In this document: positions 1 to 64,000 of the stretch, piece after piece
How positions within the stretch are numbered: position 1 is the first letter of the stretch
How the letters are laid out: each line of letters begins with the position of its first letter
NCBI GenBank assembly: GCA_050247195.1
Contig: JBFWUP010000004.1
Span: 64,537-128,536, forward strand
Length of the DNA stretch: 64,000 nt
DNA from: Candidatus Melainabacteria bacterium
Lineage (GTDB): Bacteria > Cyanobacteriota > Vampirovibrionia > Vampirovibrionales > Vampirovibrionaceae
Reading direction: 5' to 3'
Position numbers and translations under genes: made by a program
The notes under the pieces: model-generated
Database searches by the model: none
What the model saw: only the letters and a program-made list of their open reading frames with translations
Told to the model about the DNA's origin: nothing

Positions 1-442
1 ATTTTTTGAGACCCTGCTGGAAGAAGAACTGGCCGGCAGCAACCTGACCCTGCTGCTGGAAAATTATCTGGATGAAACGCCCATATATCTCAAAACCATA
101 CTCAGCCGGATCAACTCACCCCAGCTGCGGTGCTGTCTCGATATCGGGCACGTGAATATCTTCTCCAAGCGCTCACCACTGGAGTGGCTGGAAGACCTCG
201 GCAACTTTGTCGTCTATATCCATGCACACAACAACCACGGCGCCCTGGACAACCACCTGGGCTTTCAGCACGGTTCCATTGATATGAACGGCTTCCTCAG
301 CCATCTGGCGCTCTCCTCGCACCGGGTGCACCTGGCGGTGGAAACCGGGAGCGTCACGGATCTGAAAAGCAGCCACGAACAGGTATTGCCCTACCTGGAA
401 ATGCAGACCACCCAACTGCGCTCCAAAAGTTTTCTGGTGTAA
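1..442 (+). CDS. Sugar phosphate isomerase/epimerase (xylose isomerase-like TIM barrel), C-terminal part; the 5' end lies upstream of the window
   Basis: The open frame runs from the window edge. The translation (…LDIGHVNIF…YIHAHNNHG…) resembles AP-endonuclease 2 / xylose-isomerase-like TIM-barrel proteins. Confidence 0.45.
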   Translation, partial: FFETLLEEELAGSNLTLLLENYLDETPIYLKTILSRINSPQLRCCLDIGHVNIFSKRSPLEWLEDLGNFVVYIHAHNNHGALDNHLGFQHGSIDMNGFLSHLALSSHRVHLAVETGSVTDLKSSHEQVLPYLEMQTTQLRSKSFLV

Positions 443-446
443 GGCG

Positions 447-1373
447 CTAGCCCAGCATCACCATCATCACGGCGCCCATCACCCAGCAGTACACCGCAAA
501 AGGCGTCAGCGGGTTTTTGGCCAGGTACTGCAGAAAATATTTCACACAGTAGTAGCCTACCAGCCCGGCAACGGCTGAACCGGCAAGGGCCGCCGGCCAG
601 TTGTATTCGGCCAGGTTGGCGGTTTTTGAGAACTTATAGCCTTCATACGCCGTGACCAGCACAAAGGTGGGCAGGCTGAGCAGAAACGAATACCGGGTGG
701 CGGACACCCGGTCCAGACCGCTGAGCAGACCACCGGATATGGTGGAACCGGACCGGGAGATGCCATGAAAAATAGCGGCGCAACCCTGAAACAGGCCAAT
801 CACCACCGCGTTTTTCATCCCCACCGGTTTCAGCGCGCCATCACGGCGGGCGAGCAACCGGTCGGAAAATTTCTGGGTGCCGAAGAGCAGAAACCCGGTG
901 ATGATGAGATGCAGCGCCACAAAACGCGGGTGATGGAAATAATATTCCGACAAATCATGAATTCCCTGCTGCACCAGGCCCAGCTGCTGGCAGATGGGTT
1001 CAGACACGGCCAGCACGCCCTTCACCAGCACCACGGTCATCACCACGGAAACAGCCAGGTAAACCGGTAACTGCTTCAGGGGCAGCGTACTGGCGTACTG
1101 GCTGCTGAGGGCTTCATCCTGCCCGTTGGCCCGCCCTAACCACAAGCGAAAAATAGCCATCAGTTCGCGCCGGAAATAGATCACCACGGCCACCAGCGTG
1201 CCCACGTGCAGGAGAATATCAAAAAACTCTTCCTCGGCATGTCCGGGGGTGGGCATGCCCAGGCGACGCATCACCGCATCGGTAAACACCAGGTGGGCCG
1301 TGCTGCTGATGGGCAGAAACTCGCCCAGTCCCTGAACGATACCCTTAAACACTGCATACCCGATATCCACACT
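447..1373 (-). CDS. uppP: Undecaprenyl-diphosphatase (UppP/BacA)
   Basis: It is a multi-TM protein carrying the GLGEFLPISSTAHL and GISRSGSTISGGL signature motifs. The start was trimmed from the long ORF to remove overlap with arcC, so the start codon is uncertain. Confidence 0.85.
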   Translation of the reverse strand, partial: SVDIGYAVFKGIVQGLGEFLPISSTAHLVFTDAVMRRLGMPTPGHAEEEFFDILLHVGTLVAVVIYFRRELMAIFRLWLGRANGQDEALSSQYASTLPLKQLPVYLAVSVVMTVVLVKGVLAVSEPICQQLGLVQQGIHDLSEYYFHHPRFVALHLIITGFLLFGTQKFSDRLLARRDGALKPVGMKNAVVIGLFQGCAAIFHGISRSGSTISGGLLSGLDRVSATRYSFLLSLPTFVLVTAYEGYKFSKTANLAEYNWPAALAGSAVAGLVGYYCVKYFLQYLAKNPLTPFAVYCWVMGAVMMVMLG

Positions 1374-1416
1374 GACTCTCCTGGCGAACCCCCCTATTGT
1401 ATCGCAGGCGTGGTCC

Positions 1417-2349
1417 TCAGGCCACAATCGCCGTGCCGGCAGCCCCACTCATGGCCGCGCCGATGTTGGATAAATTGGTGATGATCGCGCGGCGGCCGCC
1501 CTGCTCAATAAAGCGCAGCAGGGCGTGAATTTTGGGCGCCATGCTGCCCTTGGCGAACTGATCGGCATCCATATGCCGGCGCGCTTCTTCCAGCGTAATC
1601 TCGGAAAGCGGGGTCTGGTTCTCCTGCCCGAAATTGAGATAGACCCGGTCCACACCGGTACAGATAATCACCGTGGGAATATCCAGCATTTCAGCCAGCA
1701 GGCAGGAGGTGTAATCCTTGTCCACCACCGCTTCAATATCCACCAGGCGACCCTGCTTCTCCACCACAGGAATTCCCCCGCCCCCGCAGCAGAGCGTGAT
1801 GGTCCCTTGCTGAATCAGCTGGCGGATGGCCTCGGCTTCCAGAATGGACTGCGGACGCGGTGACGGCACCAGCCTGCGGTAACCCCGGTTGGCGTCCGGG
1901 CCCACCACCCAGCCGCGTTCAATATAAAGGCGTTTGGCGTCTTCAATGGAAAGAAACTGGCCCACCGGCTTGGTGGGCGATTCAAAGGCCGGGTCCTCCG
2001 GATCAATCAGCACGGTGGTGTTGACGGCCACGATGGGCCGGTAGACACCTTCGGCCACACAGAGCCGGTGCAGCTCGTTTGAGAGGGCGTGCCCAATTTC
2101 TCCCTGCGTCCAGGAGACACAGGCATTGAGCGGGACCGGGTAGCCTACAAAGCGCGCGGAGGTTTCCACCATATCCAGCAGGTTGCCCACCTGCGGCCCG
2201 TTGCCAAAGGTGACCACCGGCAGGTAGCCCTGTTTCAGGACATCCACAATGCAGCGGCACACTTCGGCCACGCGGGCTTCGGACACGTTGGCCTGCAACG
2301 CAGGGTCATTCAGCGCATTGCCGCCAATGGCGATCAGAACCGGTTCCAT
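1417..2349 (-). CDS. arcC: Carbamate kinase
   Basis: The N-terminus reads MEPVLIAIGGNAL… and a GGGGIPV motif follows, over a length of about 310 aa. An internal Met was chosen as the start. Confidence 0.85.
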   Translation of the reverse strand: MEPVLIAIGGNALNDPALQANVSEARVAEVCRCIVDVLKQGYLPVVTFGNGPQVGNLLDMVETSARFVGYPVPLNACVSWTQGEIGHALSNELHRLCVAEGVYRPIVAVNTTVLIDPEDPAFESPTKPVGQFLSIEDAKRLYIERGWVVGPDANRGYRRLVPSPRPQSILEAEAIRQLIQQGTITLCCGGGGIPVVEKQGRLVDIEAVVDKDYTSCLLAEMLDIPTVIICTGVDRVYLNFGQENQTPLSEITLEEARRHMDADQFAKGSMAPKIHALLRFIEQGGRRAIITNLSNIGAAMSGAAGTAIVA

Positions 2350-2491
2350 GGTGGGGGGTGTTCTCCGCAACGCCGACGGGCGGCCCTTCCGCAAACATAA
2401 CGCGCCTTCCGGTACCATTGTACACCCGGGTTGCCTATAATGGCTCCACCCCTCTCCCAAACCCGCTATTTACAGGACCCGCCCAACCGCC

Positions 2492-3667
2492 ATGGCCACA
2501 GCCGGAATACGCCCGAATATTTACGCAGACCATGCGGCCACCACGCCCGTGGATCCGTTGGTGCTGGCGGCCATGCAGCCTTACCTCACCGATGATTTTG
2601 GGAACCCTTCCAGCCTGTACCGCCGGGGCAAAGCGGCGCGCAAGGCGCTGGAAGCCGCCCGGCAAACCCTGGCGGACTGCCTGAACACCCCGGCGGAAAC
2701 CCTGACGCTGACCGGCAGCGGCACCGAATCCGACAACCTGGCCATTCTCGGCGTGGCGCGCACGCTGGCCAACACAAGCGGCAGGCGGCATCTGATCGTC
2801 AGCGCCATTGAACACGCCGCCGTCCTGAACGCCGCCCGGCATCTGGAAGCCGAGGGCTGGACGCTGACCCTGCTGCCGGTCAATACTGACGGCGTGGTGT
2901 CGCTCAGTGACCTGGATGCCGCACTCCGGCCCGATACCGCCCTGGTGAGCGTGATGGCCGGCAACAACGAGGTGGGCAGCCTTCAGCCCGTTGAAGCCAT
3001 CGGCGCCCTGCTGCGGGAACGCGGCGTGCTGTTTCACACGGATGCCGTTCAGGTTTTTGGCAAGCTGCCGTTGGATCTGGCCACGCTCGCGGTGGATTAC
3101 CTGAGCGCCAGCGCGCATAAAATTTACGGCCCCAAGGGCATTGGCTTGCTGTACTGCCGCCCGGGCGCCCCCGCACCCACCCCGCTGGTATTTGGCGGCG
3201 GGCAGGAACAGGGTCTGCGCTCCGGGACGGAAAACGTGGCGGCCGCCGTGGGTTTTGCCGAAGCCGCCCGACTGGCCCATACCGCCATGGCGGAAGAAAC
3301 GCCGCGCCTGCGCCGGCTGCAGCAGCAGCTGATGGTGGCCATTGAGGCCCAGGTCCCTGGCGCCGTCATCAACGGCCCGCATGAGGTGGCCCTGCGCGTG
3401 CCCGGCAATGTGCATTGTTCGTTTCCGCCCGGCGAGGGCGAGGCGCTGGTTCTGCATCTGGATCTGGCGGGCATTGCGGCCTCCAGCGGGTCAGCCTGCC
3501 ACAGCGCGGTGATTGAACCGTCGCGCGTGCTGCTGGCGATGGGCAAAAGCGAGGCGGAAGCCCGCGCCACGGTCCGGTTTTCTCTGGGAAAATCCAACAC
3601 GGAAGCCGACATTCCTGTCATCGCCGCCGCCTGTGCGAAGGTGGTTACCCCCACCGGCTCAAGGTGA
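2492..3667 (+). CDS. Cysteine desulfurase (class V aminotransferase, NifS/IscS-like)
   Basis: It contains a PLP-lysine region (SASAHKIYGPKG) and the catalytic-cysteine loop SSGSACHS, over 391 aa. Confidence 0.85.
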   Translation: MATAGIRPNIYADHAATTPVDPLVLAAMQPYLTDDFGNPSSLYRRGKAARKALEAARQTLADCLNTPAETLTLTGSGTESDNLAILGVARTLANTSGRRHLIVSAIEHAAVLNAARHLEAEGWTLTLLPVNTDGVVSLSDLDAALRPDTALVSVMAGNNEVGSLQPVEAIGALLRERGVLFHTDAVQVFGKLPLDLATLAVDYLSASAHKIYGPKGIGLLYCRPGAPAPTPLVFGGGQEQGLRSGTENVAAAVGFAEAARLAHTAMAEETPRLRRLQQQLMVAIEAQVPGAVINGPHEVALRVPGNVHCSFPPGEGEALVLHLDLAGIAASSGSACHSAVIEPSRVLLAMGKSEAEARATVRFSLGKSNTEADIPVIAAACAKVVTPTGSR

Positions 3668-3692
3668 AGCAGAGAGACGCAGCCTGACAACA

Positions 3693-3815
3693 AAACCCTC
3701 TCCTCTCAGGAGAGGGTGGACTGCCGAAGGCAGGCCGGGTGAGGTCATGGAAGCGCTGACCGCAGCCCGTAAGAACCTCACCCCCCGGCCCCCTCTCCTC
3801 CATGAGGAGAGGGGG
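3693..3815. repeat. GC-rich palindromic REP-like repeats
   Basis: Two hairpins in the cysteine desulfurase-ruvB spacer (ccctctcctctcaggagaggg and ccccctctcctccatgaggagaggggg) belong to a family seen at at least six other sites in the window. Confidence 0.6.
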
Positions 3816-3877
3816 AGAACCCCACTCCACACCCGGCACTGCTTACGCTACAATGGGGCAAAGGGGACTGAGAGCGC

Positions 3878-4993
<1,116 letters not shown>

Positions 4994-5056
4994 ATGCATC
5001 GATGTTCACAATCGTGTATGCTGGGGGCATGCCAGAGATAACCGGGAGGACATGTT

Positions 5057-5263
5057 ATGGCTTCCAACGACCCTGCTGAACAGGCGGCCTTTTATCAGCA
5101 CCGTTCAGTTGAAGCACTGATTGCACAACAAAGGGTTCAGCCTGTTCAATCCCTAGAAGCGCTGCGCGGTGATTTCTGGCCGGAAGCGGAAAGCATGGAT
5201 GATTTCGTTGAGACGATCCGCCGCTGGCGGCAGGAAGGGACACCGGCTGAGGGGCTCCTGTGA
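5057..5263 (+). CDS. Type II antitoxin (VapB-like) paired with the downstream PIN toxin
   Basis: It is a 68-aa acidic protein whose stop overlaps the toxin start by 4 bp (GTGA). The sequence …DFWPEAESMDDFVETIRRWRQE… is typical of PIN-partner antitoxins. Confidence 0.6.
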   Translation: MASNDPAEQAAFYQHRSVEALIAQQRVQPVQSLEALRGDFWPEAESMDDFVETIRRWRQEGTPAEGLL

Positions 5264-5655
5264 GCGGAACGCTTCTGATCGACACCAACGTCATTTCATT
5301 TATTCTCAAGGGCGACACGCGGGCTGCACGTTATTCATCACAGTTGGTCGGAAACGCTCTGGCCATCTCGTTTATGACTCTGGCGGAGCTGGACCGCTGG
5401 GCAATTGCACATCGTTGGGGAGAGCGAAAAAAGGCGCAATTGGATCATTATCTGACTCAGTTTGTCGTGTTACCGGTGGATCGGTTACTCTGCGAACAAT
5501 GGGCGAAAGTCAGCGATCAGGCGGCCAGGGACGGAAAACCGATTCAATGTGCCGATGCATGGATAGCGGCAACCGCCATTCTTTATGACATTCCACTGGT
5601 GACGCACAACCCCAAGGATTTTAAGCACATTACCGGCTTAAAAATATTACATTAA
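5260..5655 (+). CDS. vapC: PIN-domain ribonuclease toxin VapC
   Basis: The N-terminus reads LLIDTNVISF and conserved acidic residues follow at …DAWIAATAI…PLVTHNPKDF…. Confidence 0.8.
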   Translation: MSGTLLIDTNVISFILKGDTRAARYSSQLVGNALAISFMTLAELDRWAIAHRWGERKKAQLDHYLTQFVVLPVDRLLCEQWAKVSDQAARDGKPIQCADAWIAATAILYDIPLVTHNPKDFKHITGLKILH

Positions 5656-5703
5656 TAGCAAAAAAAGCACTTGCTTTTGACATCGGTTCACTACAAGTGA
5701 GCG

Positions 5704-6138
5704 TCATTGACTTATGTCTTCCAATACTTTTTCCAGAAATTCTTGTGGGTGCTCTTTCGCTAATCTATTTCCATCAATCCCCCCACTCAATATGAAGAGA
5801 GCATTTAATGCAATACACCCATAAGACGAGATACCAAATGCAAGCAATAGCCATCCCAATGGATTTTTCAAGATTAGCATTACGCCACTAACAATAATCA
5901 ATATCAACCCACCAAGTATACTTTGCCAACCGAACCCCATTAACAAAGCACCGAAGATACGAAGTTCAATATTTGGTTGTATGAGAAATAATGCCCCAAA
6001 AATACCGACTAAACTCCGGTATTTGTATAGCTGACAATAAATCATGCGAAACAAATAAATAGAGGTATGTACTAACGTTGCTAAAACTAGCAAAATAAAA
6101 GCTGGTATAGCGAATATCATTGATAGTATCGATGACAA
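5704..6138 (-). CDS. Hypothetical 4-TM membrane protein in an AT-rich (about 38% GC) islet
   Basis: The 144-aa translation is strongly hydrophobic. Local GC is far below the window average, suggesting foreign origin. Confidence 0.5.
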   Translation of the reverse strand: MSSILSMIFAIPAFILLVLATLVHTSIYLFRMIYCQLYKYRSLVGIFGALFLIQPNIELRIFGALLMGFGWQSILGGLILIIVSGVMLILKNPLGWLLLAFGISSYGCIALNALFILSGGIDGNRLAKEHPQEFLEKVLEDISQ

Positions 6139-6265
6139 GTCGCAACTCCCAATAGTAGCTTATTACTGTTTGGATTATAGCAGCCGTTGTTTGAGAATGA
6201 GCCCTAGTGACGCGAACTCTCGCGTACCAAAAACTGCTTCAAAAGCTGCCCTAGAAATAGGTTGG

Positions 6266-6968
6266 TCACGAACCGCCGGAAGTACACCCTCGCAGCGTGT
6301 CGATCGCGTAGCCCAGGTAATCCTGGCCTTTGGTGGGCGAGTGCTCGCCCGGGGAGTTATCAATGGAACGGCCACCACCGGCATCACGCACCCGGGATAA
6401 AAATTCCACCGCAGCCGCCAGTGTCTGAGGATCGCGCGTCTGGTAACGCTCCCACTGGCCCCCGGCATTGAGAGTCTGCTTATCCGGGAAAAACGTCATC
6501 AGGCACTCAGAGGGCCAAACAAACAACTCTTCACGAGAGCCCATGTCCGGCAGGTTCAGCGCCGTATCACCAACATCGCTCACCTGGAAGGGTCTGGTAA
6601 TCTGCTTATAGACAATATCCGTCCCCAAACCGCCGCCGCCCCAACCTGTGGAAAAGAAAATCGCATTGCCTGACGCCCCATTGCGGGTGGTCTGAAACAC
6701 ATCCACCTGGGTGTTCTCATAATACGCCTTGTTGCTGCCCGTCAGTTGCGTCTGATTCATAAAATCCCGTATCAGGGCCGTCTCCGCCGGCGAAGCCTCA
6801 ACCATTGAGGCGCGTCTGCTGTCATCCCGGCCGGGTGACGGAATGGACGCGCTGACTACAGTCGTCTGGTCAGCGGGAGGGGGCAGACGCACCACCGCCG
6901 GAGCATGCTACCAGAGGCAGACAAAGGGCAGCGGCAGACGCCGATCGCAGACGTGTGGATGTTTTCAT
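6266..6968 (-). pseudogene. Lipoprotein gene split by a +1 frameshift at a C5/G5 tract
   Basis: The minus strand from 6968 reads MKTSTRLRSASAAALCLPLVAC/SGGGASAPSR, then stops at 6870. The next reading frame continues for 209 aa (…PPPADQTTVV…). Removing one C from ccccc (plus-strand G5 at 6880-6884) would fuse the two frames. Confidence 0.5.
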
Positions 6969-7066
6969 GAGGATCGAGGATGTTACGTAATTTGTAGTAT
7001 TTTAACCCGTCCAGCAACCCGCACAAGGGCCGGGCGATACCGGATATCCCTGACGGATAGACGATC

Positions 7067-9097
7067 CTACGAATTTGCCTCTTCGCGGGCCACAAACTGC
7101 TTTAAAAGCTGCCACTGATCGCGCAGCTGGGCGGCCTTCTCAAACTCCAGCATTTTGGCCGCCGCACGCATGTCCGCTTCCAGCTCCTCAATCAGCCCGG
7201 GCAGCTTCGCCGGGTCCATCGCCTGCAGGGCCGCCACTTCCTCGCGGAAGGCGGCGTTGGGTTTGGCCGCGTCATGCGGCGCATCGGCGCTGCTGTTCAC
7301 CAGGTCCAGCAGGCTCATGGATATTTCCTTCTGAATCGTGCGTGGCGTGATGCCATGCGCGGTATTGTAAGCCATCTGTTTCTCACGGCGCCGGGCGGTC
7401 TCATCCATGGCGCGGGCCATACTGTCAGTAATGGTATCCGCATATAAAATCACACGGCCGGCCGCATTCCGCGCCGCCCGGCCAATGGTCTGCACCAGGC
7501 TCTGCTCGCTGCGCAGAAAGCCCTCCTTGTCGGCATCCATAATCGCCACCAGCGTTACCTCGGGCAAATCCAGCCCCTCACGCAGCAGGTTCACGCCAAT
7601 CAGCACGTCAAAATTGCCCAGCCGCAAATCGCGCAGAATCTCCACACGCTCCAGCGCCTTGATGTCACTGTGCAGGTACTTCACACGAACCGCCAGGCCT
7701 TCAAAGTAATCGGTGAGATCCTCAGCCATCTTCTTGGTCAGCGTGGTGATGAGCACACGCTCGTTGGCCGCCACACGCAAGCGGATTTCATGCAGCAGAT
7801 CATCCACCTGGTTGGCCGTGGGCCGCACCGCCACCTCGGGGTCCAGCAGGCCGGTGGGGCGAATAATCTGCTCGGCCACCTGCTCGGAAACGTCCAGCTC
7901 GTATCTGGAGGGCGTGGCGGAAATATAAATGCGCTGGTCAATCCGCGCCAGAAACTCGTCAAAACTCAGCGGGCGGTTGTCCCGCGCGCACGGCAGCCGG
8001 AAGCCGTAATCCACCAGCGTCTGCTTGCGTGAGGCGTCCCCGTGGTACATGCCGCGCAACTGCGGAATGGTCACGTGGCTTTCGTCAATCAGCAATAGAA
8101 AGTCATCGGGGAAGTAATCAATCAGCGTTTTGGGAGGCGAACCCGGCGGGCGGTTTTCAAAAATGCGGCTGTAGTTCTCAATACCGTTGCAGTACCCCAG
8201 TTCTTTCATCATCTCAATATCGCGCCGGGTTCGCTGTAGCAGGCGCTGCGCCTCCAGGGGCTTGCCCACCGATTCCAGCCATTTCAGCTGTTCATCCAGC
8301 TCGACCTGAATCTGCTGCACCGCGCGCGCCACATCATCCTCATCGGCCACGTAGTGCACGGCCGGGTAAATCACCACTTCCTCGGGCATGCTCACCACTT
8401 CGCCCGTGTCGGGATCCACAATGCTCAGGCGCTCCACTTCATCGCCAAAGAGTTCAATGCGCTGAATCTGTTCATCGTGCGCAGGAAAGACCTCAATAAT
8501 ATCGCCGCGCACGCGGAAGCAGGCGCGCTTCAGATCGAGATCCTGCCGGTGGTACTGGTTGCGGATCAGCAGACGTAGAAGCTCATCACGCTCGATCACA
8601 TCACCCACACGCAGGCGCAGAGACCCTTTGAAATAATTCTCCGGCAGTCCCAGGCCGTAAATGCAGCTCACACTGGAGACCACGACCACATCGCGCCGTT
8701 CAAACAGGCTGCGCGTGGCCGAATGGCGCATGCGATCGATTTCTTCATTGATGCTGGCCGTCTTTTCGATGTACGTATCCGTCCGCGGGACGTAGGCTTC
8801 GGGCTGATAGTAATCGTAATAACTGATGAAGTACTCCACGGCGTTTTCGGGAAAGAAGCCCCGGAATTCGTTGTACAGCTGGGCCGCGAGGGTTTTGTTA
8901 TGGGAAATAATCAGCGTGGGCCGCTGCGTGTGCTGAATGAGATTGGCCATGGTGTAGGTTTTCCCGGAGCCTGTCACCCCCAGCAGGGTCTGGGCCTTCA
9001 TGCCCTCATTCAGCCCCCGCACCAGGGCGTCAATGGCGGCAGGCTGGTCGCCGGAGGGGCCGAAGTCAGCGGTGAGGACAAAGGGTTTTTCAATCAT
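7067..9097 (-). CDS. uvrB: Excinuclease ABC subunit B
   Basis: The 676-aa product has a Walker A motif (GVTGSGKT), a helicase core and a C-terminal UVR domain (…[12 protein letters not shown]). Confidence 0.95.
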
Positions 9098-9128
9098 CAG
9101 AGGAGTATTGTACCTGCTGCGGCGCAGG

Positions 9129-9161
9129 CTGTCCTGTCAGGAAGCCCGTCAGTCAGGACAG
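9129..9161. promoter_or_regulatory. Inverted repeat CTGTCCTG-N17-CAGGACAG, 30-65 bp upstream of the uvrB start; candidate operator
   Basis: A perfect 8-bp inverted repeat sits in the divergent uvrB promoter region. Confidence 0.3.
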
Positions 9162-9304
9162 GCTTTGTGCGCTCCGAATCGAATTTTTGTAACACTGGGC
9201 GCTGTTTGAGTGCAGGTGTGAAACTTTTGCCCGAAATAAGCGTATTAGCTACAGCAGTCCAGCTCCCGTCTTTGTCGTCTTAATGGTTAATGAGAGGTGC
9301 CCCC

Positions 9305-9982
9305 ATGAGCTCTAAAACCACTGCCAGCCTGCTGGCCGGCCTGTTTGCCCTGTCGCTGCCCGTCAGCCTGATGCTGAGCCAGCCCGCCATGGCTGAAAAC
9401 ACCCCAGCCAAACACCCTGCCATCAAGCGGGACAGGGTTGAAGACCACCACGACCGCCGCGAAGACCGCCGGGACAGAATGGAAGATAGGGCTGACCGGC
9501 GCGAGGACCGTTGGGATGCCAAACATGACGGTGGACGGGCCGACAAACGCGAGGACCGCCGGGACCGGATGGAAGACCGGGCTGACCGGCACGAAGACCG
9601 CTGGGACCGCCGCGAGGACCGTCGGGAAGGCAGACGTGAAGACCGGCGTGAAGACCGGCGCGACGATCGCCGGGAGAACCGGCAGGACCCGAAACAGCTG
9701 GGCGACAAACCCCACCCGAACCATCCCAACCACCCGGATCACCCCCGGGACATCAGTGGGCCGGTGAGTGAACACCGTCACGAAGAAATGCGTTACCGTC
9801 GCGAGGATCGGCGGGATCGCATGGAAGACCGGGCCGACAAACGCGAAGACCGTTGGGATCGCCGAGAAGATCGCCGGGATGCGATGCATGACGGTGGCCC
9901 GATGGACCGCCGCGAGGATCGCTGGGATCGGCGTGAAGATCGCCGCGACGAGCGCGAAGACAGACGTGACGCCCGGCACTAA
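9305..9982 (+). CDS. Secreted protein built of tandem highly charged REDRRDRMEDRADRREDRWD repeats
   Basis: A GAGAGG Shine-Dalgarno lies 6 nt before the ATG. The product has a signal peptide (MSSKTTASLLAGLFALSLPVSLMLSQPAMA) and at least four copies of a roughly 30-aa repeat that are visible as nucleotide tandem repeats. Confidence 0.6.
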   Translation: MSSKTTASLLAGLFALSLPVSLMLSQPAMAENTPAKHPAIKRDRVEDHHDRREDRRDRMEDRADRREDRWDAKHDGGRADKREDRRDRMEDRADRHEDRWDRREDRREGRREDRREDRRDDRRENRQDPKQLGDKPHPNHPNHPDHPRDISGPVSEHRHEEMRYRREDRRDRMEDRADKREDRWDRREDRRDAMHDGGPMDRREDRWDRREDRRDEREDRRDARH

Positions 9983-10092
9983 GACCGGCGCCCAGACAGA
10001 CACTGAAAACGGCATTCATTCAGGCTGACCCCCCCACTTCCCGCACGGGCCGTGGGGGGTTATGCTATTGGCACAAACCCGGGAGCAGAATC

Positions 10093-10584
10093 ATGAGCGA
10101 CGCCTCAACTGAAAAACAAAGCAAATGCCCGATGAAAAAACTGAAAAGCATTGATGAGATCACCTGGGCCCTGATGATCCTGAAACTGTTTCTCGGACTT
10201 CGGTTTATCCATGCCTTCTGGGGCAAACTAATCGGCGAAAGCGGGGTTCCGGCACTCGGCAATTTGGCCGCAATGGCGCAAAGCATGACGACCATGTTTC
10301 AGGGAAAACTGCCGGCCATGCTCGTTTCTCCCTATGCGTTTGTTCTGCCCTGGGTGGAGTTGACTCTGGGCCTGATGCTGCTGACCTGTTTTTATTCCCG
10401 GACTGTCCTGGTCCTCACGGGTTTCACGTATGTGTCTCTGGCCTTTGGCATGATGCTGCAGGGCAATTACAACACCGTCTCAGACATTGCACTGCACATC
10501 CTGATGGTGGCCACGGCGCTGATTCTGCTGAAACACGCGGGCTGCAAACAGAACGCCTGTCACGATACCGGCAGCCACGGGTAA
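10093..10584 (+). CDS. DoxX-like small integral membrane protein
   Basis: The 163-aa product has four predicted TM helices and a DoxX-like hydrophobic pattern. Confidence 0.45.
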   Translation: MSDASTEKQSKCPMKKLKSIDEITWALMILKLFLGLRFIHAFWGKLIGESGVPALGNLAAMAQSMTTMFQGKLPAMLVSPYAFVLPWVELTLGLMLLTCFYSRTVLVLTGFTYVSLAFGMMLQGNYNTVSDIALHILMVATALILLKHAGCKQNACHDTGSHG

Positions 10585-11123
10585 TATTGCCGCAGATGGC
10601 GGGGCAGCACCGGCATCGCCGCGTAATCGAAAGTGATCTCCTCACCGGGGGCAATATCGCGCCGGGCGTATAAACCCAGTTCACCGGGCAGATAATGCAC
10701 TTCCGCGTTGGCGAGCGTCGCAGGCTGGTGATTACAGAAATCAGACACGCAGAGTTCACTGGCGGCCAGCACCAGCATCTCTTCAGGCGATTCGGACATC
10801 GTGCCGAAGAGATAACCTATCAGGACAAACCGCCCGGTCTGACGGAATGCGTCGGGGAGGGTGGCCATGGTGGTAATCACCACCCGGGGGGGATCGGGAT
10901 TCCAGTCCGACAGTCGGGTTCCGGCTTCAAAGGCCCGCCGGGCAAACATACCCAGCCCGGCAATGACGCTTGCGCGCACCTCGCAGGCCGGCGCGTCCTG
11001 CCGCAAACGCTGCCTGAGACGGTCGCTATCCGTCGCATCCACAGCAGCCGCCATGGCCAGCCACTCGGCCTCACCCGGCAATACGGCGCTGGGCCGGTGC
11101 AAACGCGACTCGCCGGGAGACAT
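10560..11123 (-). CDS. SET-domain protein (putative protein-lysine methyltransferase)
   Basis: It carries an N-terminal GLGMFARRAFEAGTRL segment, a C-terminal FCNHQP…N motif and GEEITFDY, which resemble the SET GxG / NHSxxPN / ELxFDY signatures. Confidence 0.55.
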   Translation of the reverse strand: MSPGESRLHRPSAVLPGEAEWLAMAAAVDATDSDRLRQRLRQDAPACEVRASVIAGLGMFARRAFEAGTRLSDWNPDPPRVVITTMATLPDAFRQTGRFVLIGYLFGTMSESPEEMLVLAASELCVSDFCNHQPATLANAEVHYLPGELGLYARRDIAPGEEITFDYAAMPVLPRHLRQYYPWLPVS

Positions 11124-11191
11124 AGCGGAATACGGGCGCCTCAGAAAAACGGAAAACGGGAGCTGCGGGTGCCACCCCGCCAGAAAGCCGG

Positions 11192-12553
11192 TTACACCAA
11201 CTGGTGCCGGGCGATAAAATCAGTATACACGTCTTTTCCGGAAACAAATGTCTGATTTTCCATAATTTTCTGATGGAAGGGGATCGTGGTTTTCACACCG
11301 GTAATCACGTACTCACTCAGGGCGCGCCGCATGCGGGCAATGGCCTCGGTGCGCGTCGGCGCCCAGACGATCAGTTTGCCAATCAGGGAATCATAGTAAG
11401 GCGGAATTTTGTACCCGGTATAGGCATGGCTGTCCACCCGCACACCCGGACCACCGGGGGGTATGTAGCCGTCAATGGTGCCGGGGCAGGGCATAAACTG
11501 CTTATCGGGATCCTCAGCGTTGATGCGGCATTCAATGGCATGGCCGGTAATGGTCACATCGTCCTGGTGGAAACTGAGCACCTCGCCGGCCGCCACGAGA
11601 ATCTGTTCCCGGAGAAGATCGCGCCCGGTGATCATCTCGGTGACCGGATGCTCCACCTGAATCCGGGTGTTCATCTCCATAAAGTAAAAGTTGAGCTGGT
11701 CATCACACAGCAGTTCAATGGTGCCGGCGCCCTCATAGCCAATTTTGCGGATGGCCTTGAGAATGACATTGCCCATCGACTCGCGGATGGCGGGGGTCAC
11801 CACGGGCGAAGGCGCTTCCTCAATCAGTTTCTGGTGCCGGCGCTGAATCGAGCAGTCCCGCTCGCCCAGGTGCACCACATTGCCGTGCTGGTCGGCCATT
11901 ATCTGGTACTCAACGTGGCGCGGGTTCTTAATGAACTTCTCAATGTACACGCCATCGTTGCCGAAAGAGGCCTTGGCCTCGGAACGGGCCAGCTCCAGGT
12001 TGGCGGAGAGTTCTTCCTCAAACTCCACCACGCGCATGCCTTTACCGCCGCCGCCGGCCGTGGCTTTAATGATGATGGGATAACCCACCTCTCTGGCCCA
12101 GGCTTTTACCAGCTCCAGATCGCTTTCACCGCCGCCCAGCAGCCCGTCCAGACCGGGCACCACGGGCATGCCCACGTCCTTCATCGTCTGTTTGGCGGTG
12201 GCTTTGTCGCCCATAATGCGGATCATCTCCGCAGAGGGACCAATGAACTTGATCTGGTGATCGGCGCAGATTTCAGCAAACCCGGCATTTTCGGCCAGAA
12301 AACCGTAGCCGGGATGGATGGCGTCGACATTGGCCATCAGCGCCACGCTCATAATATTGGGAATATTCAGGTAGCTCTGGGCCGAGGGGCCAGGGCCAAC
12401 GCAGTAGGCTTCATCGGCCAGCTGAACGTGCAGGCTGTCCTCATCCGCCTGAGAATATATGGCCACCGACTGGATACCCAGCTCCTGGCAGGCGCGAATA
12501 ACGCGAAGCGCGATTTCACCGCGATTGGCAATCAGAATTTTCTGAAACATCAA
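11192..12553 (-). CDS. accC: Acetyl-CoA carboxylase biotin carboxylase subunit
   Basis: The N-terminus reads [20 protein letters not shown] and an ATP-grasp domain follows, over 453 aa. Confidence 0.95.
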
Positions 12554-12661
12554 AAACCACCTTTTGGAGAGTTATTCTCCCATAAAACCAACCAAAGACC
12601 TCCAATTGACCCACCAAGAAGCGATTCAGGGAGGGGGTTTGGGAAAGGAAACGACCCTCTC

Positions 12662-13180
12662 TCAAACAGACGTATCAATAATAAACAACGGCTGACCAAA
12701 TTCAACGGCCTGGGCGTCGTGCCCAAGAATGGCCACCACCTGGCCGGCCACGTCCGATTCCAGTTCGTTCATCATTTTCATGGCCTCAATAATGCAGAGC
12801 ACCTGACCCTGGGCCACGCGGTCACCCACCTTCACAAAGGCCGGCGCACCGGGGGAGGGGGACATATAGAAGGTGCCCACCATCGGGGCGGTCACTTCCT
12901 GCTGGCCTGGCGTCAGGCCGGCAGGACCGGCTGGCACTGAGGTCGCCGCGGCGGTGACCATGGGGGCCTGGGCAGCCACAGCAGCGGGCGCGGCGCCGGC
13001 CACGGGCAGTTTAATCGTGACTGATCGTTCGCCTTCCACCACCGTAATTTCGGCCAGGCCTTTTTCGTGGGCCAGGTCGGCCAGCTCGCGGATTTGTTCC
13101 TGATCAACGTGCATGGGGGGTTCCTTGTGTTGGGCGGCCAGTTTGCCGTTACCGGCGGACGGTTTATCTTTGGACATCAT
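12662..13180 (-). CDS. accB: Biotin carboxyl carrier protein
   Basis: It has a C-terminal EAMKMMNE biotinylation motif and an Ala/Pro-rich linker. Confidence 0.9.
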   Translation of the reverse strand: MMSKDKPSAGNGKLAAQHKEPPMHVDQEQIRELADLAHEKGLAEITVVEGERSVTIKLPVAGAAPAAVAAQAPMVTAAATSVPAGPAGLTPGQQEVTAPMVGTFYMSPSPGAPAFVKVGDRVAQGQVLCIIEAMKMMNELESDVAGQVVAILGHDAQAVEFGQPLFIIDTSV

Positions 13181-13200
13181 CTGCTCTCCTCGCGGTGGGT

Positions 13201-13758
13201 TCAGGCGCGGTCGAGGTACTGATGCGACCGGGTATCCACCCGGATCACGTCATCCACGTTCACGAAAAAGGGCACCTGGACCACGGCGCCGGTTTCCAGC
13301 GTGGCGGGCTTGGTGCCGCCCTGGGCCGTATTGCCTTTCTCGGAAGGCGGGGTTTCCACCACCTTCAGCTCCACGTGGGGCGGGATATCAATCCCGATAA
13401 TGCGAGTCTCATGCAGGAGCATGTAAACCACCATCTCTTCTTTGAGGTACTGAACGCCATCACCTATCTTGTCTCTCGGCACGGCAATCTGCTCAAACGA
13501 GGAGGTGTCCATAAACGTATAATCCGTACCATCATTAAAGATGTACTGCATTTCGCGCTTTTCCAGGTGCGCGGTTTCCACTTTTTCGCCGGCCCGGAAG
13601 GTTTTTTCCAGCGTCTGGCCCGTCTCCACATTCTTCAGCTTGGAGCGCACAAAGGCAGCGCCCTTGCCGGGTTTCACATGAAGAAACTCGACGATCTGCC
13701 ACAGACCGCTGTCGATCTTGATGGTCAGGCCGGTTTTAAAGTCATTGGAGGTAATCAT
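13201..13758 (-). CDS. efp: Elongation factor P
   Basis: The product begins MITSNDFKTGLTIKIDSGLW…KPGKGAAFVRSKLKN and is 186 aa. Confidence 0.9.
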   Translation of the reverse strand: MITSNDFKTGLTIKIDSGLWQIVEFLHVKPGKGAAFVRSKLKNVETGQTLEKTFRAGEKVETAHLEKREMQYIFNDGTDYTFMDTSSFEQIAVPRDKIGDGVQYLKEEMVVYMLLHETRIIGIDIPPHVELKVVETPPSEKGNTAQGGTKPATLETGAVVQVPFFVNVDDVIRVDTRSHQYLDRA

Positions 13759-13878
13759 GGCGAAATCAGGCTCCTGCAATGGATGGCATGACTGGTTTAT
13801 ACTCTCTCAAGCCCCCGACCGGGGAACCGCATGCCTTTAATGGCAGTAGGGTACCACAACCGGATTTTTTTCAATACG

Positions 13879-14355
13879 ATGACCCCCGCCCCTGCCGAAA
13901 CCCACACCCTGCAGTCCCTGGCCGATCTCGACGTCTGGGCCCGGCGCACATCTTCCCGATTTCAGGCGGGCCACGTGGTGGGCCTCAGCGGCCCCATGGG
14001 CGCCGGTAAAACAACGCTGGTGCAGGCCCTGACCCGTGCGCTGAACGTGGACACACTGCGCGAGACCGTGGCCAGCCCCACGTTTGTTCTGATGCACGAC
14101 TATCTCAGTGGTCGCCTCCCCATTCTCCATGCCGACCTCTACCGGCTGGGCGAAGACCGCAGCGGGGAGGCCGCCCGTGAACTGCTGGATGCCATCGCCT
14201 CCCGTCAGAGTCTGGTGCTGATTGAGTGGGTGGAACTCGCCGATTTTCTGACGCCCTGCCTGACACACCACATCACCCTGCAAGCCCGCCCCGATGACAG
14301 CCGGCTGCTGACCCTGAGGACGATGCGGCAGGAACCTGACCCAGGAAGCCCGTGA
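13879..14355 (+). CDS. tsaE: tRNA t6A biosynthesis ATPase TsaE
   Basis: It has a P-loop (GLSGPMGAGKTTLVQAL) and a YjeE-like size. An internal Met was chosen as the start. Confidence 0.75.
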   Translation: MTPAPAETHTLQSLADLDVWARRTSSRFQAGHVVGLSGPMGAGKTTLVQALTRALNVDTLRETVASPTFVLMHDYLSGRLPILHADLYRLGEDRSGEAARELLDAIASRQSLVLIEWVELADFLTPCLTHHITLQARPDDSRLLTLRTMRQEPDPGSP

Positions 14356-15056
14356 TGACCCCCACCCGGATACTTTACCTGGACACCACCGGCCACACCC
14401 TGATGCTGGCCCTGAGTGAAGGCGACACCCTGATTGACGAACACCGGCAGACCGCCGCCTCTCACCGGTACCATTCCGCGGCGCTCATTCCTTTGGTTCA
14501 CCAGATGCTGGGCGGGCATGGGCTCACGGCGGACAGCCTGACCGGCGTGGCCATTAACCGGGGACCGGGCAGCTTTACCGGCATCCGTACCGGGGTGATG
14601 ACCGCGCGGATACTGGCGCAGTTTCTGCCCCTGACCACCTACGCATTCACGCCTTTTGAACTGCTGGCCTGGGCGGTTCACCAGAAGGCGCCCCACCCGC
14701 AAGGCCGCTACACCATTGCGCTGGACGCCCTGCGGGGCCAGGCCTACGTGGCCGCGCTGACCGTGGCGCAGGGCATCCCCGTGCTGAAGGAGGCGCCTGT
14801 GCTGAAGGTGCTGCCGCCAGAGGCCCCTGCCGGCAAGGTTGTGGCCGATGACACGCTGCACAGCGCACTGAGTGGTTGTGATGTCACGACCGTTCAGACA
14901 CTGAACTGCTTCACGCCGGCAGCCATGCATGCCCTGCTGCGACAGGATGCAGCACGGTACACCCTGCCCTGGGAAGACCTCCTGCCCGTTTACCTGCAGG
15001 ATCCCAATATTACAATGAAGAAGAATGTCCTGGCGCCATCCGGCCCGGTTTGTTAA
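14352..15056 (+). CDS. tsaB: tRNA t6A biosynthesis protein TsaB (YeaZ)
   Basis: The N-terminus reads ILYLDTTGHTLMLAL and the gene overlaps tsaE by 4 bp. Confidence 0.8.
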   Translation: MMTPTRILYLDTTGHTLMLALSEGDTLIDEHRQTAASHRYHSAALIPLVHQMLGGHGLTADSLTGVAINRGPGSFTGIRTGVMTARILAQFLPLTTYAFTPFELLAWAVHQKAPHPQGRYTIALDALRGQAYVAALTVAQGIPVLKEAPVLKVLPPEAPAGKVVADDTLHSALSGCDVTTVQTLNCFTPAAMHALLRQDAARYTLPWEDLLPVYLQDPNITMKKNVLAPSGPVC

Positions 15057-16117
15057 TACCCGCCGGCGTAACCGCTGCCGGAGGACGAACTGTCCATGCC
15101 AAAGCCCTGCATCATCTGATTCATCATCATGGTGCGCAGAAAATTGGGGTCCATCGCCTGGGCGGGACTGGCCGACTGCTGCAGAATGCTCATGCCGCCC
15201 AGGTTGGCTGACTGCATGCCCGGCATCGTCTGCGCGTCATAGGGATTCTGAAAGGGGGAGGCCGCCGGCTGACCCGCGCCGCCGGGCTTGAAAATCTGTT
15301 CCATCGCCTGCCACATCGCCCAGTCATCCATGGATTGCTGAGCCGCCTGGCCTTTCGGGGTTTGTGCGGCGTACCCACCGGGCAGGGAGGAGGCGGCGCC
15401 GGCCATCCCGCCGTTTTTCAGCACGGCAGGCTCGGCAGGCCAGGCCGCAGCCTGCTCGACCGGGGCCACCGTGGCGGCATGAAACCCGTTATTCGTTGCT
15501 GTTGTCCCCGGTGTATTGCCTGTGGCCGGCTGAAACGCCGGCGGGAGGTCCAGGCCGTTTTTCTGCGACTGCGGCAGTTGCGCCAGACCACGCCGGGCCA
15601 GTTCGCGCAGCGTGGCGGCTTCCTGCCGGTCGGGGGCGTTGCCCGCCGACTGCAGAACAGCCGTGTAAAGGTCCCGGGCTTCGTCAAACTGTCTCAGCTG
15701 GGCATTGCTCATGGCCAGGTAATACTGCGCCTTGGGATTGCCCGGCTCCGCCTGGTGCACCTGGGTCAGCAGGGAAAAGGCGCGCGGATAATTACCGCTG
15801 CGGTAGGCCTGGATGCCGTTGGCCAGCAGGGTGGTTTTTAAGGGTGTATTCACCGGGCTCTCTGCCGGGTTATTGGCGGGCGCCTCAGGGCCCACCACCG
15901 GCACTTCTGAGAGACGGACAATCGGATCGCGCTCTGCAGTGGGCCCGGGAGCCGGGGTGGCTTTGGGCGGCACAAAGGGCAGGGGCCCGAATTCATACCA
16001 GGGCTCCAGCTGGTTATCCGCCAGCGCCACGCCGCTGCAAATAAGACTGCCCAAAAAACTGCTCAGGAGCAGGCCTGTCATCAGCCAGCGATTCGGACTC
16101 AGTCGCATGCGACCCAC
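15053..16117 (-). CDS. Secreted TPR-like repeat protein with a Met/Gln/Gly-rich low-complexity C-terminal tail
   Basis: It has a signal peptide, a TPR-like helix pair (YRSGNYPRAFSLL…AQYYLAMSNAQLRQFDEA) and a tail …TMMMNQMMQGFGMDSSSSGSGYAGGY. Confidence 0.5.
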   Translation of the reverse strand: MGRMRLSPNRWLMTGLLLSSFLGSLICSGVALADNQLEPWYEFGPLPFVPPKATPAPGPTAERDPIVRLSEVPVVGPEAPANNPAESPVNTPLKTTLLANGIQAYRSGNYPRAFSLLTQVHQAEPGNPKAQYYLAMSNAQLRQFDEARDLYTAVLQSAGNAPDRQEAATLRELARRGLAQLPQSQKNGLDLPPAFQPATGNTPGTTATNNGFHAATVAPVEQAAAWPAEPAVLKNGGMAGAASSLPGGYAAQTPKGQAAQQSMDDWAMWQAMEQIFKPGGAGQPAASPFQNPYDAQTMPGMQSANLGGMSILQQSASPAQAMDPNFLRTMMMNQMMQGFGMDSSSSGSGYAGGY

Positions 16118-16289
16118 ATCCCTTCTTTCCGCTCGTTCCGGAACGCACTACTCAAGAGTGTAGTGCGTTTTCACGCCATTTCAGCCCCCCCGGCGGAGGA
16201 GATTTCCGCGCAGGCTGGGGTATCGGCCGGAAAGCCGGGGACTTAAGGTTGTGATGTGGGGGCCATTCCCTCTCCCACACACCCCTTCC

Positions 16290-17003
16290 CTAGCGAATCA
16301 GCGCCTTCATGGCGGCCACAGCGGGGCCCAGTCCCGTAAAAATCGCTTCCGCGATGAGGCTGTGCCCGATATTCAGCTCATTCAGCCGGGGGAGGGCCAG
16401 CACCGGCGAGACATTTTCCAGTGTCAGGCCGTGGCCGGCGTTGACTTCCAGTCCCAGATCAACGGCCTGCCGACCGGCAACCATTAAATCCGACAGTGGC
16501 CGCTCATGCGCGCCTTCCAGAAACGCCTCGCAATACCGGCCGGTGTGCAGCTCAATAATTCCGGCGCCGCTCTCTTTTGAAGCCGCCACCTGCCGCGCAT
16601 CGGGATCAATGAACAGACTCACCAGAATCCCGGCGGCATCGCACTGACGCACGGTTTCTTTCAGGGCGTCCAGGTGCCGGACCACATCCAGCCCGCCCTC
16701 GGTGGTCAGCTCCTCACGACGCTCGGGCACCAGGGTGATCATGAATGGCTTGAGTTTAAGGGCGAGCGCCACCATTTCCGTTGTGTTGGCCATTTCCATA
16801 TTCAGGCGCGTGGCGATGGCCACCTTCAGGGCGAACATATCCTCGTCTTTCATATGGCGGCGATCTTCCCTCAGGTGCGCCGTAATGCCGTCAGCGCCGT
16901 ATTCCTCGGCCACCAGCGCGGCCCGGATGGGGTCCGGGTAGCTGCCGCCGCGCGCATTGCGCACGGTGGCCACGTGATCAATATTAACGCCGAGCAGGGC
17001 CAT
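16290..17003 (-). CDS. pdxJ: Pyridoxine 5'-phosphate synthase
   Basis: The product begins LGVNIDHVATVRNARG and contains …ITAHLREDRRH…. Confidence 0.9.
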   Translation of the reverse strand: MALLGVNIDHVATVRNARGGSYPDPIRAALVAEEYGADGITAHLREDRRHMKDEDMFALKVAIATRLNMEMANTTEMVALALKLKPFMITLVPERREELTTEGGLDVVRHLDALKETVRQCDAAGILVSLFIDPDARQVAASKESGAGIIELHTGRYCEAFLEGAHERPLSDLMVAGRQAVDLGLEVNAGHGLTLENVSPVLALPRLNELNIGHSLIAEAIFTGLGPAVAAMKALIR

Positions 17004-17367
17004 GGCGGGTTTCCTTGTGATGCGGGTGAGGGGTAAACACCGGCATTATAGGGCAAACGCAGGGACCGGGAAGCGCCATACCGGGCATGGCCACCGAACC
17101 TTTGACACAATTTTTTACATCAGGACAGCCCGCTCACCACCCGGTTACTTTCGGATCTGAAGGAAGGATTGGGCCACCAAACCGATTGACGGAGGTACCG
17201 GGGCATGGGGGTTTCTGTTATTCTCCGATCCGATTCAGCCGCACCGGTTTTGGACTCATTGACGCCGGTGCCCACGCTCCCGGTGAGCGTTCCGGGCAGA
17301 AGACCCCTCACCCACTGCCCCTCCCCCAGGAAACGATTGCGTTGCGAGAGAGAAAGGATATCTGCGG

Positions 17368-18342
17368 ATGAGATTGTTCCAAGGTGACCGCACTGCCAGA
17401 CTGACCCCATGGATTGCCCCCAAAGGCCTGACCCGGACCCAGTACCCGCTGAACCCTTTTTTCACCCGGTTTAACCCCGCCACCGCCCTGGCATGGCACC
17501 ATCAGTCGGAATCCCTGAGTCTCTTCCTCATTGCCATTATCAGCACACTGGTCATCCTTGCCGGGGCGCCGCAGCCCACCCGCGCCGCCATGGCCTATGA
17601 AGAACCCCTGCGCGAACAGCTGACCGCCGAGACCCTGAACGAGCCGGCCCGCGAACTGATTGAAGATCTGACCGGCATTGACCGCAACAGCGATGAACTG
17701 AACCAGGCCATCGCCCGTTTTCAGTCCTTTCAGCAGAACACCCTGCCCAAAGCGGCCACGGATCTGGCCCTGGAATCGCTCAGCCAGTACACCCGCACGC
17801 TGGTCTCCCTGAACGAAAGCATCCGGCAGGAAGCCGGTATTGATATGATGGACAACCTGCGCGTGGTGCCCCTGCCGCCCATGCTCACCAACGACGAGAC
17901 GACGCCCAAAGCCACCGAAAACGACCACGTGGCCTTTTTCAACCTCGGGCGCCCGGTCCAGACCGCCATTCTCACCTCCCACTTTGGCATGCGCCATGGC
18001 CGCCCGCACCAGGGCATCGATCTCGCCGCCCCCATCGGCACGCACATCACGGCGGCTGAAGCCGGCAAGGTGGTCTTCAGCGGCTGGTACGCCGGTTACG
18101 GCAACCTGGTCACCGTGGATCACGGCAACGGCATTCAGACCCGCTACGCCCACTGCAACAGCCTGGCGGTCAAAACCGGCATGCGTGTTGAGAAGGGCCA
18201 GCTGATCGCCACGCTGGGCACCACCGGCCACTCCACCGGCCCGCACGTTCACTTTGAACTGCTGGTGAAAAGCCACCCGGTCAACCCGGAACGCTTCCTC
18301 GCCAAAAACACCAGGCGCGCCACCCTGCTGGCAATGCACTGA
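17368..18342 (+). CDS. M23 family metallopeptidase
   Basis: It carries HQGIDLAAP…YAHCNSLAV…GTTGHSTGPHVHFEL and an N-terminal TM segment. The start codon is uncertain. Confidence 0.8.
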   Translation: MRLFQGDRTARLTPWIAPKGLTRTQYPLNPFFTRFNPATALAWHHQSESLSLFLIAIISTLVILAGAPQPTRAAMAYEEPLREQLTAETLNEPARELIEDLTGIDRNSDELNQAIARFQSFQQNTLPKAATDLALESLSQYTRTLVSLNESIRQEAGIDMMDNLRVVPLPPMLTNDETTPKATENDHVAFFNLGRPVQTAILTSHFGMRHGRPHQGIDLAAPIGTHITAAEAGKVVFSGWYAGYGNLVTVDHGNGIQTRYAHCNSLAVKTGMRVEKGQLIATLGTTGHSTGPHVHFELLVKSHPVNPERFLAKNTRRATLLAMH

Positions 18343-18364
18343 AAACGGTTTCTTCACCCTCAAA

Positions 18365-18396
18365 CGCCCCTCTCCTGCAAAGAGAGGGGCGTTTTG
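18365..18396 (+). terminator. Intrinsic terminator (cgcccctctc/ctgcaaa/gagaggggcg followed by TTTTG)
   Basis: A perfect 10-bp stem and a T-run lie right after the M23 peptidase stop. The stem also belongs to the REP-like repeat family. Confidence 0.5.
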
Positions 18397-18465
18397 TCGC
18401 CGGGGGATCATCCCGGATCAGCAAAATTTTTGGGTCTCCGGGAAATTGGAGGATAATGGGCGGTA

Positions 18466-18939
18466 ATGACAACCCTCCCCACCCAACCGCCACCCGCCCG
18501 GGAAACCGGCACGCCGTCCGAAACCGTCACGGATTTTTACCGCCTGCTGGAAATCGATCCGGCCGCCAGCCCCGAGGTGGTGAACAAGGCCTACCGGGCG
18601 CTGGTTCAGAAATACCACCCGGATCAGTACCATGTGAGTAAAAAGGCGCGCATGGAAAGCCTGATGAAAGACATTAATCTGGCTTATGAAACCATCAGCG
18701 ACCCCGGACGGCGCCGGGCCTACGACCGGCAACGCCGGCGCGCGGTTCTTGCTGATCATCCCCCCGGCAACTCGCCGTGGCGGCATCCGGTTGTGTGGCT
18801 GGGTCTTCTGGCCGTCATCCTTTTTATGCTGAAACGCACCGGCCGGGCCCTGCTGATGATACCGGCCGGCAAGCTGATGATGCTGGCCGGTCTGGTCATG
18901 CTGTTCTGGGTGTGGCGGCGCCGCAGGATGAAAGGTTAG
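18466..18939 (+). CDS. J-domain (DnaJ-like) protein with C-terminal transmembrane segments
   Basis: It has a J-domain (DFYRLLEIDPAASPEVVNKAYRALVQKYHPDQ) and two C-terminal hydrophobic helices. Confidence 0.7.
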   Translation: MTTLPTQPPPARETGTPSETVTDFYRLLEIDPAASPEVVNKAYRALVQKYHPDQYHVSKKARMESLMKDINLAYETISDPGRRRAYDRQRRRAVLADHPPGNSPWRHPVVWLGLLAVILFMLKRTGRALLMIPAGKLMMLAGLVMLFWVWRRRRMKG

Positions 18940-18943
18940 CCGG

Positions 18944-20020
18944 ATGCCCCTGAAGCCCGACAGCCGGATACTGATTGTGCCGCTCCGTTTTATCGGCGAC
19001 ACCGTGCTGACCATGCCGATGCTTGCCCGGCTGCGGGAACTGATGCCCAAGGCCCATCTCAGCATCCTGGTCAGCCGCGTGACCGAACCTCTGCTGACCC
19101 CCTGCCCGCTGATTGATGAGATACAGCGTGAGCCCAAAGGCATGCTGTCCACACTGCGTATGCTGAAAACCGGCCGGTACGACGCCGTGATTCTGCTGCG
19201 TAAATCCTGGACGATGGCCCTGCTCTGTCAGCTGGCCGGCATCCCTGTGCGGGCGGGCTACGACAAACAGCGCCTGCCCTGGGGTTACCGACGCCCGGGC
19301 ATGTTTCTGACACACCGGGCCATGTACCCGTCTTTAAAAACACGCACCCACCAGATTGAAAGCCATCTGGGTTTACTCACCGCGCTTGGCTTTCCACCGG
19401 CAGCAAACCCGCCGCCCCTGGCCCTGTGGACCACCGCGGAAGACGACCAGCGGGTGGATGCATTGCTTGGCGAATGCGGAATTCCCGCCGACAAACCGCT
19501 GGCGGTTGTGCACCCGGCCAGCGCCTCGCATGGCAAGCAGCTGCCGGTGGAAAAATACGTGGGCGCCATTGAGCAACTCCACCGCAGTGGTCACACCGTG
19601 CTGGCCACCGGGGTCACGCAGGATCAGCCGCTGATTGCCGGGTTGCAGCGGCTGGTGAATGTCCCCATCCATGACCTGAGCGGGCGGACCTCACTGCGGG
19701 AAACCGTGGCGCTTTACCGCCGTATCCGCTGCCTGCTGACAGTGGATTCTTCGCCGGTTCATCTGGCCGCAGCGGCAGGCGTGCCTGATGTGGTGGGCGT
19801 GTACGGCCCCACCAATGAACGCCAGTGGGGTGTGATTCAGCCGGGTGTGACTTTCATCCCGGTATACAACGATTTACCCTGCCGACCCTGCTATGCCAAA
19901 GTGTGCAGCCACAACAACTGCCGCATGCAACTCCCCGCCGAAAGCATCAAGAATGCCATCAAAAGCGTCTGTAAACCCGCTCTCCCTGCCGGAGAGGGTG
20001 GCTCGGGAGGAGCCGGGTGA
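18944..20020 (+). CDS. Glycosyltransferase family 9 (ADP-heptose:LPS heptosyltransferase-like)
   Basis: The N-terminus reads ILIVPLRFIGDTVLTMPMLARL, and …LTVDSSPVHLAAAAGVP… follows. Confidence 0.8.
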   Translation: MPLKPDSRILIVPLRFIGDTVLTMPMLARLRELMPKAHLSILVSRVTEPLLTPCPLIDEIQREPKGMLSTLRMLKTGRYDAVILLRKSWTMALLCQLAGIPVRAGYDKQRLPWGYRRPGMFLTHRAMYPSLKTRTHQIESHLGLLTALGFPPAANPPPLALWTTAEDDQRVDALLGECGIPADKPLAVVHPASASHGKQLPVEKYVGAIEQLHRSGHTVLATGVTQDQPLIAGLQRLVNVPIHDLSGRTSLRETVALYRRIRCLLTVDSSPVHLAAAAGVPDVVGVYGPTNERQWGVIQPGVTFIPVYNDLPCRPCYAKVCSHNNCRMQLPAESIKNAIKSVCKPALPAGEGGSGGAG

Positions 20021-20031
20021 GGGGTTAAACA

Positions 20032-21276
20032 TTACACGTTGCTGGTAATTGTCGAACCCATTTCAAAGATCGGCAGGTAGATGGCAATGGCGATACCGGC
20101 CACGATGGCCCCCACCACCACAATCATAATGGGCTCCAGCAGGCTGGTCATCGCATCCACGGCGCGGTCCACCTCCTGATCCAGAAAGTCGGCCGATTTG
20201 TTCAGCATCTCTTCCATCTGCCCGGTTTCCTCGGCAATGGCGATCATCTTCACCACCATCACGGGGAAAATACCCGTCTGCTCCAGCGGTTTACTGAGCG
20301 TGCCGCCCTGCAGCAGACTTTCACGCGCCTTCTCAAAGGCCACGCGCAATACATAGTTGTCCACCGTACCGGCCGCAGTCGCCAGGCCTTCCGTCAGACT
20401 GACCCCGGCGCCAATGACGGTGGCCAGCGTGCGGACAAACCGGCTGACATACAGTTTCTTGATCGTCAGCCCCAGAATGGGAATGGTCAGAATCCATTGA
20501 TCCACCAGGGCTTTGCCCTGACCCAGCCGGAAGGAGTTAAACCAGAACGTAAAGGTCGCAATGGCAATCAGCATTGCCCACCAGAACTTGACCGTGAAAT
20601 CACTCATCGCAATGACCACGCGGGTGGGCAGGGGCAGCTCCGCGCCAAAGCCGGCGAAGAAAGACTGAAACATGGGAATGACGAAGACCATGATGATGGC
20701 CACAACAAACACCACCACGCCAATGGTGAACGCCGGGTAAATGGTGGCGCCGGTAATTTTGCCCTGAAGCTGCATCAGTTTTTCCAGCAGGGCGGCCAGC
20801 CGTTTGCAGATGGTGTCCATCTCGCCGCTGACTTCACCCGCGCGGATAATGTTGACATACAGGCGGGGAAACAGCTTGGGGAATTTCATCAGCGCGCCGC
20901 TGAAGGATTCCCCGGCAATGACATCGGTACGAACCTGACGCAGGACGGTTTTCATTCCGTCGCTCTCGGACTGCTGCTCCAGCAGAAACAGACTTTCAAT
21001 CAGGGGAATGCCCGCGCTGAGCAGCACCTGGAGCTGCTGCGTCATCACGGTCACGTCTTTCAGGGTGGCCTGCGGTGACAGCATGTCGCCCAGAATCGGG
21101 ACGGACTGGAGCACGTTCTCAACGGAAACCGACTGGATGTCCTCTTCCACCCGGGTGGGAATATGCCCCAGTGTGCGGATCATCTCCTTGGCGACGCGCA
21201 GGTTTTCCGCTTCCACGCGGCCGTCAAACAGTTTGTTGCTGGCCGGGTCAATCGCTTCGTACAGATAGTAAGGCAT
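20032..21276 (-). CDS. pilC: Type IV pilus assembly platform protein PilC (GspF family)
   Basis: It has two T2SS-F repeats and three TM helices. The start was chosen at MPYYLYEAI. Confidence 0.85.
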   Translation of the reverse strand: MPYYLYEAIDPASNKLFDGRVEAENLRVAKEMIRTLGHIPTRVEEDIQSVSVENVLQSVPILGDMLSPQATLKDVTVMTQQLQVLLSAGIPLIESLFLLEQQSESDGMKTVLRQVRTDVIAGESFSGALMKFPKLFPRLYVNIIRAGEVSGEMDTICKRLAALLEKLMQLQGKITGATIYPAFTIGVVVFVVAIIMVFVIPMFQSFFAGFGAELPLPTRVVIAMSDFTVKFWWAMLIAIATFTFWFNSFRLGQGKALVDQWILTIPILGLTIKKLYVSRFVRTLATVIGAGVSLTEGLATAAGTVDNYVLRVAFEKARESLLQGGTLSKPLEQTGIFPVMVVKMIAIAEETGQMEEMLNKSADFLDQEVDRAVDAMTSLLEPIMIVVVGAIVAGIAIAIYLPIFEMGSTITSNV

Positions 21277-21301
21277 GTCAGTGTTTCCTTGGTGAGCAGC
21301 T

Positions 21302-23284
21302 TCAGAGATCCAGTTCGAAACCCAGCAGACGGGTGATTTCGTCAATGGTGGTGAGTCCCGACAGCACCTTGCGTTTGCCGTCCATGGCCAGGGTCAGCAT
21401 CCCGTTGCGCACTGCTGTGTCCTGAATAGCGTGAATGGAGGCGTTGCTGTCGATCAGTTCCTGAATTTCGCGGTTCACGTTCATAATTTCATACAGACCC
21501 ACCCGGCCTTCATAACCGGAATGTTCGCACCGGTCGCACCCCGTCCCGTGGTATAACGTCACCGGTTCGGGCGTCTGAATTTTCATCAGCATTTTCTCTT
21601 CCGGGCTGGCCTCGTAAGAGACCTTGCACTTGCTGCAGACTCGCCGGACCAGACGTTGCGCCAGAATGCCGATGACCGACGAGCTGACCAGATAGTTGGG
21701 CGCGCCCATTTCCAGCAGGCGGCTGACCGTTTTGGCCGAGCTGTTGGTGTGCAGCGTGCTGAACACCAGGTGACCCGTAAGTGCGGCATGAATGGCGGCT
21801 TCCAGCGTTTCCTCATCACGGATCTCACCCACCAGAATCACATCGGGATCCTGACGCAGAATGGCGCGCAGACAGGTGGCGAAATTCAGTCCGGCCTTGT
21901 GAGACACCTGGGTCTGGTTGACGCCCGACAAAGGATATTCCACCGGATCCTCAATGGTGGTGATGTTGAGTTCCGGCGTGTTGATTTCCCGCAGACAGGA
22001 ATACAGCGTGGTGGTTTTCCCGGAGCCGGTGGGGCCCGTGACCAGAATAATGCCGTGGGGCGAGCGGATCATTTTGCTGAGCTGGGCGATTTCCGACTTG
22101 GGCAGGCCCAGTTTTTCCAGCCCGCCGGAGGTGGCCGTGGGCTTCAGCAGACGGATAACGATTTTTTCACCATACTGGGTGGACAGAGCGTTCACCCGCA
22201 TATCAATTTCCGTGGCGCCGTAAGCCAGGCGCATCCGGCCATCCTGTGGGCGGCGGCGTTCGGCAATGTCCATGCCACTGGCCACCTTGATGCGTGAAAC
22301 AACGGCGCCGGCCATCTTCTTGGGAATGGAATGCATTTCGCGCAGAATGCCGTGAATCCGGAAGCGGACCTGCAGACGCTCCTTCTGCGGTTCAATGTGC
22401 ACATCGGAAGCGTCTTTCTCAATGGCGTCCATCAGCACGGAATTCACCAGCTGCACCACCGGCGCGTCATCGGCCGCCATCTCGGCTTCCAGTTCGCTGG
22501 TCAGCCCTTCGGCGTAAATGCTGTTTTCAATATTGCTGTTTTCTTCCTCAAAGCGGGCAATGGCCTCCTGGCTGTTGGCCCGTTTGGCATAATACCGGTC
22601 CAGCAGCTGCGTCAGCTCGCGGTGGGTGGAAACACGCGGAATCGGCCGGTAGCCGGTCAGCAGTGCAATCTCATCCAGCACCTGCAGGTTGTCCGGGTGG
22701 GCCATCACCACTTCCATGCGGCGCATGGCTTTGTCCACAGCAATGGGAATGACCATATAGCGCTTGATAAAGTCCTCAGGAATCAGCGCCATGACCTCGG
22801 GCTGCAGTTCCAGCGTGCCGACTTCAATATATTTCAGGCCGTGCAGGCTCGCCAGCGCACTGCCGAGATCCGCCTCCGTCACGTAGCCCAGCTTAATCAG
22901 CACCGCCCCCAGCGGTGCCCCTGTGGATTTGGATTCCGTCAGCGCCTGCTCCAGCTGCTTGGCCGTCACGCAGCCGCTGTCCACCAGAATATCGCCAATG
23001 CGCCGCTTACCCGGCGCGGCTTTCCCCGGCTTACCCGGGTTGGCGGGCGCGCCCGGTTTGCCGCCCTGAGGGGGCGCAGGCGCTGGCGCGGCGCTGGCGG
23101 CAGGGGTGACGGGCTGGGGGGCCGCCTGTGAGGCCACCGTGGGTTCTGGAATTTCCGCCTCAGGCGCCGTATCCGGCGATTCCACCGCCCCATGCTGGCT
23201 GGTCAGCGTGTCCATGAGAGGGTGCTCCTGAACCGCCGGCCTGAAAGGCTGGGGTGACGTGGGCATGTGGTGATGCTGGCTCAT
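21302..23284 (-). CDS. pilB: Type IV pilus assembly ATPase PilB (GspE family) with an Ala/Pro-rich N-terminal extension
   Basis: It has a GSPII_E N-domain, a Walker A motif (GPTGSGKTTTL) and a C4 zinc motif. The N-terminal roughly 90 aa is low-complexity. Confidence 0.9.
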   Translation of the reverse strand: MSQHHHMPTSPQPFRPAVQEHPLMDTLTSQHGAVESPDTAPEAEIPEPTVASQAAPQPVTPAASAAPAPAPPQGGKPGAPANPGKPGKAAPGKRRIGDILVDSGCVTAKQLEQALTESKSTGAPLGAVLIKLGYVTEADLGSALASLHGLKYIEVGTLELQPEVMALIPEDFIKRYMVIPIAVDKAMRRMEVVMAHPDNLQVLDEIALLTGYRPIPRVSTHRELTQLLDRYYAKRANSQEAIARFEEENSNIENSIYAEGLTSELEAEMAADDAPVVQLVNSVLMDAIEKDASDVHIEPQKERLQVRFRIHGILREMHSIPKKMAGAVVSRIKVASGMDIAERRRPQDGRMRLAYGATEIDMRVNALSTQYGEKIVIRLLKPTATSGGLEKLGLPKSEIAQLSKMIRSPHGIILVTGPTGSGKTTTLYSCLREINTPELNITTIEDPVEYPLSGVNQTQVSHKAGLNFATCLRAILRQDPDVILVGEIRDEETLEAAIHAALTGHLVFSTLHTNSSAKTVSRLLEMGAPNYLVSSSVIGILAQRLVRRVCSKCKVSYEASPEEKMLMKIQTPEPVTLYHGTGCDRCEHSGYEGRVGLYEIMNVNREIQELIDSNASIHAIQDTAVRNGMLTLAMDGKRKVLSGLTTIDEITRLLGFELDL

Positions 23285-23426
23285 CGGGCCGGGGCTTCCT
23301 CAACAATGGGCGCAGGGTCCAACAACACTCCTGGATGTGGTTTAAAACCAATGGGAGCTGCCGGATCTCGCCTGTTTCCGGTGATCTTCCCTTGGGTGTC
23401 GGAACCTTGGGTATAATTCTTGAATA

Positions 23427-24332
23427 ATGGCCCATTTCTCCCTCCCCCCCACCCTCCAGGCCCTCCAGACGGCTGTCGGTCAGGCATTACAGCCCGTCTG
23501 CCTCAGTGAGGCCCACTGCTGGGCGGAAACCCGGCTGCTGCTGGAGGGCATTGGCCTGAGCGCACAGGATATCCTGCTCAACCCAGCCGGATCCCTCAGC
23601 GACAACCAGCGGATGCAGCTTACCGGCTTTCTGGAACGCCGTATCACCGGCCGGGAACCGGTTCAGTACATTCTGGGGCGGGCCCACTTTTACGGCTTGG
23701 CGCTGTCGGTCAGCCCGGCAGTCCTCATCCCGCGCCCGGAGACGGAAACCCTGGTTGAGGCCGCGCTGGCGCACTGCCAGGCATTCCCACCTGAAAGCGA
23801 CCCCCTGCGGATTGTGGATGTCGCCACAGGTTCCGGGGCCATTGCCCTGGCGCTTTACCACGAGCTGACGCAAGAAATGGGCCGCAGCGTCGCCATGACC
23901 GCCACGGACCTTTCCCCCGACGCGCTTGCCGTGGCCCGCGCGAACGCCGGCGCCCTCGGGTATCCGGTGGAATTTTATGAGGGGGATGGTTTGGGCGCGC
24001 TTTCCTGTGAAGCAACCTCACCACGCTATCACCTCATCGTCTCCAACCCGCCGTATGTGGACCCCGTACTGCGTGAAACGCTGCAGCCTGAGGTGGTGGC
24101 GCATGAGCCCGCTATGGCGTTGTTTCCGCCGGGGGACCGACTGGCGTTTTACCGTCGTCTGGCTGAGGGCGCCAGAAAACTGCTCCGACCCGGCGGGGCG
24201 CTGATGGTGGAAATTGGCGATGACCAAGGGCCTGCGGTGCGCGATATTTTCTCCGCCAGCGGCTATCAGCAGGTCCGTGTTGTCCCGGACCTGGCCGGCC
24301 GAGACCGGGTGGTTACGGGAATTCAGCCTTAA
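23427..24332 (+). CDS. prmC: Release factor glutamine N5-methyltransferase PrmC (HemK)
   Basis: It carries IVSNPPYV and an SAM-binding VDVATGSGAIAL motif. Confidence 0.85.
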   Translation: MAHFSLPPTLQALQTAVGQALQPVCLSEAHCWAETRLLLEGIGLSAQDILLNPAGSLSDNQRMQLTGFLERRITGREPVQYILGRAHFYGLALSVSPAVLIPRPETETLVEAALAHCQAFPPESDPLRIVDVATGSGAIALALYHELTQEMGRSVAMTATDLSPDALAVARANAGALGYPVEFYEGDGLGALSCEATSPRYHLIVSNPPYVDPVLRETLQPEVVAHEPAMALFPPGDRLAFYRRLAEGARKLLRPGGALMVEIGDDQGPAVRDIFSASGYQQVRVVPDLAGRDRVVTGIQP

Positions 24333-24606
24333 CTGCCTCTGCGCGGCCCCCTGGGCGGAAGGGGCTTGGCCATCACCTCCCTGAGATGCGCCCTACCCGG
24401 TGAAGCGGCGGCTGTGTCGTCCGCAGCTTTAAGGCGGCGTCCGCTCGGCTCACCATCAGTATTTCCCTGAGTCTGGCCACGGCGGCCCAACCCAAACATC
24501 ACTTGCATGGTCACTTCCTCACTGCCGGACTTCCGGCCTCACATCACGCTACCCATGTTAGGTAGGCAGGCACAGCGCGTCAAGCAAGACAGGGAAAGAT
24601 TGTGGC

Positions 24607-25068
24607 TTATTGCGACCGGAAAGGGAGAATCGTGGCATCATTTGCAGCCGGGTTACTGCCGGTTTTAAATTTCGGCGTGCGGAAAGCACGCAGGGCGCGC
24701 GTGATCAGCGGGTCGGCGGCATGCAGGTCGGTGCAGCGAAGCCCATGAACCCATTCCCACCGGTCTTTACCGGCTAGCGGTATTCGTTTGAAAACAGGAT
24801 TATCCTGATATTCAACATCCAGTTTGAGTACCAGTTCGTTGTTAATGACCTGAGGTCTGTAGGACATCCAGTATGTTAGACCGGAGGGGTCCTCCAGTTC
24901 CAGATGACTTCTCCGCAATTGTGACCGATGGAGAAGGTATGGCGCCTCTTTGCCATCGCGTTCACGAAGGCGTGCTTCAGTGCGCCGGAGAAAACGCTCC
25001 ATTCGGAGTTTCAAACCAGGCTTTGCAAAGGGACGGATATGCGTGACAGACATCGGGAATATATTCAC
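24607..25068 (-). CDS. Hypothetical protein
   Basis: This is a 153-aa ORF divergent from dnaK. No motif was recognised. Confidence 0.35.
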   Translation of the reverse strand: MNIFPMSVTHIRPFAKPGLKLRMERFLRRTEARLRERDGKEAPYLLHRSQLRRSHLELEDPSGLTYWMSYRPQVINNELVLKLDVEYQDNPVFKRIPLAGKDRWEWVHGLRCTDLHAADPLITRALRAFRTPKFKTGSNPAANDATILPFRSQ

Positions 25069-25239
25069 CTTATCAATACGGAGGGCTTTCAGAGTTTAAC
25101 GCCGATCAACAAAATTCTGTGCTGAAAGGCCGCTCTGAAACGGCTCTCGAATCCTTAAAACAATCTAAAGAATGCCCGGCGGCCGGGGTTTTTGCGATAA
25201 ATTGAAGGCTGAACCCATCAAACCAAAAGGATTTTTTGA

Positions 25240-27087
<1,848 letters not shown>

Positions 27088-27115
27088 GCCGAGGCAGTCA
27101 CTGCAAAAACGCATC

Positions 27116-27142
27116 AGACCGGTCCATAGGCCGGTCTTTTTG
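27116..27142 (+). terminator. Intrinsic terminator after dnaK
   Basis: The sequence agaccgg-tccatagg-ccggtct is followed by TTTTT. Confidence 0.5.
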
Positions 27143-27147
27143 CCTGC

Positions 27148-27288
27148 AAAAAAAATGCCCGCCGGTGGCAGGCAAAGTCTTGAGTAGAGTAAGTAGTAGA
27201 GTTAGAGTGTGTAGAAAAAATTGGAGTTGAGGTTTGTGTGGTATCCGCATAAAAACAGTCTTTTGGGTTTTTGTGCTAGTTTGTAACG
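27148..27288 (-). ncRNA. Putative small RNA module R1 (promoter-like motif, G-poor roughly 90-nt transcript, intrinsic terminator)
   Basis: It is the reverse complement of R2, matching over about 140 bp with one or two mismatches. It contains the ctagcacaaaaaccc…tgtttttatgcggata motif and a gcccgcc-acc-ggcgggc hairpin with a T-run. Confidence 0.3.
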
Positions 27289-27346
27289 TCATGTGTTTTC
27301 TATTTTCAGAATTATTTTCTGTTTTTAACAAATTTCTGCTGAATTC

Positions 27347-28183
27347 TTGAGCCCTCCGACCCTTTCCGGCACAATGGCAGAGCAGGCCAGTGAATACGGA
27401 GAGCCCCGACAGATGCCCCACAACGCCATGGAAACCGCCTATGCCGCGCCAGAGATAGCCTTTGGCCCTTGCGGCGAGCCGTGCGATTCCCCATGTGACT
27501 CTCCCTGTGAGGGCGGTGGGGAGGCCGAAGGCCGCCAGGGCTGGCTGCAGAAACTCCTCTGTACGGGTTTCAACAACGCCATTGATCTCTGCTTTGACGA
27601 CGTGTACGCCGAACCCAAAACCATCCTGATGGTGGGCGGCTGCCGCCAGCGAACCTTTGCCCAGCGCCTCGCCCTGATGCTGCCCGGCGCCGAGATTGCC
27701 ATGGTGGATCCCAGTGAGGAAGAGGCTGTGCGCGCCAAACAGGAAATCTGCTGCCGTTTTGAGTTTTTTGTGGCCCCCATGGACCGGCTGCCCTTTGAGG
27801 ACGGCCAGTTTGACCTGGTACTGGCCCATAATCTGGCCGAACTGCTCCCGCCGCAAACCTGGGAAAGCGGCCTGAAAGAGGTGTTGCGCGTGGCCGGCAA
27901 AAACGTGCTGCTCAGCCATCATCGCGGGGGACTGACCCGGGGGATGGAAAGCCTGCTGGGCCTGTGGCCCGGCGCCCCCAGCCGTCCGGTTCAGGCCGCC
28001 CTGAAAGCCGGCGGAATAACGCTGCCGCAGACTCCGGCCCCCAACCCCGCCGATGTGAGGGCGCAACTGCGCCAACTGGCCCCGCAATACGATTTCACCA
28101 CGGAACTCACCCCCTTTCCCTGGCACTTATATATGGGGGTTCACCGGCAGATTCTGGCCGAACACACAGCCCGAACCGCCTGA
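27347..28183 (+). CDS. Class I SAM-dependent methyltransferase with an N-terminal CxxxCxxxCxxxC cysteine cluster
   Basis: It has a Methyltransf_11-like core (ILMVGGC…DLVLAHNL) and an N-terminal GPCGEPCDSPCDSPCEGGGE segment. Inverted copies of the R module flank it. Confidence 0.65.
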   Translation: MSPPTLSGTMAEQASEYGEPRQMPHNAMETAYAAPEIAFGPCGEPCDSPCDSPCEGGGEAEGRQGWLQKLLCTGFNNAIDLCFDDVYAEPKTILMVGGCRQRTFAQRLALMLPGAEIAMVDPSEEEAVRAKQEICCRFEFFVAPMDRLPFEDGQFDLVLAHNLAELLPPQTWESGLKEVLRVAGKNVLLSHHRGGLTRGMESLLGLWPGAPSRPVQAALKAGGITLPQTPAPNPADVRAQLRQLAPQYDFTTELTPFPWHLYMGVHRQILAEHTARTA

Positions 28184-28239
28184 TTACCATCAATTTCAGC
28201 ATTTTCGGGGTAAAAAACCGCCCAAAACGCTTTAAATAG

Positions 28240-28391
28240 CGTTACAAACTAGCACAAAAACCCAAAAGCCTGTTTTTATGCGGATACCACACAAACCTCA
28301 ACTCCAATTTTTTTCTACACACTCTAACTCTACTACTTACTCTACTCAAGACTTTGCCCGCCACCGGCGGGCATTTTTTTTGGCCGTGAGC
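28240..28391 (+). ncRNA. Putative small RNA module R2
   Basis: It has the same promoter-like motif, a G-poor region (ccacacaaacctcaactccaatttttttctacacactctaactctactacttactctactcaag), a perfect gcccgcc-acc-ggcgggc hairpin and a T8 run. Confidence 0.3.
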
Positions 28392-28451
28392 CATCGTGGC
28401 AAGAAAGCCCCAAGAACAGCACTGCAAGTGGCCTTTATTTTGTTAATTTAC

Positions 28452-28568
28452 GGTTACAAACTAGCACAAAATTCAAAAATGGGGGTTTTATGCCCACAGA
28501 CAACACACTCTACTACTTACTCTACTCAAGACTTTGCCCGCCACCGGCGGGTTTTTTATTGGGCGCGG
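28452..28568 (+). ncRNA. Putative small RNA module R3 (diverged, shorter copy of R2)
   Basis: It contains ttacaaactagcacaaaa…ggttttatgcc…acactctactacttactctactcaagactttgcccgccaccggcgggtttttt. Confidence 0.3.
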
Positions 28569-29149
28569 GCCCCTGAAGCCGTATGGGCGGCAATCTCGGC
28601 GGTCTGCAGCGCACCCAGATACCGCAGCGGGTTGAGATACTGCTTCTTATAGTGCACCTCAAAATGCAGGTGCGGTCCCGTGGAACGCCCCGTGGACCCG
28701 ACGCCGGCAATGACCTGCCCACGCTGAACGGTTTGCCCGGCCTGAACAACCCAGCGGCTGAGATGGGCATACATGGTGTACAGCTGCTCTCCGTGATACA
28801 CCCAGACAATATTGCCGTAGCCCTTGTAGGGGCCAGCATACATCACCACACCCGGCTGGGTCACCTGAACCGGGGTGCCGGCCTGGGCGGCGATATCAAT
28901 GCCGCTGTGAAAACGGCTCCCCCCGTGCATCGGATCCTTCCGCCAGCCAAACTGGGAGGAAAGACGGCCGGCAACCGGGGAATACCGGTAATCCGTGGCG
29001 CTGTCGGCGCCGGGCAGCAGGGCGCACAGCAGCCCCAACGATGCCAGAAGACCCAGCGCCACAGGGCGCCGACCCACGCATCTGCGTACGGCTTGCAGCA
29101 ATAAACTCAGTGCCGGATTCTCCGTGAGGGACCTGATCCCGTTGTAACC
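28556..29149 (-). CDS. M23 family metallopeptidase
   Basis: It carries HSGIDIAAQAGTPV…YAHLSRWVV…GSTGRSTGPHLHFEV and an N-terminal TM segment. An internal Met was taken as the start. Confidence 0.8.
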   Translation of the reverse strand, partial: GYNGIRSLTENPALSLLLQAVRRCVGRRPVALGLLASLGLLCALLPGADSATDYRYSPVAGRLSSQFGWRKDPMHGGSRFHSGIDIAAQAGTPVQVTQPGVVMYAGPYKGYGNIVWVYHGEQLYTMYAHLSRWVVQAGQTVQRGQVIAGVGSTGRSTGPHLHFEVHYKKQYLNPLRYLGALQTAEIAAHTASGARAQ

Positions 29150-29150
29150 C

Positions 29151-29888
29151 ATGCCGTGCGCCTCCCGACTCCTGCGCCCGGGGGAGATCCGCCAGACGAA
29201 AAGGATGTTTTTTTCACCCGGGCAGGCTATGCTGTTGGGTGTTTCATCACCCAAACCGGATACCATGACCACGGCCGCAGCCACCCTTCTGTTTGAAACT
29301 GACGCCCTGAGCCTGCACCACCACCGCATGCCGGCCGCCGGGGAGCTGACTGTGGAAAAAGGCCCGCTGGTCCATATTCTGGTGATTTCGGGCGCCCTGA
29401 AAAACGAAACGGATCGCATTCACCCGGGTGCCGTCCTGACCTGCCCGGCCGGTGAAACCACCGTGCTGTCAAACCCGGGCCAGGAGCCGGCCACTTTTCT
29501 CACCCTGCAATGGCGCGGACAGCCCCAAAGCGCCCTGCCGGAACAATCCCCCACGGAAGTCCGCCCCTGGGGCAGCTTTACCGTCATCAGCGATGACCCC
29601 GGTTACAAAGTGAAGACGCTCACCGTCAGCCCGGCCGGCCGCCTGAGCCTGCAGCGCCACCAGAAGCGCGAAGAGCACTGGTTTGTACTGGCGGGCGCGG
29701 CCACCGTCACCGTCAATGAAAAAACGGAAACATTCTCGCCGGGCAGTTATATTCATATTCCCCTGCATGCGTGGCACCGGCTTGCCAACGAATCAGCAAC
29801 GCCGGTTGTGATTCTGGAAGTTCAGCTGGGTAGTTATTTTGGCGAAGACGACATTGAACGCAGCGCGGATGATTACGGCCGACATTAA
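29151..29888 (+). CDS. Bicupin protein (mannose-6-phosphate-isomerase-type cupin fold)
   Basis: The C-terminal half (RPWGSFTVI…KVKTLTVSPAGRLSLQRHQKREEHWFVLAG…) matches the type II PMI cupin. The start is uncertain. Confidence 0.55.
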   Translation: MPCASRLLRPGEIRQTKRMFFSPGQAMLLGVSSPKPDTMTTAAATLLFETDALSLHHHRMPAAGELTVEKGPLVHILVISGALKNETDRIHPGAVLTCPAGETTVLSNPGQEPATFLTLQWRGQPQSALPEQSPTEVRPWGSFTVISDDPGYKVKTLTVSPAGRLSLQRHQKREEHWFVLAGAATVTVNEKTETFSPGSYIHIPLHAWHRLANESATPVVILEVQLGSYFGEDDIERSADDYGRH

Positions 29889-29894
29889 TCCTGT

Positions 29895-31337
29895 TCAGGG
29901 CATGCTGAGCTGACTGAGATCCAGAGCCGGCGCATCGTACACCTTCGTGAGCGTGGCGCTGTCGCGCGCCGTGGGCAGCGGGTTCACGGGCACCGTGACA
30001 TTACGGCGGGAAACCATCGGCACATAGGATCGCCGCAGCCATTTGGGCGGAATATCCACCTGCTCCTGAGCCAGCACGGGATACATCACATCCTGCGGAT
30101 CATCGCTGTGGCCCCACAGGCCCAGGGCATGCCCCAGCAGATGCTGAAGCAGATGCATCCGGTATTCGCCCTGCAGCGGCCGGGCCATGGACAGGTTGAC
30201 CAGCAGCACGGTCCTGATCACCTGGGCGCCGGCCGGCCCCTGCCCCAGCCGGGTCACCGGGCGGACCAGTATGCCGTCGGGCGGAGATTCGCCGGACCAG
30301 CTGGCAATAATGTCGGCTTCCTGCTGCGTGGTCACCAGGCTGACAGGGAAAGTCCGGCGCCAGGCGGCAATGGCCTGGGTCAGTATGTCGGACTCCTCCG
30401 CGTCACCACCCTGAACGAAGACATTCACCGGCAGGTCATTCCAGCGCAGCAGCTGATTGCTGGCGGGCTTATTAATATTGTGGAAATAATCCCCCACGCT
30501 GATGGCCGATCCATCCGGCGCCAGACGTTTGGCCGACATCACCACACCCGAGGCGGACACATCAATGGGTGTCAGCATCGGCGCTTCCCGGCGGGTTTCG
30601 CGGCCCGGACGGGGCGTGGCTTCCCGGGTGGTGGCGATCACTGTACCGGTCCGTGAAAGTTTCACCCCTTTGGCCATCAGGGGAATGGTATAGGTCAGGC
30701 GCTCCAGGCGATCCTCCCACGGCTGTGTGGGGTTGGAGCGGCCAAAGGTATGTGTTTCCAGCCGGGCAACCCGGTTTTCCACCGGCTCATCCCCGTAATT
30801 CATCTGAAAAAGGCGTTGCTCCAGATAGTCCACCATCTTCATCTGATCGCCGGCCTCTTTCGCCTGGTTCTGGTGGCTGACCAGACTGGACAGACGGGAC
30901 AGACGGTCCTGCAGTTTGCCGGGCTGGGCGACACCGAGCAGGGATTGTTCGAGACGCTTGATGCGCGTCTGTACGGACTGATCCGCGTAGGTACGGCCGT
31001 AGGTTTTCTGTTCCAGGGCATTCAGATCCTGATTCAGGAGCGTGGAGCGCGGCCCGGTGAACACCCCATCCGGCAGTGCGCCGGCAGCCGACTGCAGCGG
31101 CACCGAGTAACGAAACAGGGTATTCGGGGTGGGCGCTCCGATTAAGGCGCCCGGGGGCTCTGTCCCCTGCGAAAACCCGGGCAGGGGACAAGCAGCCAGT
31201 ACCACCAATACCAGGAGTGCGGTGGAAACCGCAGCCAGAGCAGGCCCTTGGACGGGGCGGCCAGAATATCGGGGGCTGATCGGATACGGGGTCATGGCAT
31301 CGGGAACGAGGGGGTGGGGCACTCTCCGCTTCATCAT
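29895..31337 (-). CDS. Secreted protein with N-terminal RxxRLEQ-type repeats and a C-terminal zincin-like HxxGHxxGxxxH motif plus Met-turn
   Basis: It has a signal-peptide-like hydrophobic segment, four RIKRLEQSL, RLSRLSSL, RVARLETH and RLERLTY repeats, and …HLLGHALGLWGHSDDPQDVMYP…. Confidence 0.4.
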   Translation of the reverse strand: MMKRRVPHPLVPDAMTPYPISPRYSGRPVQGPALAAVSTALLVLVVLAACPLPGFSQGTEPPGALIGAPTPNTLFRYSVPLQSAAGALPDGVFTGPRSTLLNQDLNALEQKTYGRTYADQSVQTRIKRLEQSLLGVAQPGKLQDRLSRLSSLVSHQNQAKEAGDQMKMVDYLEQRLFQMNYGDEPVENRVARLETHTFGRSNPTQPWEDRLERLTYTIPLMAKGVKLSRTGTVIATTREATPRPGRETRREAPMLTPIDVSASGVVMSAKRLAPDGSAISVGDYFHNINKPASNQLLRWNDLPVNVFVQGGDAEESDILTQAIAAWRRTFPVSLVTTQQEADIIASWSGESPPDGILVRPVTRLGQGPAGAQVIRTVLLVNLSMARPLQGEYRMHLLQHLLGHALGLWGHSDDPQDVMYPVLAQEQVDIPPKWLRRSYVPMVSRRNVTVPVNPLPTARDSATLTKVYDAPALDLSQLSMP

Positions 31338-31490
31338 CCCCCCCTTGCCGCCTCAGGACAACCCCCAGGCAGGGGTCTTTGCCAATCCCCCATGCTTATG
31401 CTACGCTCGTGCCTCTGTCAGGGTCCTCACTGTCTACCCCTGGCGTTGCGATATTGACGAGACCCTGTGTCCCATCTGGAGGTTGAACCC

Positions 31491-31952
31491 TTGAATACCT
31501 ATGAAATTGTCCTGATCCTCAAGCCCGTGGTGGACGGCGACAACATCGACAATAATATGCGAGTCGTCGAGAAATCTCTCGATACCCAGAAGGCCAAGAT
31601 TATCCGCCGCGAAAAACTGGGACGTCGTCGCCTCTCCCACGAGATCAACAAATATAAAGACGCCTTTTATATGTCTCTGGTGGTGGAAATGGACGCCGAC
31701 AAAGTCCAGGAATTCCGCCGCGACTGCCACCTGAGTGATGATGTGCTGCGCGTGATGGTGATCCGCCTGACCAAATTTGACCCCAACGCCGAGAGCCGTC
31801 GTTTCCGCACCGAACGGCCCGAGCGCGACGAGCGTGGTGACCGGGGTCCTCGCGGAGACCGGGGCGACCGGGGTCCGCGCCGTGATTTCGGCGATCGGGG
31901 CGACCGTCCGGATCGGGGCGACCGCCCGCCACGCGGACGCGTCTCGGCCTGA
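31491..31952 (+). CDS. rpsF: 30S ribosomal protein S6 with an Arg/Asp/Gly repeat C-terminal tail
   Basis: A GGAGG Shine-Dalgarno lies 8 nt before a TTG start. The product begins LNTYEIVLILKP… and ends in the tail …RGDRGPRGDRGDRGPRRDFGDRGDRPDRGDR. Confidence 0.85.
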   Translation: MNTYEIVLILKPVVDGDNIDNNMRVVEKSLDTQKAKIIRREKLGRRRLSHEINKYKDAFYMSLVVEMDADKVQEFRRDCHLSDDVLRVMVIRLTKFDPNAESRRFRTERPERDERGDRGPRGDRGDRGPRRDFGDRGDRPDRGDRPPRGRVSA

Positions 31953-32099
31953 CACAGATTTTCCGGAAACCCGCCCACAGTGGCGGGTTTCTCGTACCCA
32001 TTACAATTCCCGGCCGGGGCTTCATAAACCCTTCCCACACCGGGGTGTTCTGGCTACTCTTAAAAGCAAGCAATTGATTAACGATTTGGAGGGCAGTTT

Positions 32100-32603
32100 A
32101 TGAGTCTGGCCAAGGCAACGGTAACCGGCATTCTGGCATCCGATCCGGAAAAGCGGTTTACGCCGAACAACCATGCAGTCACCACCTTTAACATCACGGT
32201 GGAAAATCCGCCTTTCGGCAAGCAGACGGCGCCCACTTTCTTCCAGGTTCGCATCACCTGCTGGCGCGGTTTGGCCGAAAGCGCCGAACAGATGCTGAAA
32301 AAAGGCGACGTGGTTCTGATTGACGGCAAACTGATCATCAACAGCTACCAGACACCCGAAGGGGTTCAGAAGCGCAACTATGAAGTGGAGGCCAATACGC
32401 TCCACAAACTCAGCGGATCACCCCAGGCAATTCAACCGGCTGTAGGTACCCCGGCTGCGGTTCAACCGGTTTCGGTTCAGGCTGGCTCTGTGCCCGCACA
32501 GCAGGCAACGGTTGCCGCCGCACCGGCCCAGTCTCCGGCTCAGGCGCCGGCCGGCAACTATGATTTTCTCTCCGACACCACGGAAGATGACATTCCGTTC
32601 TAA
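32100..32603 (+). CDS. ssb: Single-stranded DNA-binding protein
   Basis: It has an OB-fold N-domain, a Gln/Pro/Ala-rich linker and the acidic tip DDIPF. Confidence 0.9.
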   Translation: MSLAKATVTGILASDPEKRFTPNNHAVTTFNITVENPPFGKQTAPTFFQVRITCWRGLAESAEQMLKKGDVVLIDGKLIINSYQTPEGVQKRNYEVEANTLHKLSGSPQAIQPAVGTPAAVQPVSVQAGSVPAQQATVAAAPAQSPAQAPAGNYDFLSDTTEDDIPF

Positions 32604-32632
32604 CCTGCACAAACGGTAAAAGGTCCACAAAA

Positions 32633-32659
32633 AAGTCGCCGGAACCGGCGGCTTTTTTT
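32633..32659 (+). terminator. Intrinsic terminator after ssb
   Basis: The sequence cgccgg-aa-ccggcg is followed by gcTTTTTTT. Confidence 0.5.
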
Positions 32660-33174
32660 ATGAAAAAACTTCCCTGTCTGACGATCCGTTTTGATCAAAA
32701 AGTGATCTCCGGTCGGCACGCGGGGTCAAAGGATCTACTGCATCCGGAGGAGTGGGAGCAAACCCTTGCTCGGATTGTTTGCAGAAGGGTTCACCACACA
32801 TGCGCTTTGCTGAAACATGCATGGTGATTGCGTTTTACATGCCGTTCTTTAAAAAAAGCGATCGCTTTTTCCGCTTGAATACTCTCCACCAAAAACCGGA
32901 TAAATTCGGTAACGCCCCAATTTAGGCTCAAAAAGTATTGACCTATTTCAGAATTAATGCTTCACTGAGGTATATTTTGTTTATTGATGGAAGTGTTTTT
33001 CACAACTGTCAACCCATTTTCCGGAAGCAATTTTGAAAAATGTGGAAGCAAGATATGTGGAAGTACAGTTGGAGTTGTCTGTAACGTTTAGTGAGTCAAG
33101 ATGTGTCGAATGGGTAGGAATTTTTAGGTTAGTTTAGGTTACCCCTGGATTCAGTAATGTAAGGAGTCAGAACC
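32660..33174. promoter_or_regulatory. A 500-bp AT-rich non-coding leader upstream of the H1-like gene, carrying TGGAAG direct repeats
   Basis: It is the lowest-GC non-coding stretch in the window and contains no ORF. Direct repeats atgtggaag occur at about 33042 and 33057, and tgatggaagtg at about 32988. Confidence 0.4.
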
Positions 33175-33918
33175 TTGAAAACGACTGCGAAGAAAAAACC
33201 CGCTGCGAAGAAACCCGCAGCCAAGAAAACCACCAAGAAAGTGGCCGCCAAAAAGCCCACTGCCAAGAAAATGACCACCAAGAAAGTGGCTGCCAAGAAA
33301 CCGGCTGCTAAGAAAGCAACCAAAAAAGTAGTGGCCAAAAAGCCCGCTGCTAAGAAAACCGCAGCCAAGAAGCCCGTTGCTAAAAAAGCAACCACCAAAA
33401 AAGTGACGGCCAAGAAAACCGCCGCTAAAAAACCGGCTGCTAAAAAAGCAACCACCAAAAAAGTAGTGGCCAAAAAGCCCGCTGCTAAGAAACCGGCTGC
33501 CAAGAAAGCAACCAAAAAAGTAGTGGCCAAGAAAACCGCTGCTAAGAAACCGGTTGCCAAAAAGACTGCCGTAAAAAAAAAAGTAGTCTCTAAAACCGCT
33601 GCTAAAAAGCCACTCGCAAAAAAAAAAGTAGTGGCCAAAAAGCGCTCGGCTAATACGAAAACTGCCAGTAAAGCGGCAAAACCGGTCAACACCTTGTCCT
33701 CGCGGATTAAGGCGACGATCCAGGGTTTTGTGAACGCTCACCGTCAGTTCACCGCCAACGACATTTACGTGGAACTCGCGAAAACTGTCCGCGGCGTGAA
33801 CAAGCAGTCCGTCATCACGTCGGTGCTCAAGCAGATGAAAAGCAACTTCGCCACCGTTCGGGTCACCGAACGGGCGGGTGCAGGCCCCAGACCGGTCAAA
33901 CTGTACATTCCGGCCTGA
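33175..33918 (+). CDS. Histone H1-like lysine/alanine-rich nucleoid protein (KKPAAKK repeats) with a C-terminal globular domain
   Basis: An AAGGAG Shine-Dalgarno lies 9 nt before a TTG start. The N-terminal roughly 160 aa are tandem (A/T)KKPAAKK repeats, and the last roughly 80 aa are non-repetitive. Confidence 0.7.
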
Positions 33919-33951
33919 AACTGTACGAAAAATCGAGAGCCTGTCACTTCG

Positions 33952-35874
33952 GTGGCAGGCTCTTTTTTACGGGCCGGACCCTATAATGGGAAGGTGCCCT
34001 CATCTGTAACAACCCACCCACCCCTTACGCGCGATCAGGCCGGGCGCGGGTTTGAGACGGCCCTGAAACCAGGCCGCCGTAAGCAACAAGGCCAGCACTT
34101 CACACCGGATGCCCTGTGCGACTGGATGATTGGCATAGCTGATCTCCGCCCGGGAGACCGGATCCTTGACCCGGCCTGCGGGACGGGCGCCTTTTTGCTG
34201 CGCACGCGCGCCGCGCTGGAAACCATGGGCGTGCCCACTGCCGCCATGGCCAAACAGCTGTTGGGCATGGAGCTGGACCCTGAGGCGGCCACCCTGTGCC
34301 GTCAGCAACTGGCGTTCTCTGAAAACTCGGTTTTCACCGGGGATTTTCTCACCCAGACAGTCTGGCCGGAAAACGCGATTGATGTCATTCTGGGCAACCC
34401 ACCGTATGTACGTCAGGAGATCCGCACCGGAAAAGATCACGCTCCCCGTGAGCAATGCGGGTTTGAGGATTACCTGCAGCACCACCCGGATCAGCGCCGT
34501 CTGTTCGGTCGGAGCGCCGATCTGTACATCCGCTTTCTTATTGAAGCCACCCGGTTGCTGAAACCCGGCGGGCGGCTGGTCTTTGTGCTCAGCAACAGCT
34601 GGCTGAACACGGCGCTGGGCGAACAGCTGCTCCGGTTTCTGGCGCACCATTACCAACTCGGTCAGCTGGTGGAAACCACCGCCGAAGCCTGGTTCCCCGA
34701 TGCCGCCGTACGTCCGGTCATCCTCAGCGCCACCCGCCGGCCCGGCTGGCGTAATGACTTTAAGGAAGAGACCGTTCAGTGCGTCACCCTGAGCCAACCC
34801 TTGCGCCAGCTGCTGTCGGATCCAAAGGGCCAGCCCCCCACGGGAGACACCCGGGTCGTTTCGCTCTTCGATCTGATCGGTCGTCAGCACCACCAGCCGC
34901 TGGCCAGCCGGGCCAGTTTTCTGCTGCGGTGCCCGGAGGCACTGGCCCGTGCGCTGGCAGGCATCCGTGATGGCTTCGTTCCGCTGAGTACGCTCGCCGC
35001 CGTCCGCTATCCGGTCAAAACCGGCATCAACGCGTTTTTCTACGTTACGCCGGAGATCATCCGGCAATTTGGCATTGAGCCCGACTACCTGCTGCCCGTC
35101 CTTAAGTCCGCCCGGCAGGCCAGGGGTCTTGAGCTCAATCCGGCAGAATCCCCGATCATGCTTTTTCATTGCCCGCATCCGCCCGAATTACTGAGGAAAA
35201 AAAAGCATCAAGGCGCACTGGGCTATATCCACTGGGGGCGTGGGCAACTGGCGCCGGTCCGCCAGAAGCGGGATCGGGCAGTCCCCTGGCCGGAGGTCGC
35301 CTCGGTTCAGGGGCGGCCATACTGGTACCAGGTCCCAAAGCCCAACGCGTCTCAGCTGTTCGCCCCACGCTTCGTGGACCAATCCGCACGCTTTTTGATC
35401 AGTGACACTCCCATGGTCGCCGATCAGACGTTTTACACCCTGCATCCCCAATCAACCGACCGGGTCCTGCTGGCCGCACTCCTCAACACCAGCCTGACCC
35501 GGCTGCTGCTGGCCCTGAACGGACGCACCAGCCTCGGCGATGGGGTGCTGCAGTTCAGCCGCGAGGACATCGCCCGCCTGGCCGTACCCATGCCCTGCAA
35601 CTACCCGAAAACAGAAAAACAGGCCATCATGGAAGCCTTCGGGGCCCTGGCGGCCCGGCCAGACGAGACAGCTGCCCGCCACCTGCTGGACCGGGCGGTG
35701 CTGGCGCCCCTCTTCAGACAAGACTGGCAGGACATCCAGGCGATGATTCTGGTGACGCTTGAACAGCTGACCACCGAACGGCGGCGTCTGGCGCATCAGC
35801 GAAAACGCCTCCAAAAAGAAAACGGTAACCTGCTGACGCAAATTACCGCTGAAGAGAGAAAAGAGAGCGAGTGA
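33952..35874 (+). CDS. N6-adenine-specific DNA methyltransferase (gamma class, TaqI/Eco57I-like), apparently orphan
   Basis: It carries motif I (ILDPACGTGAFLL) and motif IV (ILGNPPYV). The 640-aa product has a long C-terminal putative TRD, and no restriction endonuclease gene lies adjacent. Confidence 0.8.
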   Translation: MAGSFLRAGPYNGKVPSSVTTHPPLTRDQAGRGFETALKPGRRKQQGQHFTPDALCDWMIGIADLRPGDRILDPACGTGAFLLRTRAALETMGVPTAAMAKQLLGMELDPEAATLCRQQLAFSENSVFTGDFLTQTVWPENAIDVILGNPPYVRQEIRTGKDHAPREQCGFEDYLQHHPDQRRLFGRSADLYIRFLIEATRLLKPGGRLVFVLSNSWLNTALGEQLLRFLAHHYQLGQLVETTAEAWFPDAAVRPVILSATRRPGWRNDFKEETVQCVTLSQPLRQLLSDPKGQPPTGDTRVVSLFDLIGRQHHQPLASRASFLLRCPEALARALAGIRDGFVPLSTLAAVRYPVKTGINAFFYVTPEIIRQFGIEPDYLLPVLKSARQARGLELNPAESPIMLFHCPHPPELLRKKKHQGALGYIHWGRGQLAPVRQKRDRAVPWPEVASVQGRPYWYQVPKPNASQLFAPRFVDQSARFLISDTPMVADQTFYTLHPQSTDRVLLAALLNTSLTRLLLALNGRTSLGDGVLQFSREDIARLAVPMPCNYPKTEKQAIMEAFGALAARPDETAARHLLDRAVLAPLFRQDWQDIQAMILVTLEQLTTERRRLAHQRKRLQKENGNLLTQITAEERKESE

Positions 35875-35893
35875 GAGTAAAACTTACGTTGGC

Positions 35894-37108
35894 TCAGGCC
35901 GCCACACTGGGGTCAATAGCCCGATCCAGATAGATTCTGGCCTTGCTGGCCATTTCCGAGGCGTCAATGGTGCCGTCGCCATTCACATCACCACCGGAAT
36001 TCTGAGTGTAGGCCGCACCATCCGCCTGGGTATAAAACGCCACTGTGGGATTGGAGGCAACATCATCCAAATAGGCCGGGGCAAACACCACCGAGTAAGT
36101 GGCCGCCAGGGAGTTAATTTTGCCTTTGGCGCCGTTGTTTTCGAAGTATTTCTCCACAAAGGGCAGCTGGCTGATCGGATCCATCGTTGACAGCGCCTCG
36201 GTCGTGGTCCCTGAACTCTCTGCCGAAGAATCCATGAACTGAATCAGACCGGTGGCGCCGCTGTCCGGGTTAGACACGTTATAAATAAATCCGGCGGATT
36301 CAAAACCCATCACGGCAAGTATAAAATCGGGATCGCCACCGAGACGGGTGGCCATGGCCTGCACTTCATTGATGAAGGTTTTCACCTGCTGGTGAATTTC
36401 CTCATCGCTGCCCAGTTGTTTTTCGGCCGGCATCCGGCTGTTGGCCTCCTTAAAGCCGTTAAAAATCCAGTCTTCCCAATGCTCGGCGGTCAGCCTGCCG
36501 TCAAACTGGTGGGCATCGCCACCGGTTGCAGTCACGTCCGGCGCAGCTAACTGATCATCTGTGCCGTCATCCTGGGCGCTGTCGGGCTTATCATTTGAGG
36601 TAGATTCATCTTTCGGGATCTGAGCCGAAAGCGCGAGAATCTGATCCAGAATGCCGCCGCCACTGCCACCACCGGCCAGCGCAGACATCCCGCCGGCAGC
36701 GGAAGGCACCCCGCCACCACTCAGCATGTTGATGGCGCCCATCAGACTGCCAATCCCGGCCGAAATCTGCTGGCTCATCTCATACAAAGCTGCTGTCGGG
36801 TCCGTCGGCATACCGGGCATCAGCGGGGGAGACGCAAACATGCCCAGCAGATCCTGAGCGACAAACAGATCCCCGGCCGGCGCTGCCGAACCGAACGCTG
36901 ACCACTCAGCCGGCAGGGATGCCTGCGCCTGCTGTACGTTCAGCATTGCCTGAACCGCCTGCGGGCACGCACCAGATTGTGGGCAACCATTGATCATGCG
37001 TCTGAACGTCACTCCATCCAGAATCCACTGACACAGCAGCGATTCAACTGACTCCAACTCCGTTGCGGTGCGCGCCCGGGGCACGCGACTGTACTCCAAC
37101 TTTCCCAT
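35894..37108 (-). CDS. Hypothetical protein with Gly-rich region, SLT-like (…ATGLIQFM…) segment and a C-terminal dockerin/EF-hand-like GDVNGDGTIDASE motif
   Basis: The call rests on motif reading only. No signal peptide was recognised. Confidence 0.35.
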   Translation of the reverse strand: MGKLEYSRVPRARTATELESVESLLCQWILDGVTFRRMINGCPQSGACPQAVQAMLNVQQAQASLPAEWSAFGSAAPAGDLFVAQDLLGMFASPPLMPGMPTDPTAALYEMSQQISAGIGSLMGAINMLSGGGVPSAAGGMSALAGGGSGGGILDQILALSAQIPKDESTSNDKPDSAQDDGTDDQLAAPDVTATGGDAHQFDGRLTAEHWEDWIFNGFKEANSRMPAEKQLGSDEEIHQQVKTFINEVQAMATRLGGDPDFILAVMGFESAGFIYNVSNPDSGATGLIQFMDSSAESSGTTTEALSTMDPISQLPFVEKYFENNGAKGKINSLAATYSVVFAPAYLDDVASNPTVAFYTQADGAAYTQNSGGDVNGDGTIDASEMASKARIYLDRAIDPSVAA

Positions 37109-37248
37109 TCCGTTACAGTAATAAAAACAGCCGCGCTACCGGAATTGCCCGACCGGGGTTCAGGGCTGTCCATTCTGTTACATGTCGCCTTCCAGATGCC
37201 CTTCCTCTATACTGACGGCAAGCCCGCCAAGCCACACCGGAGCGCCTT

Positions 37249-39225
37249 TTGCCCCTGACTGCCCCACAATCCATCCTGCTAGCCCAGCTGAACCCCACCC
37301 CCGGGGATCTGGCCGGCAACGCTCAGCTGATTCTTGAGGCGCTGCGTCACGGCGAAGAACACGGCGTCGGGCTTGTCGTCTCGCCTGAACTGGCGCTGAC
37401 CGGCTACCCCATCCTGGACGCGCTGATGCGTTTTCCGGATCTGGGTGAGCAGAATTTATTGTGGCTGGATGCCCTGGCCCGCAGAACGGGAGAAACCCAC
37501 CTGCTGGTGGGCTTCGTGGAGCCGCGCCGGGTCCAGGCAGGGGATCAGCGTATCGGCAATCCGTTTTTTAACAGCGTGGCCTGGCTGGGCGAAGGCAAGC
37601 TGCTGGGTATCATCCGCAAAAGCCTGCTGCCTTGTTACGAAGAACTGAACGACCCACGCATTTTCGAAGCGTCGCCGGCCATCGGGGTTCACCCGCCGGA
37701 CACCCTGGCCAATAGCCGGTGGGGTTTTCAGCAGCCGACCGGGTCGCCGGGCGTCGCCGTCATCCACGGCGTCCGCTACGGTGTCGTTATTTGTGAGGAC
37801 TCCTGGAACGACGATACGTTTATGGAAAACACACGGTATACGCACGATCCCAACACGGAAACCGCCGCACTGAAGCCGGATGTGATCATGAACCTGTCGG
37901 CTTCCCCCTCACGCATGCGCAAGGAACAACTCCGCCACCATATGCTCGCCCACATCGCCCGTCGGCACCGGCTGCCCCTGGTGTATGTCAACCAGGTGGG
38001 CGCCAATGATGAGATTATTTTTGACGGCGCCAGCCGGGCGTATGACGCCGACGGCGCACTCACCCACCGCGCCCGGGTCTTTGCCACCGATCGCCTCATT
38101 GTGACGCCCGCCTTGCCGGGCCGGGTGGAACCATTGCCCGAGGGTCAGGATGAAACGCTCTCGGATCCCCGGCAGTATCTTCCCGGCGATCCGCATGATC
38201 TGGGCCGGACTTACGCCGCCCTCACACTCGGCATTCGGGACTACTTCGCCAAAACCGGATTCCGTCGGGCGGTACTCGGGCTTTCCGGTGGACTGGATTC
38301 CACCGTGACCGCCGTATTGCTGGCCGATGCGCTGGGACCGGAGAATGTGCTGGGCGTCAGCATGCCGTCCACCCTCACCCCGGCCGAAAACCGGGACGAT
38401 GCCCGGCAGCTGGCTGAGAATCTGGGCATTCTGTTTGAGGAGATCCCCATTGCAGATGCCGTGGCGGCCCTGCAGACAGCCGGCCAGTCGATCAGCGGCG
38501 CTCTCAGCACACACTGGGGTGGCATGAACCCCCAATCCGCCGCACTGGAGAATGCGCAGGCCATCACCCGCGCCACAGTGTTGCGCGGCATCGGCAATGA
38601 TTATGACGCGCTGCCCATCGCCACCTCGGATAAATCGGAACTGATGATGGGCTACGCCACGGTGAACGGGGATATGTCCGGCGCCATTGCCCCACTGGCC
38701 GATGTGGTGAAAACCAAGGTGTTTGCCCTGGCCCGCTGGCTGAATGGACATCGCGAGCGCAGGAATGTCATTCCTCAGCGCATCATTGATCGCAAGCCCG
38801 GTGCAGACCTTCGCCGAAACGCGGAGACCGGAGAACTGGTGCATGCGGAAGAAGACCTGATGCCCTACCTGTTTCTCGATGAAATTATCTGGCGTGAAGA
38901 GAACATTCGCCAGACGATGAGCGACATGCTGACCGAGCGGTTTGCGTATGAAGACACCCACCCGCTTCCGTCGGAAGAAAAGCAAGCCTGGCTGGAGCGG
39001 TATTACTTCCGGCGCGACCGCCTCGGCGTCTTCAAGTGGAAGGTCGCCCCGCCGGCCCTCATTACTGACGCCCACGGCATCAACACGGCCACTTACGCGC
39101 AGTCGATCGTCACGCGCATCCACCACCCCGGCCATACACGGGCAGAGATCGAACAGATCCTGAACAGCACCGGTGCGCTGAATGCCTCTCGCCCTCTCCA
39201 TACAGGAGAGTATGCTGGGGGGTGA
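37249..39225 (+). CDS. nadE: Glutamine-dependent NAD+ synthetase (nitrilase domain plus NadE domain)
   Basis: It has an N-terminal CN-hydrolase domain and a C-terminal GLSGGLDSTV PP-loop, over 658 aa. Confidence 0.9.
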   Translation: MPLTAPQSILLAQLNPTPGDLAGNAQLILEALRHGEEHGVGLVVSPELALTGYPILDALMRFPDLGEQNLLWLDALARRTGETHLLVGFVEPRRVQAGDQRIGNPFFNSVAWLGEGKLLGIIRKSLLPCYEELNDPRIFEASPAIGVHPPDTLANSRWGFQQPTGSPGVAVIHGVRYGVVICEDSWNDDTFMENTRYTHDPNTETAALKPDVIMNLSASPSRMRKEQLRHHMLAHIARRHRLPLVYVNQVGANDEIIFDGASRAYDADGALTHRARVFATDRLIVTPALPGRVEPLPEGQDETLSDPRQYLPGDPHDLGRTYAALTLGIRDYFAKTGFRRAVLGLSGGLDSTVTAVLLADALGPENVLGVSMPSTLTPAENRDDARQLAENLGILFEEIPIADAVAALQTAGQSISGALSTHWGGMNPQSAALENAQAITRATVLRGIGNDYDALPIATSDKSELMMGYATVNGDMSGAIAPLADVVKTKVFALARWLNGHRERRNVIPQRIIDRKPGADLRRNAETGELVHAEEDLMPYLFLDEIIWREENIRQTMSDMLTERFAYEDTHPLPSEEKQAWLERYYFRRDRLGVFKWKVAPPALITDAHGINTATYAQSIVTRIHHPGHTRAEIEQILNSTGALNASRPLHTGEYAGG

Positions 39226-39230
39226 GGTTC

Positions 39231-39290
39231 CTCCGGTGGCGCCGACCTCTCCCCGCCCCTTCGGGGCGACCTTCTCCTGCAAGGAGAGGG
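39231..39290. repeat. GC-rich palindromic REP-like repeat copy
   Basis: It contains ccgcccc-ttc-ggggcg and ccttctcc-tgcaa-ggagaggg between nadE and pckA. Confidence 0.5.
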
Positions 39291-39297
39291 TAAAACA

Positions 39298-40881
39298 CTA
39301 ACTGACCGACTGAGGGACTTTCGGGCCGGCGGCCACCAGGTGATCCACACCGGAGAACTTGCGGAAGTTTTCCACAAACATCGCCGCCAGTTTGGCCGCC
39401 TGCTGATCGTAGGCTTCCTTGTCCGCCCAGCTGCTGCGCGGGTCAAGAATTCCAGCCGGCACGCCCGGGCAGGCGGTGGGCACCAGAATGTTGAAGACCG
39501 GGTGGGTCACAAATTCCTGGGCTTCCAGCGTGCCATCCAGCGCGGCAGTCACCATGGCGCGGGTATGGGGAATGCTGACACGGCTGCCCACACCATAGGG
39601 GCCACCCTGCCAACCGGTGTTAATGAGGTACACGTTGGCCTGATGTTCGGCAATGCGTTTGGCCAGCATGCCGGCGTACACGGCCGAAGGCCGGGGCATA
39701 AAGGGTTCGCCGAAACAGGTGGAGAAAGCCGCCACCGGCTCGGTGATGCCGCGCTCTGTCCCCGCCAGCTTGCTGGTGTACCCGCTGATGAAGTGATACT
39801 GTGCCTGCTCAGCTGTCAGCTTGGCGATGGGGGGCAGCACCCCGAAAGCGTCTGCGGTCAGAAAAATCACCGTGGACGGGTGGCCCGCCATCCCTTTCAC
39901 ATCCGCATTGGGAATGTAATCCACCGGGTAGCCCACGCGGGAATTTTCCGTCAGGCGGGCGTCATCGTAATCAAACGAGCCATCGGCGCGCATCACAATG
40001 TTCTCGGCCAGCGCGCCATGGCGGATGGCGTTCCAGATTTCCGGCTCGTTTTCTCTGGAGAGCTTGATGGCCTTGGCGTAACAGCCGCCCTCAAAATTAA
40101 ACACGCCGTGATCCGACCAGCCATGCTCGTCGTCGCCAATCAGCACCCGGTTGGGATCAGCGGAGAGGGTGGTCTTGCCGGTGCCGGACAACCCGAAGAA
40201 GAGAGCGGACCGACCATCTTTGCCCACATTGCATGAGCAGTGCATGGGGAAGACATTGCGCTCGGGCATCAGATAGTTCATCACCGAGAAGATGCCTTTT
40301 TTCATTTCGCCCGAGTACTGGGTGGCGGCAATGAGGACCAGTTTGCGTTCAAAGTTCAGCAGCACGGCCGCTTCGGAGTTCGTGCCTTCTTTCGCGGCAT
40401 CCAGCAGTAAATCCGGCACGGCAATCACGGTGAATTCCGGCGCGAAAGTTTTGAGCTGTTCCGCCGTGGGGCGGATAAACAACTGGTGAACAAACAGATT
40501 TTGCGAGGCCAGCGTGTTGATAAAACGGACCGGCATGGCGTACTGCGGATCGGCACCACAGTAACCGTCAAACACAAAAAGGTCTCTGTCCTGAATGTGG
40601 GCCTGAATGCGGGCATACACCCGGTCAAACACCTCGGTGCTGATGGGCTTGTTGACCTTGCCCCAGTGCACCTGATCATGCACATCCGGCGTATCCACAA
40701 TAAAACGGTCGTTGGGCGAGCGGCCGGTGTACTTGCCGGTTTCCACGGCAAGCGCGCCGTTGTCGGCCAGTCTGCCTTCGCCGCGGGTCACGGCTTCTTT
40801 CACAAGGTCATCCACGGACCACTGGTAATGCTGGGCGCCCTCATGGTTCAGGCCGAGATGGGATAAATAATGGGTAGGCAT
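39298..40881 (-). CDS. pckA: Phosphoenolpyruvate carboxykinase (ATP)
   Basis: It has a Walker A motif (GLSGTGKTTLS) and the PEPCK-ATP signature. The start was taken at MPTHYL; the ORF extends to a TTG at 40914. Confidence 0.9.
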   Translation of the reverse strand: MPTHYLSHLGLNHEGAQHYQWSVDDLVKEAVTRGEGRLADNGALAVETGKYTGRSPNDRFIVDTPDVHDQVHWGKVNKPISTEVFDRVYARIQAHIQDRDLFVFDGYCGADPQYAMPVRFINTLASQNLFVHQLFIRPTAEQLKTFAPEFTVIAVPDLLLDAAKEGTNSEAAVLLNFERKLVLIAATQYSGEMKKGIFSVMNYLMPERNVFPMHCSCNVGKDGRSALFFGLSGTGKTTLSADPNRVLIGDDEHGWSDHGVFNFEGGCYAKAIKLSRENEPEIWNAIRHGALAENIVMRADGSFDYDDARLTENSRVGYPVDYIPNADVKGMAGHPSTVIFLTADAFGVLPPIAKLTAEQAQYHFISGYTSKLAGTERGITEPVAAFSTCFGEPFMPRPSAVYAGMLAKRIAEHQANVYLINTGWQGGPYGVGSRVSIPHTRAMVTAALDGTLEAQEFVTHPVFNILVPTACPGVPAGILDPRSSWADKEAYDQQAAKLAAMFVENFRKFSGVDHLVAAGPKVPQSVS

Positions 40882-41066
40882 GGCTTGGATCTCTGTGTTT
40901 GATAAATGGATCAAAGACGCCGGCGGTCTTTCTGATGTGTGAATGCATCAAACCGGAAATGGGCGGGTCGGTGCGGGCGACACGACACATTCAAGCATAA
41001 ACGTGGAGGCAGATAAACCCCTCAAACGGCCAATAGACGGGCTTTACTCCCTCCCACCCCGCCGGA

Positions 41067-41438
41067 TCAGGCCAGAATATCCCGGACGGCATGCCAGCCA
41101 TGGGAATCGGCGGAAAACACTTTGGCATTGGCCTCATAGGCCCGCGTCGCCGTCATCAGGGACAACAGGTCACCCACAAGGTCTGTCTGGCTGAAGATTT
41201 CCTGATACGGATACTCCGGTACCACACTGGGGTATGTTTCCAGCGAGACGGACGTGCTGGCGACACCACCCCCCTGCAGGGTAGCGGAATCAATCCGGCC
41301 AGGGGTGTAACCCGGTGTGGTCATATTGACGATGTTGTCCGCCGCCATATCCAGTCTCAGCTGCGCATCGCGCATCCCACTGGCGCTGATCCAGCCGGCC
41401 CGCGACGCGGACGTCATCCCTGTCACCTGAGACTCCAT
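41067..41438 (-). CDS. Flagellar basal-body rod FlgB/FlgC-family protein (stand-alone)
   Basis: It has an N-terminal rod motif (ISASGMRDAQLRLDMAADNIVNMTTPGY) and a C-terminal motif (DLVGDLLSLMTATRAYEANAKV). No other flagellar genes lie within the window. Confidence 0.5.
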   Translation of the reverse strand: MESQVTGMTSASRAGWISASGMRDAQLRLDMAADNIVNMTTPGYTPGRIDSATLQGGGVASTSVSLETYPSVVPEYPYQEIFSQTDLVGDLLSLMTATRAYEANAKVFSADSHGWHAVRDILA

Positions 41439-41543
41439 ACAATACGCCCAATGCTGCTTATCGTCATTGTCGTCCTGTTGCGGATTTCCTGAAGGGGGAT
41501 TGTGACACTTGTTTACCCGCCCGCGAGGCGGTAAAGTGGGGCG

Positions 41544-41828
41544 ATGGACGTTAGCAACCCGCAGTTTGAAACCTACCGCAGCCGGTTTGAGGCGCTGGCA
41601 GACCTGGTGCCCGTGGAGCCGGGACGCCGCCCCGAAGTCAGTTCAGCGCGACACTTTCTCTGCCTTTACGGTGACAACGGCCTGAGCGCCGCCGAGGAAT
41701 TCGCCCTGCTGGATATTCTGGACACCTATTTTCACAAGGGTTTGAAGCGGATGGACGTGGAAACGTCCTACTGGCAGGACATTATTCTCTACGTGCCCGA
41801 TGATACGAAAGCGCTGCCCCAAAGCTAA
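41544..41828 (+). CDS. Hypothetical protein
   Basis: This is a 94-aa ORF with no recognised motif. Confidence 0.3.
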   Translation: MDVSNPQFETYRSRFEALADLVPVEPGRRPEVSSARHFLCLYGDNGLSAAEEFALLDILDTYFHKGLKRMDVETSYWQDIILYVPDDTKALPQS

Positions 41829-41830
41829 TA

Positions 41831-41871
41831 CCCCTCACCCCCCAACCCCCTCTCCCCAAGTGGCGAGGGGG
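41831..41871. repeat. REP-like repeat copy (cccctcaccccccaaccccctctccccaagtggcgaggggg)
   Basis: It has the same orientation and near-identical sequence to the copies at 43586 and 59543. Confidence 0.65.
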
Positions 41872-41879
41872 AAAGCCGG

Positions 41880-42487
41880 TTAATCGAGGCGGGATTCCAG
41901 ATAGAAGTTGGACCCCCTGGGGGCATTGGGGTCGTGGCCTGCCGGGGTTTCATCCAGCAGGGCGTTGGGATAAAACACATCAAAGAGATCCGGCCCGATG
42001 ATACTGCGCAGAATCCGCATGCCTTCAATGGATCCATCGTTCATGGCGGTGCGGGCGATATCGCTGAGATCCTGCAGACGCGGCTGTTCGCCCAGGTCGT
42101 CACACACTTTGCCGTAAACGGACAACAGGCCAATGGCATCGCCCAGAGAAAAGGCAAAGGCAACCAGCCCTTCCCTGGGCAGAGTGTACAGGGTACCCAC
42201 CGCGCGCTGAAGCCGGGGGTGCTGGTCATACCAGCGATCCTGGCGGGTTTTGAACTGGTAGAGCGCCTCAATGCCCGGCAGGCCGATGGAGGTGACGCCC
42301 TTCTCGTTGGCGGCATGAATCTGGCGGCGGACCTGCTCAGCGACTGAATGGACAAGATCCGCGCAGAAATCCCGGATGGTCCGTTCGCCAATATCGCGGA
42401 TCTGACGGAGCAGCTCGCTGATCGCCGTTTCCTGGTCGTACCAGCGGCGGTAATTATCCGTGAGAAAAGGCCCGGTTGGCGTGTTCA
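41880..42487 (-). CDS. Hypothetical protein
   Basis: This roughly 200-aa ORF (internal Met chosen) has no recognised motif. Confidence 0.4.
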
Positions 42488-42604
42488 TGATGGTTGGCGG
42501 CTGCCCTTCCCAATCCCTTATGCTATGGTTACCCATTGTACCGTGCCGGCAGCACGATGCCATGCAACCGGAACGGGGCCGTCTCATTGCAAAGGAATTT
42601 TCCC

Positions 42605-43576
42605 ATGTCCAACACCGTGACCGCCTGTACCGGCGCACCCGCTGCACAAGACCTGATGGACCGGCTGCGGTCTGTGTACCATCTGCCGTTCACGGAACTG
42701 ATCTACCGCGCGCAGACCCTCCACCGCGAGCATCACCCGGCCAATACCGTACAGTTCTGTACGCTGGCCAACGTGAAATCCGGCAACTGCCCGGAGGACT
42801 GCACCTACTGCCCGCAGAGCGCCCGGTACAACACCGGCATCGAGACCTGGGATCTGCCTACCGTGGCGGATATCCGCGCCCAGGCCCGCGAGGCCAGAGC
42901 GAACGGTTCGACACGCTTCTGTATGGGCGCCGCATGGCGCACGCCCCCCAAGGCCCGTTTTGGCGAGGTGCTGGACCTGGTGCGCACCGTGGTGGACGAG
43001 GGCATGGAGGCCTGCGTGACGCTGGGGATGATTGATGACGCGCAGGCCGTGGCGCTGAAAGAGGCCGGCCTGACGGCTTACAACCACAACATTGATACGG
43101 CGCCGAGTTATTACGGCGAGATTATTACCACACGCACCATGCAGGACCGCCTGGATACCCTGAAGGCAGTTTCAGACGCCAATCTGCAGGTCTGCTGCGG
43201 GGGCATTCTGGGTATGGGCGAGACGGTGGAACACCGCCTCGAGATGATCGCCACGCTGTGCAGCCTGGAAACCCCGCCGGAATCCGTGCCGATTAACTGC
43301 CTGGTGCCCGTTGAAGGCACCCCGCTGGCCGATGCGCCGCCGGTGGACCCCATTGAACTGGTGCGCACCATCGCCGTTACGCGGATTTTTCTGCCGCAGG
43401 CGCGGGTGCGGCTTTCCGCCGGGCGGCTGAGTATGAACGACGAGACGCAGGCGCTGTGCTTTCTGGCCGGGGCCAACAGCATATTCACCGGCGAGAAGCT
43501 GCTGACCACTGAAAACCCGGGAAGCACGGCGGATCACGACCTGCTGGCGAAGCTGGGGATGATGGTGGAAGGGTAA
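42605..43576 (+). CDS. bioB: Biotin synthase
   Basis: It has a radical-SAM CPEDCTYCPQS motif and BioB-typical flanking sequence. An internal Met was chosen as the start. Confidence 0.9.
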   Translation: MSNTVTACTGAPAAQDLMDRLRSVYHLPFTELIYRAQTLHREHHPANTVQFCTLANVKSGNCPEDCTYCPQSARYNTGIETWDLPTVADIRAQAREARANGSTRFCMGAAWRTPPKARFGEVLDLVRTVVDEGMEACVTLGMIDDAQAVALKEAGLTAYNHNIDTAPSYYGEIITTRTMQDRLDTLKAVSDANLQVCCGGILGMGETVEHRLEMIATLCSLETPPESVPINCLVPVEGTPLADAPPVDPIELVRTIAVTRIFLPQARVRLSAGRLSMNDETQALCFLAGANSIFTGEKLLTTENPGSTADHDLLAKLGMMVEG

Positions 43577-43585
43577 GTAAACAAA

Positions 43586-43625
43586 CCCCTCTCCCCCAAC
43601 CCCCTCTCCCCAAGGGGCGAGGGGG
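43586..43625. repeat. REP-like repeat copy
   Basis: The copy reads cccctctcccccaaccccctctccccaaggggcgaggggg. Confidence 0.65.
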
Positions 43626-43668
43626 CTTTCAGGTCATCTTTGTAAACTAATATTAACCGCCGGACGCA

Positions 43669-43710
43669 TCAAAAACCAAATGATTGTTTTTATGCGGTTG
43701 TAATCATTTT
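43669..43710 (+). promoter_or_regulatory. Promoter-like motif copy (…caaaaacc-N-ttgtttttatgcgg…) upstream of paralog 1
   Basis: It shares the AAAAACC / TTGTTTTTAT core with seven other copies in the window. Confidence 0.4.
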
Positions 43711-43801
43711 TTTGTGTTTTCTTCGATATTGGGATGGATGGAAAAGACTGCGGTCTCTTTTTGGGCCGCCACAGGTTGGGATAACGATAGGGGATTTGGA
43801 A

Positions 43802-44878
43802 ATGGGAATTCTTCAGAATCTGAAACTGGGCCGTGATCTGATGCAGGCTGCCAAGGCCTTCTCCGGTGAAAAGGGCACTGCCGCCCGCTGGACCGGCGAT
43901 CTGCTCACCGGCGCCGAGGGTCAGGAGACGCTGACGGCCATTCGTGGCTTTGTCGGTCATATCGATCGCAAACTAGGCAGCCAGTGGGCCAGTGAACTGC
44001 GCCTGGGCAGTAACAATGCCCCCACCAGACTGAGCAATTTTCTGCGCAGCAACGGCGTCGATGTGGATTCGATCATCGCCAGCCACAGTTCGGCGCTGAC
44101 ACAAACGCGGTCTGAAAATAAAGCCTTCCGGGAAGCCATATCATCGCTCCGTAAGCCCGACGGCAGCATCAACCGCGAGGCGCTTTCACCGCAATACCGC
44201 AAAATGCTGGAGGCACAGGAAAGCAAACTCAGCGCTGTGCGCGAGCGACTGGCCAACAAAGGCGCCCAGGTCCCTCAGGGCTCAGCCAGCCATGGCCTGA
44301 CCAATACGCAGGCTCCTGGTGGTTCGGTTCATATTGGGGGCACGCCCAAAGCCAATGCGACAGCCGGTACACAAACGGCCAGTAAAGCGACAATAAAACC
44401 CGGAATTGAGACCCGCGCATTTGGCGGTGCTCCGATTAATCCAGCGACCAAAGCAACGGCAACGCCACACCCACAGGCCATCGCGGTGGACCCTGCAGGC
44501 GTAGCTACGCTACCCAGCACAACCTCTGGTGCCACTTCCGGTGAGAAGAAATCTTGGTGGCAGCGGCTGACAGGCGGTAGCGACAGCAGCAACCCTGCAC
44601 CAGTCCGGCCACTGACAACACAGGAACAGGCGCTGGCGGATGCAAAGCTGAAAGCGAACAAAAATGGTGAAGCACTAGAGTTGGCAACGAGATATCGCCA
44701 ACAGCAAGAATCAGCCGTCCGGCTGGGTGTCCAGATCAACCGACAGGGTGTGGGCAAACCGGATACATTCCGGCATAACCTGATGACTTCAATTCAGGAA
44801 AGACTGGCGGTGCGGGCTGCACGAAAAAACGGTCAATTTAAACTGCCCACACCACAAGAACTTGGCTTGGGCGCATAG
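43802..44878 (+). CDS. Low-complexity protein, member 1 of the tandem paralog array (starts MGIL…)
   Basis: Its N-terminus MGILQNLKLG resembles that of paralog 2. The centre is Ala/Thr/Gly/Pro-rich and the promoter motif lies upstream. Confidence 0.45.
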   Translation: MGILQNLKLGRDLMQAAKAFSGEKGTAARWTGDLLTGAEGQETLTAIRGFVGHIDRKLGSQWASELRLGSNNAPTRLSNFLRSNGVDVDSIIASHSSALTQTRSENKAFREAISSLRKPDGSINREALSPQYRKMLEAQESKLSAVRERLANKGAQVPQGSASHGLTNTQAPGGSVHIGGTPKANATAGTQTASKATIKPGIETRAFGGAPINPATKATATPHPQAIAVDPAGVATLPSTTSGATSGEKKSWWQRLTGGSDSSNPAPVRPLTTQEQALADAKLKANKNGEALELATRYRQQQESAVRLGVQINRQGVGKPDTFRHNLMTSIQERLAVRAARKNGQFKLPTPQELGLGA

Positions 44879-45004
44879 TGGCTTAAAACGCAAACCTGAC
44901 CGACTGGGCCGGAGCAATCCGGCCCTTTTACCATCAGTGCTAAATTGCCTATTCACGGCACTTTCAACCGATACCAATGTGTAAAATTACAGAAACAATG
45001 CGGC

Positions 45005-45070
45005 AAACCGCCCAAAACGCCTAGCACAAAAACCCACAACATTGTTTTTATACATACAGATAGGGACTAA
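45005..45070 (+). promoter_or_regulatory. Promoter-like motif copy (aaccgcccaaaacgc-ctagcacaaaaaccc-N8-ttgtttttatacatacagataggga)
   Basis: The module is conserved, and the RBS region caggggacaagggcaacc is conserved downstream. Confidence 0.45.
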
Positions 45071-45130
45071 TCCACACTGAACGGATCATCAAGGCATTAG
45101 GGAATTCAGGGGACAAGGGCAACCACAGAC

Positions 45131-45856
45131 ATGGGCATTCTGATTTCAAGAATTATTGGCAGTCTGAAGACCACGGGTCGCAACGTGGACGGCTGGAAAC
45201 CCGCACTCAGCGAACTGAAAGGCGGCACGTCCTTTGCCAGTGACATCAAAACGATGTTCACCCCGGGCAGAGCCGACAACCTGAGAAACATTTACAGGAG
45301 TTATGCCCAGGGCAACAACAGACTGCTGGCCGCCGTGGCCACCGTGCGCGATGCCGAAGGCAGCTTTACCGGGGTACGCAATGCACTGCTGAACGCCACC
45401 GGCGCACTGCAGGGCCAGGCGATGAAACAACCCAAAGCCGCACGCATGCTGGGCCTCGCCGCACTCGGCGTGGGCGGGGCAGGGGCGCTCTGGTGGCTCA
45501 ACAGCAAGGATCACACCGGCAGTTCATCCATTTACCCGCCGGGCGTCACACCAGGGGGCGTACCCGGTGGCGGATATCCCGGTATGCCGGGTTACCCGGG
45601 CGGTGGTGGTTACCCCGCCATGCCGGGCTACCCACAGCCATATCCTTTTCCGGGGCAAACCCCCATGCTGCCGGGCGGCGGCTATTACGCCCAGCCGGGT
45701 TACATGCCGCCCCCCACGCCACCGCTGGCATCAGGGCTGCCTCCGGTCAATGATTCACCGTTTCCGATTGATCCGGGACACGCCAACCCGCCGTCATCCA
45801 TTTACGTTTCACCGTACGACGACGAAGGCTACTTCAACTTCGGAACCACCGCCTGA
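45131..45856 (+). CDS. Gly/Pro/Tyr-rich protein, paralog 2 (N-terminal helical domain, Gly/Ala hydrophobic segment, GYPG-repeat tail)
   Basis: It begins MGILISRIIGSLK…, carries LGLAALGVGGAGALWWL, and ends …GYPGMPGYPGGGGYPAMPGYPQPYPFPGQ…. Confidence 0.55.
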   Translation: MGILISRIIGSLKTTGRNVDGWKPALSELKGGTSFASDIKTMFTPGRADNLRNIYRSYAQGNNRLLAAVATVRDAEGSFTGVRNALLNATGALQGQAMKQPKAARMLGLAALGVGGAGALWWLNSKDHTGSSSIYPPGVTPGGVPGGGYPGMPGYPGGGGYPAMPGYPQPYPFPGQTPMLPGGGYYAQPGYMPPPTPPLASGLPPVNDSPFPIDPGHANPPSSIYVSPYDDEGYFNFGTTA

Positions 45857-46037
45857 AAACGCATTTCACCAACCAATTCATCTCACTCCAAATAGTCCCA
45901 ATATCATCCCAACCAACCGGTTGACGTCCCATGACGGCAGCCGGCTTTTTATTGCCGTAAAACCTCTCAGAAAGCGGGTTTACAGGACACAACAAAAAGT
46001 AAAGATTGGGTAACATGCCGGCAAAACCGACCCATCG

Positions 46038-46086
46038 CCTAGCATCAAAGTCCTCAGAAATGTTTTTATATGTACAGATAGGGACA
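46038..46086 (+). promoter_or_regulatory. Promoter-like motif copy
   Basis: The copy reads cctagcatcaaag…aatgtttttatatgtacagataggga. Confidence 0.4.
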
Positions 46087-46118
46087 GTCAGAAACATCAA
46101 TAAAAGACAGGGCACGGT

Positions 46119-46871
46119 TTGCTCCGGCAAACCCAAGGAACAGGGGACAGGGTCATTAGCATTCTCTCCACAATCAGTGACGTTGGCATGCACCTGAAGC
46201 TGGGTAAAAGCAGCTGGAAGGCATCGCGCATCATCAAGAAAGGCCTGAACAATGGCAAGGCCATTAATGATTTGCAGAAGGCCGCGCTGAAGAGCAGCAA
46301 GCCCCATTTTAACAACGCCTGGCTGAACGCCGAAGGCGACCTGAAACTCGCGCAGAGACTACTGAACCGCAACCTGCTGAAACCGACGCAGGGTCAGGCA
46401 CAACGCAAACATCTTTTGAATGCGCTGACAAACGCCTGGGAAGCCAGCGGCAAGGATCTTGAAAAAGGCATCCGCGAAGGCCTGCCGTTCTGGAACAGCC
46501 TCACGCTGGTCAAAAGCGGCGAGGCGTCCCGCGTCCTGAGTCAGATTTCACCCACAAAACTGGCGCTGGGTGCGCTGGCAGCCGGCGGGGCCGGCCTGGC
46601 CTACCTGAAGTGGGGACAGGACGTGCAGGCGCTGAACCTGGGTTATCCCGGTCAGATTCCACCCAGCCAGTGGTCACCGTTTTATCCGGCGCCGGGCAGC
46701 ACCGGCTACCCCGGAAACAATCCGGGCGCTTACCCCGGCTATCCGGGTCTCACGCCCGGCGGGCAAACCAACAATTTTCCGGGCGCAGACCCTTCGCTGA
46801 GCGGTGGCGGCGCCTATAACCCGGACGGCACCTTCCGGCTGAACGCCCTGAACAACGGCATTCTCAGCTAA
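46119..46871 (+). CDS. Gly/Pro/Tyr-rich protein, paralog 3
   Basis: It aligns with paralog 2 (ISILSTISDVG…, LALGALAAGGAGLAYL, …GYPGNNPGAYPGYPGLTPGG…). The aligned start position is an ATT at 46155; the ORF ATG at 46119 adds a 12-aa extension. Confidence 0.5.
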   Translation: MLRQTQGTGDRVISILSTISDVGMHLKLGKSSWKASRIIKKGLNNGKAINDLQKAALKSSKPHFNNAWLNAEGDLKLAQRLLNRNLLKPTQGQAQRKHLLNALTNAWEASGKDLEKGIREGLPFWNSLTLVKSGEASRVLSQISPTKLALGALAAGGAGLAYLKWGQDVQALNLGYPGQIPPSQWSPFYPAPGSTGYPGNNPGAYPGYPGLTPGGQTNNFPGADPSLSGGGAYNPDGTFRLNALNNGILS

Positions 46872-46883
46872 AAAAGCTATACG

Positions 46884-46932
46884 GCTAGCACAAAAAACCC
46901 CTTATTTGTTTTTATATAAACGTATAGGGATT
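46884..46932 (+). promoter_or_regulatory. Promoter-like motif copy
   Basis: The copy reads ggctagcacaaaaaacccc-ttatttgtttttatataaacgtataggga. Confidence 0.45.
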
Positions 46933-46951
46933 ATGGGAACAGGGACCAACG

Positions 46952-47464
46952 ATGTCAACCACATCCTCAGGATTTGAAGCGTTTCTGAAACTGGGCGGCC
47001 AATGGCTTAAAGGCTCAGGCAAAAAGGGCGCCGCCCGCAAAGCTGGCGCGCTGTTTTCTGTTGCGCTACCCACCCTGTTGGCGGCCCGAGGGGTTTATAA
47101 AGCCTACGCCAAAAACGTGGCCCGAACGGCCGTTAAAACCACCGCCAGCCAAGCCACGCATGGCGTGTGGCGCTCCGCTGCCGGACTGGCCGTGGGCGCC
47201 GTGGTTGGTGGCCTGGTTCTTGAAAAAGGCATTGGCATGCTGGCCAACCGCGGTGGCGGTGGCGCAACCGGTTTTGACGCAATGGCTCCGGGCGGCTACG
47301 ACCCGGCCATGATGGGCGCCGGTCTGGATCCATACGCGGCGATGGCAGGGTATCCCGGCGGCGGTTCCGCAATGGGTTCCGAATTCGGCCAGGCCATACC
47401 GGCCTCGGGCGGCAGCACCCTGGATGACGCCTGGCGCGCTTACAACAGCCTGGGCGTGGGCTAG
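46952..47464 (+). CDS. Gly/Ala/Met/Pro-rich protein, paralog 4
   Basis: It carries AAGLAVGAVVGGLVL and a tail …GGYDPAMMGAGLDPYAAMAGYPGGGSAMG…. The conserved leader acagggaccaacgATG lies upstream. Confidence 0.5.
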   Translation: MSTTSSGFEAFLKLGGQWLKGSGKKGAARKAGALFSVALPTLLAARGVYKAYAKNVARTAVKTTASQATHGVWRSAAGLAVGAVVGGLVLEKGIGMLANRGGGGATGFDAMAPGGYDPAMMGAGLDPYAAMAGYPGGGSAMGSEFGQAIPASGGSTLDDAWRAYNSLGVG

Positions 47465-47501
47465 GCAATAAAGAAGGCGCCGGCCATGCCGACGCCTTCT
47501 G

Positions 47502-47573
47502 TGCGAGTTCTGGGATTCGAACCCAGGGCCTATCCCTTAAAAGGGGAGTGCTCTACCGCTGAGCTAAACTCGC
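47502..47573 (-). tRNA. tRNA-Lys (anticodon TTT)
   Basis: It folds by hand into a cloverleaf: acceptor GCGAGTT/AACTCGC, D-arm GCTC/GAGC, anticodon loop CTTTTAA, T-arm CTGGG-TTCGAAT-CCCAG. CCA is not encoded. Confidence 0.8.
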
Positions 47574-47671
47574 AGATACGGGTGAGTGGGTGCGCCGTCA
47601 ACAGGCCTCTCGGGGAACAGCGCAGTATCCGATATTCTACCGTCTGAACGGTGGGGGTCAACTGTTCCTCG

Positions 47672-49012
47672 TCAAATCAACGTCAGGCTGGGCGTCAGAC
47701 CCAACGCCCGCGGTGCGCCGTGGAGCGGGTTGTCCAGCAGGATCGTCTGCACGCGTTCCGGCCCCACGCTGACCATGCTGATGGGACAGCCAATCAGTTC
47801 ACTCAGTCGCTTCAGATAACTGCGGGCATTCGCCGGTAAATCGTCCCAGGTGCGCACATCAGCAGTGGTGGTTTTCCAGCCGGGCAGGGTTTCATACACG
47901 GGCGTCATCCGGCTGAGATCGCTCAGGCGCGCCGGAAAGGCGGTGGTGACTTCCCCGGTGGCGTTGCTGCGGTAGCCTGTGCAGATCTGTATCGTCGCCA
48001 GATCATCCAGCACATCCAGCTTGGTGATGGCCACGCTGTTGAGTCCGTTCACCATCACGCTGTAACGGCCGATGACGGCGTCAAACCAGCCGCAGCGTCT
48101 GGGCCGGCCCGTGGTGGTGCCAATCTCCTGACCGGTTTCCATCAGGTAGCGGCCGGTCTCATCGGTTAATTCGGTAGGGAAGGGACCTTCACCCACGCGG
48201 GTCAGATAGGCTTTCATCACACCCAGCACATGATCCAGCTGGGTCGGCCCGATGCCCGAGCCGGTGCAGGCGCCGCCGGCCGTGGCGTTGGAGCTGGTAA
48301 CGTACGGGTAGGTCCCGAAATCAACATCCAGCAGCGTGCCCTGGGCGCCTTCCACCAGAATTTTCTGTTTTCCGGAGAGCGCTTCGTGAATCAGGCTGAC
48401 CGTATCGCAGACAAACGGCTTGAGCTGTTCAGCATAGTCGGCGCACAGGTTCATCAGCGCCTCCACATCCACAGGCGGCAGCTGATGCCCTTTGACCAGC
48501 AGGGGGTTTCTGGCGCCGGCAATTTCCGTCAGGCGGGCGCGGAGGCCCTCGGGGGTGTCGTAGAGATCGCCCACACGCAGGCCGGTGCGACCCACTTTAT
48601 CCATGTAGGTGGGGCCAATGCCGCGACCGGTGGTGCCGATTTTATGGCCGGTCCGCTCGGCTTCCTGGGCTTTGTCCAGCGCCACATGAAAGGGCAGGGT
48701 GATGTGGGCGCGGTCACTGATTTTGAGGTTGGTGACGGCAAAGCCGCGGCCCACCATTTCAGTCACTTCGCGCATCAGCACCGTGGGGTCAATCACCGTG
48801 CCGTTGCCAATCACGCAGAGCGGGTTGGCGTAAAGCAGACCGGAGGGGATCAGGTGAAACTTAAACAGCTGGCCTTCATGCTTGACGGTATGGCCCGCAT
48901 TGCAGCCCCCCTGGCAACGGACCACGATGTCGGCCTCGCTGGCCAGCATGTCCGTAATTTTGGCCTTGCCTTCGTCGCCCCACTGGGCGCCCACAATGAC
49001 AACATTGGCCAT
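47672..49012 (-). CDS. purA: Adenylosuccinate synthetase
   Basis: The product begins MANVVIVGAQWGDEGKAKITD…GHTV. An internal Met was chosen as the start. Confidence 0.9.
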   Translation of the reverse strand: MANVVIVGAQWGDEGKAKITDMLASEADIVVRCQGGCNAGHTVKHEGQLFKFHLIPSGLLYANPLCVIGNGTVIDPTVLMREVTEMVGRGFAVTNLKISDRAHITLPFHVALDKAQEAERTGHKIGTTGRGIGPTYMDKVGRTGLRVGDLYDTPEGLRARLTEIAGARNPLLVKGHQLPPVDVEALMNLCADYAEQLKPFVCDTVSLIHEALSGKQKILVEGAQGTLLDVDFGTYPYVTSSNATAGGACTGSGIGPTQLDHVLGVMKAYLTRVGEGPFPTELTDETGRYLMETGQEIGTTTGRPRRCGWFDAVIGRYSVMVNGLNSVAITKLDVLDDLATIQICTGYRSNATGEVTTAFPARLSDLSRMTPVYETLPGWKTTTADVRTWDDLPANARSYLKRLSELIGCPISMVSVGPERVQTILLDNPLHGAPRALGLTPSLTLI

Positions 49013-49187
49013 CGGTACGGCTTCCTTCCTGATACTGCATATGGTTACGAAATGGACCCACTGAGGATACCCCGGCCGGTGCCGGCTGGCAAGCCGCAGC
49101 ACGCTGCGCCACCGGCAGAACGCCATTGACTTACCCGCGCGGAAGGCTTACTGTAATGGGGCCTGCCGACCAACAGGACAAACCCAC

Positions 49188-49280
49188 GGAGAGGTGGCTG
49201 AGTGGTCGAAAGCGGCTTCCTGCTAAGAAGTTACAGGGTCAAAAGCTCTGTCGAGGGTTCGAATCCCTCCCTCTCCGCCA
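49188..49280 (+). tRNA. tRNA-Ser (anticodon GCT)
   Basis: It folds as GGAGAGG…CCTCTCC-G-CCA, with anticodon loop CTGCTAA, a long variable arm, T-arm GAGGG-TTCGAAT-CCCTC and an encoded CCA. Confidence 0.85.
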
Positions 49281-49301
49281 CTTTCCCCTTCTGATCCATC
49301 C

Positions 49302-49493
49302 TTACCGGACTTTGCGGTAGAGTGCGCGCCCTTCGCCGCGCTGGTCCTGCTCGGTCAGCCAGTCCAGAAAAGCCTCCTGGGAGTGCTCCAGACGGACTTC
49401 CACGTCCCGTGCAAAAGCCACCGGCAGAACATCCACCGTCAGGGGCTGCGCCATCCAGCGCTGCATCCAGTCATCAAAGGGGTTAAATGCCAT
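49302..49493 (-). CDS. Small hypothetical protein (63 aa) preceded by a copy of the TTGTTTTTATA promoter-like motif
   Basis: The ORF has no recognised motif. The promoter-like copy lies at 49598-49632 on the same strand. Confidence 0.3.
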   Translation of the reverse strand: MAFNPFDDWMQRWMAQPLTVDVLPVAFARDVEVRLEHSQEAFLDWLTEQDQRGEGRALYRKVR

Positions 49494-49755
49494 GAGAGCG
49501 GCCTCGGGGTCCGTTCCGTGGAACGGGGCGTGATGGTGTCGGTTCTCGTATCTGCTTTTCCGTCACCCGGCCTTTTCGACCTGATCAGAAGGTCCGGGTA
49601 ATATATATACTACAGATATAAAAACAATTTGTCATCCCCCCGTGCGCAAAATCAAACCCTATGTAACAAACATGTTACGTCTGGCGCGCTCACCCAGACC
49701 TTCAGCAAAACCGCAGCGCCGTTACCAGGCGTCCGGCTGCGCGCAAAGGCCCCGT

Positions 49756-50820
49756 TCAGGCGTTCAGCAGGGCCACTTTCAGGGCCTGACCCCGCTCCAT
49801 CTGCAACAGCGCGTCTTCAAACCCGGCCATCGGCATCCGGCTGGTGATCAGGGGGGTGGGGTCAATCCGGCCGCTCACCAGCGCACTCACCGCCGCCGCC
49901 ATATCGGCCGGCGTGTGATGAAAAGCGCTCACCAGGGTGATTTCATCATAGTGCAGGCGCCGGGTATCCACGGGCACGGTGGTTCCCGCCGGGCAACCCC
50001 CAAACAGGTTCACCAGGCCCCCACGGCGCACCAGATCCACCGCCAGGCCCCAGGTTTCCGGCTGTCCCACCGCCTCAATCACGCGGTCAAACCCACGCCC
50101 GGCTTCGGTCAGCTCAGAACGGACCCGGTCGGCGTCACACCCTCCCGAAACATCCACCGTATGCGCCGCGCCGGCAAAACTGCGGGCCAGCGCCAGTTTG
50201 TGCGCGCTGCGCCCCAGCACCGTCACCACAGCCCCCATCCCGGTGGCGGCAACGGCCAGAAGCAGACCAATCGGACCGGGGCCGATGACGGCCACATGCA
50301 TACCGGGTTCAATACGGCTGACCGCCACCCCGCGCAGGGCAATGGCCAGGGGCTCGGCAAAGGCGGCTTTCTCACTGGGAAAATCCGGCGGCAGCCGGTA
50401 GGTATTGCGCACCACAATCGGCGCGGGCACCAGCAGATACTCAGCATAGGTGCCGTTGAGCAAATCCAGCGATTCACAGAGATTCTCCTGACCCTGCCGG
50501 CAGAAGAAGCACCCCCCGCAGGGGGCGGAATTGGCCGAAACCACGGCATCTCCCACAGCAAAGGCGGTCACCCCGGCGCCCACGGCGGCCACCACCCCGG
50601 CACCCTCATGCCCGAAAGGACTGGGAAAATTTTTCAGCAGGACGGGATGCCCCCGCCGGTAGCATTTCACATCGGTCCCGCAGGTCAGCGCGGCCCGCAT
50701 GCGCACCAGCAGCTCTCCGGGGCCCGGCAGGCGCAGGGGCACTTCTTCCCAGGCCACTTGTCGCGGCGCATGGAAGCGCGCCGCATGCATCGTACCGGGC
50801 AGCACGGCCGGGGCGCTCAT
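49756..50820 (-). CDS. Zinc-dependent alcohol dehydrogenase family (MDR) oxidoreductase
   Basis: It carries GHEGAGVVAAVG, a CGGCFFC structural-Zn cluster and a GxGxxG NAD fold. Confidence 0.8.
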   Translation of the reverse strand: MSAPAVLPGTMHAARFHAPRQVAWEEVPLRLPGPGELLVRMRAALTCGTDVKCYRRGHPVLLKNFPSPFGHEGAGVVAAVGAGVTAFAVGDAVVSANSAPCGGCFFCRQGQENLCESLDLLNGTYAEYLLVPAPIVVRNTYRLPPDFPSEKAAFAEPLAIALRGVAVSRIEPGMHVAVIGPGPIGLLLAVAATGMGAVVTVLGRSAHKLALARSFAGAAHTVDVSGGCDADRVRSELTEAGRGFDRVIEAVGQPETWGLAVDLVRRGGLVNLFGGCPAGTTVPVDTRRLHYDEITLVSAFHHTPADMAAAVSALVSGRIDPTPLITSRMPMAGFEDALLQMERGQALKVALLNA

Positions 50821-51929
50821 GCCCCGCCCACCTGTTTAAAAGCCATCGCGCCTTCGGCCGGAATGGTCAGCATCAGCTTAATCGCCTCGCCGCGTCCGTA
50901 GCGCTCCACCGCCTGCTGAATATCCGTCAGCGGCAGGGTCTCCTGCACCAGCGGTTTTACAGAGACCCGGCTGCGGGCCATCAGCATCAGGGCTTCACGC
51001 TGATCCGCCAGGGAAGGCGAATAACTGGTGATCAGGGAAATCTCTCTGAAATACAGCGCGTTGAGATCCAGTTGCGGCGCAACCGCGCCGGCGCCGGCGA
51101 AAACCAGAATCTGACCGCCGTCCCTCACCAACGCCAGCGCCTGATCGAGGCTCGCCTGGTTCAGCACGGTGAGAAAAACAATATCCACGCCACCAACAAC
51201 GGTTTCATGTTGCACGGCAACACGCAGGGTTTCTGAATCCAGCATGGGATCCCAGGCCGAACTGACCCAGCCCTCGCGCAGCGCAAGCTCCCGGCGCACT
51301 GCCAGCGGGTCCAGACCGATCACGCGATCGCCGCGCAGCCGGTAAAGCTGAGCCGCCAGCAAACCGATAAATCCCAGCCCAACCACAGCCACGGCGCCAT
51401 TCTTCAGCGTCCGCGTCCGGTTCACGCCGCGCAGCACACAGGCCAGCGGCTCCATGCAACTCGCCTCAGCATCAGAGAGGTTGGAGGGCACACCCTGAAC
51501 CGTCTGCTGCAAATGCGCCGCGCTCAGGGCAATCACCTCGGCAAACCCACCGGGATCCAGCCGGGTTACCTTGAATTGACGGCACATCGACTCGCTGTCA
51601 TTGCGGCAGTAATGGCACACGCCACAGGGCACGTGGTGAGAGGTCACCACCCGGTCGCCCACCTGAAAAGGCGACCGGTGATCATCTGCAAGGGCCAGAA
51701 TGCGGCCCACCACTTCGTGCCCCAGCACGGTGCCTTCAGGCACTTTCAGGCTTCGCAGCTTGTCGAGATCGGACCCGCACAGACCACAGCCGGTTAAGGC
51801 CAGCAAAGCGCCGCCCGGCGGCAGGGTGGGCAGATCCCGCTCCTGAAGGCGCAGCCCGGCCATCAGGGCAGGCTGCCGTGCCGCACCAGACTGGGCGTTT
51901 GTCGGAATTGTGACTTCAGCGACCAGCAT
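50817..51929 (-). CDS. Zinc-dependent alcohol dehydrogenase family (MDR) oxidoreductase
   Basis: It carries GHEVVGRI, CGVCHYCR and VVGLGFIGLL. The gene overlaps the downstream paralog by 4 bp. Confidence 0.8.
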   Translation of the reverse strand: MLVAEVTIPTNAQSGAARQPALMAGLRLQERDLPTLPPGGALLALTGCGLCGSDLDKLRSLKVPEGTVLGHEVVGRILALADDHRSPFQVGDRVVTSHHVPCGVCHYCRNDSESMCRQFKVTRLDPGGFAEVIALSAAHLQQTVQGVPSNLSDAEASCMEPLACVLRGVNRTRTLKNGAVAVVGLGFIGLLAAQLYRLRGDRVIGLDPLAVRRELALREGWVSSAWDPMLDSETLRVAVQHETVVGGVDIVFLTVLNQASLDQALALVRDGGQILVFAGAGAVAPQLDLNALYFREISLITSYSPSLADQREALMLMARSRVSVKPLVQETLPLTDIQQAVERYGRGEAIKLMLTIPAEGAMAFKQVGGA

Positions 51930-52046
51930 ACCGGGTCACCTCGCAGATTGGCAAAGCGGAATGTAAACAATCGTCGCCGGACCGGCGCGTGGCATTTACC
52001 CGGAGCCCGGCAACCAGTATGATACTACCAAGACACAGGCTCCGCT

Positions 52047-52571
52047 ATGCCCGGTCAGCGTCAATTCAGGGTCAGGCCCTTGCCCAATCCACTCTTAAAA
52101 CAGGACTGCCTGGACATCCACGCCTTCCTGATTCAGCCGGGTAGCAGTTTTTCCACCACCGGCCTGTATCGTTACGAGGACATTGACAGTGCCGGCGACC
52201 TCCGCTGTGACTGGAAAATCCGTAAAAGCGCCCTGGGGCTGGCCGTTCATGGCGCACTGAATGGCACGCTGCTGCTTAACGATGCTGAAAGCGCACAGGC
52301 TGTTGAACATCCGGTAAACCTGATTTTTGACGAGCAGTTTTATCTGACACCGGCTGAAAACACCCGGCACAGCGGCAGTCGCACCCCCCGCCACGAGGAC
52401 GACGGTGAGGCCGGTAAACCGGTCTCCGGCGTGCGGGAGCAACAGCTGGACGACCTGATGGAAAGCCTGGCCGAGGACAGCATGCTGGATTTACGCGACC
52501 TGGCCAGGCAGTACCTGGTGATGGAGATCACAGGGCTGCCGATGCTGCCCTCCGGCAGCCCCCCTGCCTGA
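52047..52571 (+). CDS. yceD: YceD/DUF177 family protein (23S rRNA accumulation protein)
   Basis: It lies immediately upstream of rpmF-plsX-fabH and has an acidic C-terminal half and a YceD-like size. Confidence 0.65.
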   Translation: MPGQRQFRVRPLPNPLLKQDCLDIHAFLIQPGSSFSTTGLYRYEDIDSAGDLRCDWKIRKSALGLAVHGALNGTLLLNDAESAQAVEHPVNLIFDEQFYLTPAENTRHSGSRTPRHEDDGEAGKPVSGVREQQLDDLMESLAEDSMLDLRDLARQYLVMEITGLPMLPSGSPPA

Positions 52572-52705
52572 GCAACCCACTTGCCAGTCTCCCTTGTTTT
52601 TGTGAGAATGCCCCTACTTTTCCGCATCAGGCGGTGTTTGCCGCTCCATGCGTTACCTCTGAGCCAACCTTACACACAACCTGACATTAGATAGGGAAAC
52701 GACCC

Positions 52706-52942
52706 ATGCCAGTACCCAAGAAGCGCCTCGGTCATTCGGATCAGGCCCACCGCCGCGCCAACTGGAAAGCCACCGTGCCGGCCAGCACCACCTGCCCCCA
52801 TTGCGGCGCTGTGAAACTCCCCCACGTGCTGTGCGTGGAATGTGGTTTTTACAAAAACCGCATTGTCAGCGAGAAACTGCATGCCAACCATGCGCATGGT
52901 CACGACCATGACCACGGGCATGAACACAACCACGATCATTAA
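52706..52942 (+). CDS. rpmF: 50S ribosomal protein L32 with a His-rich C-terminal extension
   Basis: It begins MPVPKKRLGHSDQAHRRANWK, has a C4 zinc ribbon (CPHCG…CVECG) and ends in the tail HANHAHGHDHDHGHEHNHDH. Confidence 0.85.
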   Translation: MPVPKKRLGHSDQAHRRANWKATVPASTTCPHCGAVKLPHVLCVECGFYKNRIVSEKLHANHAHGHDHDHGHEHNHDH

Positions 52943-52998
52943 GCGGCCAGCTTACCGGCCGGATCGCAACTGCGTGCCGTTTACCGAGCATTGAGCCG

Positions 52999-54033
52999 AT
53001 GACTCTGACCAGCCCCATCCGAATTGCCGTGGATGCCATGGGTGGTGATCATGCCCCGCGCGAAGTGGTTCGCGGCGCCGTACAGGCTGCCCGCGAATAT
53101 CGCTGCGGTATTCTGCTTGTGGGCAAACCCGGGGCCATTGAGGACGAGCTGGCCAAGTGCCGTGCCGAACAGGACCTGAGCGGACTGGATATTGAGGTGG
53201 TTGCCGCCTCGGAAGTGATTGATATGGGGGAATCGCCGGGCACGGCCATCCGCAAAAAACGCGATGCCTCAATCATTATTACGGCCCAGTGCGTTAAAAA
53301 AGGCAAAGCCCAGGGCATGGTGGCCGCCGGCAGTACCGGCGCCGCCATGGCTGCCGCCCTGCTCCATATCGGCCGCATTGACGGGGTGGATCGTCCCGCC
53401 ATTGCCGTGGTGATGCCCTCAGTGGGCAACCGCTGCCTGCTGATTGACGCCGGCGCCAACGTGGACTGCATACCGGAAATGCTGGTGCAGTTTGCCCGCA
53501 TGGGCGCCGTATACATGGAAAACGTATACAAAATACCCAACCCCAAAGTCGGCCTGCTCAATATCGGTGAGGAATCCGGCAAGGGCAACGCCTTTGTGAA
53601 TTCGGCGTACAAATTGCTGGAGAGCGACCCGACGGTTAATTTTTCCGGCAATATTGAAGGTCGTGATATCTTCTTCGGGACGGCGGCCGTGGCTGTCTGC
53701 GACGGCTTCACGGGCAACGTGGCGCTCAAATCCGCCGAAGGCGTGATGCGGATGTTTAAAGCCATCATGAAAAAAGAAATGCGCAAAACAATTCTCAGTA
53801 AAGCCGCCTACCTGCTGGCCAAACCCGCGTTTGAAGCCGCCGGCAAGGAAGTGGACCCCGAGGAATTCGGTGGTGCGCTGCTGCTGGGAATCAACGGCCT
53901 GTGCGTCATCAGCCATGGCAGCAGCAAGGCGCGCGGCATTAAAAACGCCATCCGGGTCGCCAAGGAAGCGGTTGAAAACGACGTCCTCGGCAAAACCGCA
54001 CAACGTATCCGCGAAGGACTCACCCCTGTATGA
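52999..54033 (+). CDS. plsX: Phosphate acyltransferase PlsX
   Basis: The N-terminus reads IRIAVDAMGGDHAP and the full-length PlsX pattern follows. Confidence 0.9.
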   Translation: MTLTSPIRIAVDAMGGDHAPREVVRGAVQAAREYRCGILLVGKPGAIEDELAKCRAEQDLSGLDIEVVAASEVIDMGESPGTAIRKKRDASIIITAQCVKKGKAQGMVAAGSTGAAMAAALLHIGRIDGVDRPAIAVVMPSVGNRCLLIDAGANVDCIPEMLVQFARMGAVYMENVYKIPNPKVGLLNIGEESGKGNAFVNSAYKLLESDPTVNFSGNIEGRDIFFGTAAVAVCDGFTGNVALKSAEGVMRMFKAIMKKEMRKTILSKAAYLLAKPAFEAAGKEVDPEEFGGALLLGINGLCVISHGSSKARGIKNAIRVAKEAVENDVLGKTAQRIREGLTPV

Positions 54034-54113
54034 CAAACGCATCCGGTAACGGTAAAAATCCCCAACGCCGGCCCACCGGCAAACCGCTTGCCCCAGGCCT
54101 GAAAGGCGCCAAA

Positions 54114-55154
54114 ATGATCGGCGTCGGCGCTTTTGCGCCACCCTCGGCCATTACCAATGATGACCTGACCCAGCTGGTGGAAACCTCTGACGAATGGATC
54201 ACGACCCGTACAGGCATACGGGCCCGCCGCGTGGTCAGCGGGGATATGAGCGTGGCCGACATGGCCACCGAGGCTTCCAGACAGGCGCTGCTGAGCGCCG
54301 GGATTGACGGCAGCGAAATCGATCTGATTGTCTGCGCCACCTCCACGCCGGACGCCATTTATCCTGCCACGGCCTGCCAGGTGCAGGCCAACATCGGTGC
54401 CATGCAGGCAGCCGGATTTGACATTGCCCTGGCCTGTTCCGGCTTTGCCTACGGCATGGTGATTGCCCAGCAGTTTCTGCGCACCGGCGCCCGCAGGCGC
54501 GCCCTGGTGATTGGCGCCGACATCCATTCCCATGCCGTGGACTGGACCGACCGCAACACCTGCGTGCTGTTTGGCGACGGCGCCGGCGCGGCCATCCTGG
54601 AAGCCACTGACGATGCCGACTATTTTCTCGGGAATGATTTTCAGCTGGACGGCAGCAAGGGAATGTACCTGACCCTGTTTGCGCCCGGGGAAAACTGCCC
54701 GCTGGTGGAGCCCAAAACACCGGCCAACCAGTTTGTGTACATGAACGGCCGCGAAGTGTTCAAGTTTGCCGTCAACCAGGTGCCCAAAACCCTGGAGGCC
54801 GCGCTCTGCCAGGCAGGCCTGACCATGCAGGATATTGACCACATTGTACTGCACCAGGCCAACATCCGTATTATGGAAGCCATCTCGGAACGCTACGGCA
54901 TTCCGCAGGAAAAAATGGTGGTCAACCTGCAGCACTACGGCAACACCTCTGCCGCCTCCATTCCCCTGGCGCTTAATGAAGCCGTGCTCTCCGGCCGGAT
55001 AAAGCCGGGAGACAAAGTGCTGATGTGCGGATTCGGCGCCGGCATGGCCTGGTCCACCACCGTGCTGGAGTGGACCGCCGTGGATCAGCGCCGCCCCGCC
55101 GATCTTTCCAACGATATGCGCGCCACCGTGCCCGATTTTGTGCCCGCCCTGTAG
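54114..55154 (+). CDS. fabH: 3-oxoacyl-ACP synthase III
   Basis: It begins MIGVGAFAP…TNDDL and has an active-site C…H…N pattern. The start was trimmed from the ORF at 54030. Confidence 0.9.
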   Translation: MIGVGAFAPPSAITNDDLTQLVETSDEWITTRTGIRARRVVSGDMSVADMATEASRQALLSAGIDGSEIDLIVCATSTPDAIYPATACQVQANIGAMQAAGFDIALACSGFAYGMVIAQQFLRTGARRRALVIGADIHSHAVDWTDRNTCVLFGDGAGAAILEATDDADYFLGNDFQLDGSKGMYLTLFAPGENCPLVEPKTPANQFVYMNGREVFKFAVNQVPKTLEAALCQAGLTMQDIDHIVLHQANIRIMEAISERYGIPQEKMVVNLQHYGNTSAASIPLALNEAVLSGRIKPGDKVLMCGFGAGMAWSTTVLEWTAVDQRRPADLSNDMRATVPDFVPAL

Positions 55155-55202
55155 CGTCACATACCCTTCCCCGTCACGCCCCGCAACCGGAGTTTTACAT
55201 TT

Positions 55203-56195
55203 ATGTCTGCCGAAAAAACCCCCGTCATAGCCTTTGTGTTTCCCGGTCAGGGCGCCCAGACGGTCGGCATGGGCAAAGCGCTCTGCGCGCAGGCGCCAAG
55301 CGCCAAAGCCGTCTTTGAGACATTCAATGCCATTGTGGCCGACGATCTTACCCGGGTGACCTTTGAAGGCCCGGAAGACACTTTGCGACGAACCCTCTAC
55401 ACACAACCCGCCATTCTGGCGACCAGCCTGGCAGCGCTGGCCGCATTTCAGGCCGTCTGCCCGCTTCAGCCGGCTGTGACGGCCGGGCACAGCCTCGGTG
55501 AGTATGGCGCACTGGTGGCCGCCGGTGTGCTGGACTGGCCGACAGCCGCCCGCCTGATTCACAAACGCGCCAGCCTGATGGAAGCCGCCGATCAGGGCGC
55601 CATGGCCGCCGTGCTGGGCCTTGGTAAACCGCAGGTGGAAGCCGCCCTGAAAGACCTGCAGACCAGCGAGACCGTTGTGGTCGCCAATGACAACAGTCCG
55701 CTTCAGGTAGTGATTTCCGGCACGCCGGCAGGTGTTGCCATGGCTGAGGCCCCGCTGAAAGCCGCCGGCGCCAAGCGCGTGGTCTCCCTGCCTGTCGGCG
55801 GGGCGTTCCACTCCCCGCTGATGCAGCCCGCCGCGCGTGAATTCAACGCCTTTCTCAAGGACTTCACGTTTGGTGACGCCGCCTGCCCGGTCATCACCAA
55901 CGTGGATGCCGCCCCCACCACGGAGGGCGCCCTGCTTCAGGAAAAACTCGCCCGTCAGATTGATCACGGCGTGCAGTGGACCGACACGATGGCCGCCATG
56001 GTGAATGACCTGGGCGTGACCGTGGTGATTGAATTCGGCCCCGGCAAGGTCCTTACCGGCCTGATCAAGAAGACCCATCCCGGGGTCACCGTTTTCAACG
56101 TCAGCGATACGGAATCGCTGGACGCCACACTGGCCGGACTGAAAGAACTGCCCGGCTGCTGCAATCCCCAGACCCCCAACGCCTGCCTGGTTTAG
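55203..56195 (+). CDS. fabD: Malonyl-CoA:ACP transacylase
   Basis: It carries FPGQGAQ and GHSLGEY motifs. Confidence 0.9.
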   Translation: MSAEKTPVIAFVFPGQGAQTVGMGKALCAQAPSAKAVFETFNAIVADDLTRVTFEGPEDTLRRTLYTQPAILATSLAALAAFQAVCPLQPAVTAGHSLGEYGALVAAGVLDWPTAARLIHKRASLMEAADQGAMAAVLGLGKPQVEAALKDLQTSETVVVANDNSPLQVVISGTPAGVAMAEAPLKAAGAKRVVSLPVGGAFHSPLMQPAAREFNAFLKDFTFGDAACPVITNVDAAPTTEGALLQEKLARQIDHGVQWTDTMAAMVNDLGVTVVIEFGPGKVLTGLIKKTHPGVTVFNVSDTESLDATLAGLKELPGCCNPQTPNACLV

Positions 56196-56259
56196 AAATC
56201 AGCGAGGGCGCGGAGGAGGAACGTCCCCTGCGACACCGTTTACCCGGAGAGAGAAGATC

Positions 56260-56991
56260 ATGACCCAGGAACAGAAAGTCGCCATCGTCACCGGCGGATC
56301 GCGCGGGATAGGCCGCGCCATTGTGATTGCCCTGGCTGAAGCCGGGTTTGACGTCGCCTTCAGTTACGCCAGCAACAAGGCCGCCGCCAGCGAGGTGGAG
56401 CAGACCGTCAACGTGCTGGGCCGCAAATGCCTGCCCGTTCAGGCCAACGCCGCCAACCCGCTGGAAGCCCAGTCGCTGATTGATCAGACCCAGGAGACGC
56501 TGGGCCGGGTGGATGCACTGGTCAACAACGCCGGCATCACCCGCGACGGGCTGCTCATTCGCATGAGCGACGAAGCCTGGCAGGAGGTGATCGACACCAA
56601 CCTGAGCGGCGCGTTCTACACCACACGGGCCGCCGTCAAGCTCATGATGAAGCAGCGCAGCGGCGCCGTTGTGAACATCGCCAGTATTTCCGGCGTGTAC
56701 GGCAACGCGGGCCAGGCCAACTATTCAGCCAGCAAGGCGGGGCTCATCGGCTTCACCAAGGCGGTCGCCAAGGAGGTGGGCAGCCGGGGCATCACCGCCA
56801 ACGTGGTGGCCCCCGGGTTTATCGCCACCGACATGACCGACAACCTGCCCACCGATCAGATTCAGGAGCATATTCCCCTCAAGCGCATTGGCAGGCCCGA
56901 GGATATTGCAAAAGCCGTTTTGTTTCTGGTAACATCGGGAGATTATGTGACCGGACAGGTCTTGCAGGTTGACGGCGGGCTGACGCTCTAG
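56260..56991 (+). CDS. fabG: 3-oxoacyl-ACP reductase
   Basis: It has an SDR TGGSRGIG motif and a YSASKAG catalytic motif. Confidence 0.9.
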   Translation: MTQEQKVAIVTGGSRGIGRAIVIALAEAGFDVAFSYASNKAAASEVEQTVNVLGRKCLPVQANAANPLEAQSLIDQTQETLGRVDALVNNAGITRDGLLIRMSDEAWQEVIDTNLSGAFYTTRAAVKLMMKQRSGAVVNIASISGVYGNAGQANYSASKAGLIGFTKAVAKEVGSRGITANVVAPGFIATDMTDNLPTDQIQEHIPLKRIGRPEDIAKAVLFLVTSGDYVTGQVLQVDGGLTL

Positions 56992-57109
56992 TCCCCACCG
57001 GTTTCGGGGCCAATCACAGAATACTCTGCCCAACCGGCGCCGCCTTTCTCACCACTGCCTGTTCACCCGCAAACCCATCATTTAACAATCACTTGGAGGC
57101 TAACCACCC

Positions 57110-57361
57110 ATGACCGTGACCACCGATAAAGAGATTTTCGAACGCGTGAAGAAAGTCATCGTTGACCAGCTCAGCGTTGATGAATCTCAGGTGACTGAAA
57201 ACGCCAGCTTCACCCAGGATCTGGGCGCCGACTCCCTCGACACCGTTGAGCTGGTTATGGCGTTTGAAGAAGAATTCGGAACTGAAATTCCGGACGAAGA
57301 AGCCGAGAAAATTCAGACCGTCAAAAACGCGGTGGATTACATCGCCAAGCATCAGGGCTAA
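57110..57361 (+). CDS. acpP: Acyl carrier protein
   Basis: It carries the [21 protein letters not shown] phosphopantetheine site. Confidence 0.92.
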
Positions 57362-57517
57362 ACACCGCCCGGTTTTTTTTCAGGAAAGACGGTCGGAAAC
57401 CTAGCCTCTGGCTGCTTACCGACCGTCTTTCCCGGTTTTACCCCCTGAGCCAGGCAGGGCTCACTCACCTGCCGAGAGATTGATTTGTAAACCCCCTGAT
57501 TGATAGGACGAACGGTG

Positions 57518-58804
57518 ATGGCTGCTGATTCTGCCGCACAAACTTCAAATGCCACCGGCAAACGTCGGGTGGTGATAACCGGCCTGGGCGTTATCTGCCC
57601 GCTCGGCGACTCCCCGGATGAGCTGTGGGGCAACCTGATGGCCGGCAAAAGCGGTATCCGCAACACCACGCTGATTGACGAAGACGAACTCACCTGCCGC
57701 ATCTCGGGGGAGTGTACCGATTTTGACCCGAAAGCGTTTCTGGATCCCAAAGACGCCAAGCGCATGGATCGCTATATTCAGTTTGCCGTGGCGGCTGCCG
57801 GGCTGGCTTATCAGGACGCCGGCCTGACCCCAGAGAACGTGGATGCAGAACGTTTTGGCGTGGTGGTGGGCACAGGCTCCGGCGGCATTATCACCATTGA
57901 GAACCAGCTGAAGCGGGCGCTGAGCCTTGGCTTCCACAAAACCAGCCCTTTCCTCGTGCCGATGATGCTCTGTGATTCGGGCGCCGGCCGCATCTCAATT
58001 GAATTCAACGCCAAAGGCCCCAACCGGGCCGTGGTGACCGCCTGCGCCACGGGCGCGGACTCCATCGGCGACGCCTTCAAAATGATTCAGCACGACCAGG
58101 CGGATGTGATGTTTGCCGGCGGCGCCGAAGCCCCGATGTGCTCGCTGGCTGTGGCCGGTTTTGCCGTGGCCCGGGCGCTCTCCCAGCGCGAAGGCGACCC
58201 GACGAAAGCCAGCCGCCCGTTTGATAAGGACCGTGACGGCTTTGTAATGTCGGAAGGCGGCGCCATTCTGATTCTGGAAGAGTTGGAGCACGCCAAAAAG
58301 CGTGGTGCGCGCATTTACGGTGAGATTGTCGGTTACGGCGCCTCAGCCGACGCCAATGATATCGTCGCCCCCTGTGAAGACGGCGACGGCGCGGCCCGGG
58401 CGATGAAAATCGCACTGAAGGATGCCCGCCTGCAACCCGAAGACATTCAGTACATCAATGCCCACGGCACCAGCACCCCCCTGGGTGATATTGCCGAGAC
58501 CACCGCCATCAAACGGGTGTTTGGCCCGCATGCCAAAGGCAGCCTGAAAGTCAGCTCCACAAAGAGTATGCACGGCCACCTGCTGGGCGCCGCCGGTTCG
58601 CTGGAAGCCATTATTTCCCTGCTGGCCATTAAAAATAAAACGGCCCCGCCCACCATTAACCTGGACAACCCCGATCCGCAGTGCGACCTGGATTATGTGG
58701 CCAACAAACCCGCACCGGTCGCCAATATGAATGCGGTGATGTCCAACTCCTTCGGCTTTGGCGGCCACAACGCCTCACTCCTCTTCAAGGCGTACGAGGG
58801 TTAG
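57518..58804 (+). CDS. fabF: 3-oxoacyl-ACP synthase II
   Basis: It begins KRRVVITGLGVICPLG and has a KAS II C-H-H triad pattern. Confidence 0.9.
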   Translation: MAADSAAQTSNATGKRRVVITGLGVICPLGDSPDELWGNLMAGKSGIRNTTLIDEDELTCRISGECTDFDPKAFLDPKDAKRMDRYIQFAVAAAGLAYQDAGLTPENVDAERFGVVVGTGSGGIITIENQLKRALSLGFHKTSPFLVPMMLCDSGAGRISIEFNAKGPNRAVVTACATGADSIGDAFKMIQHDQADVMFAGGAEAPMCSLAVAGFAVARALSQREGDPTKASRPFDKDRDGFVMSEGGAILILEELEHAKKRGARIYGEIVGYGASADANDIVAPCEDGDGAARAMKIALKDARLQPEDIQYINAHGTSTPLGDIAETTAIKRVFGPHAKGSLKVSSTKSMHGHLLGAAGSLEAIISLLAIKNKTAPPTINLDNPDPQCDLDYVANKPAPVANMNAVMSNSFGFGGHNASLLFKAYEG

Positions 58805-59503
58805 ATGAACCCCGCAGCCCCCGATTTGGGGCAGCACTTTGACGCCATGAGCGAAGGGTATGACGCCCTGATTGCCCGCACGTGGCCGGTATACAAAGAA
58901 GTCTTCCAGACGATGCTGGACTTCTCCTTTGTGGATCGCAGTGCGCCCCTCAATGTGCTGGACCTGGGCTGCGGCACCGGCAACCTGGCCCTTTTCTTGA
59001 GCCAGCAGCTGCCCAACGCCCGCTTCACGCTGCTGGATCTCTCGCCGGAGATGCTGGCGATTGCCGAGCGGAAAATCACCGACAACGTGGCCGATGTGCA
59101 GTTGGTGAATGCCGGCTTTATGGATGCTGAGCTGCCGGAAAACCACTATGATTTTATTGTGAGCAGCATTGCGCTACACCATTTACCCAACGATCAGAAA
59201 GCCGAAATGTACCGGCGGATTTTCCGCTGGCTGACGCCGGGCGGTCAGTTCCGCATGGCCGACGGCATGCACGCCCTGCCGGTCGCGCCTTCGCATGAGG
59301 TCATCTGGGCTGGCTGGGAAGCGCTGGCCACCAGCGCCACCCCCGAAGAAGTGACGATGTGGAAAGCGCACGAAGCGGAGTATGATCACTTTGTGCCCCT
59401 GCGCCAGCACTTTGCCTGGCTGGACGAGGCCGGCTTTGAGAACGTCGAGATTTACTGGAAGAAACTGCTCTGGGGCGTCTTCGGCGGCCAGAAACCGGCC
59501 TGA
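58805..59503 (+). CDS. Class I SAM-dependent methyltransferase, translationally coupled to fabF
   Basis: Its ATG overlaps the fabF stop as TAGATG. It has a VLDLGCGTGNLALFL motif I. Confidence 0.7.
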   Translation: MNPAAPDLGQHFDAMSEGYDALIARTWPVYKEVFQTMLDFSFVDRSAPLNVLDLGCGTGNLALFLSQQLPNARFTLLDLSPEMLAIAERKITDNVADVQLVNAGFMDAELPENHYDFIVSSIALHHLPNDQKAEMYRRIFRWLTPGGQFRMADGMHALPVAPSHEVIWAGWEALATSATPEEVTMWKAHEAEYDHFVPLRQHFAWLDEAGFENVEIYWKKLLWGVFGGQKPA

Positions 59504-59539
59504 ATTCCGGCCCGTCAGGTCAGGACAGAATTTCCAACG

Positions 59540-59929
59540 TTACCCCTCACCCCCCAGCCCCCTCTCCCCAAGGGGCGAGGGGGAGCAAGTCAATCTTTCG
59601 ATTGTCGTTTTCAGGTAACTCAAAAAACATTCCGGCGAGTTCAGAACGACGGCATTGGCATACCGGATAACAACATACCCCATCGCCTCCAAAATTGCCT
59701 GTCGTTCCCGATCATACCCTTCCACATCGGGCAGATTGTGAACTGAGCCGTCCAACTCCAGAACCAGCCTTAGCTCGGGGCAATAAAAATCCACCACAAA
59801 GTACTCAACCGGCTTCTGGCGGTAAAATTTGTAACCCATCACCTGGCGATTGCGAATCAACAGCCAGCAGGCCTGTTCAGCGGGGGTTTCCCGGTGACGC
59901 AGTAGTCGGGCTTTCTGGGTTGCCTCCAT
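59540..59929 (-). CDS. DUF559 (Vsr-like, restriction-endonuclease-fold) protein
   Basis: The sequence …GYKFYRQKPVEYFVVDFYCPELRLVLELDGSVH…ERQAILEAMGYVVIRY… is a typical DUF559 core. The C-terminal 17 aa derive from the REP-like repeat. Confidence 0.65.
   Translation of the reverse strand: MEATQKARLLRHRETPAEQACWLLIRNRQVMGYKFYRQKPVEYFVVDFYCPELRLVLELDGSVHNLPDVEGYDRERQAILEAMGYVVIRYANAVVLNSPECFLSYLKTTIERLTCSPSPLGERGLGGEG
59543..59583. repeat. REP-like repeat copy (cccctcaccccccagccccctctccccaaggggcgaggggg)
   Basis: The copy is in direct orientation and encodes the last residues of the DUF559 ORF on the opposite strand. Confidence 0.65.
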
Positions 59930-59951
59930 AGCAACATTCTAGCAAACGTTT

Positions 59952-60016
59952 CTCCCCCTCGCCCCTTGGGGAGAGGGGGCTGGGGGGTGAGGGGTCAAAG
60001 GTTGGGGGGTGAGGGG
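59952..60016. repeat. REP-like repeat copy, inverted orientation, with tandem ggggggtgagggg units
   Basis: The copy reads ctccccctcgccccttggggagagggggctggggggtgaggggtcaaaggttggggggtgagggg. Confidence 0.65.
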
Positions 60017-60021
60017 TTAAA

Positions 60022-60870
60022 CTACCCCGTGAAATCGGTGCCGAAGAAAATCCAGCTCAGGAAGAAATCAGCGATGATGATGGCGATGGCGATGCCGATG
60101 ACCGCGCGGGTGGTGGAAGAACCCACGTCCTTCGCCCCACCCTCAGTCATCAGTCCGCGCGTGCAGCTGATGGCCACCAGAATGAGACCAAAGATGACCG
60201 CCTTGACCAGGCTGACCGTGATATCCTTGCGGCCCAGGTACAACCAGATGGAATCCATATATTTCACGTAGCGGATGTTCGCCACGCTCTGCGCCACCAC
60301 CATGCCCGCCAGCACGCCCATCACCTCACCGAGAAACGTCAGCAGCGGCAGCACCAGCACGGCGGCAATCAGCCGCGGCACCACCAGGTAACGGATGGGG
60401 CTCACATGCAGAATCTGCATTGCAGAAACCTGCTCGGTGACTTTCATGTTGGCGATCTGCGCCGTAATGGCCGTACCGCTGCGCGCGCCCACCGTCAGCG
60501 CCGTAAAAATGGGCGACATCTCGCGCACCATCGCCACAGCCACCATACCGCCCACATAGCCGTCGGCGCCGTTGTTAATAAACTGTTCGGCCGTTTGCAG
60601 CGACAGAATGGCCCCGGCGATCATACAGATCAGGATGGCAATGGGAATGCTGTCATACCCAATGCTGGCGGCCTGCTGTATCGTCTGTCCCCAGTCAATA
60701 CGACCGCGGATAATCAGCCAGAGCCCAGCCCAGAGGTTGGCCACAATCAGGCCCATATACTCCAGCCACACCAGCACGGCGGTCAGCGGTTGCGTGAGCG
60801 CCCGGAGGAGCCTCCGGCGGCGTCGCTCCCGGAAGAGAACGATCCACCGTCGGGTGCTATAGGGTAACAA
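60022..60870 (-). CDS. mlaE: MlaE-family ABC transporter permease
   Basis: It is a multi-TM protein with an MlaE/Ttg2B-like pattern (…GARSGTAITAQIANMKVTEQV…). Confidence 0.75.
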   Translation of the reverse strand: MLPYSTRRWIVLFRERRRRRLLRALTQPLTAVLVWLEYMGLIVANLWAGLWLIIRGRIDWGQTIQQAASIGYDSIPIAILICMIAGAILSLQTAEQFINNGADGYVGGMVAVAMVREMSPIFTALTVGARSGTAITAQIANMKVTEQVSAMQILHVSPIRYLVVPRLIAAVLVLPLLTFLGEVMGVLAGMVVAQSVANIRYVKYMDSIWLYLGRKDITVSLVKAVIFGLILVAISCTRGLMTEGGAKDVGSSTTRAVIGIAIAIIIADFFLSWIFFGTDFTG

Positions 60871-61963
60871 GCGTGATCCAATCCTGGTACTTGGGCACTT
60901 TGTTTCTCACCACATCAAAGTAGAGTTCCTGAAGCTGTTTGGTGAGCTTGCCCACCTGGCCATCGCCAATAGCACGCAGGTCAATTTTGGTGATGGGCGA
61001 CACCTGGGCGCCGGTGCCGCAGTAAAAGGCTTCATCGGCGTGGTAGAGTTCCGTGCGGTCAATCACGCGCTCTTCGGTATCCATTCCCAGTTCTTCCTTG
61101 GCCAGGCGCATAATGCAGTGGCGCGTGATGCCTTCCAGAATGTTCTGGTTGACGCCCGGCGTAATCAGCTTGCCGTCGCGGATCAGGAACAGGTTCATCG
61201 CACTGCCTTCCGAGACATGTCCCTGCTCGGTGAGGAAAATGGCTTCATCAAAGCCCATTTTCTTGGCGTCGGTCACGGCCAGCGCCGTGTTCATATACGC
61301 CCCGCCCGCCTTGGCGCGCGGCGGAATGCTGTTATCCGACAAACGACGCCAGGAAGAGACGCACACACTGAGGCCCTTGGTGATATCCACGTAATTGCCC
61401 AGCGGGTTGGTCCACAGGCAGAACTCGGTTTTGGTGGCTTCCAGGTTGGGGCCGATGTTGGTGCCGGTTTTGTAGAGCGTCGGGCGGATGTAGGTATCCG
61501 TACGCGGCGCGTTTTTGCGGATGAGCTCCACGGTCACATCCATCAGCTTATCCAGGCTCAGCCCCAGGTCATGGAAGGGATCCATGTGGAAGATGTGGGC
61601 GTTGCGAATCAAGCGCTCGTAATGCTCGCGCATACAGAAAATCGCGATGGCGTTGGACTCCGGCAGGTAATACCCGCGAACGCCTTCAAACAACGAGGTG
61701 CCATACAGAAAAGCATGCGTTTTGATGCTGATTTTGGCGTCTTCAAGCGGGACAAACTGCCCCTCAAAATAGGTATACTCGGACACGGGGGCTTCCTTAC
61801 TGGATTTTGCGGCTGAGGCGGATGCAGGGGCCTCGCCCGACTTTGATTTTTTCGACGGGGTCTTCGGCTGCGTGAGGCTCATGACGAGGGTGAACCACCT
61901 TTCGTTGGGATGGCTTCTATGATACGCTGATCCGCACGGAGTGACAAGCATCCGGAAGCCCAT
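60857..61963 (-). CDS. ilvE: Branched-chain amino acid aminotransferase (with a Lys/Ser/Ala-rich N-terminal extension if the first ATG is used)
   Basis: It shows a class IV aminotransferase pattern (…FEGVRGYY…, PLP-lysine region). An internal Met at 61882 is an alternative start. Confidence 0.85.
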   Translation of the reverse strand: MGFRMLVTPCGSAYHRSHPNERWFTLVMSLTQPKTPSKKSKSGEAPASASAAKSSKEAPVSEYTYFEGQFVPLEDAKISIKTHAFLYGTSLFEGVRGYYLPESNAIAIFCMREHYERLIRNAHIFHMDPFHDLGLSLDKLMDVTVELIRKNAPRTDTYIRPTLYKTGTNIGPNLEATKTEFCLWTNPLGNYVDITKGLSVCVSSWRRLSDNSIPPRAKAGGAYMNTALAVTDAKKMGFDEAIFLTEQGHVSEGSAMNLFLIRDGKLITPGVNQNILEGITRHCIMRLAKEELGMDTEERVIDRTELYHADEAFYCGTGAQVSPITKIDLRAIGDGQVGKLTKQLQELYFDVVRNKVPKYQDWITLVTL

Positions 61964-63551
61964 TATGACCCCACAAGCGCCTCACCTGGCCCATCAGCCC
62001 GTCGTCCTCCTCATTCTCGACGGCTGGGGAATCCGCGACAACGGCCCCTACGCCAAAGAGGGCAACGCCATCGATCTGGCCCACCCGTCCCGTTACGATG
62101 CGCTGATGGCGAAATACCCGCATATTGCCGTGGACGCCTCCGGCAAAGCTGTGGGACTGCCCGACGGCCAGATGGGCAATTCCGAAGTGGGACATTCCAT
62201 TATCGGCGCCGGCCGCATTCTTTATCAGGATTACGTGCGCATTAACACCGCCATTGAAGACGGTTCGTTTTTCACCAATCCGGTGCTGACCGACGCCGTG
62301 AAGCACGTTCAGAAGACCGGCGGCACGCTGCATCTGATGGGTCTGGTCAGTGACGGTGGGGTGCACAGCGATCTGGGACACCTGCTCAGCCTGCTGGATC
62401 TCGCGCATGACAACAACCTGAAAAACGTGCGCGTGCATGCGTTCCTGGATGGCCGCGATGTGTCGCCCAAAAGCGCCGAAGCCTATCTGCGCACGGTGGA
62501 GGAAAACCTGCTGGCCATGGATTACCCGCAGATCGCCACGGTGGCCGGTCGCTATTTCGCCATGGATCGCGATAACCGCTGGGACCGTGTACAGAAAGCT
62601 TACGAAAACCTCGTGGCGCCCAAGGGCGAAATCTACAGCCCGCTCTCGCTGGATGCCGTGCAGAGCAGTTATGAAAACCACGGCAAAACGGATGAATTCG
62701 TGGAGCCCGCAGTCTGCGACATCACCTATGGCGGCATGAACGACGGCGATGCGATTATTTTCTTCAACTTCCGGCCGGACCGCGCCCGCGAGATCACCCG
62801 CGCCTTCACGCAGAAAGATTTTGACGGCTTTGAACGCAGCAAGGTGCTGAACAACCTGTACTTTGCCTGCCTCACCACCTACGACGAAACCTACGGTCTG
62901 CCCGTGGCGTTTCCCAAGGTCCGCGTCACCCGGATTCTGGGCGAACTGCTGAGCGAGGCCGGCCTGAAACAGTTCCGCACGGCGGAAACGGAAAAGTACG
63001 CCCACGTGACGTTCTTTTTTAACAACGGGCGCGAGGAACCTTTCCCCGGCGAGGACCGCAAACTGGTCGCCTCACCCAAGGTGGCCACGTACGATCTCCA
63101 GCCGGCGATGAGCCTGCCTGCCGTGCGCGATGCCCTGGTGGAGGCCATTGGCAGCGGTCAGTATGCATTTCTGGTCGCCAACTTCGCCAACCCGGACATG
63201 GTGGGCCACACCGGTGTGCTGAACGCCGCCGTGGAAGCCGTGCAGGCGATTGACGAAGCGATTGGCATGACGGCCGACGCCGTGCTGAAAGCGGGCGGCG
63301 TGCTGCTGCTGACGGCGGATCACGGCAACATTGAAACCATGATTGACGCCGACGGCGGCCCGCACACGGCGCACACCACCAACCTGGTGCCGCTGCTGAT
63401 GGTCAGCAACGACGCCGCGCTGGGGCTCGACACTGCAACCACGCACGGACTAAGCACCATCGCCCCTACCATCCTGGCGCTCTTGGGCCTGCCCCAGCCG
63501 CCGGAAATGACGGCCGAAAGCATCCTCACCAGAGCGAGTGTCAGCGTTTAA
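61941..63551 (+). CDS. gpmI: 2,3-bisphosphoglycerate-independent phosphoglycerate mutase
   Basis: The N-terminus reads VVLLILDGWG, …SDGGVHS… follows, and the product is 536 aa. Confidence 0.9.
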   Translation: MTSIRKPIMTPQAPHLAHQPVVLLILDGWGIRDNGPYAKEGNAIDLAHPSRYDALMAKYPHIAVDASGKAVGLPDGQMGNSEVGHSIIGAGRILYQDYVRINTAIEDGSFFTNPVLTDAVKHVQKTGGTLHLMGLVSDGGVHSDLGHLLSLLDLAHDNNLKNVRVHAFLDGRDVSPKSAEAYLRTVEENLLAMDYPQIATVAGRYFAMDRDNRWDRVQKAYENLVAPKGEIYSPLSLDAVQSSYENHGKTDEFVEPAVCDITYGGMNDGDAIIFFNFRPDRAREITRAFTQKDFDGFERSKVLNNLYFACLTTYDETYGLPVAFPKVRVTRILGELLSEAGLKQFRTAETEKYAHVTFFFNNGREEPFPGEDRKLVASPKVATYDLQPAMSLPAVRDALVEAIGSGQYAFLVANFANPDMVGHTGVLNAAVEAVQAIDEAIGMTADAVLKAGGVLLLTADHGNIETMIDADGGPHTAHTTNLVPLLMVSNDAALGLDTATTHGLSTIAPTILALLGLPQPPEMTAESILTRASVSV

Positions 63552-63572
63552 TTTTTTTGCTCTGCAGGCGTT

Positions 63573-63968
63573 CTAGCGCAGCGTGAGTTGTTCCCCGCGC
63601 AGGCGCCAGGTCAGCGGCTGAGAAGTCGTCGGTAGCGCCAGCGGCTGCAGCCACTGCAGGCGGCCATCCACCGGCGATTCTCCCACGCGCAGCGGGCAGT
63701 CATCCGCCTGACCCAATGGCACACTGGTGCTCAGCGCTTCCACACAGAAGCCGCCCAACCGCAGGGAGAACAGCTGCCCGGCATCCCGGTTGTTCAGCGC
63801 GGCCAGCAGGGGCTGGGCAGACCACCGATCGGCGGGCGGCGCCAGCGTGAGCGCGCCGCGATCCGCCAACACGACTGTTCGCCCGGGCAGCAGGGCATCC
63901 AGTTTTGCTTTGGCCGTCAGCAGTGTTTCAGGAATCACCACACTCTGCGTCCGGGTTTCACTCAGCAC
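63573..63968 (-). CDS. Hypothetical protein (may extend beyond window edge)
   Basis: It is an ORF only and no motif was recognised. Confidence 0.25.
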   Translation of the reverse strand: MLSETRTQSVVIPETLLTAKAKLDALLPGRTVVLADRGALTLAPPADRWSAQPLLAALNNRDAGQLFSLRLGGFCVEALSTSVPLGQADDCPLRVGESPVDGRLQWLQPLALPTTSQPLTWRLRGEQLTLR

Positions 63969-64000
63969 GGGCTTCAGCGCCGAAGCAAGCGCTGTGTGGC

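Follow-up and report, generated by a model that had tools for sequence, protein, structure and literature searches.

CIMEs (cis-mobilizable elements), as defined in PMC5704250, and decayed integrative elements in general are marked by flanking repeats at the 3' end of a conserved gene, by a foreign composition without integration or transfer genes of their own, and by element-supplied sequence that keeps the reading frame of the target gene. We describe here a cassette in the ruvB tail of a Melainabacteria MAG whose anatomy fits this definition, its repeats being 23 nt long with a 17-nt exact core. It is unlike CIMEs in measuring only 1.2 kb, in targeting ruvB rather than a tRNA or one of the usual protein-gene targets, and in its host lineage, and its likeness to them is one of anatomy. 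The cassette carries a gene pair that resembles the VapBC type II modules, with which it shares a PIN domain above the Pfam cutoff, the residues D8, E43 and D99, and a small upstream antitoxin gene with a 4-nt overlap, as well as hundreds of VapC homologues at 50-59% identity. Next to the cassette lies a broken lipoprotein gene that can be compared with two further systems. With frameshift pseudogenes at short homopolymers it shares a single-base indel in a C/G run and an otherwise open ORF; it differs from typical cases in that its intact state has been deduced purely from the reading frames. With the contingency loci of Neisseria, Campylobacter and Bordetella it shares a C/G tract just past the signal peptide of a putative surface lipoprotein, but the tract is only 5 nt, a background length, and no length polymorphism was seen among the assemblies.

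We analysed a window of 64,000 nucleotides, and all positions below refer to this stretch. The features of the ruvB-uvrB region are as follows.

3878-4993, plus strand: ruvB (Pfam RuvB_N, AAA_lid_4 and RuvB_C, E down to 9e-71; GC3 0.77)
4962-4984, plus strand: left repeat copy (attL-like), within the ruvB tail, codons …QQPLFEGE
4985-6178, no strand: cassette body between the repeat copies, of foreign, mosaic composition; copy-to-copy spacing 1,217 bp
5057-5263, plus strand: vapB-like antitoxin, 68 aa, with a Shine-Dalgarno sequence GGGAGG 7 nt upstream and a 4-nt overlap with vapC
5260-5655, plus strand: vapC PIN-domain toxin (Pfam PIN), 131 aa, apparently intact
5704-6138, minus strand: AT-rich membrane protein, 144 aa, with a TTG start and GGGAG 7 nt upstream
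6174-6182, minus strand: candidate extended -10 element TGCTATAAT for the membrane protein gene, read from the sequence and spanning the cassette end and the repeat core
6179-6207, plus strand: right repeat copy (attR-like, 6179-6201) and displaced original ruvB tail, from the repeat search and the codon register
6266-6895, minus strand: lipoprotein gene body, a 209-codon open frame, +1 relative to the signal-peptide frame; GC 59%, in-frame GC3 0.67
6870-6968, minus strand: lipoprotein signal peptide ORF, 32 codons, beginning MKTSTRLRSASAAALCLPLVAC…, with lipobox LVAC and Cys22
6879-6883, no strand: G5 run (C5 on the coding strand); removal of one base here gives a lipoprotein of 233 aa, and the indel may have occurred at any position within about 6870-6907
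7067-9097, minus strand: uvrB, the core gene of the right flank (Pfam UvrB_inter, UvrB, Helicase_C and UVR)

The window stems from a landfill Melainabacteria MAG obtained from Illumina HiSeq 2x150 reads (bioRxiv 10.1101/2024.05.30.596742). All assemblies compared originate from project PRJNA1070006, whose MAGs were built with SPAdes, and Logan provided a second assembly pipeline. Logan contigs from three runs (SRR27751815, -16 and -17) were 100% identical to the window across the ruvB-uvrB region; because these runs are separate, the locus is not chimeric. ORF order and Pfam confirmed that a VapBC pair, a gene for a protein with four transmembrane helices (4-TM protein) and a frameshifted lipoprotein gene all lie between ruvB and uvrB, as the initial annotation had described. 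An Rfam search of positions 4500-7500 returned no match, and no tRNA was found near the insertion site. In RuvB-anchored scans for the same interval in relatives, the best RuvB identity was 62% among the species representatives of GTDB and 59% among JGI metagenomes, with no synteny. At such identities and without shared neighbours, the interval in relatives is not comparable, and no close relative with the ancestral ruvB-lipoprotein arrangement was found among the GTDB representatives or the JGI metagenomes.

The local drop in GC that had been reported for this interval was borne out: positions 5656-6265 have 38.7% GC against 59.7% for the whole window, the 4-TM ORF itself has 36.3%, and no part of the 64 kb falls lower than the trough between ruvB and uvrB. 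Dips in GC elsewhere in the window were considered as analogues and rejected, one being the gene of a Lys-rich protein and the rest intergenic repeats. Third codon positions likewise agreed with the claim of a foreign composition for part of the interval. GC3 was 0.54 for vapB, 0.55 for vapC and 0.33 for the 4-TM gene, thus 0.33-0.55 inside the cassette, compared with 0.74-0.77 for ruvB and uvrB and 0.67 for the lipoprotein gene. The GC content inside the cassette is mosaic (50-57% vs 36%), and more than one event may therefore have shaped the cassette.

The edges of the foreign segment are marked by a direct repeat of 23 nt, 17 nt of them exact, whose copies at 4962-4984 and 6179-6201 duplicate the 3' end of ruvB. 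The window contains the 17-nt exact core, AGCAGCCGTTGTTTGAG, just twice, against a chance expectation of 0.2 occurrences when up to three mismatches are allowed. The position of the repeat coincides with the break in composition, such that the GC3 values of 0.33-0.55 lie inside and those of the lipoprotein gene, ruvB and uvrB outside. Between the repeat copies are only the vapB, vapC and 4-TM ORFs. At the right junction, the original ruvB tail is stranded in register, reading …QPLFENEP* with its TAG at 6205-6207 (the FENEP* piece occupies 6196-6207), and the present ruvB ends in …FEGENG*, the last five codons of which (GENG*) are cassette-derived. The islet is thus a 1,217-bp insertion of vapBC and the 4-TM gene in the 3' end of ruvB, and the lipoprotein gene is resident DNA outside it. 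Four exact matches to the 17-mer core in IMG/VR were dismissed as chance, their flanks and proteins being without similarity, and the whole interval had no match among plasmids (blastn).

These boundaries bear directly on how many events the interval records. The initial annotation had treated the lipoprotein and 4-TM genes as a two-gene unit and the whole as a small defence or surface-variation islet. It is true that all the genes are adjacent and sit between core genes, and that the lipoprotein gene is separated from the 4-TM gene by 127 nt and shares its strand, as would be expected if they and VapBC had been acquired together as one functional islet. However, the repeat boundary at 6179-6201 falls between the lipoprotein and 4-TM genes, which also differ in GC3 (0.67 vs 0.33), and the 4-TM gene comes with an RBS, and probably a promoter, of its own. 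VapC homologues, moreover, have no recurring membrane or lipoprotein neighbour and occur in varied contexts, and a PADLOC search with the four proteins yielded nothing significant (best E=0.019, 12 bits). We accordingly gave up the two-gene unit, see no support for the defence or surface-variation role, and regard a jointly acquired islet as very improbable. The reading that we favour, with reasonable though far from complete confidence, is that two separate, ordinary events lie side by side, namely an integrated foreign cassette and a frameshifted resident lipoprotein gene.

Under the favoured two-event reading, a foreign 1.2-kb cassette, comprising vapB-vapC and a convergent, AT-rich orphan 4-TM gene, would have inserted into the last codons of ruvB. 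The anatomy of the junctions points to integration by site-specific recombination as the most likely route, in which att x att exchange would have duplicated a core of 17-23 bp at both ends. The cassette would thereby have donated the new ruvB tail (…FEGENG*) and left the old one (…FENEP*) at the right junction. The precomputed Pfam calls, which reach from 3.7 kb ahead of window position 1 as far as about 37 kb, contained no recombinase domain. As there is no recombinase gene inside the cassette or nearby, it would represent a decayed, integrase-less remnant of the CIME type, and an intact VapBC addiction module could help to keep it in place. Our searches recovered neither an empty site nor an excised circle, no further copy of the cassette and no cognate integrase-bearing element.

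We next consider the VapBC module. VapC scored 55.6 bits against PF01850 (PIN), well above the cutoff of 23.6 (E=1e-14), and had 555 homologues at E<=1e-10, the best of them 59% identical. In an alignment with ten homologues, D8, E43 and D99 were invariant and N117 and D120 nearly so, and all five residues are present in the protein studied here. VapC remained below the NCBIfam cutoffs for tRNA(fMet)-specific toxins, with 67.8 vs 140 bits for NF047863, 41.7 vs 143 for NF047959 and 26.4 vs 80 for the subfamily model NF010285. Judged by its sequence, VapC is a PIN toxin of an ordinary kind and is intact. The VapB-like ORF matched no Pfam or NCBIfam model. Its C-terminal motif GDFWP-E--D-F--TIR-WR-EG is nevertheless invariant also in the ORFs directly upstream of VapC homologues at three other loci. 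In contrast to the partners of homologous VapCs, which have 96-100 aa, the antitoxin here has 68 aa. Homologous vapBC pairs occupy unrelated genomic contexts, as expected for mobile toxin-antitoxin cassettes.

The third gene of the cassette encodes a protein for which hydropathy predicts about four transmembrane helices and an acidic C-terminal helix. The AF2 model was all-helical with a pLDDT of 72, and Foldseek returned nothing from the PDB at E<1. Homology searches retrieved only copies of the protein itself; there was no match in Pfam, NCBIfam, PADLOC or PHROGs, none in plasmids and phages (tblastn) and none in an IMG/VR scan, nor was there similarity to an Rce1-like membrane protein encoded convergently to a VapBC homologue. 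A scan for promoter consensus sequences did not report TGCTATAAT, which has no -35 match; reading the sequence directly, we consider an extended -10 promoter likely. The 4-TM gene would be cargo with its own RBS and a likely extended -10 promoter, and that its product could be a membrane immunity or exclusion-type protein is a guess. A bolder proposal would take the 1.2-kb vapBC and 4-TM unit as a still-mobile, integrase-less mini-element that is mobilised in trans and targets the ruvB 3' end in unsampled Melainabacteria, with the 4-TM protein as a new membrane immunity or exclusion factor or as a third VapBC partner; alternatively, it would have the lipoprotein made by +1 frameshifting at CCC-U. 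We regard this proposal as a long shot.

Having placed the lipoprotein gene outside the cassette, we turn to the gene itself. Six-frame filtering of the window for a lipoprotein signal (positive n-region, hydrophobic h-region and lipobox [LVI][ASTVI][GAS]C) gave two hits, one of them MKTSTRLRSASAAALCLPLVAC, which argues against a chance occurrence. The initial annotation had called this signal convincing and had noted a stop after 32 codons with the remaining 209 aa in the next frame, and both observations were upheld by the scan and the ORF translation, respectively. Signal peptide and mature domain are not in one frame, and this is likewise the case in all assemblies. The 209-aa frame has a host-like GC3 of 0.67; the two alternative frames reach 0.59 and 0.52. 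Together with the rarity of the lipobox pattern in the window, this indicates that the lipoprotein gene was once real.

An opposing view is that a single lipoprotein gene never existed, the 32-codon ORF being fortuitous or separate and the downstream frame encoding a cytoplasmic protein that starts at an internal ATG. This would agree with the gene callers, as NCBI and Logan annotate products of 164 aa and 179 aa, and with the fact that the fused architecture is found in no homologue. Yet the signal with its n-region, h-region and lipobox, one of only two in the window, is on the same strand as the open frame and overlaps its 5' end. In addition, the body frame continues without a stop for 45 codons ahead of the start annotated for the 164-aa product, and a single base gives one continuous ORF. 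The upstream extension is rich in Ser, Pro and Ala, and a tether of this composition is typical of lipoproteins. We therefore consider two unrelated ORFs unlikely and retain a single lipoprotein gene.

Homology searches added little to this picture. A word-indexed search of 5.8 billion clusters with the repaired 233-aa lipoprotein found only the protein itself and no in-frame allele, and a full HMMER search over 1.84 billion cluster representatives also found only itself. Nothing significant emerged from Pfam, NCBIfam, PADLOC or PHROGs, the best PDB sequence match reached only E=0.73, and a single-sequence AF2 model had a pLDDT of 35. One candidate, a repeat protein, was set aside as a spurious match to a 36-residue motif. 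Since the gene has no homologues, the intact lipoprotein has been reconstructed rather than observed. Neither the lipoprotein nor the 4-TM protein has detectable relatives among about 15 billion sequences. In the Pfam search of the locus, DUF4241 (PF14025) reached 16.4 bits vs a gathering threshold of 27 (E=0.01, residues 63-112 only) and stays a lead only.

For the frameshift, the initial annotation was right that deletion of one base fuses the two frames, but the run lies at 6879-6883 rather than 6880-6884, and the product has 233 aa instead of about 240. In the fused lipoprotein frame, the junction reads …GGGASAPPADQTT…. The C5 tract is identical in two single-run contigs and one MAG contig, and the same truncated 164-aa call appears in both NCBI MAGs. 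Because C5 recurs in two single-run contigs, both MAGs carry the same call and no in-frame allele is present among about 15 billion proteins, we conclude that the frameshift is real and dominant, with the reservation that consensus assemblies can conceal a minority in-frame allele.

Three origins of the frameshift had been put forward: sequencing error, recent pseudogenisation and phase variation. An artefact of sequencing or assembly, with an intact gene in reality, would belong to a common class, as homopolymer indels often arise in this way, and with the single project PRJNA1070006 behind all assemblies a systematic error could be shared. Against this, a 5-nt run is not error-prone in Illumina 2x150 reads. 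Furthermore, the SPAdes and Logan pipelines agree, two runs are 100% identical over 2.9-7 kb, and both MAGs give the same product. Given this agreement among the assemblies, an error is scarcely credible. Phase variation would make the locus a contingency locus, in which slippage of the C tract turns a surface lipoprotein ON (C4) or OFF (C5), the sampled population being OFF. A homopolymer just past the signal peptide is the classic site for translational phase variation, the downstream frame is still fully open, and in Bordetella tracts as short as C6 (bvgS) have been reported to vary (PMC1891110). On the other hand, 5-nt tracts are common here: G/C runs of at least 5 number 139 in the 64 kb, or one per 460 bp, with a longest run of 7, so that C5 does not rise above background. 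The recognised contingency tracts of C. jejuni have a length of 7 or more (PMC4965091). Tract length was also equal in the two single-run contigs, and no in-frame allele occurred among the proteins. We hence regard a contingency locus as quite unlikely.

What stands of the three is pseudogenisation, and a recently inactivated pseudogene is the most likely state of the lipoprotein gene, as suggested by a C5 allele that is the consensus in every assembly and by a body that has kept its open frame and its codon bias. The gene is lineage-specific, and one extra C, probably in the run that is now C5, would part the signal peptide with its lipobox from the mature domain of 209 codons. Expression could still be restored at the level of translation. 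CCC-U is a shift-prone P-site context for tRNA-Pro, and programmed +1 frameshifting, with tRNA-Pro slipping from CCC to CCU in GCC-CCC-UCC, would yield the full 233-aa lipoprotein. The required shift is indeed +1, and the resulting protein would be the same as that reconstructed by deleting one base. However, the A site holds neither a stop nor a rare codon, the stop following two codons on (GCC-CCC-UCC-CGC-UGA). There is no SD-like stimulator at the 3-nt spacing of the prfB type (GGUGGU ends 9 nt upstream of CCC), the local RNA fold does not exceed shuffled sequences in stability (z = -0.57), and there are no homologues to show conservation of the site. We thus judge a programmed event extremely unlikely, and the broken pseudogene would at most be leakily expressed via spontaneous +1 slippage of tRNA-Pro at CCC-U.

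According to these data, what appears as a single islet resolves into a toxin-antitoxin cassette, whose att-like boundaries in the ruvB tail are precise, and a resident gene unrelated to it whose frameshift is genuine. Both changes to the genome are ordinary in kind and do not overturn current understanding. They do allow the deposited annotation to be corrected, as the 164-aa "hypothetical protein" represents the tail of a broken lipoprotein gene, and they flag a candidate integration site in a poorly sampled, non-photosynthetic sister lineage of the cyanobacteria.

ORF and Pfam calls returned the gene order that the initial annotation had given, with a toxin-antitoxin (TA) pair, a four-helix membrane protein (4-TM) gene and a split lipoprotein gene between ruvB and uvrB.

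3878-4993, plus strand: ruvB; GC3 0.77
5057-5263, plus strand: vapB-like 68-aa ORF, 4-nt overlap with the PIN-domain ORF; GC3 0.54
5260-5655, plus strand: vapC, PIN-domain ORF (Pfam PIN); GC3 0.55
5704-6138, minus strand: hydrophobic 144-aa ORF (4-TM gene); GC 36.3%, GC3 0.33
6266-6895, minus strand: lipoprotein body, 209-codon ORF; GC3 0.67
6870-6968, minus strand: lipoprotein signal, 32-codon ORF, start MKTSTRLRSASAAALCLPLVAC
7067-9097, minus strand: uvrB; GC3 0.74

The GC trough described before is likewise real, as the 4-TM ORF (compared to 59.7% for the window) is the lowest point of the 64 kb. A repeat search revealed a direct repeat of 23 nt, with copies at 4962-4984 and 6179-6201 that are identical at 21 of 23 positions and exact over the first 17. 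This 17-mer core occurs exactly twice in the window, where 0.2 occurrences are expected even at up to 3 mismatches. The end of ruvB forms the left copy, and the right copy runs on in the ruvB codon register (…QPLFENEP*) to a TAG at 6205-6207. The 1,217-bp unit thus bordered contains no gene other than vapB, vapC and the 4-TM gene, with GC3 values of 0.33 to 0.55 as compared to 0.67 to 0.77 outside. Given the repeat borders and its outside-type GC3, the lipoprotein gene is resident DNA. It had been grouped with the 4-TM gene into one islet unit, which is untenable because the repeat border excludes it and the GC3 values of the two genes differ twofold.

Such repeats are the expected trace of an att x att event at the ruvB 3' end, in which the element would donate a new ruvB tail and the old tail would be shifted to the far junction. 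Prior to insertion, the lipoprotein gene would have been convergent with ruvB over a 58-bp spacer. Precomputed Pfam calls list no recombinase inside the cassette or anywhere in the stretch that starts 3.7 kb ahead of position 1 and extends to about 37 kb. Among known categories the nearest is the CIME (PMC5704250), a decayed integrative element in which attL and attR remain although the integrase is gone, and we consider the cassette a probable att-flanked remnant of this category. An empty site, a circle or a second cassette copy was not found in the searchable collections because these hold no close relatives, RuvB identity being at most 62% among GTDB species representatives and 59% in JGI metagenomes, without synteny.

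Regarding the cargo, VapC is an ordinary PIN toxin and apparently functional: the PIN domain scores above the Pfam cutoff, 555 homologues were detected at E<=1e-10 with identities of up to 59%, and D8, E43 and D99 are conserved. It falls below the NCBIfam equivalog cutoffs for tRNA(fMet)-specific enzymes. No model matched the 68-aa VapB-like protein, which shares the invariant motif GDFWP-E--D-F--TIR-WR-EG with ORFs directly upstream of VapC homologues. Compared to the 96-100 aa of these partners, it is about 30 residues shorter, an internal stretch of ~27 residues being absent with both ends kept. The homologous vapBC pairs reside in unrelated neighbourhoods, as expected for mobile TA cassettes. 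For the 4-TM protein, hydropathy and a predicted model indicate approximately four hydrophobic helices plus a C-terminal helix that is acidic, and searches for homologues, families, folds, plasmids and phages all came back without a match. Inspection by eye located GGGAG 7 nt before the TTG start and a candidate extended -10 element, TGCTATAAT (6182-6174, minus strand), lying partly in the end of the cassette and partly in the repeat core, so that the gene looks expressible on its own. Our guess is a membrane immunity or exclusion-type cargo. On the plus strand the gene also has a C6 run (5779-5784; G6 on the coding strand), exceeding the C5 run of the lipoprotein gene.

For the lipoprotein gene, a one-base deletion does fuse the two frames as proposed; the G5 run, however, lies at 6879-6883 rather than 6880-6884, and the repaired product has 233 aa instead of about 240. 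The frameshift is real. The window matches NCBI contig JBFXCH010000004.1, from the "Candidatus Melainabacteria bacterium" MAG GCA_050182425.1, at every position, and the same DNA recurs in the Logan assemblies for SRR27751815, -16 and -17, Illumina HiSeq 2x150 landfill metagenomes of the CA_2019 set (PRJNA1070006; bioRxiv 10.1101/2024.05.30.596742). Two single-run Logan matches, L026/L027 (7,056 bp, SRR27751815) and L028 (2,941 bp, SRR27751816), align gaplessly at 100% identity, C5 tract included, and two NCBI MAG contigs that were deposited separately (213.7 and 266.6 kb) share exactly the same truncated 164-aa call. Querying 5.8 billion clusters with the repaired protein returned the truncated form only, so the collection contains no assembled in-frame allele. 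Since the chemistry is Illumina and the two assemblers agree, the suggested sequencing or assembly error is unlikely. Separately, the Logan contigs of SRR27751815 and SRR27751816 both stop exactly at 4597, inside ruvB, which suggests an assembly-graph branch through strain variation or a k-mer common to another ruvB of the community.

We do not regard the lipoprotein signal peptide as a fortuitous ORF; when all six frames of the window were passed through a lipobox filter, two matches came out, this ORF among them. The 209-codon frame has a host-like GC3 excess (0.67 vs 0.59 and 0.52 in the other two frames), and by our rough estimate its chance of staying open in 59%-GC DNA is ~1e-3. Among 1.84 billion representatives the body has no detectable relative; the sole lead is a match to DUF4241 below threshold (16.4 bits, cutoff 27), and structure prediction gave no usable model (pLDDT 35). 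Both frames are open over about 6870-6907, where the indel could lie anywhere, the C5 run being its most economical site.

Phase variation had also been proposed. As there are 139 G/C runs of >=5 nt in the window, some of 6 and 7, the C5 tract is no longer than background, and recognised contingency tracts are longer: those described for C. jejuni in PMC4965091 have 7 or more, and a short example is the C6 in bvgS (PMC1891110). Alternatively, a programmed +1 shift of tRNA-Pro from CCC to CCU, which is chemically possible, could express the lipoprotein; the site, however, has no adjacent stop or hungry codon and no SD-like stimulator at prfB spacing, and local RNA structure is ordinary (z = -0.57). 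Lacking these marks and those of a contingency tract, the gene is best read as a recent pseudogene, one of the explanations initially offered, in which rare reversion or leaky slippage may occur.

Elsewhere in the window, a ~142-bp sequence is present in two inverted, 99% complementary copies (27147-27288 and 28240-28382) flanking a methyltransferase gene (~27413-28183, Pfam Methyltransf_25/11). In each copy a T-run follows a GC hairpin, and further partial tandem copies lie downstream (28453-28564); the pair could be MITE-like, act as bidirectional terminators that are shared, or mark an invertible segment. At 9290-9982 (plus strand), a predicted secreted protein with an N-terminal signal (…PAMA) consists almost entirely of Arg/Asp/Glu-rich repeats (DRREDRRDRMEDRADRREDRWD…), with no Pfam match in the precomputed calls. 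A low-GC dip at 32.6-33.8 kb is due to the gene for a Lys/Ala-rich, AKKP-repeat, histone-H1-like protein (33175-33918, plus strand), directly followed by an Eco57I-type N6-adenine methyltransferase gene (33952-35874, plus strand).

In sum, the initial observation is confirmed and its interpretation right in part. We found no evidence that the islet serves defence or surface variation. The ruvB tail harbours a short remnant of an att-flanked TA cassette, and an independently frameshifted orphan lipoprotein gene adjoins it. Both events belong to known kinds, and their interest is modest.

Follow-up and report, generated by a model that had tools for sequence, protein, structure and literature searches.

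A putative small-RNA gene family with an HLR1-like promoter repeat in the Vampirovibrionales

Repeated cassettes of promoter, sRNA and terminator are found in cyanobacteria as the NsiR1 tandem array of Nostoc, which has a HetR-dependent promoter, and as the Yfr2 family of marine cyanobacteria; the sequences and structures of NsiR1 and Yfr2 differ from those of the RNAs described here. The LhrC1-5 sRNAs of Listeria monocytogenes are encoded by multiple, partly tandem genes whose transcription depends on the two-component response regulator LisR, and their single-stranded CU-rich regions pair with the AG-rich Shine-Dalgarno regions of envelope-protein mRNAs (PMC5880928). The enterobacterial OmrA and OmrB sRNAs are produced from adjacent homologous genes under OmpR-type control, with conserved ends, a variable middle and a species-dependent copy number (PMC4211561). 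In Synechocystis, the sRNA PsrR1 (SyR1) is controlled by RpaB, which represses at an HLR1 element spanning -35 to -10 (PMC6525291). We found no regulatory RNA described for the Vampirovibrionia/Melainabacteria in the literature or in Rfam.

The 64-kb stretch of DNA analysed here (the window) comes from a Vampirovibrionales (Melainabacteria) MAG, a non-photosynthetic relative of the cyanobacteria. Three copies of a unit of approximately 110 to 150 bp are clustered around a methyltransferase gene:

27147-27297, minus strand: unit A
27413-28183, plus strand: class I SAM-dependent methyltransferase with a Cys-rich N-terminus, GPCGEPCDSPCDSPCEGG (Pfam Methyltransf_25/11)
28231-28382, plus strand: unit B
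28443-28562, plus strand: unit C

We put at roughly 60% the probability that these units are self-contained sRNA genes, distributed order-wide and induced by a two-component system, whose products form a sibling set that pairs in trans with mRNAs. Transcription, its start sites, the identity of the regulator, the pairing mechanism and the targets we infer from sequence. The locus resembles LhrC in having several sibling genes with individual promoters and terminators, which are predicted here. With OmrA/OmrB it shares adjacent homologous genes, and its direct repeat appears similar to OmpR-family sites. With PsrR1 it has in common an sRNA of the cyanobacterial phylum with an HLR1-type promoter element, HLR1-like in this case. 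The resemblance is one of organization: there is no sequence or structure homology with LhrC, no homology with Omr and no sequence similarity between these RNAs and PsrR1. The Omr seed is 5' and Hfq-dependent, whereas the invariant block here is 3'-proximal, and an inverted pair flanking a gene is a feature of this locus and not of Omr. In kind, a locus of sibling sRNAs is a familiar theme.

Repeat search, k-mer counts and alignment agree on three copies of the unit with A and B as a near-perfect inverted pair, as the initial annotation had it, but each unit reaches about 9 nt further upstream than was recorded there. The inverted copies A and B are 99% identical. Their arms, 27147-27220 with 28309-28382 and 27215-27288 with 28240-28313, are 74 nt each and 99% complementary in the repeat search of the window, which also detected direct repeats shared by B and C. 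A 32-mer of the body and a 19-mer of the 5' block each occur exactly three times in the 64 kb (0.00 expected). Only two substitutions and one T in a T-run separate A from B, and one of the substitutions changes a stem C-G pair to a U-G wobble. In the alignment of the copies, 32 nt from the middle are missing in C. A separate family of G-rich palindromic repeats also occurs in the window. The Cys-rich methyltransferase is bracketed as described, although its start is likely at 27413, where there is a GGAGAG Shine-Dalgarno sequence, and not at 27347; an in-frame ATG lies upstream at 27374. It gives generic class I SAM matches only, and gene X, which encodes a membrane protein upstream of it, has no Pfam or NCBIfam match.

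The inverted pair had suggested that the methyltransferase segment could invert. A switch of this kind would have A and B, as inverted repeats of 142 bp, flip the methyltransferase gene, and the two are indeed 99% identical and 950 bp apart. They share derived substitutions (spacer caaaaaccc, gcgga) that are absent from copy C and from the lineage of a related genome (L002), in which the corresponding A' and B' have likewise been homogenised. Lineage-specific substitutions shared within the pair in both genomes show that the arms continue to recombine or to undergo gene conversion with each other. Short-read contigs of L001 break inside the arms, as is expected of any repeat longer than the assembler k-mer. 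However, the segment has the same orientation in the window and in L002, no recombinase domain is encoded within 10 kb on either side, and most lineages have no inverted copy. Both sRNA promoters point outward and the methyltransferase upstream region lies inside the segment, so a flip would not rewire expression. The proposal of segment inversion thus finds the same arrangement in the window and its 81% relative and no recombinase nearby, and we consider such a switch extremely improbable.

The predicted RNAs and their parts, together with the terminator of the dnaK gene convergent with unit A, are as follows:

27116-27137, plus strand: dnaK terminator hairpin, distinct from the unit A terminator
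27148-27242, minus strand: predicted sRNA of unit A, about 95 nt from a putative TSS
Unit A RNA parts, minus strand: G-poor body 27175-27242; core UCUACUCAAGA 27178-27188; terminator stem 27156-27174; U-run 27148-27155
28286-28381, plus strand: predicted sRNA of unit B, about 96 nt, with a single G in the body
Unit B RNA parts, plus strand: core UCUACUCAAGA 28341-28351; terminator stem 28355-28373; U-run 28374-28381
28498-28561, plus strand: predicted short sRNA of unit C, about 64 nt, with the 5' half of the body deleted
Unit C RNA parts, plus strand: core UCUACUCAAGA 28521-28531; terminator stem 28536-28552

The body of the RNA is CU/A-rich and poor in G, contains CUAC repeats and has no predicted fold. 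The initial annotation had recognised the G-poor stretch, which is real, but its length is 72 nt and not the 85 nt or so given there: positions 28284-28355 (72 nt) contain at most one G and the mirror positions 27174-27244 (71 nt) at most one C, and they are the longest stretches of their kind in the 64 kb, where the next is 57 nt. Being poor in G, the body cannot fold and is single-stranded up to the terminator, to which structure prediction confines all folding. Distant members of the family have a 5' hairpin, the stem sequences of which differ between them. In LhrC the CU motifs are displayed in the loops of a folded RNA and the conserved motif is UCCC; here a body of 40 to 70 nt is unstructured and nearly G-free, and the invariant element of the family is UCUACUCA(G/A)A, adjoining the terminator. 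The intrinsic terminators anticipated for the units were all found (27156-27174 on the minus strand, 28355-28373 and 28536-28552 on the plus strand), each followed by a T-run. Across the family the terminator stems vary and still pair, as CCCGCC/GGCGGG, as CCCUCCG/CGGAGGG in L021 and as AACCGUCG/CGACGGUU in L018, with double changes in three of the six consensus pairs.

Two other uses of the body were considered and abandoned. The idea that CCUC and CUCC elements act as an anti-Shine-Dalgarno mimic does not survive comparison, since the segment concerned (28296-28305) is the least conserved part of the unit; it is CCUCGACACC in a close relative, deleted in copy C and absent in distant members. 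A small peptide was also discarded: in A, B and C the frame that begins at the ATG of TTTTATGC is a different one each time, L012b and L013 lack this ATG, and a G-less tract cannot hold a start codon. The unit belongs to no Rfam family, including the cyanobacterial sRNAs, RsaE/RoxS and AgvB. An Rfam 15 covariance search of the whole window returned two tRNAs only, the best scores in the unit region at E up to 10 were 14-24 bits (thresholds 41-70) and all driven by the terminator, and five related loci gave no match.

Each unit has its own intrinsic terminator with no co-directional gene downstream, as an sRNA gene would, and faces either a convergent gene or another unit. The unit C terminator abuts the stop codon (28556) of the convergent M23 peptidase gene. 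This last arrangement would also suit a cis-acting punctuation element, either a bidirectional terminator or insulator between convergent genes (dnaK and unit A, unit C and the M23 peptidase) or a 3'UTR of the methyltransferase, with the promoter-like motifs incidental; the position of the unit directly 3' of the methyltransferase in most relatives points the same way. We regard this as quite unlikely. The dnaK gene has its own terminator, 10 nt from that of unit A, and therefore does not require unit A for termination. The terminator U-run is on the sRNA strand only, tandem copies (L012, and B with C in the window) are needless for termination, and in L018 the unit is 5.5 kb away from the methyltransferase. 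Punctuation would also leave unexplained a 60-nt promoter module with fixed spacing, the G-poor body and the invariant core.

Synteny is anchored by the methyltransferase, which served to reach the homologues of the sRNA gene. The L002 relative, with a methyltransferase 81% identical, has the same three-copy layout. Between the window and L002 the units are 93.6-93.7% identical, and core plus terminator 98.4%, compared with 78.7% for the methyltransferase CDS, 58% for its third codon positions and 53-67% for neighbouring spacers. By these comparisons, the units are under strong purifying selection, conserved above the neutral rate and without a conserved ORF. At least eight further lineages, with methyltransferases 39-47% identical, encode one or two diverged copies (nhmmer E-values 1e-7 to 1e-37), usually just 3' of the methyltransferase: this is the position in L010/L005, L012 (a tandem pair), L013, L017, L021, L015, L024 and L027, and L018, with its unit 5.5 kb distant, is the exception. 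Broadened-profile nhmmer searches detected no unit in L006-L009, L011, L014, L016, L019, L020, L022, L023 and L025. In the Vampirovibrio chlorellavorus clade the syntenic slot is occupied by a different, longer and ORF-less putative RNA. The 19-mer GTTACAAACTAGCACAAAA has no match in 185,579 species genomes, and CTACTTACTCTACTCAAGAC gave a single chance match in metagenomes, to eukaryote-like low-complexity DNA (L004). The empty exact-sequence scans mean that only a narrow clade has the exact sequence.

The clustering of three copies, including an inverted pair, within 1.5 kb and the presence of the G-rich palindromic family in the same window could suggest that the units are passive REP- or MITE-like DNA, spread by duplication and without function. 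We find this hardly credible. The 64 kb contain no more than three copies, which share one locus, distant genomes contain a single syntenic copy, terminal inverted repeats are lacking, and the identity is far above neutral with conservation that is motif-specific. The claim of the initial annotation that the units are small-RNA genes and not passive REP elements is borne out, as far as sequence can tell, by purifying selection, order-wide synteny without a conservable ORF, a promoter element apparently used by protein genes as well, and a terminator structure kept by compensatory changes. Since the same gene is present in relatives across the order, its product is most probably a regulatory small RNA that has not been described before. 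The family is a concrete, order-wide conserved sRNA candidate with clear gene boundaries.

In the proposed mechanism, the single-stranded body would display the CUAC-type repeats and the invariant UCUACUCA(G/A)A, and the CU-rich strand would pair in trans with purine-rich, Shine-Dalgarno-proximal stretches of mRNAs. The three paralogues would be partly redundant siblings, and copy C, without the 5' half, may recognise fewer targets. The body is an extreme case, 70 nt long with one G and unable to fold, and would make a clean model of partner search by unstructured CU-rich RNAs. No significant target emerged from about 300 kb searched. When the 64 kb were scanned with RNAduplex, the minimum for the real core (-22.7 kcal/mol) was no better than those for shuffled cores (-24.9 to -33.6), and the top hits of the window-wide scan were a G-rich repeat. 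Perfect complements of the core are confined to the antisense strand of the sRNA genes and two isolated sites. Scanning each sRNA against its own locus gave one weak candidate, the purine box GGUAGAG in the 5'UTR of gene X, which ranks at the top only in the closely related L013 and L017; the pairing was not retained in L018. An apparent L018 target at 5033 lies inside a coding gene, and the GUUGGAGU repeats downstream of TGTTTTTAT at 37121 (minus strand) pair solely with a non-conserved part of the sRNA; both were rejected.

The same features could belong to an RNA that titrates a protein. A G-less, C-rich unstructured tract with three to five CUAC/YAC repeats would then act as a decoy or sponge for an RNA-binding protein, for which an RRM-type Rbp, a KH or S1 protein, or Rho could be candidates. 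Rho prefers C-rich, G-poor, unstructured RNA with YC dimers, and in many sRNAs the position adjoining the terminator, which is where the invariant core lies, serves protein binding and not target pairing. Across lineages the composition of the body and the repeat motif are retained while the exact sequence drifts, L021 duplicates the core CUCUACUCAGA, and multi-copy genes would suit a stoichiometric titrator. In L024 several repeats show an identical U-to-G change (CUCGAC, CCGAC, CUCGAC), which would be expected of repeats that are each read by one partner, but the change may also follow a GUAG-to-GUCG change that recurs in an RNA partner. An invariant block of 10 nt amid drift is just as typical of a pairing seed, and no candidate protein has been identified. 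The failure to detect an mRNA target in the DNA searched also fits a decoy, but the search covered about 2% of any genome, and so the absence of targets is weak evidence. We allow the decoy a minor, though real, share of the probability, and continue with pairing sRNAs as the preferred reading.

The AT-rich promoter-like motif noticed at first inspection is a significant bipartite element that probably serves protein-coding genes as well. All units share an anatomy of an 8-2-8 direct repeat, a CTARCA box, 16 nt and TGTTTTTAT. The promoter elements of the units, and those found elsewhere in the window, are:

27280-27297, minus strand: HLR1-like 8-2-8 repeat of unit A, AACACATG-ac-GTTACAAA, 12/16, proximal half-site perfect and distal half-site degenerate
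27249-27279, minus strand: core promoter of unit A, CTAGCA (27274-27279), 16-nt spacer, TGTTTTTAT (27249-27257)
28231-28248, plus strand: HLR1-like repeat of unit B, TTTAAATA-gc-GTTACAAA, 15/16
28249-28279, plus strand: core promoter of unit B, CTAGCA, 16 nt, TGTTTTTAT
28443-28460, plus strand: HLR1-like repeat of unit C, TTAATTTA-cg-GTTACAAA, 13/16
28461-28491, plus strand: core promoter of unit C, CTAGCA, 16 nt, GGGTTTTAT (variant -10 region)
45021-45051, plus strand: core promoter without direct repeat, CTAGCACAAAAACCCA...TGTTTTTAT, about 80 nt upstream of ORF 45131-45856
46039-46069, plus strand: core promoter without repeat, upstream of the ORF ending at 46871
46885-46915, plus strand: core promoter without repeat, upstream of ORF 46952-47464
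49618-49667, minus strand: HLR1-like repeat (49650-49667, 14/16) and TGTTTTTAT (49618-49626) at spacing +23, before the 63-aa ORF 49493-49302 (minus strand)

The pattern CTARCA-N16-(T/G)G(T/G)TTTTAT occurs in exact register six times in the window (0.19 expected), and three of the six are correctly spaced and oriented upstream of protein genes; TGTTTTTAT occurs nine times (0.18 expected). In the -10 hexamer, TTTTAT, the canonical A at -11 is missing, the hexamer stands 19 nt from the CTARCA box, and a simple sigma-70 promoter scan returned nothing at the units. The CTAGCAC sequence resembles the sigma-54 -24 box TGGCAC, but by eye there is no TTGC at N5; sigma-28 and sigma-B/F-type readings were likewise dismissed by eye. 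The promoter splits into two modules: a lineage-specific core, CTARCA-N16-TGTTTTTAT, also used for protein genes, and an sRNA-specific HLR1-like repeat. The CTARCA box would be part of the core promoter common to both gene types, with transcription starting about 7 nt downstream of the extended -10-like TGTTTTTAT.

The HLR1 consensus of cyanobacteria is two imperfect (G/T)TTACA(T/A)(T/A) octamers 2 nt apart; a centre at -66 to -45 relative to the TSS is associated with activation, and one at -38 to +23 with repression (PMC6525291). The direct repeat matches this consensus at 11-15 of 16 positions in all 15 units but at only 3-8 in the mRNA promoters that share the core, and its position is identical in A, B, C and all relatives. 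Scores of at least 11 are reached by 0.16% of window positions, and unit B is the best of 128,000. A repeat combined with the extended -10 at +22/+23 was found only at the sRNA genes and one other promoter among 586,000 positions in all loci; in the window, the promoter at 49618-49667 is the sole other one to join an HLR1-like repeat with TGTTTTTAT at the unit spacing. Placing the TSS 7 nt beyond TTTTAT, as we infer, would put the centre of the repeat at about -47, in the activating class. PsrR1 differs in this respect, since the repeat here is upstream, as in RpaB-activated promoters. An OmpR-family regulator of the RpaB type would bind the repeat and activate, and the activating-class position suggests that the RNAs are made upon a two-component signal. 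The likeness to HLR1 would fit RpaB and other OmpR-family regulators alike. The host being non-photosynthetic, the physiological signal must differ from that of PsrR1.

The HLR1/RpaB circuit is known for its light- and redox-dependent control of photosynthesis genes. RpaB and NblS homologues have been reported in other Melainabacteria orders (PMC3787301, PMC4040986), and their role there without photosynthesis has been open since 2013 (PMC3787301). A tblastn search of the DNA examined, with E. coli OmpR as query, detected no OmpR-family regulator gene. A possible, tentatively held scenario is that NblS-RpaB activates the sRNA family directly and that the HLR1/RpaB circuit is older than photosynthesis; its ancestral role would have been to drive a CU-rich riboregulator together with a few small genes, for example the 63-aa ORF at 49493-49302, probably for envelope or stress control. 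The unit promoters are ready substrates with which to test the role of RpaB/NblS in the Melainabacteria. As a minor observation, the 15 nt upstream of the 45021 core (AACCGCCCAAAACGC) are identical to the 15 nt upstream of the unit B repeat.

Three copies of a unit flank or follow the methyltransferase gene, in agreement with the initial annotation:
27147-27297, minus strand: unit A
27413-28183, plus strand: class I SAM methyltransferase gene
28231-28382, plus strand: unit B
28443-28562, plus strand: unit C
On sequence grounds, these units are siblings within a conserved, previously undescribed family of putative sRNA genes, and each is probably an independently transcribed, functional RNA gene. 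A repeat search of the window returned two inverted arm pairs between A and B (27147-27220/28309-28382 and 27215-27288/28240-28313), which are 99% complementary, and direct repeats common to B and C. A diagnostic 19-mer and a 32-mer each occur exactly three times in the 64 kb, against 0.00 expected. Alignment in register shows two substitutions between A and B, one of which turns a terminator C-G pair into U-G, as well as a difference of one T in a T-run; the body of copy C is missing 32 nt. On its G-poor strand every copy ends in the described terminator, a GC-rich hairpin followed by a T-run. The stretch 28284-28355 holds a single G in 72 nt and, with its mirror in unit A, is the longest G-poor stretch in the window on either strand. 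Rfam and ARAGORN recognized no RNA at the units.

One relative, the JGI contig L002, has a methyltransferase 81% identical to that of the window and exactly the same layout: dnaK end, terminator, minus-strand unit, methyltransferase, plus-strand unit and the first part of another unit, the third. Because the unit is more similar between the two than the coding sequence, its third positions or the spacers, it is under strong purifying selection.

Nucleotide identity between the window and L002
Unit: 93.6-93.7%
Core plus terminator: 98.4%
Methyltransferase CDS: 78.7%
Third codon positions: 58%
Adjacent spacers: 53-67%

Within each of the two genomes, the inverted copies carry lineage-specific substitutions in common, and window copy C keeps the state seen in L002; A and B are thus being homogenized by recombination, and their concerted evolution shows that the arms recombine. 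There is no evidence for the suggested inversion of the methyltransferase segment: two lineages have it in the same orientation, no recombinase lies nearby, the sRNA promoters face outward and the inverted copy is missing from most lineages. The window methyltransferase is identical to a protein of the 'Candidatus Melainabacteria' MAG GCA_050182425.1, and its homologs are confined to Vampirovibrionales, Vampirovibrio chlorellavorus among them. Two motifs are invariant in the family (window 27413-27530, plus strand, and family alignment), a Cys/Pro-rich one at the N terminus, GPCG-PCD-PCD-PCE, and CCRF, and they suggest a metal or redox site.

The promoter motif proposed earlier is real and belongs to a bipartite element, CTARCA-N16-(T/G)G(T/G)TTTTAT, with six perfect-register occurrences in the window where 0.19 would be expected. 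Three of them are at the sRNA units and three stand before protein-coding genes that follow one another at 45-47 kb. On its own, TGTTTTTAT is overrepresented about 50-fold. We read TG-T-TTTTAT as a probable extended -10 because, in relatives, the gene that precedes the methyltransferase has a conserved promoter with the analogous TGcTATGAT. The promoter is modular, since unit B and the 45021 promoter are identical over 15 upstream nucleotides and in unit B a repeat of exactly 18 nt is inserted between these and CTAGCAC.

Among promoters sharing the core, this 8-2-8 direct repeat, immediately upstream of the core, occurs only at the sRNA genes (consensus TTTACATT-tc-TTCACAAA; TTTAAATA-gc-GTTACAAA in unit B). 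It matches cyanobacterial HLR1, (G/T)TTACA(T/A)(T/A)-N2-(G/T)TTACA(T/A)(T/A), the binding site of RpaB, a regulator of the OmpR family (PMC6525291). The units score 11-15 of 16, with unit B ranking first among 128,000 window positions, and mRNA promoters sharing the core score 3-8. Over 586,000 positions in all loci, the repeat followed by an extended -10 at +22/+23 is restricted to the sRNA genes and the window promoter 49667 (minus strand). Its center lies near -47 relative to the inferred start site, inside the -66 to -45 range of RpaB-activated promoters. Homologs of RpaB and NblS, of unknown function there, have been reported in Melainabacteria (PMC3787301, PMC4040986). Taken alone, control of the sRNAs by an RpaB/OmpR-type regulator stands at even odds.

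The 49667 promoter (49302-49667, minus strand) carries the HLR1-like repeat GTTACATA-gg-GTTTGATT, 14/16, 23 nt upstream of TGTTTTTAT; an approximately 120-nt leader with a hairpin and a 63-aa ORF (MAFNPFDDWMQRW...) without family match follow, and this gene may be coregulated with the sRNAs. A perfect 16/16 repeat, TTTACAAA-cc-TTTACAAA, in a distant Vampirovibrionales MAG (L022:15890-15907, plus strand) suggests wider use of the regulator's site across the order. Four consecutive window genes within 43640-47470 encode low-complexity proteins without Pfam match:
about 43802-44878, plus strand: low-complexity protein gene
45131-45856, plus strand: low-complexity protein gene
46119-46871, plus strand: low-complexity protein gene
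46952-47464, plus strand: low-complexity protein gene
A single hydrophobic segment and a region rich in Gly/Pro(/Tyr) are found in three of the proteins (241, 250 and 170 aa), and three of the genes have the CTAGCA-N16-TGTTTTTAT core of the sRNAs and a shared leader motif, (A)UAGGGA. The fourth (43685) has TTGTTTTTATGCGG and a 16-nt spacer identical to the one in the sRNA promoter of L021; it also has an HLR1-like repeat, in inverted form, at 43639-43656.

Scanning public collections for the exact unit sequence reached no homologs. Synteny with the methyltransferase, and then nhmmer profiles, located diverged units in Vampirovibrionales loci: directly 3' of the methyltransferase in L010/L005 (46% identity), 5.5 kb from it in L018 (by nhmmer), and, also by nhmmer, in L012 (tandem pair), L013, L017, L021, L015 (cut), L024 and L027/L028. 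Every member has the promoter module, a G-poor, CU/A-rich tract that contains CUAC-type repeats, and an intrinsic terminator. UCUACUCA(G/A)A is invariant, and present twice in L021. Terminator stems vary in sequence with pairing kept (CCCGCC/GGCGGG, CCCUCCG/CGGAGGG, AACCGUCG/CGACGGUU). A short 5' hairpin of differing stem sequence is present in most of the distant members; the window lineage has lost it, so its RNA is almost G-free. Folding predicted no structure beyond these hairpins and the terminator. No conserved ORF was found across members, and the sole ATG, which sits in the -10 region, opens a different frame in each of A, B and C and is absent from two members. The CCUC/CUCC segment, for which an anti-Shine-Dalgarno role had been envisaged, is the least conserved: L002 has an altered version, copy C has lost it and the other members lack it. 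That role is not supported.

Judged by its anatomy, the RNA would be signal-induced and trans-acting, its single-stranded CU-rich body pairing with purine-rich mRNA segments; it would thus act in the manner of LhrC1-5 (PMC5880928), and its organization resembles that of OmrA/OmrB (PMC4211561). No significant mRNA target emerged: apart from two isolated sites, the perfect complement of the core lay only antisense to the sRNA genes, and a window-wide hybridization scan did no better than shuffled controls. The sole target lead is a conserved purine box, GG(A)UAGAG, in the 5'UTR of an approximately 540-aa membrane-protein gene, whose promoter has the conserved extended -10 TGcTATGAT; the box is the top-ranking site only in L013 and comes fourth in L017, a close relative of L013. 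A serious rival is that the RNA is a protein decoy: composition and repeats are better conserved than sequence, several L024 repeats bear the same U-to-G change and the invariant block adjoins the terminator. Base-pairing by itself could equally well be right or wrong; for the full reading, an sRNA family under response-regulator control that acts by base-pairing, we estimate a probability of about 0.6. The polytopic membrane protein (L017:1584-3212, L013:3513-5138, orthologs in L010-L021) has no Pfam or NCBIfam match. In nearly all Vampirovibrionales loci its gene immediately precedes the methyltransferase, near genes for an M23 peptidase and a mannose-6-phosphate-isomerase-type cupin; it is absent from the 64-kb window.

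In the V. chlorellavorus clade, the slot 3' of the methyltransferase is occupied by the same core promoter and, after it, by a stretch of approximately 440-470 nt that has neither an ORF nor an Rfam match:
L016:8815-9290
L011:8801-
L014:5641-
L018:8780-9228
Its 5' part (GGUGGCUGAGUGGUU) resembles a class II tRNA D-arm, and at its end come a hairpin that is conserved, a CU tract (UUCUCUCUCUCCAAUCAACAG) and a terminator in which changes are compensatory. L011, L014 and L016, unlike L018, contain a purine tract, GAAGUAGAUAAGUAAUAGUAGGUAGUAGGAGGAAG, whose sequence nearly complements the CUAC repeats of the short sRNAs. The stretch may represent either a second ncRNA family, with longer members, or a sponge. 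Intergenic G/C-rich palindromic repeats, CCCCTCGCCCCTTGGGGAGAGGGGG(T/C)TGGGGG...GAGGGGT, at approximately 41815-41875, 43575-43630, 59530-59590 and 59956-60005 of the window, one of them immediately 3' of the stop codon that closes ORF 42494-43576, look like REP or terminator-type elements. At 36990-37129 (minus strand), an intergenic TGTTTTTAT without CTAGCA box precedes two GUUGGAGU repeats around a GC-rich hairpin, and these repeats are complementary to the nonconserved ACUCCAAC of sRNAs A and B.

Follow-up and report, generated by a model that had tools for sequence, protein, structure and literature searches.

In the predator Bdellovibrio bacteriovorus, the attack-phase regulon depends on FliA/sigma-28, and one of its members is a non-coding RNA expressed at massive levels. 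Among promoter architectures, the sigma-70 extended -10 promoter (TGnTATAAT) carries a TG one base 5' of the -12 to -7 hexamer, and group 1 sigma factors need an A at -11. In Gac/Rsm-CsrA systems, GGA-repeat sponge sRNAs are transcribed under a GacA box, and ACARGGA sites in mRNA leaders are the targets of CsrA. The Vampirovibrionales are a predatory, non-photosynthetic sister lineage of the cyanobacteria, and the 64,000-nucleotide stretch of DNA analysed here (the window), part of a Melainabacteria MAG, contains a recurrent AT-rich element that shares features with each of these systems. We consider the motif to be the core of a lineage-specific Vampirovibrionales promoter class, with a probability of about 0.7. 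Judged from sequence, the element appears to mark a previously undescribed regulon across the order, and no published description of it was found in the literature.

Elements and predicted transcription units in the window

All eight motif copies listed in the first-pass annotation are present where it had placed them. The exact form TTGTTTTTAT occurs four times, at 43684, 45042 and 46906 on the plus strand and at 49618-49627 on the minus strand (0.05 expected), and near-matches of the core are CTGTTTTTAT at 27249-27258 (minus) and 28270 (plus), ATGTTTTTAT at 46060 and GGGGGTTTTAT at 28481-28491. The upstream motif CTAGCACAAAAACCC is found three times exactly and once with a single mismatch, where 0.13 is expected. 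The eight sites score 24-53 bits with a 35-nt PWM, the top of 20 shuffles being 13.7. A minimal core model, GCA-N16-TGTTTTTAT-N5-YR, has eight perfect matches in the window and none in 20 shuffles; one of these, at 37114-37150 on the minus strand, was absent from the earlier list, and a ninth site, that of sRNA copy 3, fits the model at two mismatches (0.25 in shuffles). Together the elements, at a density of nine sites per 64 kb, stand before three small RNAs and before six genes that are orphans or belong to the cell wall. The upstream regions of three window sites have a short segment, AAACCGCCCAAAACGC, in common.

The putative class 1 promoter of sRNA copy 1 (CTAGCAC...CTGTTTTTATGCGG; 27245-27279, minus strand) is a perfect core-model match with a PWM score of 52.8 bits and a predicted start at 27242, from which an sRNA of ~95 nt (27147-27242) would extend as an unstructured 5' arm devoid of G, with an intrinsic terminator behind it. 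Copy 2 (28286-28382, plus strand, ~97 nt; terminator at 28355-28373, then T8) lies behind a class 1 promoter at 28249-28283 found by both PWM and core model (predicted start 28286). G is absent from its first 65 nt, and its fold z-score of -6.6 comes from the terminator hairpin only. Copies 1 and 2 form an inverted repeat around a methyltransferase ORF (27347-28183) and are 98-99% identical, the identity reaching 99% across ~150 nt. Copy 3 (28498-28558, plus strand, ~60 nt) has its 3' 45 nt and terminator in common with both and follows a degenerate class 1 promoter (CTAGCACAAAATTC...GGGGGTTTTAT; 28461-28495; 36.2-bit PWM, two core-model mismatches, predicted start 28498); only ~12 nt separate its TTTTAT from the shared sRNA body, and therefore the motif itself must hold the promoter. 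The three modules end in the three top-scoring intrinsic-terminator matches of the 20-40 kb region. Rfam covariance models run on the window returned only two tRNAs at threshold and no sRNA family; the best match in the sRNA region reaches 24 bits against a 70-bit threshold, and the weak sub-threshold matches of the window sRNAs are to mmgR/suhB, AgvB, RprA and similar small RNAs.

The additional site at 37114-37150 (perfect core-model match, predicted start 37114) is a class 2 promoter, GGCAAT-N14-TGTTTTTAT, 5' of an SLT (lytic transglycosylase) domain gene (35894-37108, minus strand; NCBI start ~36946). Four further sites on the plus strand, each found by PWM and core model, head a paralog array. 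A class 1 variant (ACGCATCAAAAAC...TTGTTTTTAT; 43663-43697, predicted start 43700) precedes ORFan protein 1 (43802-44878, 358 aa), in whose 102-nt leader GGGA/GGA repeats occur, and a class 1 promoter at 45021-45055 (predicted start 45058) precedes ORFan protein 2 (45131-45856, 241 aa), whose 73-nt leader contains AGGGAC, AGGGAA and AGGGGACAAGGG. The variant CTAGCATCAAAG...ATGTTTTTAT (46039-46073, predicted start 46076) lies before ORFan protein 3 (46119-46871, 227-250 aa by start choice), which has the architecture of protein 2, and a class 1 promoter at 46885-46919 (predicted start 46922) lies before ORFan protein 4 (46952-47464, 170 aa; 30-nt leader GUAUAGGGAUUAUGGGAACAGGGACCAACG). The four array proteins have a common architecture, yet only 18-26% identity. 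ORFan protein 2 has a helical N-terminus, one predicted membrane helix and a G/Y/P-rich tail, and a search against 5.8 billion proteins gave no match except itself. The last site, at 49614-49648 on the minus strand, is a class 1 variant without the A-tract (GCGCACGGGGGG...TTGTTTTTAT; 24-bit PWM, perfect core-model match, predicted start 49611) upstream of a 63-aa ORF (49302-49493, minus strand; no Pfam match, 118-nt leader); GCGCAC variants of this kind are also seen in related loci L009 and L032.

Distribution in Vampirovibrionales

The pattern TAGCAYAAAAA-N11-GTTTTTAT matched at least 117 loci in a scan of 185,579 species genomes, and the collection of related sites was seeded with the strongest motif form. 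Among the matches listed, the motif occurs overwhelmingly in Vampirovibrionales: 35 loci are labelled Vampirovibrionales, Vampirovibrio or Melainabacteria, 13 others have the same features, and the remaining listed loci, mostly from AT-rich genomes, resemble chance matches. Core matches number 43 per 343 kb of Vampirovibrionales DNA, compared with 4 per 478 kb of other DNA. At sites independent of the search pattern, CAYAAA lies exactly 18 nt upstream in 44 of 69 TGTTTTTAT occurrences. A conserved 109-aa gene (98 clusters), retrieved via its protein alone, has the element in five of five related genomes, with unconserved flanks; the element is absent at two distant homologues from low-GC genomes.

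Throughout the order, the sites are intergenic and oriented as the downstream ORF or terminator-ended RNA, and they precede ORFan proteins of low complexity, rich in G/Y/P, and small RNAs that end in a terminator; tandem arrays are frequent. The proposed tie between the sRNA modules and the low-complexity proteins recurs in many other genomes. The earlier view of a small regulon in the window falls short of its extent, the element being an order-wide promoter class with a second sub-class.

A dispersed repeat (MITE-like or a cassette remnant), copied with duplicated genes and of no regulatory role, would account for the near-identity of sRNA copies 1 and 2 across ~150 nt, for the tandem arrays and for the presence of AAACCGCCCAAAACGC upstream of three window sites. 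We give this explanation scarcely any weight, as the element is kept across genera before unrelated and orthologous genes with no flank conservation, is strictly oriented toward the downstream gene or RNA, and shows position-specific conservation typical of protein-DNA contacts; viral contigs gave six matches, not beyond chance. It is also highly improbable that the element is no more than the organism's own strong, generic housekeeping promoter and hence marks no regulon. Its high frequency (nine sites in 64 kb) and the AAAATTGRC often found directly upstream, which resembles a proximal UP element, would be expected of such a promoter, yet a Pfam domain is almost never present in the first gene 3' of the element, and none of the ~45 annotated housekeeping genes in the window has it (dnaK, purA, rpmF, ssb and ~40 others). 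The tRNA-Lys and tRNA-Ser genes here use TTGACC-N16-TAGAAT and TTGACT-type promoters, and these, like the tRNA promoter of locus L042, are of the canonical TTGACA-like/TAnnnT form (N16-18) without TGTTTTTAT. Because tRNA genes use canonical promoters, the element forms a separate class, in line with the non-generic promoter proposed at first.

Register and symmetry of the element

The conserved blocks are CTAGCAC, TTGTTTTTAT and a pyrimidine-purine (Y-R) step; therefore TTGTTTTTAT is read as extended -10-like and CTAGCAC as -35-like. The -35-like element, (C)TAGCAC at -36 to -31 with variants TAACAC, GCGCAC and ACGCAT, is usually followed by an A-tract and sits 15 nt upstream of the TG, the spacer being fixed at 18 nt. 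The extended -10-like block, TG-T-TTTTAT, is followed by an A/T-rich 5-nt discriminator and, 7 nt past TTTTAT (6-7 nt past TTGTTTTTAT), by the Y-R step, which 56 of 59 sites from Vampirovibrionales have, compared with 5 of 41 chance matches. From this geometry and the step itself, we take the latter as the probable transcription start; five GGA-type sRNAs align beginning at the predicted +1. The TG stands one base 5' of the -10 hexamer in eight of nine window sites, and its T is found in 35 of 49 related sites, where the G is fixed by the search pattern. Also conserved, although unforced by the pattern, are the C before TAGCAC, the TT before GTTTTTAT and R-C-A-n-W-Y-R after it. This arrangement upholds the promoter-type element proposed at the outset. 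Spacing is nearly invariant (92 sites alike, one at +1), which would also fit one protein touching both halves.

The register proposed at first was a different one, with TTGTTT as the -35 and GATTAT or ATATTA 17 nt on as the -10, and this spacing is true of only two of the eight sites, those at 46.9 and 49.6 kb. In its general form, (T)TGTTT would be a -35 and the -10 would follow it, as a TATAAT-like hexamer 17 nt on or as a GGGAYA of sigma-B/SigF type 11-13 nt past GTTTTT. Three window sites do read GTTTTT-N13-GGGAC/T, resembling the B. subtilis sigma-B consensus GTTTAA-N12-15-GGGTAT, and GGGR lies 8-11 nt past TAT in 23 of 59 related sites. However, the columns 17 nt past TTGTTT hold <0.4 bits among 49 related sites, GGGR is missing at 36 of 59 sites (five of nine in the window) where the upstream block and the Y-R step are kept, the spacer would be 11 nt in most genomes, too short for that sigma family, and the invariant CTAGCAC 15 nt upstream would have no role. 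We therefore regard a downstream -10 as very unlikely. As a class test, group 3 sigma-B/SigF (GTTT-N12-17-GGGTA(T/A)) likewise gave GGGR in place at only 23 of 59 sites, and its spacer would be 11 nt in most genomes.

Class 1 is partly two-fold symmetric (GCAYAAAAA / TTTTTATRC), with its asymmetry conserved, and class 2 is not symmetric. Class 2 has the -10 block and spacing of class 1 with GGCAAT at -35, and class 2 and a GTTCCAA variant have only the TGTTTTTAT half in common with class 1, so that the right half is the common core of the element classes. These observations bear on the reading of the element as an operator, in which a dimeric factor (a repressor or MerR-like activator) would bind a palindrome, GCAYAAAAAC-N10-GTTTTTATGC, overlapping an ordinary promoter. 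Class 1 sites are imperfect palindromes, true sites read in reverse complement still score weakly, the half-sites lie ~20 bp (two helical turns) apart at near-rigid spacing, and a canonical-looking ATGACA-N17-TAGTAT overlaps the element at 49.6 kb. We nevertheless consider an operator unlikely: asymmetry is kept, with the left half always CAC/CAT and the right always TAT; the only occurrences of the symmetric TTTTTGTGC are reverse complements of genuine sites; the GC end is present in only ~40% of sites; class 2 and the GTTCCAA variant retain the right half only and are non-palindromic; there is no conserved canonical -35/-10 pair under or beside the element; and the constant 7-nt distance of the Y-R step is the one expected of a -10 element.

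As a promoter, the element is probably recognised either by an alternative sigma factor or by an activator dedicated to it, and an alternative sigma, as the first-pass annotation suggested, is still our best guess. Polymerase with a dedicated alternative sigma, or with the housekeeping sigma and an activator at -35, would initiate at the Y-R step and so co-express, as one regulon, small RNAs that end in terminators, rapidly evolving ORFan proteins (membrane proteins or low-complexity ones rich in G/Y/P) and some enzymes of the cell wall. Neither the window nor the ~0.9 Mb of related DNA examined contains a sigma-factor or transcription-factor gene, and we know of no sigma factor of such specificity.

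Leader repeats and comparison with known systems

Predicted class 1 transcripts typically begin with ACAGGGAC and repeat GGGA as far as the ribosome-binding site, and class 2 leaders contain GAGAG repeats. GGGA occurs 1.54 times per 100 nt of leader compared with 0.35 in the background, and in many leaders the last copy is at the ribosome-binding site, an arrangement of multiple A(N)GGA motifs as in CsrA/Rsm targets. Leaders in the window show no more structure than shuffled sequences do, and their GGGA motifs are mostly unpaired, not placed in hairpin loops as in CsrA/Rsm targets. The class-specific repeats point to a second, RNA-level layer of control, which might, speculatively, act through a CsrA-like RNA-binding protein or C/U-rich antisense RNAs. 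No csrA or fliW was found by tblastn in the window or the related loci examined, and the window sRNAs are predicted to pair with regulon leaders no better than they do with other genes.

A wider proposal, tentative and on balance doubtful, is that the promoter forms the DNA half of a global switch with two layers, specific to the lineage, in which leader repeats and small RNAs gate translation. A dedicated sigma factor or activator would switch on the fast-evolving envelope and low-complexity ORFans, which may be the machinery with which these algal predators attach or prey; the GGGA/GAGAG repeats of the leaders, together with co-transcribed GGA-repeat sponges and G-free C/U-rich RNAs, would gate translation, and the agent would be a CsrA-like protein or an antisense pairing new to the cyanobacterial lineage.

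The element resembles the sigma-70 extended -10 promoter in its two blocks, with a TG one base 5' of the -12 to -7 hexamer, a -35-like block 18 nt upstream and a Y-R start 7 nt downstream. It differs in having TAGCAC and TTTTAT in place of TTGACA and TATAAT, in a practically invariant spacer and in lacking the A at -11 required by group 1 sigma factors: TTTTAT in register has T there at all sites (T at -7 is present), and TAGCAC, TAACAC, GCGCAC or GGCAAT stands at the 18-nt spacing. As in alternative-sigma regulons, the element is confined to genes that form a coherent functional set and differs from the housekeeping promoter. The sigma-54 promoter (TGGCAC-N5-TTGCW; GG -24/GC -12, 10 nt apart) does not fit, TAGCAC being followed by AAAAA and then non-TTGC sequence, with the second conserved block 15 nt off instead of 5. 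With CIRCE/HrcA (TTAGCACTC-N9-GAGTGCTAA, a perfect 9-bp inverted repeat), the element shares the inverted-repeat flavour and a left arm, CTAGCAC, like TTAGCAC, and one copy adjoins dnaK; it differs in arm spacing, it precedes genes other than those of chaperones, it lacks the right arm GAGTGCTAA at all sites, and the region upstream of dnaK itself has no such element.

Like the C/U-rich anti-Shine-Dalgarno sRNAs (RsaE/RoxS, mmgR and cyanobacterial Yfr1), the window sRNAs carry a terminator behind a 5' arm that is single-stranded and rich in C, U and A; unlike them, they have no CCC/UCCC seeds and fall below every Rfam threshold. GGA-type sRNAs of other genomes likewise gave no Rfam match. The likeness to Gac/Rsm-CsrA lies in a conserved upstream DNA element before small RNAs, in repeated (A)GGGA(C) in leaders and sRNAs with the last copy at the ribosome-binding site, and in a 5'-terminal ACAGGGA that equals the CsrA SELEX core ACARGGA. 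In contrast to that system, the GacA box TGTAAG-N6-CTTACA is absent here, the window sRNAs are G-free in the 5' arm, and one promoter would drive GGA-rich mRNAs and sRNAs alike. The attack-phase regulon of B. bacteriovorus belongs to an unrelated lineage and uses the sigma-28/FliA consensus TAAA-N15-GCCGATAA, neither block of which is present at any of the nine window sites. It is nonetheless the regulon of a predator in which one dedicated promoter type serves many hypothetical proteins and a small RNA, as the sequence of the present element suggests for the Vampirovibrionales.

Copies and anatomy of the element

All eight copies of the AT-rich motif that the first-pass annotation had counted are present where it placed them. 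The sequence TTGTTTTTAT occurs exactly four times in the window (43684, 45042 and 46906 on the plus strand, 49618-49627 on the minus strand) against an expectation of 0.05, and the four remaining copies, which differ from it by one base or more loosely, read CTGTTTTTAT at 27249-27258(-) and 28270(+), ATGTTTTTAT at 46060 and GGGGGTTTTAT near 28485. CTAGCACAAAAACCC is found three times exactly and once with one mismatch (expectation 0.13). The copies are clearly non-random: a 35-nt weight matrix built from them gives them scores of 24-53 bits vs 13.7 for the best of 20 shuffled windows, and the minimal model GCA-N16-TGTTTTTAT-N5-pyrimidine-purine has eight perfect matches in the window vs none in 20 shuffles. 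The site of the third putative small RNA (sRNA copy 3) departs from this model at two positions. The earlier list of sites was not complete, however, since a ninth site, a perfect match, lies at 37114-37150(-) upstream of the SLT lytic-transglycosylase gene 35894-37108(-). It has the form GGCAAT-N14-TGTTTTTAT, which defines class 2 below.

The anatomy of the element was derived from 49 Vampirovibrionales sites and judged on the positions that the search pattern (TAGCAYAAAAA-N11-GTTTTTAT) leaves free. Conservation at these positions is specific: a C precedes TAGCAC, and TT precedes GTTTTTAT to give TTGTTTTTAT, neither being fixed by the pattern. After GTTTTTAT come R, C/T, A, any base, A/T, a pyrimidine and then a purine (A at 37 of the sites, G at the other 12). 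The pyrimidine-purine step, 6-7 nt past TTTTAT, is seen in 56/59 Vampirovibrionales sites compared with 5/41 chance hits in other taxa. Read as a promoter, with the purine as the predicted +1, TTTTAT would span -12 to -7, a TG would occupy -15/-14, where an extended -10 has it, and TAGCAC would lie at -36 to -31 with a spacer of 18 nt. When TGTTTTTAT is searched alone, 44 of its 69 occurrences carry CAYAAA exactly 18 nt upstream, and over all the DNA examined the spacing is identical in 92 sites and 1 nt longer in a single one (in locus L133). The A-tract past TAGCAC is common but dispensable, being missing from the 49.6-kb window site and from one site of another genome (L084), and the -35 block itself varies (TAACAC, GCGCAC, ACGCAT, TGTCAC). 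The first-pass annotation had instead proposed a -35/-10 register with its hexamer downstream; this register, or a sigma-B-like one, is very unlikely, because no hexamer is conserved downstream and GGGR is missing in 61% of sites. The sequence AAAATTGRC, which resembles a proximal UP-element subsite, often stands directly upstream of CTAGCAC (~-45 to -37; e.g. L009, L012, L032, L120 and L145) and is absent at the window sites.

Several observations argue that the element is itself a promoter. At sRNA copy 3, the sequence common to the other copies starts ~12 nt past TTTTAT, which leaves no room for a separate promoter in between. In five other genomes, small RNAs of a GGA-repeat type can be aligned from the exact predicted +1 (ACAGGGACA...), and the preceding five bases vary. 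The sites are intergenic and oriented, each facing either a terminator-ended RNA or an ORF close by, mostly across a leader of 17-220 nt. The tRNA genes of the window and of locus L042 have canonical TTGACx-N16-18-TAnnnT promoters, which makes the housekeeping sigma factor a conventional one and the element a class distinct from the tRNA promoters. The remaining window genes are of the usual housekeeping kind and none is preceded by the element; among them are dnaK, purA, uvrB, ruvB, accC, efp and fab genes, type IV pilus/secretion genes and a flagellar rod gene. That the element is simply a generic promoter is highly improbable.

Distribution and conservation at orthologues

The pattern TAGCAYAAAAA-N11-GTTTTTAT was scanned over 185,579 species, one genome per species, and gave at least 117 loci. 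Among the loci listed, 35 are labelled Vampirovibrionales, Vampirovibrio (including V. chlorellavorus NCIMB 11383) or Melainabacteria, and 13 more, labelled "cyanobacterium" or "bacterium", have the same downstream features; the labels of these 13 may be wrong, several MAG taxonomic labels having been used as deposited. The rest of the loci listed come mostly from AT-rich genomes (Bacteroidota, Clostridia, archaea), where chance matches are expected. With Vampirovibrionales accounting for much less than 1% of the collection scanned, the enrichment of the motif in this order is very large. The core-model counts agree with the taxon restriction: Vampirovibrionales loci totalling 343 kb contain 43 matches, of which 8 fall outside the search pattern, vs 4 in 478 kb of other loci and none outside the pattern. 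JGI metagenomes contain 36 motif hits, 21 with the full signature. A phage origin of the element was considered and rejected, as only 6 hits were found in 2.9 million viral contigs. In the MAGs DATNPJ01 (L013, L056, L102, L114) and DATNQC01 (L019, L046, L078) the Vampirovibrionales promoter occurs together with the same gene families; the Coleofasciculaceae and Oculatellaceae cyanobacterium labels of these MAGs are probably wrong.

A second test, free like the core-model counts of the seeding bias of the scan pattern, is provided by a 109-aa coiled-coil protein whose gene follows the motif in four genomes, that of V. chlorellavorus among them. Its 109-111-aa family comprises 98 clusters, all annotated as hypothetical, and the gene (L022:1412-1741(+), L024:398-727(+), L128:10001-10330, and 10001-10336 in each of L131, L132 and L133) is syntenic with CxxCxxCC and UPRTase genes. 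Seven homologues were fetched by protein alone. In 5/5 from genomes of 51-64% GC the element precedes the start codon by 62-178 nt, and its two blocks are the only conserved stretches of upstream regions that are otherwise unalignable; a dispersed repeat is the least credible account of the element that we considered. The other two homologues, which are distant (identity 32-38%) and come from genomes with 31-33% GC, have no element upstream, so the conservation of the element at orthologues holds inside the order but probably ends there. The TGTTTTTAT promoter precedes the 109-111-aa gene in every Vampirovibrionales-like genome examined, and the gene product is probably a core and highly expressed member of the regulon.

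Proposed promoter classes, leaders and the genes behind them

Eight further TGTTTTTAT sites have GGCAAT in place of TAGCAC, with GCA in the same register and T-rich sequence past TAT; the 37.1-kb window site belongs to this class 2, and the TAGCAC-type sites form class 1. A third -35 variant, GTTCCAA, is found on the minus strand of L128 before two sRNAs of the GGA type (~360 and ~594). The classes have in common the TGTTTTTAT block and the predicted start site, which argues that this block is the core promoter element and the left block the variable part, either -35-like or bound by an activator. Reading the element as a palindromic operator is unlikely, given that its asymmetry is conserved and that class 2 is non-palindromic.

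The leader repeat type tracks the promoter class, GGGA accompanying TAGCAC-type and GAGAG accompanying GGCAAT-type promoters. The first 60 nt of class 1 transcripts hold on average 1.84 GGGR and 0.38 GAGA/AGAG motifs, vs 0.25 and 5.0, respectively, in class 2. GGGA density is 1.54 per 100 nt in class 1 leaders against a background of 0.35, and GGGR starts at about +2 to +5 in 23/59 sites. Orthologues of the 109-aa gene combine class 1 with a GGGA leader in 4/5 cases (L128, L131, L132, L133), the fifth (L129) having class 2 and a GAGAG leader. The 5'-terminal ACAGGGA matches the CsrA SELEX core, ACARGGA. Tblastn detected no csrA or fliW in the window or the fetched Vampirovibrionales loci, nor are the leaders of the window structured, so that post-transcriptional control via the purine repeats is speculative.

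Among the small RNAs behind the promoter in other Vampirovibrionales are a conserved GGA-repeat type of ~95 nt (5'-ACAGGGACA, a variable hairpin, GGGGGACAUAGACUGGGUU and a terminator; L012:1941-2065(-), L014:193-317(+), L096:7617-7741(+), L102:5959-6083(-), L107:7485-7609(+)), for which no Rfam family was found, and occasional C/U-rich RNAs (L051, L114, L147). The G-free sRNAs of the window are the extreme case of the latter. Its three sites at 27.2-28.5 kb each lie 60-97 nt before an intrinsic terminator, and these terminators are the top three matches between 20 and 40 kb. The putative sRNA copies 1 and 2 (27147-27242(-) and 28286-28382(+)) form with their promoters (27147-27288(-), 28240-28382(+)) a 99% identical inverted repeat of ~150 nt bracketing a SAM-methyltransferase ORF (27347-28183), which suggests a recent duplication or gene conversion. 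Their initial 65 nt are G-free and predicted to be unpaired; copy 3 (28498-28558(+)) matches them solely over its final 45 nt and its terminator. No Rfam family was matched at the gathering threshold over the whole window or at permissive E-values in the sRNA region, and none of the fetched loci contains a homologue. As to targets within the window, duplex energies between sRNAs and regulon leaders are not better than with shuffles, perfect antisense 9-11-mers are not more frequent than in shuffles, and regulon leaders rank only 6th to 41st among 56 genes. The SLT leader has two GUUGGAGU repeats complementary to ACUCCAAU of sRNA copies 1 and 2, whose best duplex (-18.4 kcal/mol) is within the top 0.65% of random 25-mers but is not significant over the 175-nt leader.

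Between 43.7 and 46.9 kb, four plus-strand sites stand one before each gene of a tandem array. The four products have no Pfam domain and 18-26% mutual identity, and the translations of three show a helical N-terminus, one hydrophobic segment and a G/Y/P-rich tail. The second (241 aa; gene 45131-45856(+)), a "hypothetical protein" at NCBI, has zero relatives among 5.8 billion proteins and is a strict ORFan. The minus-strand site at 49.6 kb leads to an ORF of 63 aa that likewise lacks any Pfam match. By BLAST, the window proteins match none of the ORFs that follow the motif elsewhere; in those other genomes, tandem arrays with one promoter per gene also occur (L009, L032, L038, L041, L118) and many regulon products are G/Y/P/Q/N-rich. 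A Pfam search of 54 ORFs from other genomes, covering the first and the second ORF that follow motif sites, identified glycine zippers (two members), LysM, YkuD and pilin-type N-methylation domains (one each) and single housekeeping domains, which most likely come from the second ORFs, although the search output gives domains without the matched member; the majority have no domain.

A few other window genes deserve mention. A Lys/Ala-rich protein (33175-33918(+)) matches the chlamydial histone-H1-like HC2 family (E = 1e-25), and the repeats in its coding sequence give numerous terminator-like hits on the other strand. In a low-GC patch (48% vs ~60%), a small ORF stands before a PIN-domain gene (5057-5655(+)), the two making a VapBC-like toxin-antitoxin pair. 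The gene at 10560-11123(-) encodes a SET-domain protein (lysine methyltransferase fold), uncommon in bacteria. Two large adjoining ORFs (53049-56078(-); 245 and 756 aa) have neither a Pfam domain nor a TGTTTTTAT promoter.

Search for a regulator and relation to known promoters

We put at roughly 70% the probability that the element is a specialised promoter, one that an alternative sigma factor (or the housekeeping factor aided by an activator at -35) would recognise and that would drive the joint expression of sRNAs, some wall enzymes and ORFan proteins of envelope or low-complexity type. TTTTAT is devoid of the -11 A that group 1 sigma factors need. We infer both the start site and the participation of a dedicated sigma factor or activator. 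Tblastn with RpoD, FliA, SigD, RpoE, CsrA and FliW returned no regulator in the window or the Vampirovibrionales loci, nor did Pfam among the 54 downstream ORFs. CIRCE, sigma-54, sigma-28, HLR1/RpaB and MerR-type readings were rejected on comparison with the site sequences.

Vampirovibrionia (Melainabacteria) are non-photosynthetic sisters of the cyanobacteria, and Vampirovibrio chlorellavorus is a predator of Chlorella and a pest of algal ponds. With so sharp a signature, the regulon can be read directly off every genome or MAG belonging to the order, and dozens of ORFan proteins that lack annotation are marked, along with new sRNAs, as one co-regulated programme. The regulator should be findable by comparing sigma and transcription factor content with motif presence across Melainabacteria orders, and the element is a candidate native promoter for work in Vampirovibrionales. 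With strictly species-specific ORFans behind a conserved promoter-leader module, the system is a possible case study of how new genes gain expression.

We found no literature on gene regulation in Vampirovibrionia, including promoters, sigma factors and small RNAs. A full-text search combining Vampirovibrio or Melainabacteria with promoter, sigma factor or CsrA returned nothing relevant, the V. chlorellavorus genome paper mentions neither sigma factors, CsrA nor small RNAs, and the motif string retrieved only unrelated papers. Alternative promoters with a regulon of their own are well known as a kind of object. The particular consensus seen here appears not to have been described, and the same applies to its confinement to a single order, to the sub-classes whose leader repeats match them, and to the ORFans and new sRNAs that it carries behind it.

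Follow-up and report, generated by a model that had tools for sequence, protein, structure and literature searches.

The DNA analysed here, a 64,000-nucleotide stretch of a Vampirovibrionales (Melainabacteria) MAG (the window), contains a gene for a lysine-rich protein, designated X, and in the same orientation a gene for an N6-adenine DNA methyltransferase (Table 1). From its sequence, X is most likely an abundant nucleoid-associated or architectural protein; the neighbouring methylase would be solitary, with a housekeeping or epigenetic role, and the block that holds both genes appears to be vertically inherited. X belongs to an unannotated family of predicted DNA-binding proteins in the non-photosynthetic sister lineage of Cyanobacteria. 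The family joins a winged helix and a lysine-rich tail of the H1 type independently, and it is therefore a natural example of the growth and shrinkage of a tail on a folded scaffold.

Table 1. Features of the X-methylase region, in window coordinates
Feature	Position	Strand	Description
Intrinsic terminator after ssb	32629..32658	+	A-tract, 13-bp GC stem, U-tract; inverted repeat
AT-rich spacer, ~275 bp	32661..32937	.	rpsR position in most relatives; no recognisable gene
Promoter-like block	32938..32966	+	TTGACC, 17 nt, TTCACT preceded by TG; alignment with 13 relatives
Inferred 5'UTR, ~200 nt	32973..33174	+	Start inferred from promoter block; holds AAGGAG 33162-33167
Gene X, 247-aa lysine-rich winged-helix protein	33175..33918	+	N-terminally shortened member of a Vampirovibrionales-specific family
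X repeat region	33192..33624	+	~25 degenerate 15-nt units, (A/P/T/V)-A-K-K-type pentapeptides; TRF
C-terminal winged-helix domain of X (predicted)	33679..33915	+	H-H-H-strand-strand; AF2 pLDDT 91.9; aa 169-247
Intrinsic terminator of X	33936..33970	+	12-bp stem, UUCG loop, U-tract (hairpin 33936-33963)
TATAAT hexamer	33982..33987	+	6 nt upstream of methylase start codon; read from sequence
Gamma-class N6-adenine DNA methyltransferase, solitary, 626 aa	33994..35874	+	Pfam N6_Mtase + Eco57I; M_Eco57I_C

The X reading frame begins with TTG, 7 nt downstream of the AAGGAG sequence, and an in-frame stop lies at 33160, 15 nt upstream of the start. NCBI annotation gives an identical 247-aa product. 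The initial annotation had proposed a TTG start with a good Shine-Dalgarno sequence and an H1-like protein with KKPAAKK-type repeats, and both proposals are borne out: the start agrees with that of NCBI, and a 15-nt unit present about 25 times precedes a folded C-terminal domain. TRF also finds a higher-order repeat, a 60-nt unit in 3.6 copies. The Pfam model HC2 (PF07382) matches X with 91.5 bits (cut-off 40). Two NCBIfam models score below their cut-offs, Hc2 (NF038052) with 49.3 bits against an equivalog cut-off of 135, and the Burkholderia H1-like model with 50.9 bits against 80. The HC2 match is best read as a reflection of amino acid composition.

A profile search with the C-terminal domain of X yielded 57 representatives among 1.84 billion proteins, with matches of 1e-45 to 1e-4. 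The family is unnamed, is annotated as hypothetical protein and is restricted to the Vampirovibrionales (about 57 clusters); the window copy is 50-68% identical to close members. Family members have three parts: the motif MPITFDxLxELxxF at the N-terminus, a basic linker that varies in length, and a C-terminal winged helix of 75 aa, the last of which is at the C-terminal end of the protein in 54 of the 55 short members. The window copy lacks the N-terminal motif and begins straight with the repeats, the linker having grown to about 25 AKK-type pentapeptides. A hidden motif upstream or in another frame was considered and rejected, as a motif profile found nothing in the six frames of 32401-33400. 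An N-terminal repeat domain followed by a non-repetitive domain of about 80 aa, as described initially, is thus correct for the window copy, but in the family at large the repeats form a central linker behind the N-terminal motif. Pfam DUF7669 and AT_hook give only sub-threshold matches in family members. The position of the family, downstream of rpsF-ssb(-rpsR) and behind TTGACC-N17-TTCACT, holds in the window, where rpsR is absent. Pattern design was based on a 15-sequence alignment; a 47-sequence alignment was too diverse for use. Searches of the Vampirovibrio literature for histone, nucleoid or methyltransferase topics turned up nothing on the X or methylase genes.

Structural modelling of the C-terminal domain of X predicts a winged helix, for which Foldseek returns only generic winged-helix DNA-binding domains (Hop2, Fur/PerR, PadR, MecI, TFIIE and forkhead). 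There is no H1/H5 chain among the best 50 matches, and Pfam Linker_histone is found neither in the window domain at E <= 10 nor in 47 family members at E <= 1. In close relatives there is hardly any variation in the third helix or in the wing, GPRPVK, and the window copy has both. It should be pointed out that the near-invariant third helix resembles a specific interface more than it does a generic nucleoid binder, and this counts against a nucleoid role.

DNA binding by X, and its abundance, are predictions. The winged helix would supply a folded DNA contact, and the basic linker would bind DNA non-specifically through its charge, in the manner of an H1 tail or an AT-hook. The linker of Vampirovibrio proper is short, with RGRP-type motifs that resemble AT-hooks. 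In the window genome it has been expanded by tandem duplication to about 150 aa of AKK pentapeptides, with the family N-terminal motif lost.

Several known proteins share a part of this architecture. Chlamydia Hc2 (HctB), AlgP and BpH1 have, like X, tandem lysine/alanine-rich pentapeptides whose copy number varies by lineage, and a variable repeat number has been described for Hc2 (PMC2848022). A folded winged helix is absent from Hc2 and AlgP, however, whereas the X family conserves one and has the repeats as an expandable linker. Mycobacterial HupB and Ku, Deinococcus HU and Streptomyces DdbA also combine a folded domain with a PAKKA/AKK-type low-complexity tail that adds non-specific DNA affinity; the basic region of DdbA and of Deinococcus HU is on the N-terminal side, as in X (PMC3643593, PMC3553676, PMC11194088). 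X differs from these proteins in its folded partner, which is an unclassified winged helix without a Pfam family and not HU, Ku or DksA. Eukaryotic H1/H5 has both the winged-helix fold and a long lysine-, alanine- and proline-rich tail, but in X the order is reversed, as had been noted initially, with repeats at aa 1-~160 preceding the winged helix at aa 169-247. To judge by sequence and model, the likeness to H1/H5 is convergence and not homology.

Transcription of X would be driven by a conserved promoter, sigma-70-like and about 237 bp upstream, and would end at the strong intrinsic terminator behind the gene. The TTGACC-N17-TTCACT pattern occurs once in the window against 0.02 expected. 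It also occurs in 13 distinct relatives, a single time at each locus and in every case upstream of X. The block is found order-wide within a wider conserved stretch (~32930-32980), and a consensus promoter scan also reports a promoter-like site, at 32947-32976. As the block is 237 bp upstream of the X start codon, the actual 5'UTR would be about 200 nt long. The Vampirovibrio clade has a palindrome, ATATATC-N4-GATATAT, directly downstream of the block; it hints at specific regulation and in this respect counts against a nucleoid role for X.

Between X and the methylase, a 78-nt intergenic stretch folds with -33.9 kcal/mol (z = -4.5), and similar hairpins with a U-tract are found behind X in 13 of the 16 other loci that have the methylase. 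The initial annotation had a 640-aa methylase 34 bp downstream, directly after X, and this needs correction on both counts. The GTG at 33952, where the 640-aa reading frame starts, is within the stem of the X terminator, while NCBI's annotation and orthologue N-termini favour GTG 33994; the latter is therefore most likely the start, and the protein would have 626 aa. With this start the gap is 75 nt and contains a terminator, and since that terminator is strong, the methylase cannot be said to follow X directly. The start signals of the methylase are poor in the window genome, with a GTG codon and GGGAAG abutting it. Speculatively, the TATAAT hexamer upstream could be the -10 element of a weak promoter that gives a leaderless methylase transcript; a good -35 element is absent, and the consensus promoter scan does not report the site. 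The methylase is probably made at a low level, either when transcription presumably continues past the X terminator or from a weak promoter belonging to the gene itself.

The methylase has motif I, DPACGTGAF (34168-34194, aa 59-67), then motif IV, NPPY (34396-34407, aa 135-138), then a conserved C-terminal target-recognition region (aa 326-540), which is the order of the gamma class. Pfam agrees (N6_Mtase 63.5 bits, Eco57I 54.7 bits), M_Eco57I_C is given in the NCBI record, and the original assignment to the gamma class, made from the two motifs, holds. The nearest solved structures are M.BseCI (1e-15) and M.TaqI (2e-14). Catalytic residues are invariant in 17 orthologues, and pairwise identity is 55% in the C-terminal region against 50% in the catalytic domain. 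This recognition region, conserved order-wide, suggests a single lineage-wide methylation motif and a housekeeping or epigenetic role rather than restriction, with activity and target both predicted. The findings point to a solitary adenine methylase present clade-wide, whose motif long-read data of Vampirovibrio chlorellavorus could directly reveal.

No nuclease gene is found within about 10 kb on either side of the methylase in the window, nor beside it in 16 further syntenic loci, including that of Vampirovibrio chlorellavorus NCIMB 11383. The protein itself has no nuclease domain, motif I beginning at aa 59 of 626. These findings, which cover the 64-kb window and the locus flanks of relatives, support the orphan call; the initial annotation had seen no partner nuclease, and the wider search strengthens that view. 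A single-protein scan of genome contigs with the methylase as query gave no match. Enzymes of the M.TaqI, M.BseCI and M.Eco57I type share motif I, NPPY and the C-terminal recognition domain with the methylase, but they have cognate nucleases, whereas the window enzyme stands alone, conserved by vertical descent within a block of housekeeping genes. Dam, CcrM and the cyanobacterial DmtA-D are likewise solitary, clade-wide methylases of the core genome that have no nuclease partner. Dam is of the alpha class and CcrM of the beta class, unlike the gamma-class window enzyme.

X is followed by the methylase in 17 of 20 informative lineages (17 distinct loci). The conserved block consists of genes for an M23 peptidase, a cupin and an M10-like protein, then rpsF, ssb, (rpsR), X, the methylase and nadE; in the window an SLT-domain gene and nadE are downstream of the methylase. 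The two genes would thus belong to a core-genome block passed on vertically in the Vampirovibrionales. The methylase is not universal in the clade: three lineages (L013/L014, L023 and L024) keep X but have no methylase beside it. In L013/L014 a 643-aa gene after X was considered as a degenerate methylase and rejected; profile comparison gives E = 0.57, and the product is a polytopic membrane protein.

X might instead be a sequence-specific transcription factor, possibly an autorepressor, whose winged helix reads an operator and whose linker merely raises affinity. The third helix and wing are nearly invariant through the family, the nearest folds are those of the DNA-binding domains of the Fur/PerR, PadR and MecI repressors, and the palindrome is situated just downstream of the X promoter block in the Vampirovibrio clade. 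However, the window, L003, L004 and L008 all have an intact X but not the palindrome; a lysine-rich expansion 100-150 aa long is a typical trait of proteins that bind DNA in bulk, for example Hc2, AlgP and the HupB tail (PMC2848022, PMC9239181); and the window copy has no ligand-binding or obvious dimerisation domain. A transcription factor is considered unlikely. Far weaker is the case for the methylase as a part or remnant of a restriction-modification or other defence system with its partner encoded elsewhere. The family is akin to enzymes of the Eco57I type and to Type IIG enzymes, with a weak relation to MADS MAD2, and in L027 a 480-aa gene of unknown function overlaps a distant homologue, P0035, on its upstream side, much as in a classical restriction-modification pair. 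Yet the PADLOC Type IIG model aligns solely to the C-terminal region (aa 336-566), which does not make the protein a Type IIG enzyme, and NCBIfam MADS MAD2 scores 55.5 bits against a cut-off of 720. A nuclease domain or neighbour is lacking in all 17 loci, the methylase gene is in housekeeping surroundings, with genome-typical GC (0.61-0.65), and is vertically conserved together with its neighbours, at 36-42% identity. A defence origin is thus very improbable.

An architectural protein that acts jointly with the methylase is possible because the adjacency is conserved, and if this is true, the pair would be a simple model of DNA methylation coupled to nucleoid organisation. Conserved gene order in general, the presence of terminators and the three lineages with X alone all make it less likely. 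As a rival reading, X and the methylase would be a functional module in which X reads m6A, as GcrA and the winged helix of DpnI do, or else recruits the methylase or regulates it, so that methylation and nucleoid structure are coupled. Adjacency in the same orientation persists in 17 loci despite a varied downstream gene (pilM-like in L002, purD in L026, nadE elsewhere), and no clade methylase is seen without an upstream X. In L006 the start of the methylase lies right against the X terminator, and methylase transcription there must therefore run through X. On the other hand, synteny extends over the entire block, M23 peptidase gene to nadE, so that the adjacency may be inherited gene order. 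A terminator separates the two genes in most loci, X persists without the methylase in the lineages named above, and neither DpnI nor another m6A reader is among the best 50 fold matches of X. Such a module appears quite improbable, and slightly more doubtful still is a dedicated methylase partner, an m6A reader or enzyme targeter that turns the methylation state into local nucleoid compaction via the H1-like linker. Should a reader function be true, it would represent a two-gene bacterial module of writer and chromatin reader conserved across the Vampirovibrionales; if the genes do not cooperate, the arrangement is ordinary conserved gene order. Each gene of the pair has its own stop signal, and functional coupling is unproven.

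The ssb-to-X intergenic stretch is 571 bp in length (32604-33174), with a GC content of 0.43 compared with 0.60 for the 64-kb window. It had been singled out as the longest and lowest-GC non-coding stretch. It is indeed the lowest-GC ORF-free gap of the window and probably the longest as well; the 300-bp stretch at 5858-6157 is lower in GC but is coding. The notion of a single 500-bp AT-rich leader did not survive, as the 500 bp upstream of X are several elements and no single regulatory unit: the ssb terminator, the spacer, the promoter-like block and the 5'UTR. Most relatives have the order rpsF-ssb-rpsR-X, and some also have a sigma-70 gene at the spacer position. No S18 match is significant among the matches listed for the 64-kb window, and an S18 search limited to the leader gives weak segments only. 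An rpsR pseudogene in ORF 32660-32827 is unproven: its S18-like segment, RIVCRRVHHTCA, is at the expected position but reaches only 1.3 bits with the S18 profile, a score matched by 21 of 300 shuffles and therefore not significant.

TGGAAG direct repeats had been put forward as a regulator site. The repeats are present, with three copies on the + strand (32988, 33043 and 33058), all within the inferred 5'UTR, and ATGTGGAAG is found twice in the leader, 15 bp apart. The window-wide frequency of TGGAAG predicts ~0.6 copies, so the excess is weak, and the regulator-site proposal was dropped as the copies are missing from the same region of relatives; matches to ATGGAAGG in relatives are the end of rpsR and give it no support. 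Curved DNA, also suggested for the leader, finds no backing in AA/TT helical phasing (10-11-bp periodicity), which is reached by 114 of 300 shuffles for the whole leader and by 151 of 300 for the promoter-plus-UTR part. For the spacer 8 of 300 shuffles reach the observed value, which is a weak signal without correction for the three tests. A riboswitch, sRNA or structured leader was rejected as well: no Rfam family is found at gathering and E-value thresholds, the near-matches in the leader being terminator-like and sub-threshold, and the 5'UTR is not unusually structured (fold z = +0.26). The stretch surrounding the ssb terminator folds with -19.1 kcal/mol (z = -2.9), and this terminator can work bidirectionally.

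The value of this locus lies in a newly delimited protein family, termed X, in the conserved promoter element upstream of it, and in a methylome prediction that can be tested directly in Vampirovibrio. Gene X encodes a 247-aa lysine-rich winged-helix protein, encoded in NCBI assembly GCA_050182425.1, and is followed by an N6-adenine DNA methyltransferase gene (the methylase); both are real genes. The TTG start of X, with AAGGAG 7 nt upstream and an in-frame stop at 33160, is as described in the initial annotation. Relatives are found in genomes of Vampirovibrionales, among them that of Vampirovibrio chlorellavorus NCIMB 11383; L-numbers denote loci from other genomes and P-numbers individual homologous proteins.

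Features of the window around gene X
Feature	Position	Strand	Length
rpsF	31467-31952	+	
ssb	32100-32603	+	
Intergenic stretch	32604-33174		571 bp
ssb terminator	32629-32658		
Spacer			~275 bp
Promoter block	32938-32966		
5′UTR of X			~200 nt
Gene X	33175-33918	+	247 aa
Methylase	33994-35874	+	626 aa
DPACGTGAF motif	34168-34194		
NPPY motif	34396-34407		
SLT-domain gene	35894-37108	-	404 aa
nadE	37249-39225	+	
pckA	39298-40914	-	

The lysine-rich region of X is a genuine degenerate tandem array, in which a 15-nt unit occurs ~25 times and a 60-nt higher-order unit repeats at 84% identity. It scores 91.5 bits against Pfam HC2 but stays below the curated NCBIfam equivalog cut-offs, and the HC2 match is therefore compositional. 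For the last 79 aa, a word-indexed search of 5.8 billion proteins gives a single homologue; an exhaustive profile search with this C-terminal domain yielded 57 representatives, and the domain is the C-terminal end in 54 of the 55 short proteins among them. NCBI labels one family member "hypothetical protein". The family has three parts: a conserved N-terminal motif of ~20 aa (MPITFDxLxELxxF), a basic linker that varies widely in length and composition, and the C-terminal domain, in which a 13-residue helix is almost invariant and GPRPVK forms the wing. The linker of V. chlorellavorus is short and carries KKRGRKPG/KRGPKPK motifs (sub-threshold Pfam AT_hook matches). In several lineages, that of the window included, it has grown into AKK-type repeats, and the longest array (X of 291 aa) belongs to the L013/L014 lineage. 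The window copy is unusual in having no N-terminal motif; the motif profile found nothing in any frame of 32401-33400. The "N-terminal repeat domain" proposed earlier thus describes a shortened copy, and in the family the repeats are the central linker.

AlphaFold2 modelling of the C-terminal domain on a 47-sequence alignment gives an H-H-H-E-E topology (pLDDT 91.9). Foldseek against the PDB returned winged-helix DNA-binding domains only (Hop2, Fur/PerR, PadR/LmrR, MecI, RPC34, TFIIE, forkhead), with a best E-value of 0.016 and TM-scores of 0.5-0.7. No Pfam family reaches threshold for the domain. DUF7669 is a recurrent sub-threshold match in 26 of the 47 domains (e.g. P0117, P0126, L022 5740-6228), with a best E of 6e-4 and scores of 17-19 bits where the cut-off is 23, and the winged helix may be remotely related to this uncharacterised domain.

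Bacteria offer well-known examples of H1-like lysine-rich tails on folded DNA-binding domains, e.g. mycobacterial HupB and Ku, Deinococcus HU, Streptomyces DdbA, Chlamydia Hc2 and Pseudomonas AlgP (PMC3553676, PMC11194088, PMC3643593, PMC2848022, PMC9239181). X differs from these in that its folded part is an unclassified winged helix, and it is a new family on a known theme. Eukaryotic H1 also joins a winged helix to a lysine-rich tail, but the order is reversed in X. Neither sequence nor fold searches with X point to the H1/H5 globular domain, and no H1/H5 chain is among the best 50 Foldseek matches. Judged from sequence and predicted fold, the resemblance is convergent.

Aligned upstream regions of X share a conserved block, AAAAAGTATTGACCT..AATTAATGATTCACT, which comprises TTGACC, 17 nt and TTCACT, with TG preceding TTCACT. 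The pattern occurs once in the window versus 0.02 expected. In 13 distinct relatives every locus has exactly one copy, in each case upstream of X. The distance from the block to the start codon is 110-140 bp in relatives versus 237 bp in the window. In the Vampirovibrio clade an operator-like palindrome, ATATATC-AGAC-GATATAT, is immediately downstream of it (L006 5345-5375, L011, L015, L018-L022; alignment A5, columns ~52-78); most of it is deleted in the window.

The stretch between ssb and X had been regarded as a 500-bp AT-rich leader. That idea is unsupported, as the stretch resolves into the ssb terminator, a spacer, the promoter block and a 5′UTR, the last with no unusual structure (z = +0.26) and no RNA family match. 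The ideas of a regulator site and of curved DNA are likewise unsupported: the TGGAAG direct repeats suggested as a regulator site are not conserved, and AA/TT helical phasing, looked for as a sign of curved DNA, is not significant over the leader as a whole. At GC 0.43 (0.60 for the window), the stretch indeed has the lowest GC of any ORF-free gap and is probably also the longest of them, but the lowest-GC DNA of the window is coding. It lies at ~5260-6140 (GC 0.35-0.40), with a PIN-domain VapC-like ORF (5260-5655, +) and a 144-aa membrane ORF (5704-6138, -), and probably represents a small island of foreign origin or the remnant of a toxin-antitoxin system.

Most relatives have the order rpsF-ssb-rpsR-X, with a sigma-70 gene before X in some. 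The intergenic stretch was compared with L003 4622-4843, L006 4876-5100 and L022 ~5179-5400; among the matches listed, none to S18, the rpsR product, is significant in the window. When the search was confined to the leader, it gave only a weak S18-like segment in ORF 32660-32827 (RIVCRRVHHTCA vs KILPRRITGTCA), placed and oriented as expected for rpsR but statistically not significant. rpsR is likewise absent between ssb and X in L013 and L014. The sigma-70 family gene of L004 (3574-4578) lies between rpsR and X, and L010 has a similar-sized gap there.

Both methylase motifs noted earlier are present. The enzyme matches Pfam N6_Mtase, Eco57I and M_Eco57I_C, and its best solved relatives, over the catalytic domain only, are the gamma-class N6-adenine enzymes M.BseCI and M.TaqI. 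Its description as an orphan is strengthened. Motif I begins at aa 59, too close to the N-terminus for a nuclease domain to precede it. Alignment to the PADLOC Type IIG model is confined to the C-terminal region, and the MAD2 model scores far below cut-off. Some 28 orthologue clusters (35-42% identity) are set apart from more distant homologues by a step in E-value from 1e-87 to 1e-49. The catalytic residues do not vary across 17 orthologues, and pairwise identity is 55% in the C-terminal region (aa 326-540) versus 50% in the catalytic domain, which suggests a conserved target sequence. Clade-wide solitary methylases are a known kind. In another organism (L027), the distant homologue P0035 (5001-6932; ~31% identical) overlaps an upstream 480-aa gene (3562-5004) by 4 nt, like a classical R-M pair. 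This gene has no Pfam or PADLOC match and may be an unclassified restriction endonuclease; given that arrangement, the Vampirovibrionales clade may represent a domesticated solitary enzyme.

The methylase had been read as 640 aa from GTG 33952, 34 bp after X, but that codon is inside a terminator stem. GTG 33994 is favoured by NCBI's 626-aa call and by the "MP..." N-termini of several orthologues, so that the genes are 75 nt apart with the terminator between them. The stem, AGAGCCUGUCAC-UUCG-GUGGCAGGCUCU followed by U5, is a strong intrinsic terminator, and the 78-nt intergenic stretch folds at -33.9 kcal/mol (z = -4.5). In L006 the methylase start adjoins the U-tract, which implies read-through expression. 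The simplest reading would be that X is strongly expressed and separately terminated, with low-level read-through into the methylase. More speculatively, TATAAT at 33982-33987 might be a weak leaderless promoter for the methylase.

X precedes the methylase on the same strand at 17 distinct loci (the window, L002-L004, L006, L009-L011, L015, L016, L018-L022, L025, L026), and the adjacency survives a change of downstream gene (pilM-like in L002, purD in L026). Three lineages have another gene next: a membrane protein gene (L013/L014), nadE directly (L023) and a FliI-type ATPase gene (L024); L008 is uninformative because of contig ends. However, synteny extends over the entire block between the M23 peptidase gene and nadE, so that adjacency alone is weak evidence for a functional link, and terminator-like hairpins after X at 14 of the 17 methylase-bearing loci weaken it further. 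Functional pairing of X and the methylase is possible but unproven.

The gene after X in L013 (4594-6525) and L014 (6367-8298) encodes a 643-aa polytopic membrane protein that is unrelated to the methylase and has no Pfam match. In the window, an SLT lytic-transglycosylase-domain ORF with glycine-rich stretches (350 aa in the NCBI call) lies between the methylase and nadE; it is at this position in none of the relatives examined and thus is a lineage-specific insertion. Two MAGs titled Oculatellaceae (L009, DATNQC010000098.1) and Coleofasciculaceae cyanobacterium (L011, DATNPJ010000058.1) carry rpsF-ssb-rpsR-X-methylase in a full Vampirovibrionales-type block, and are probably mislabelled or contaminated bins.
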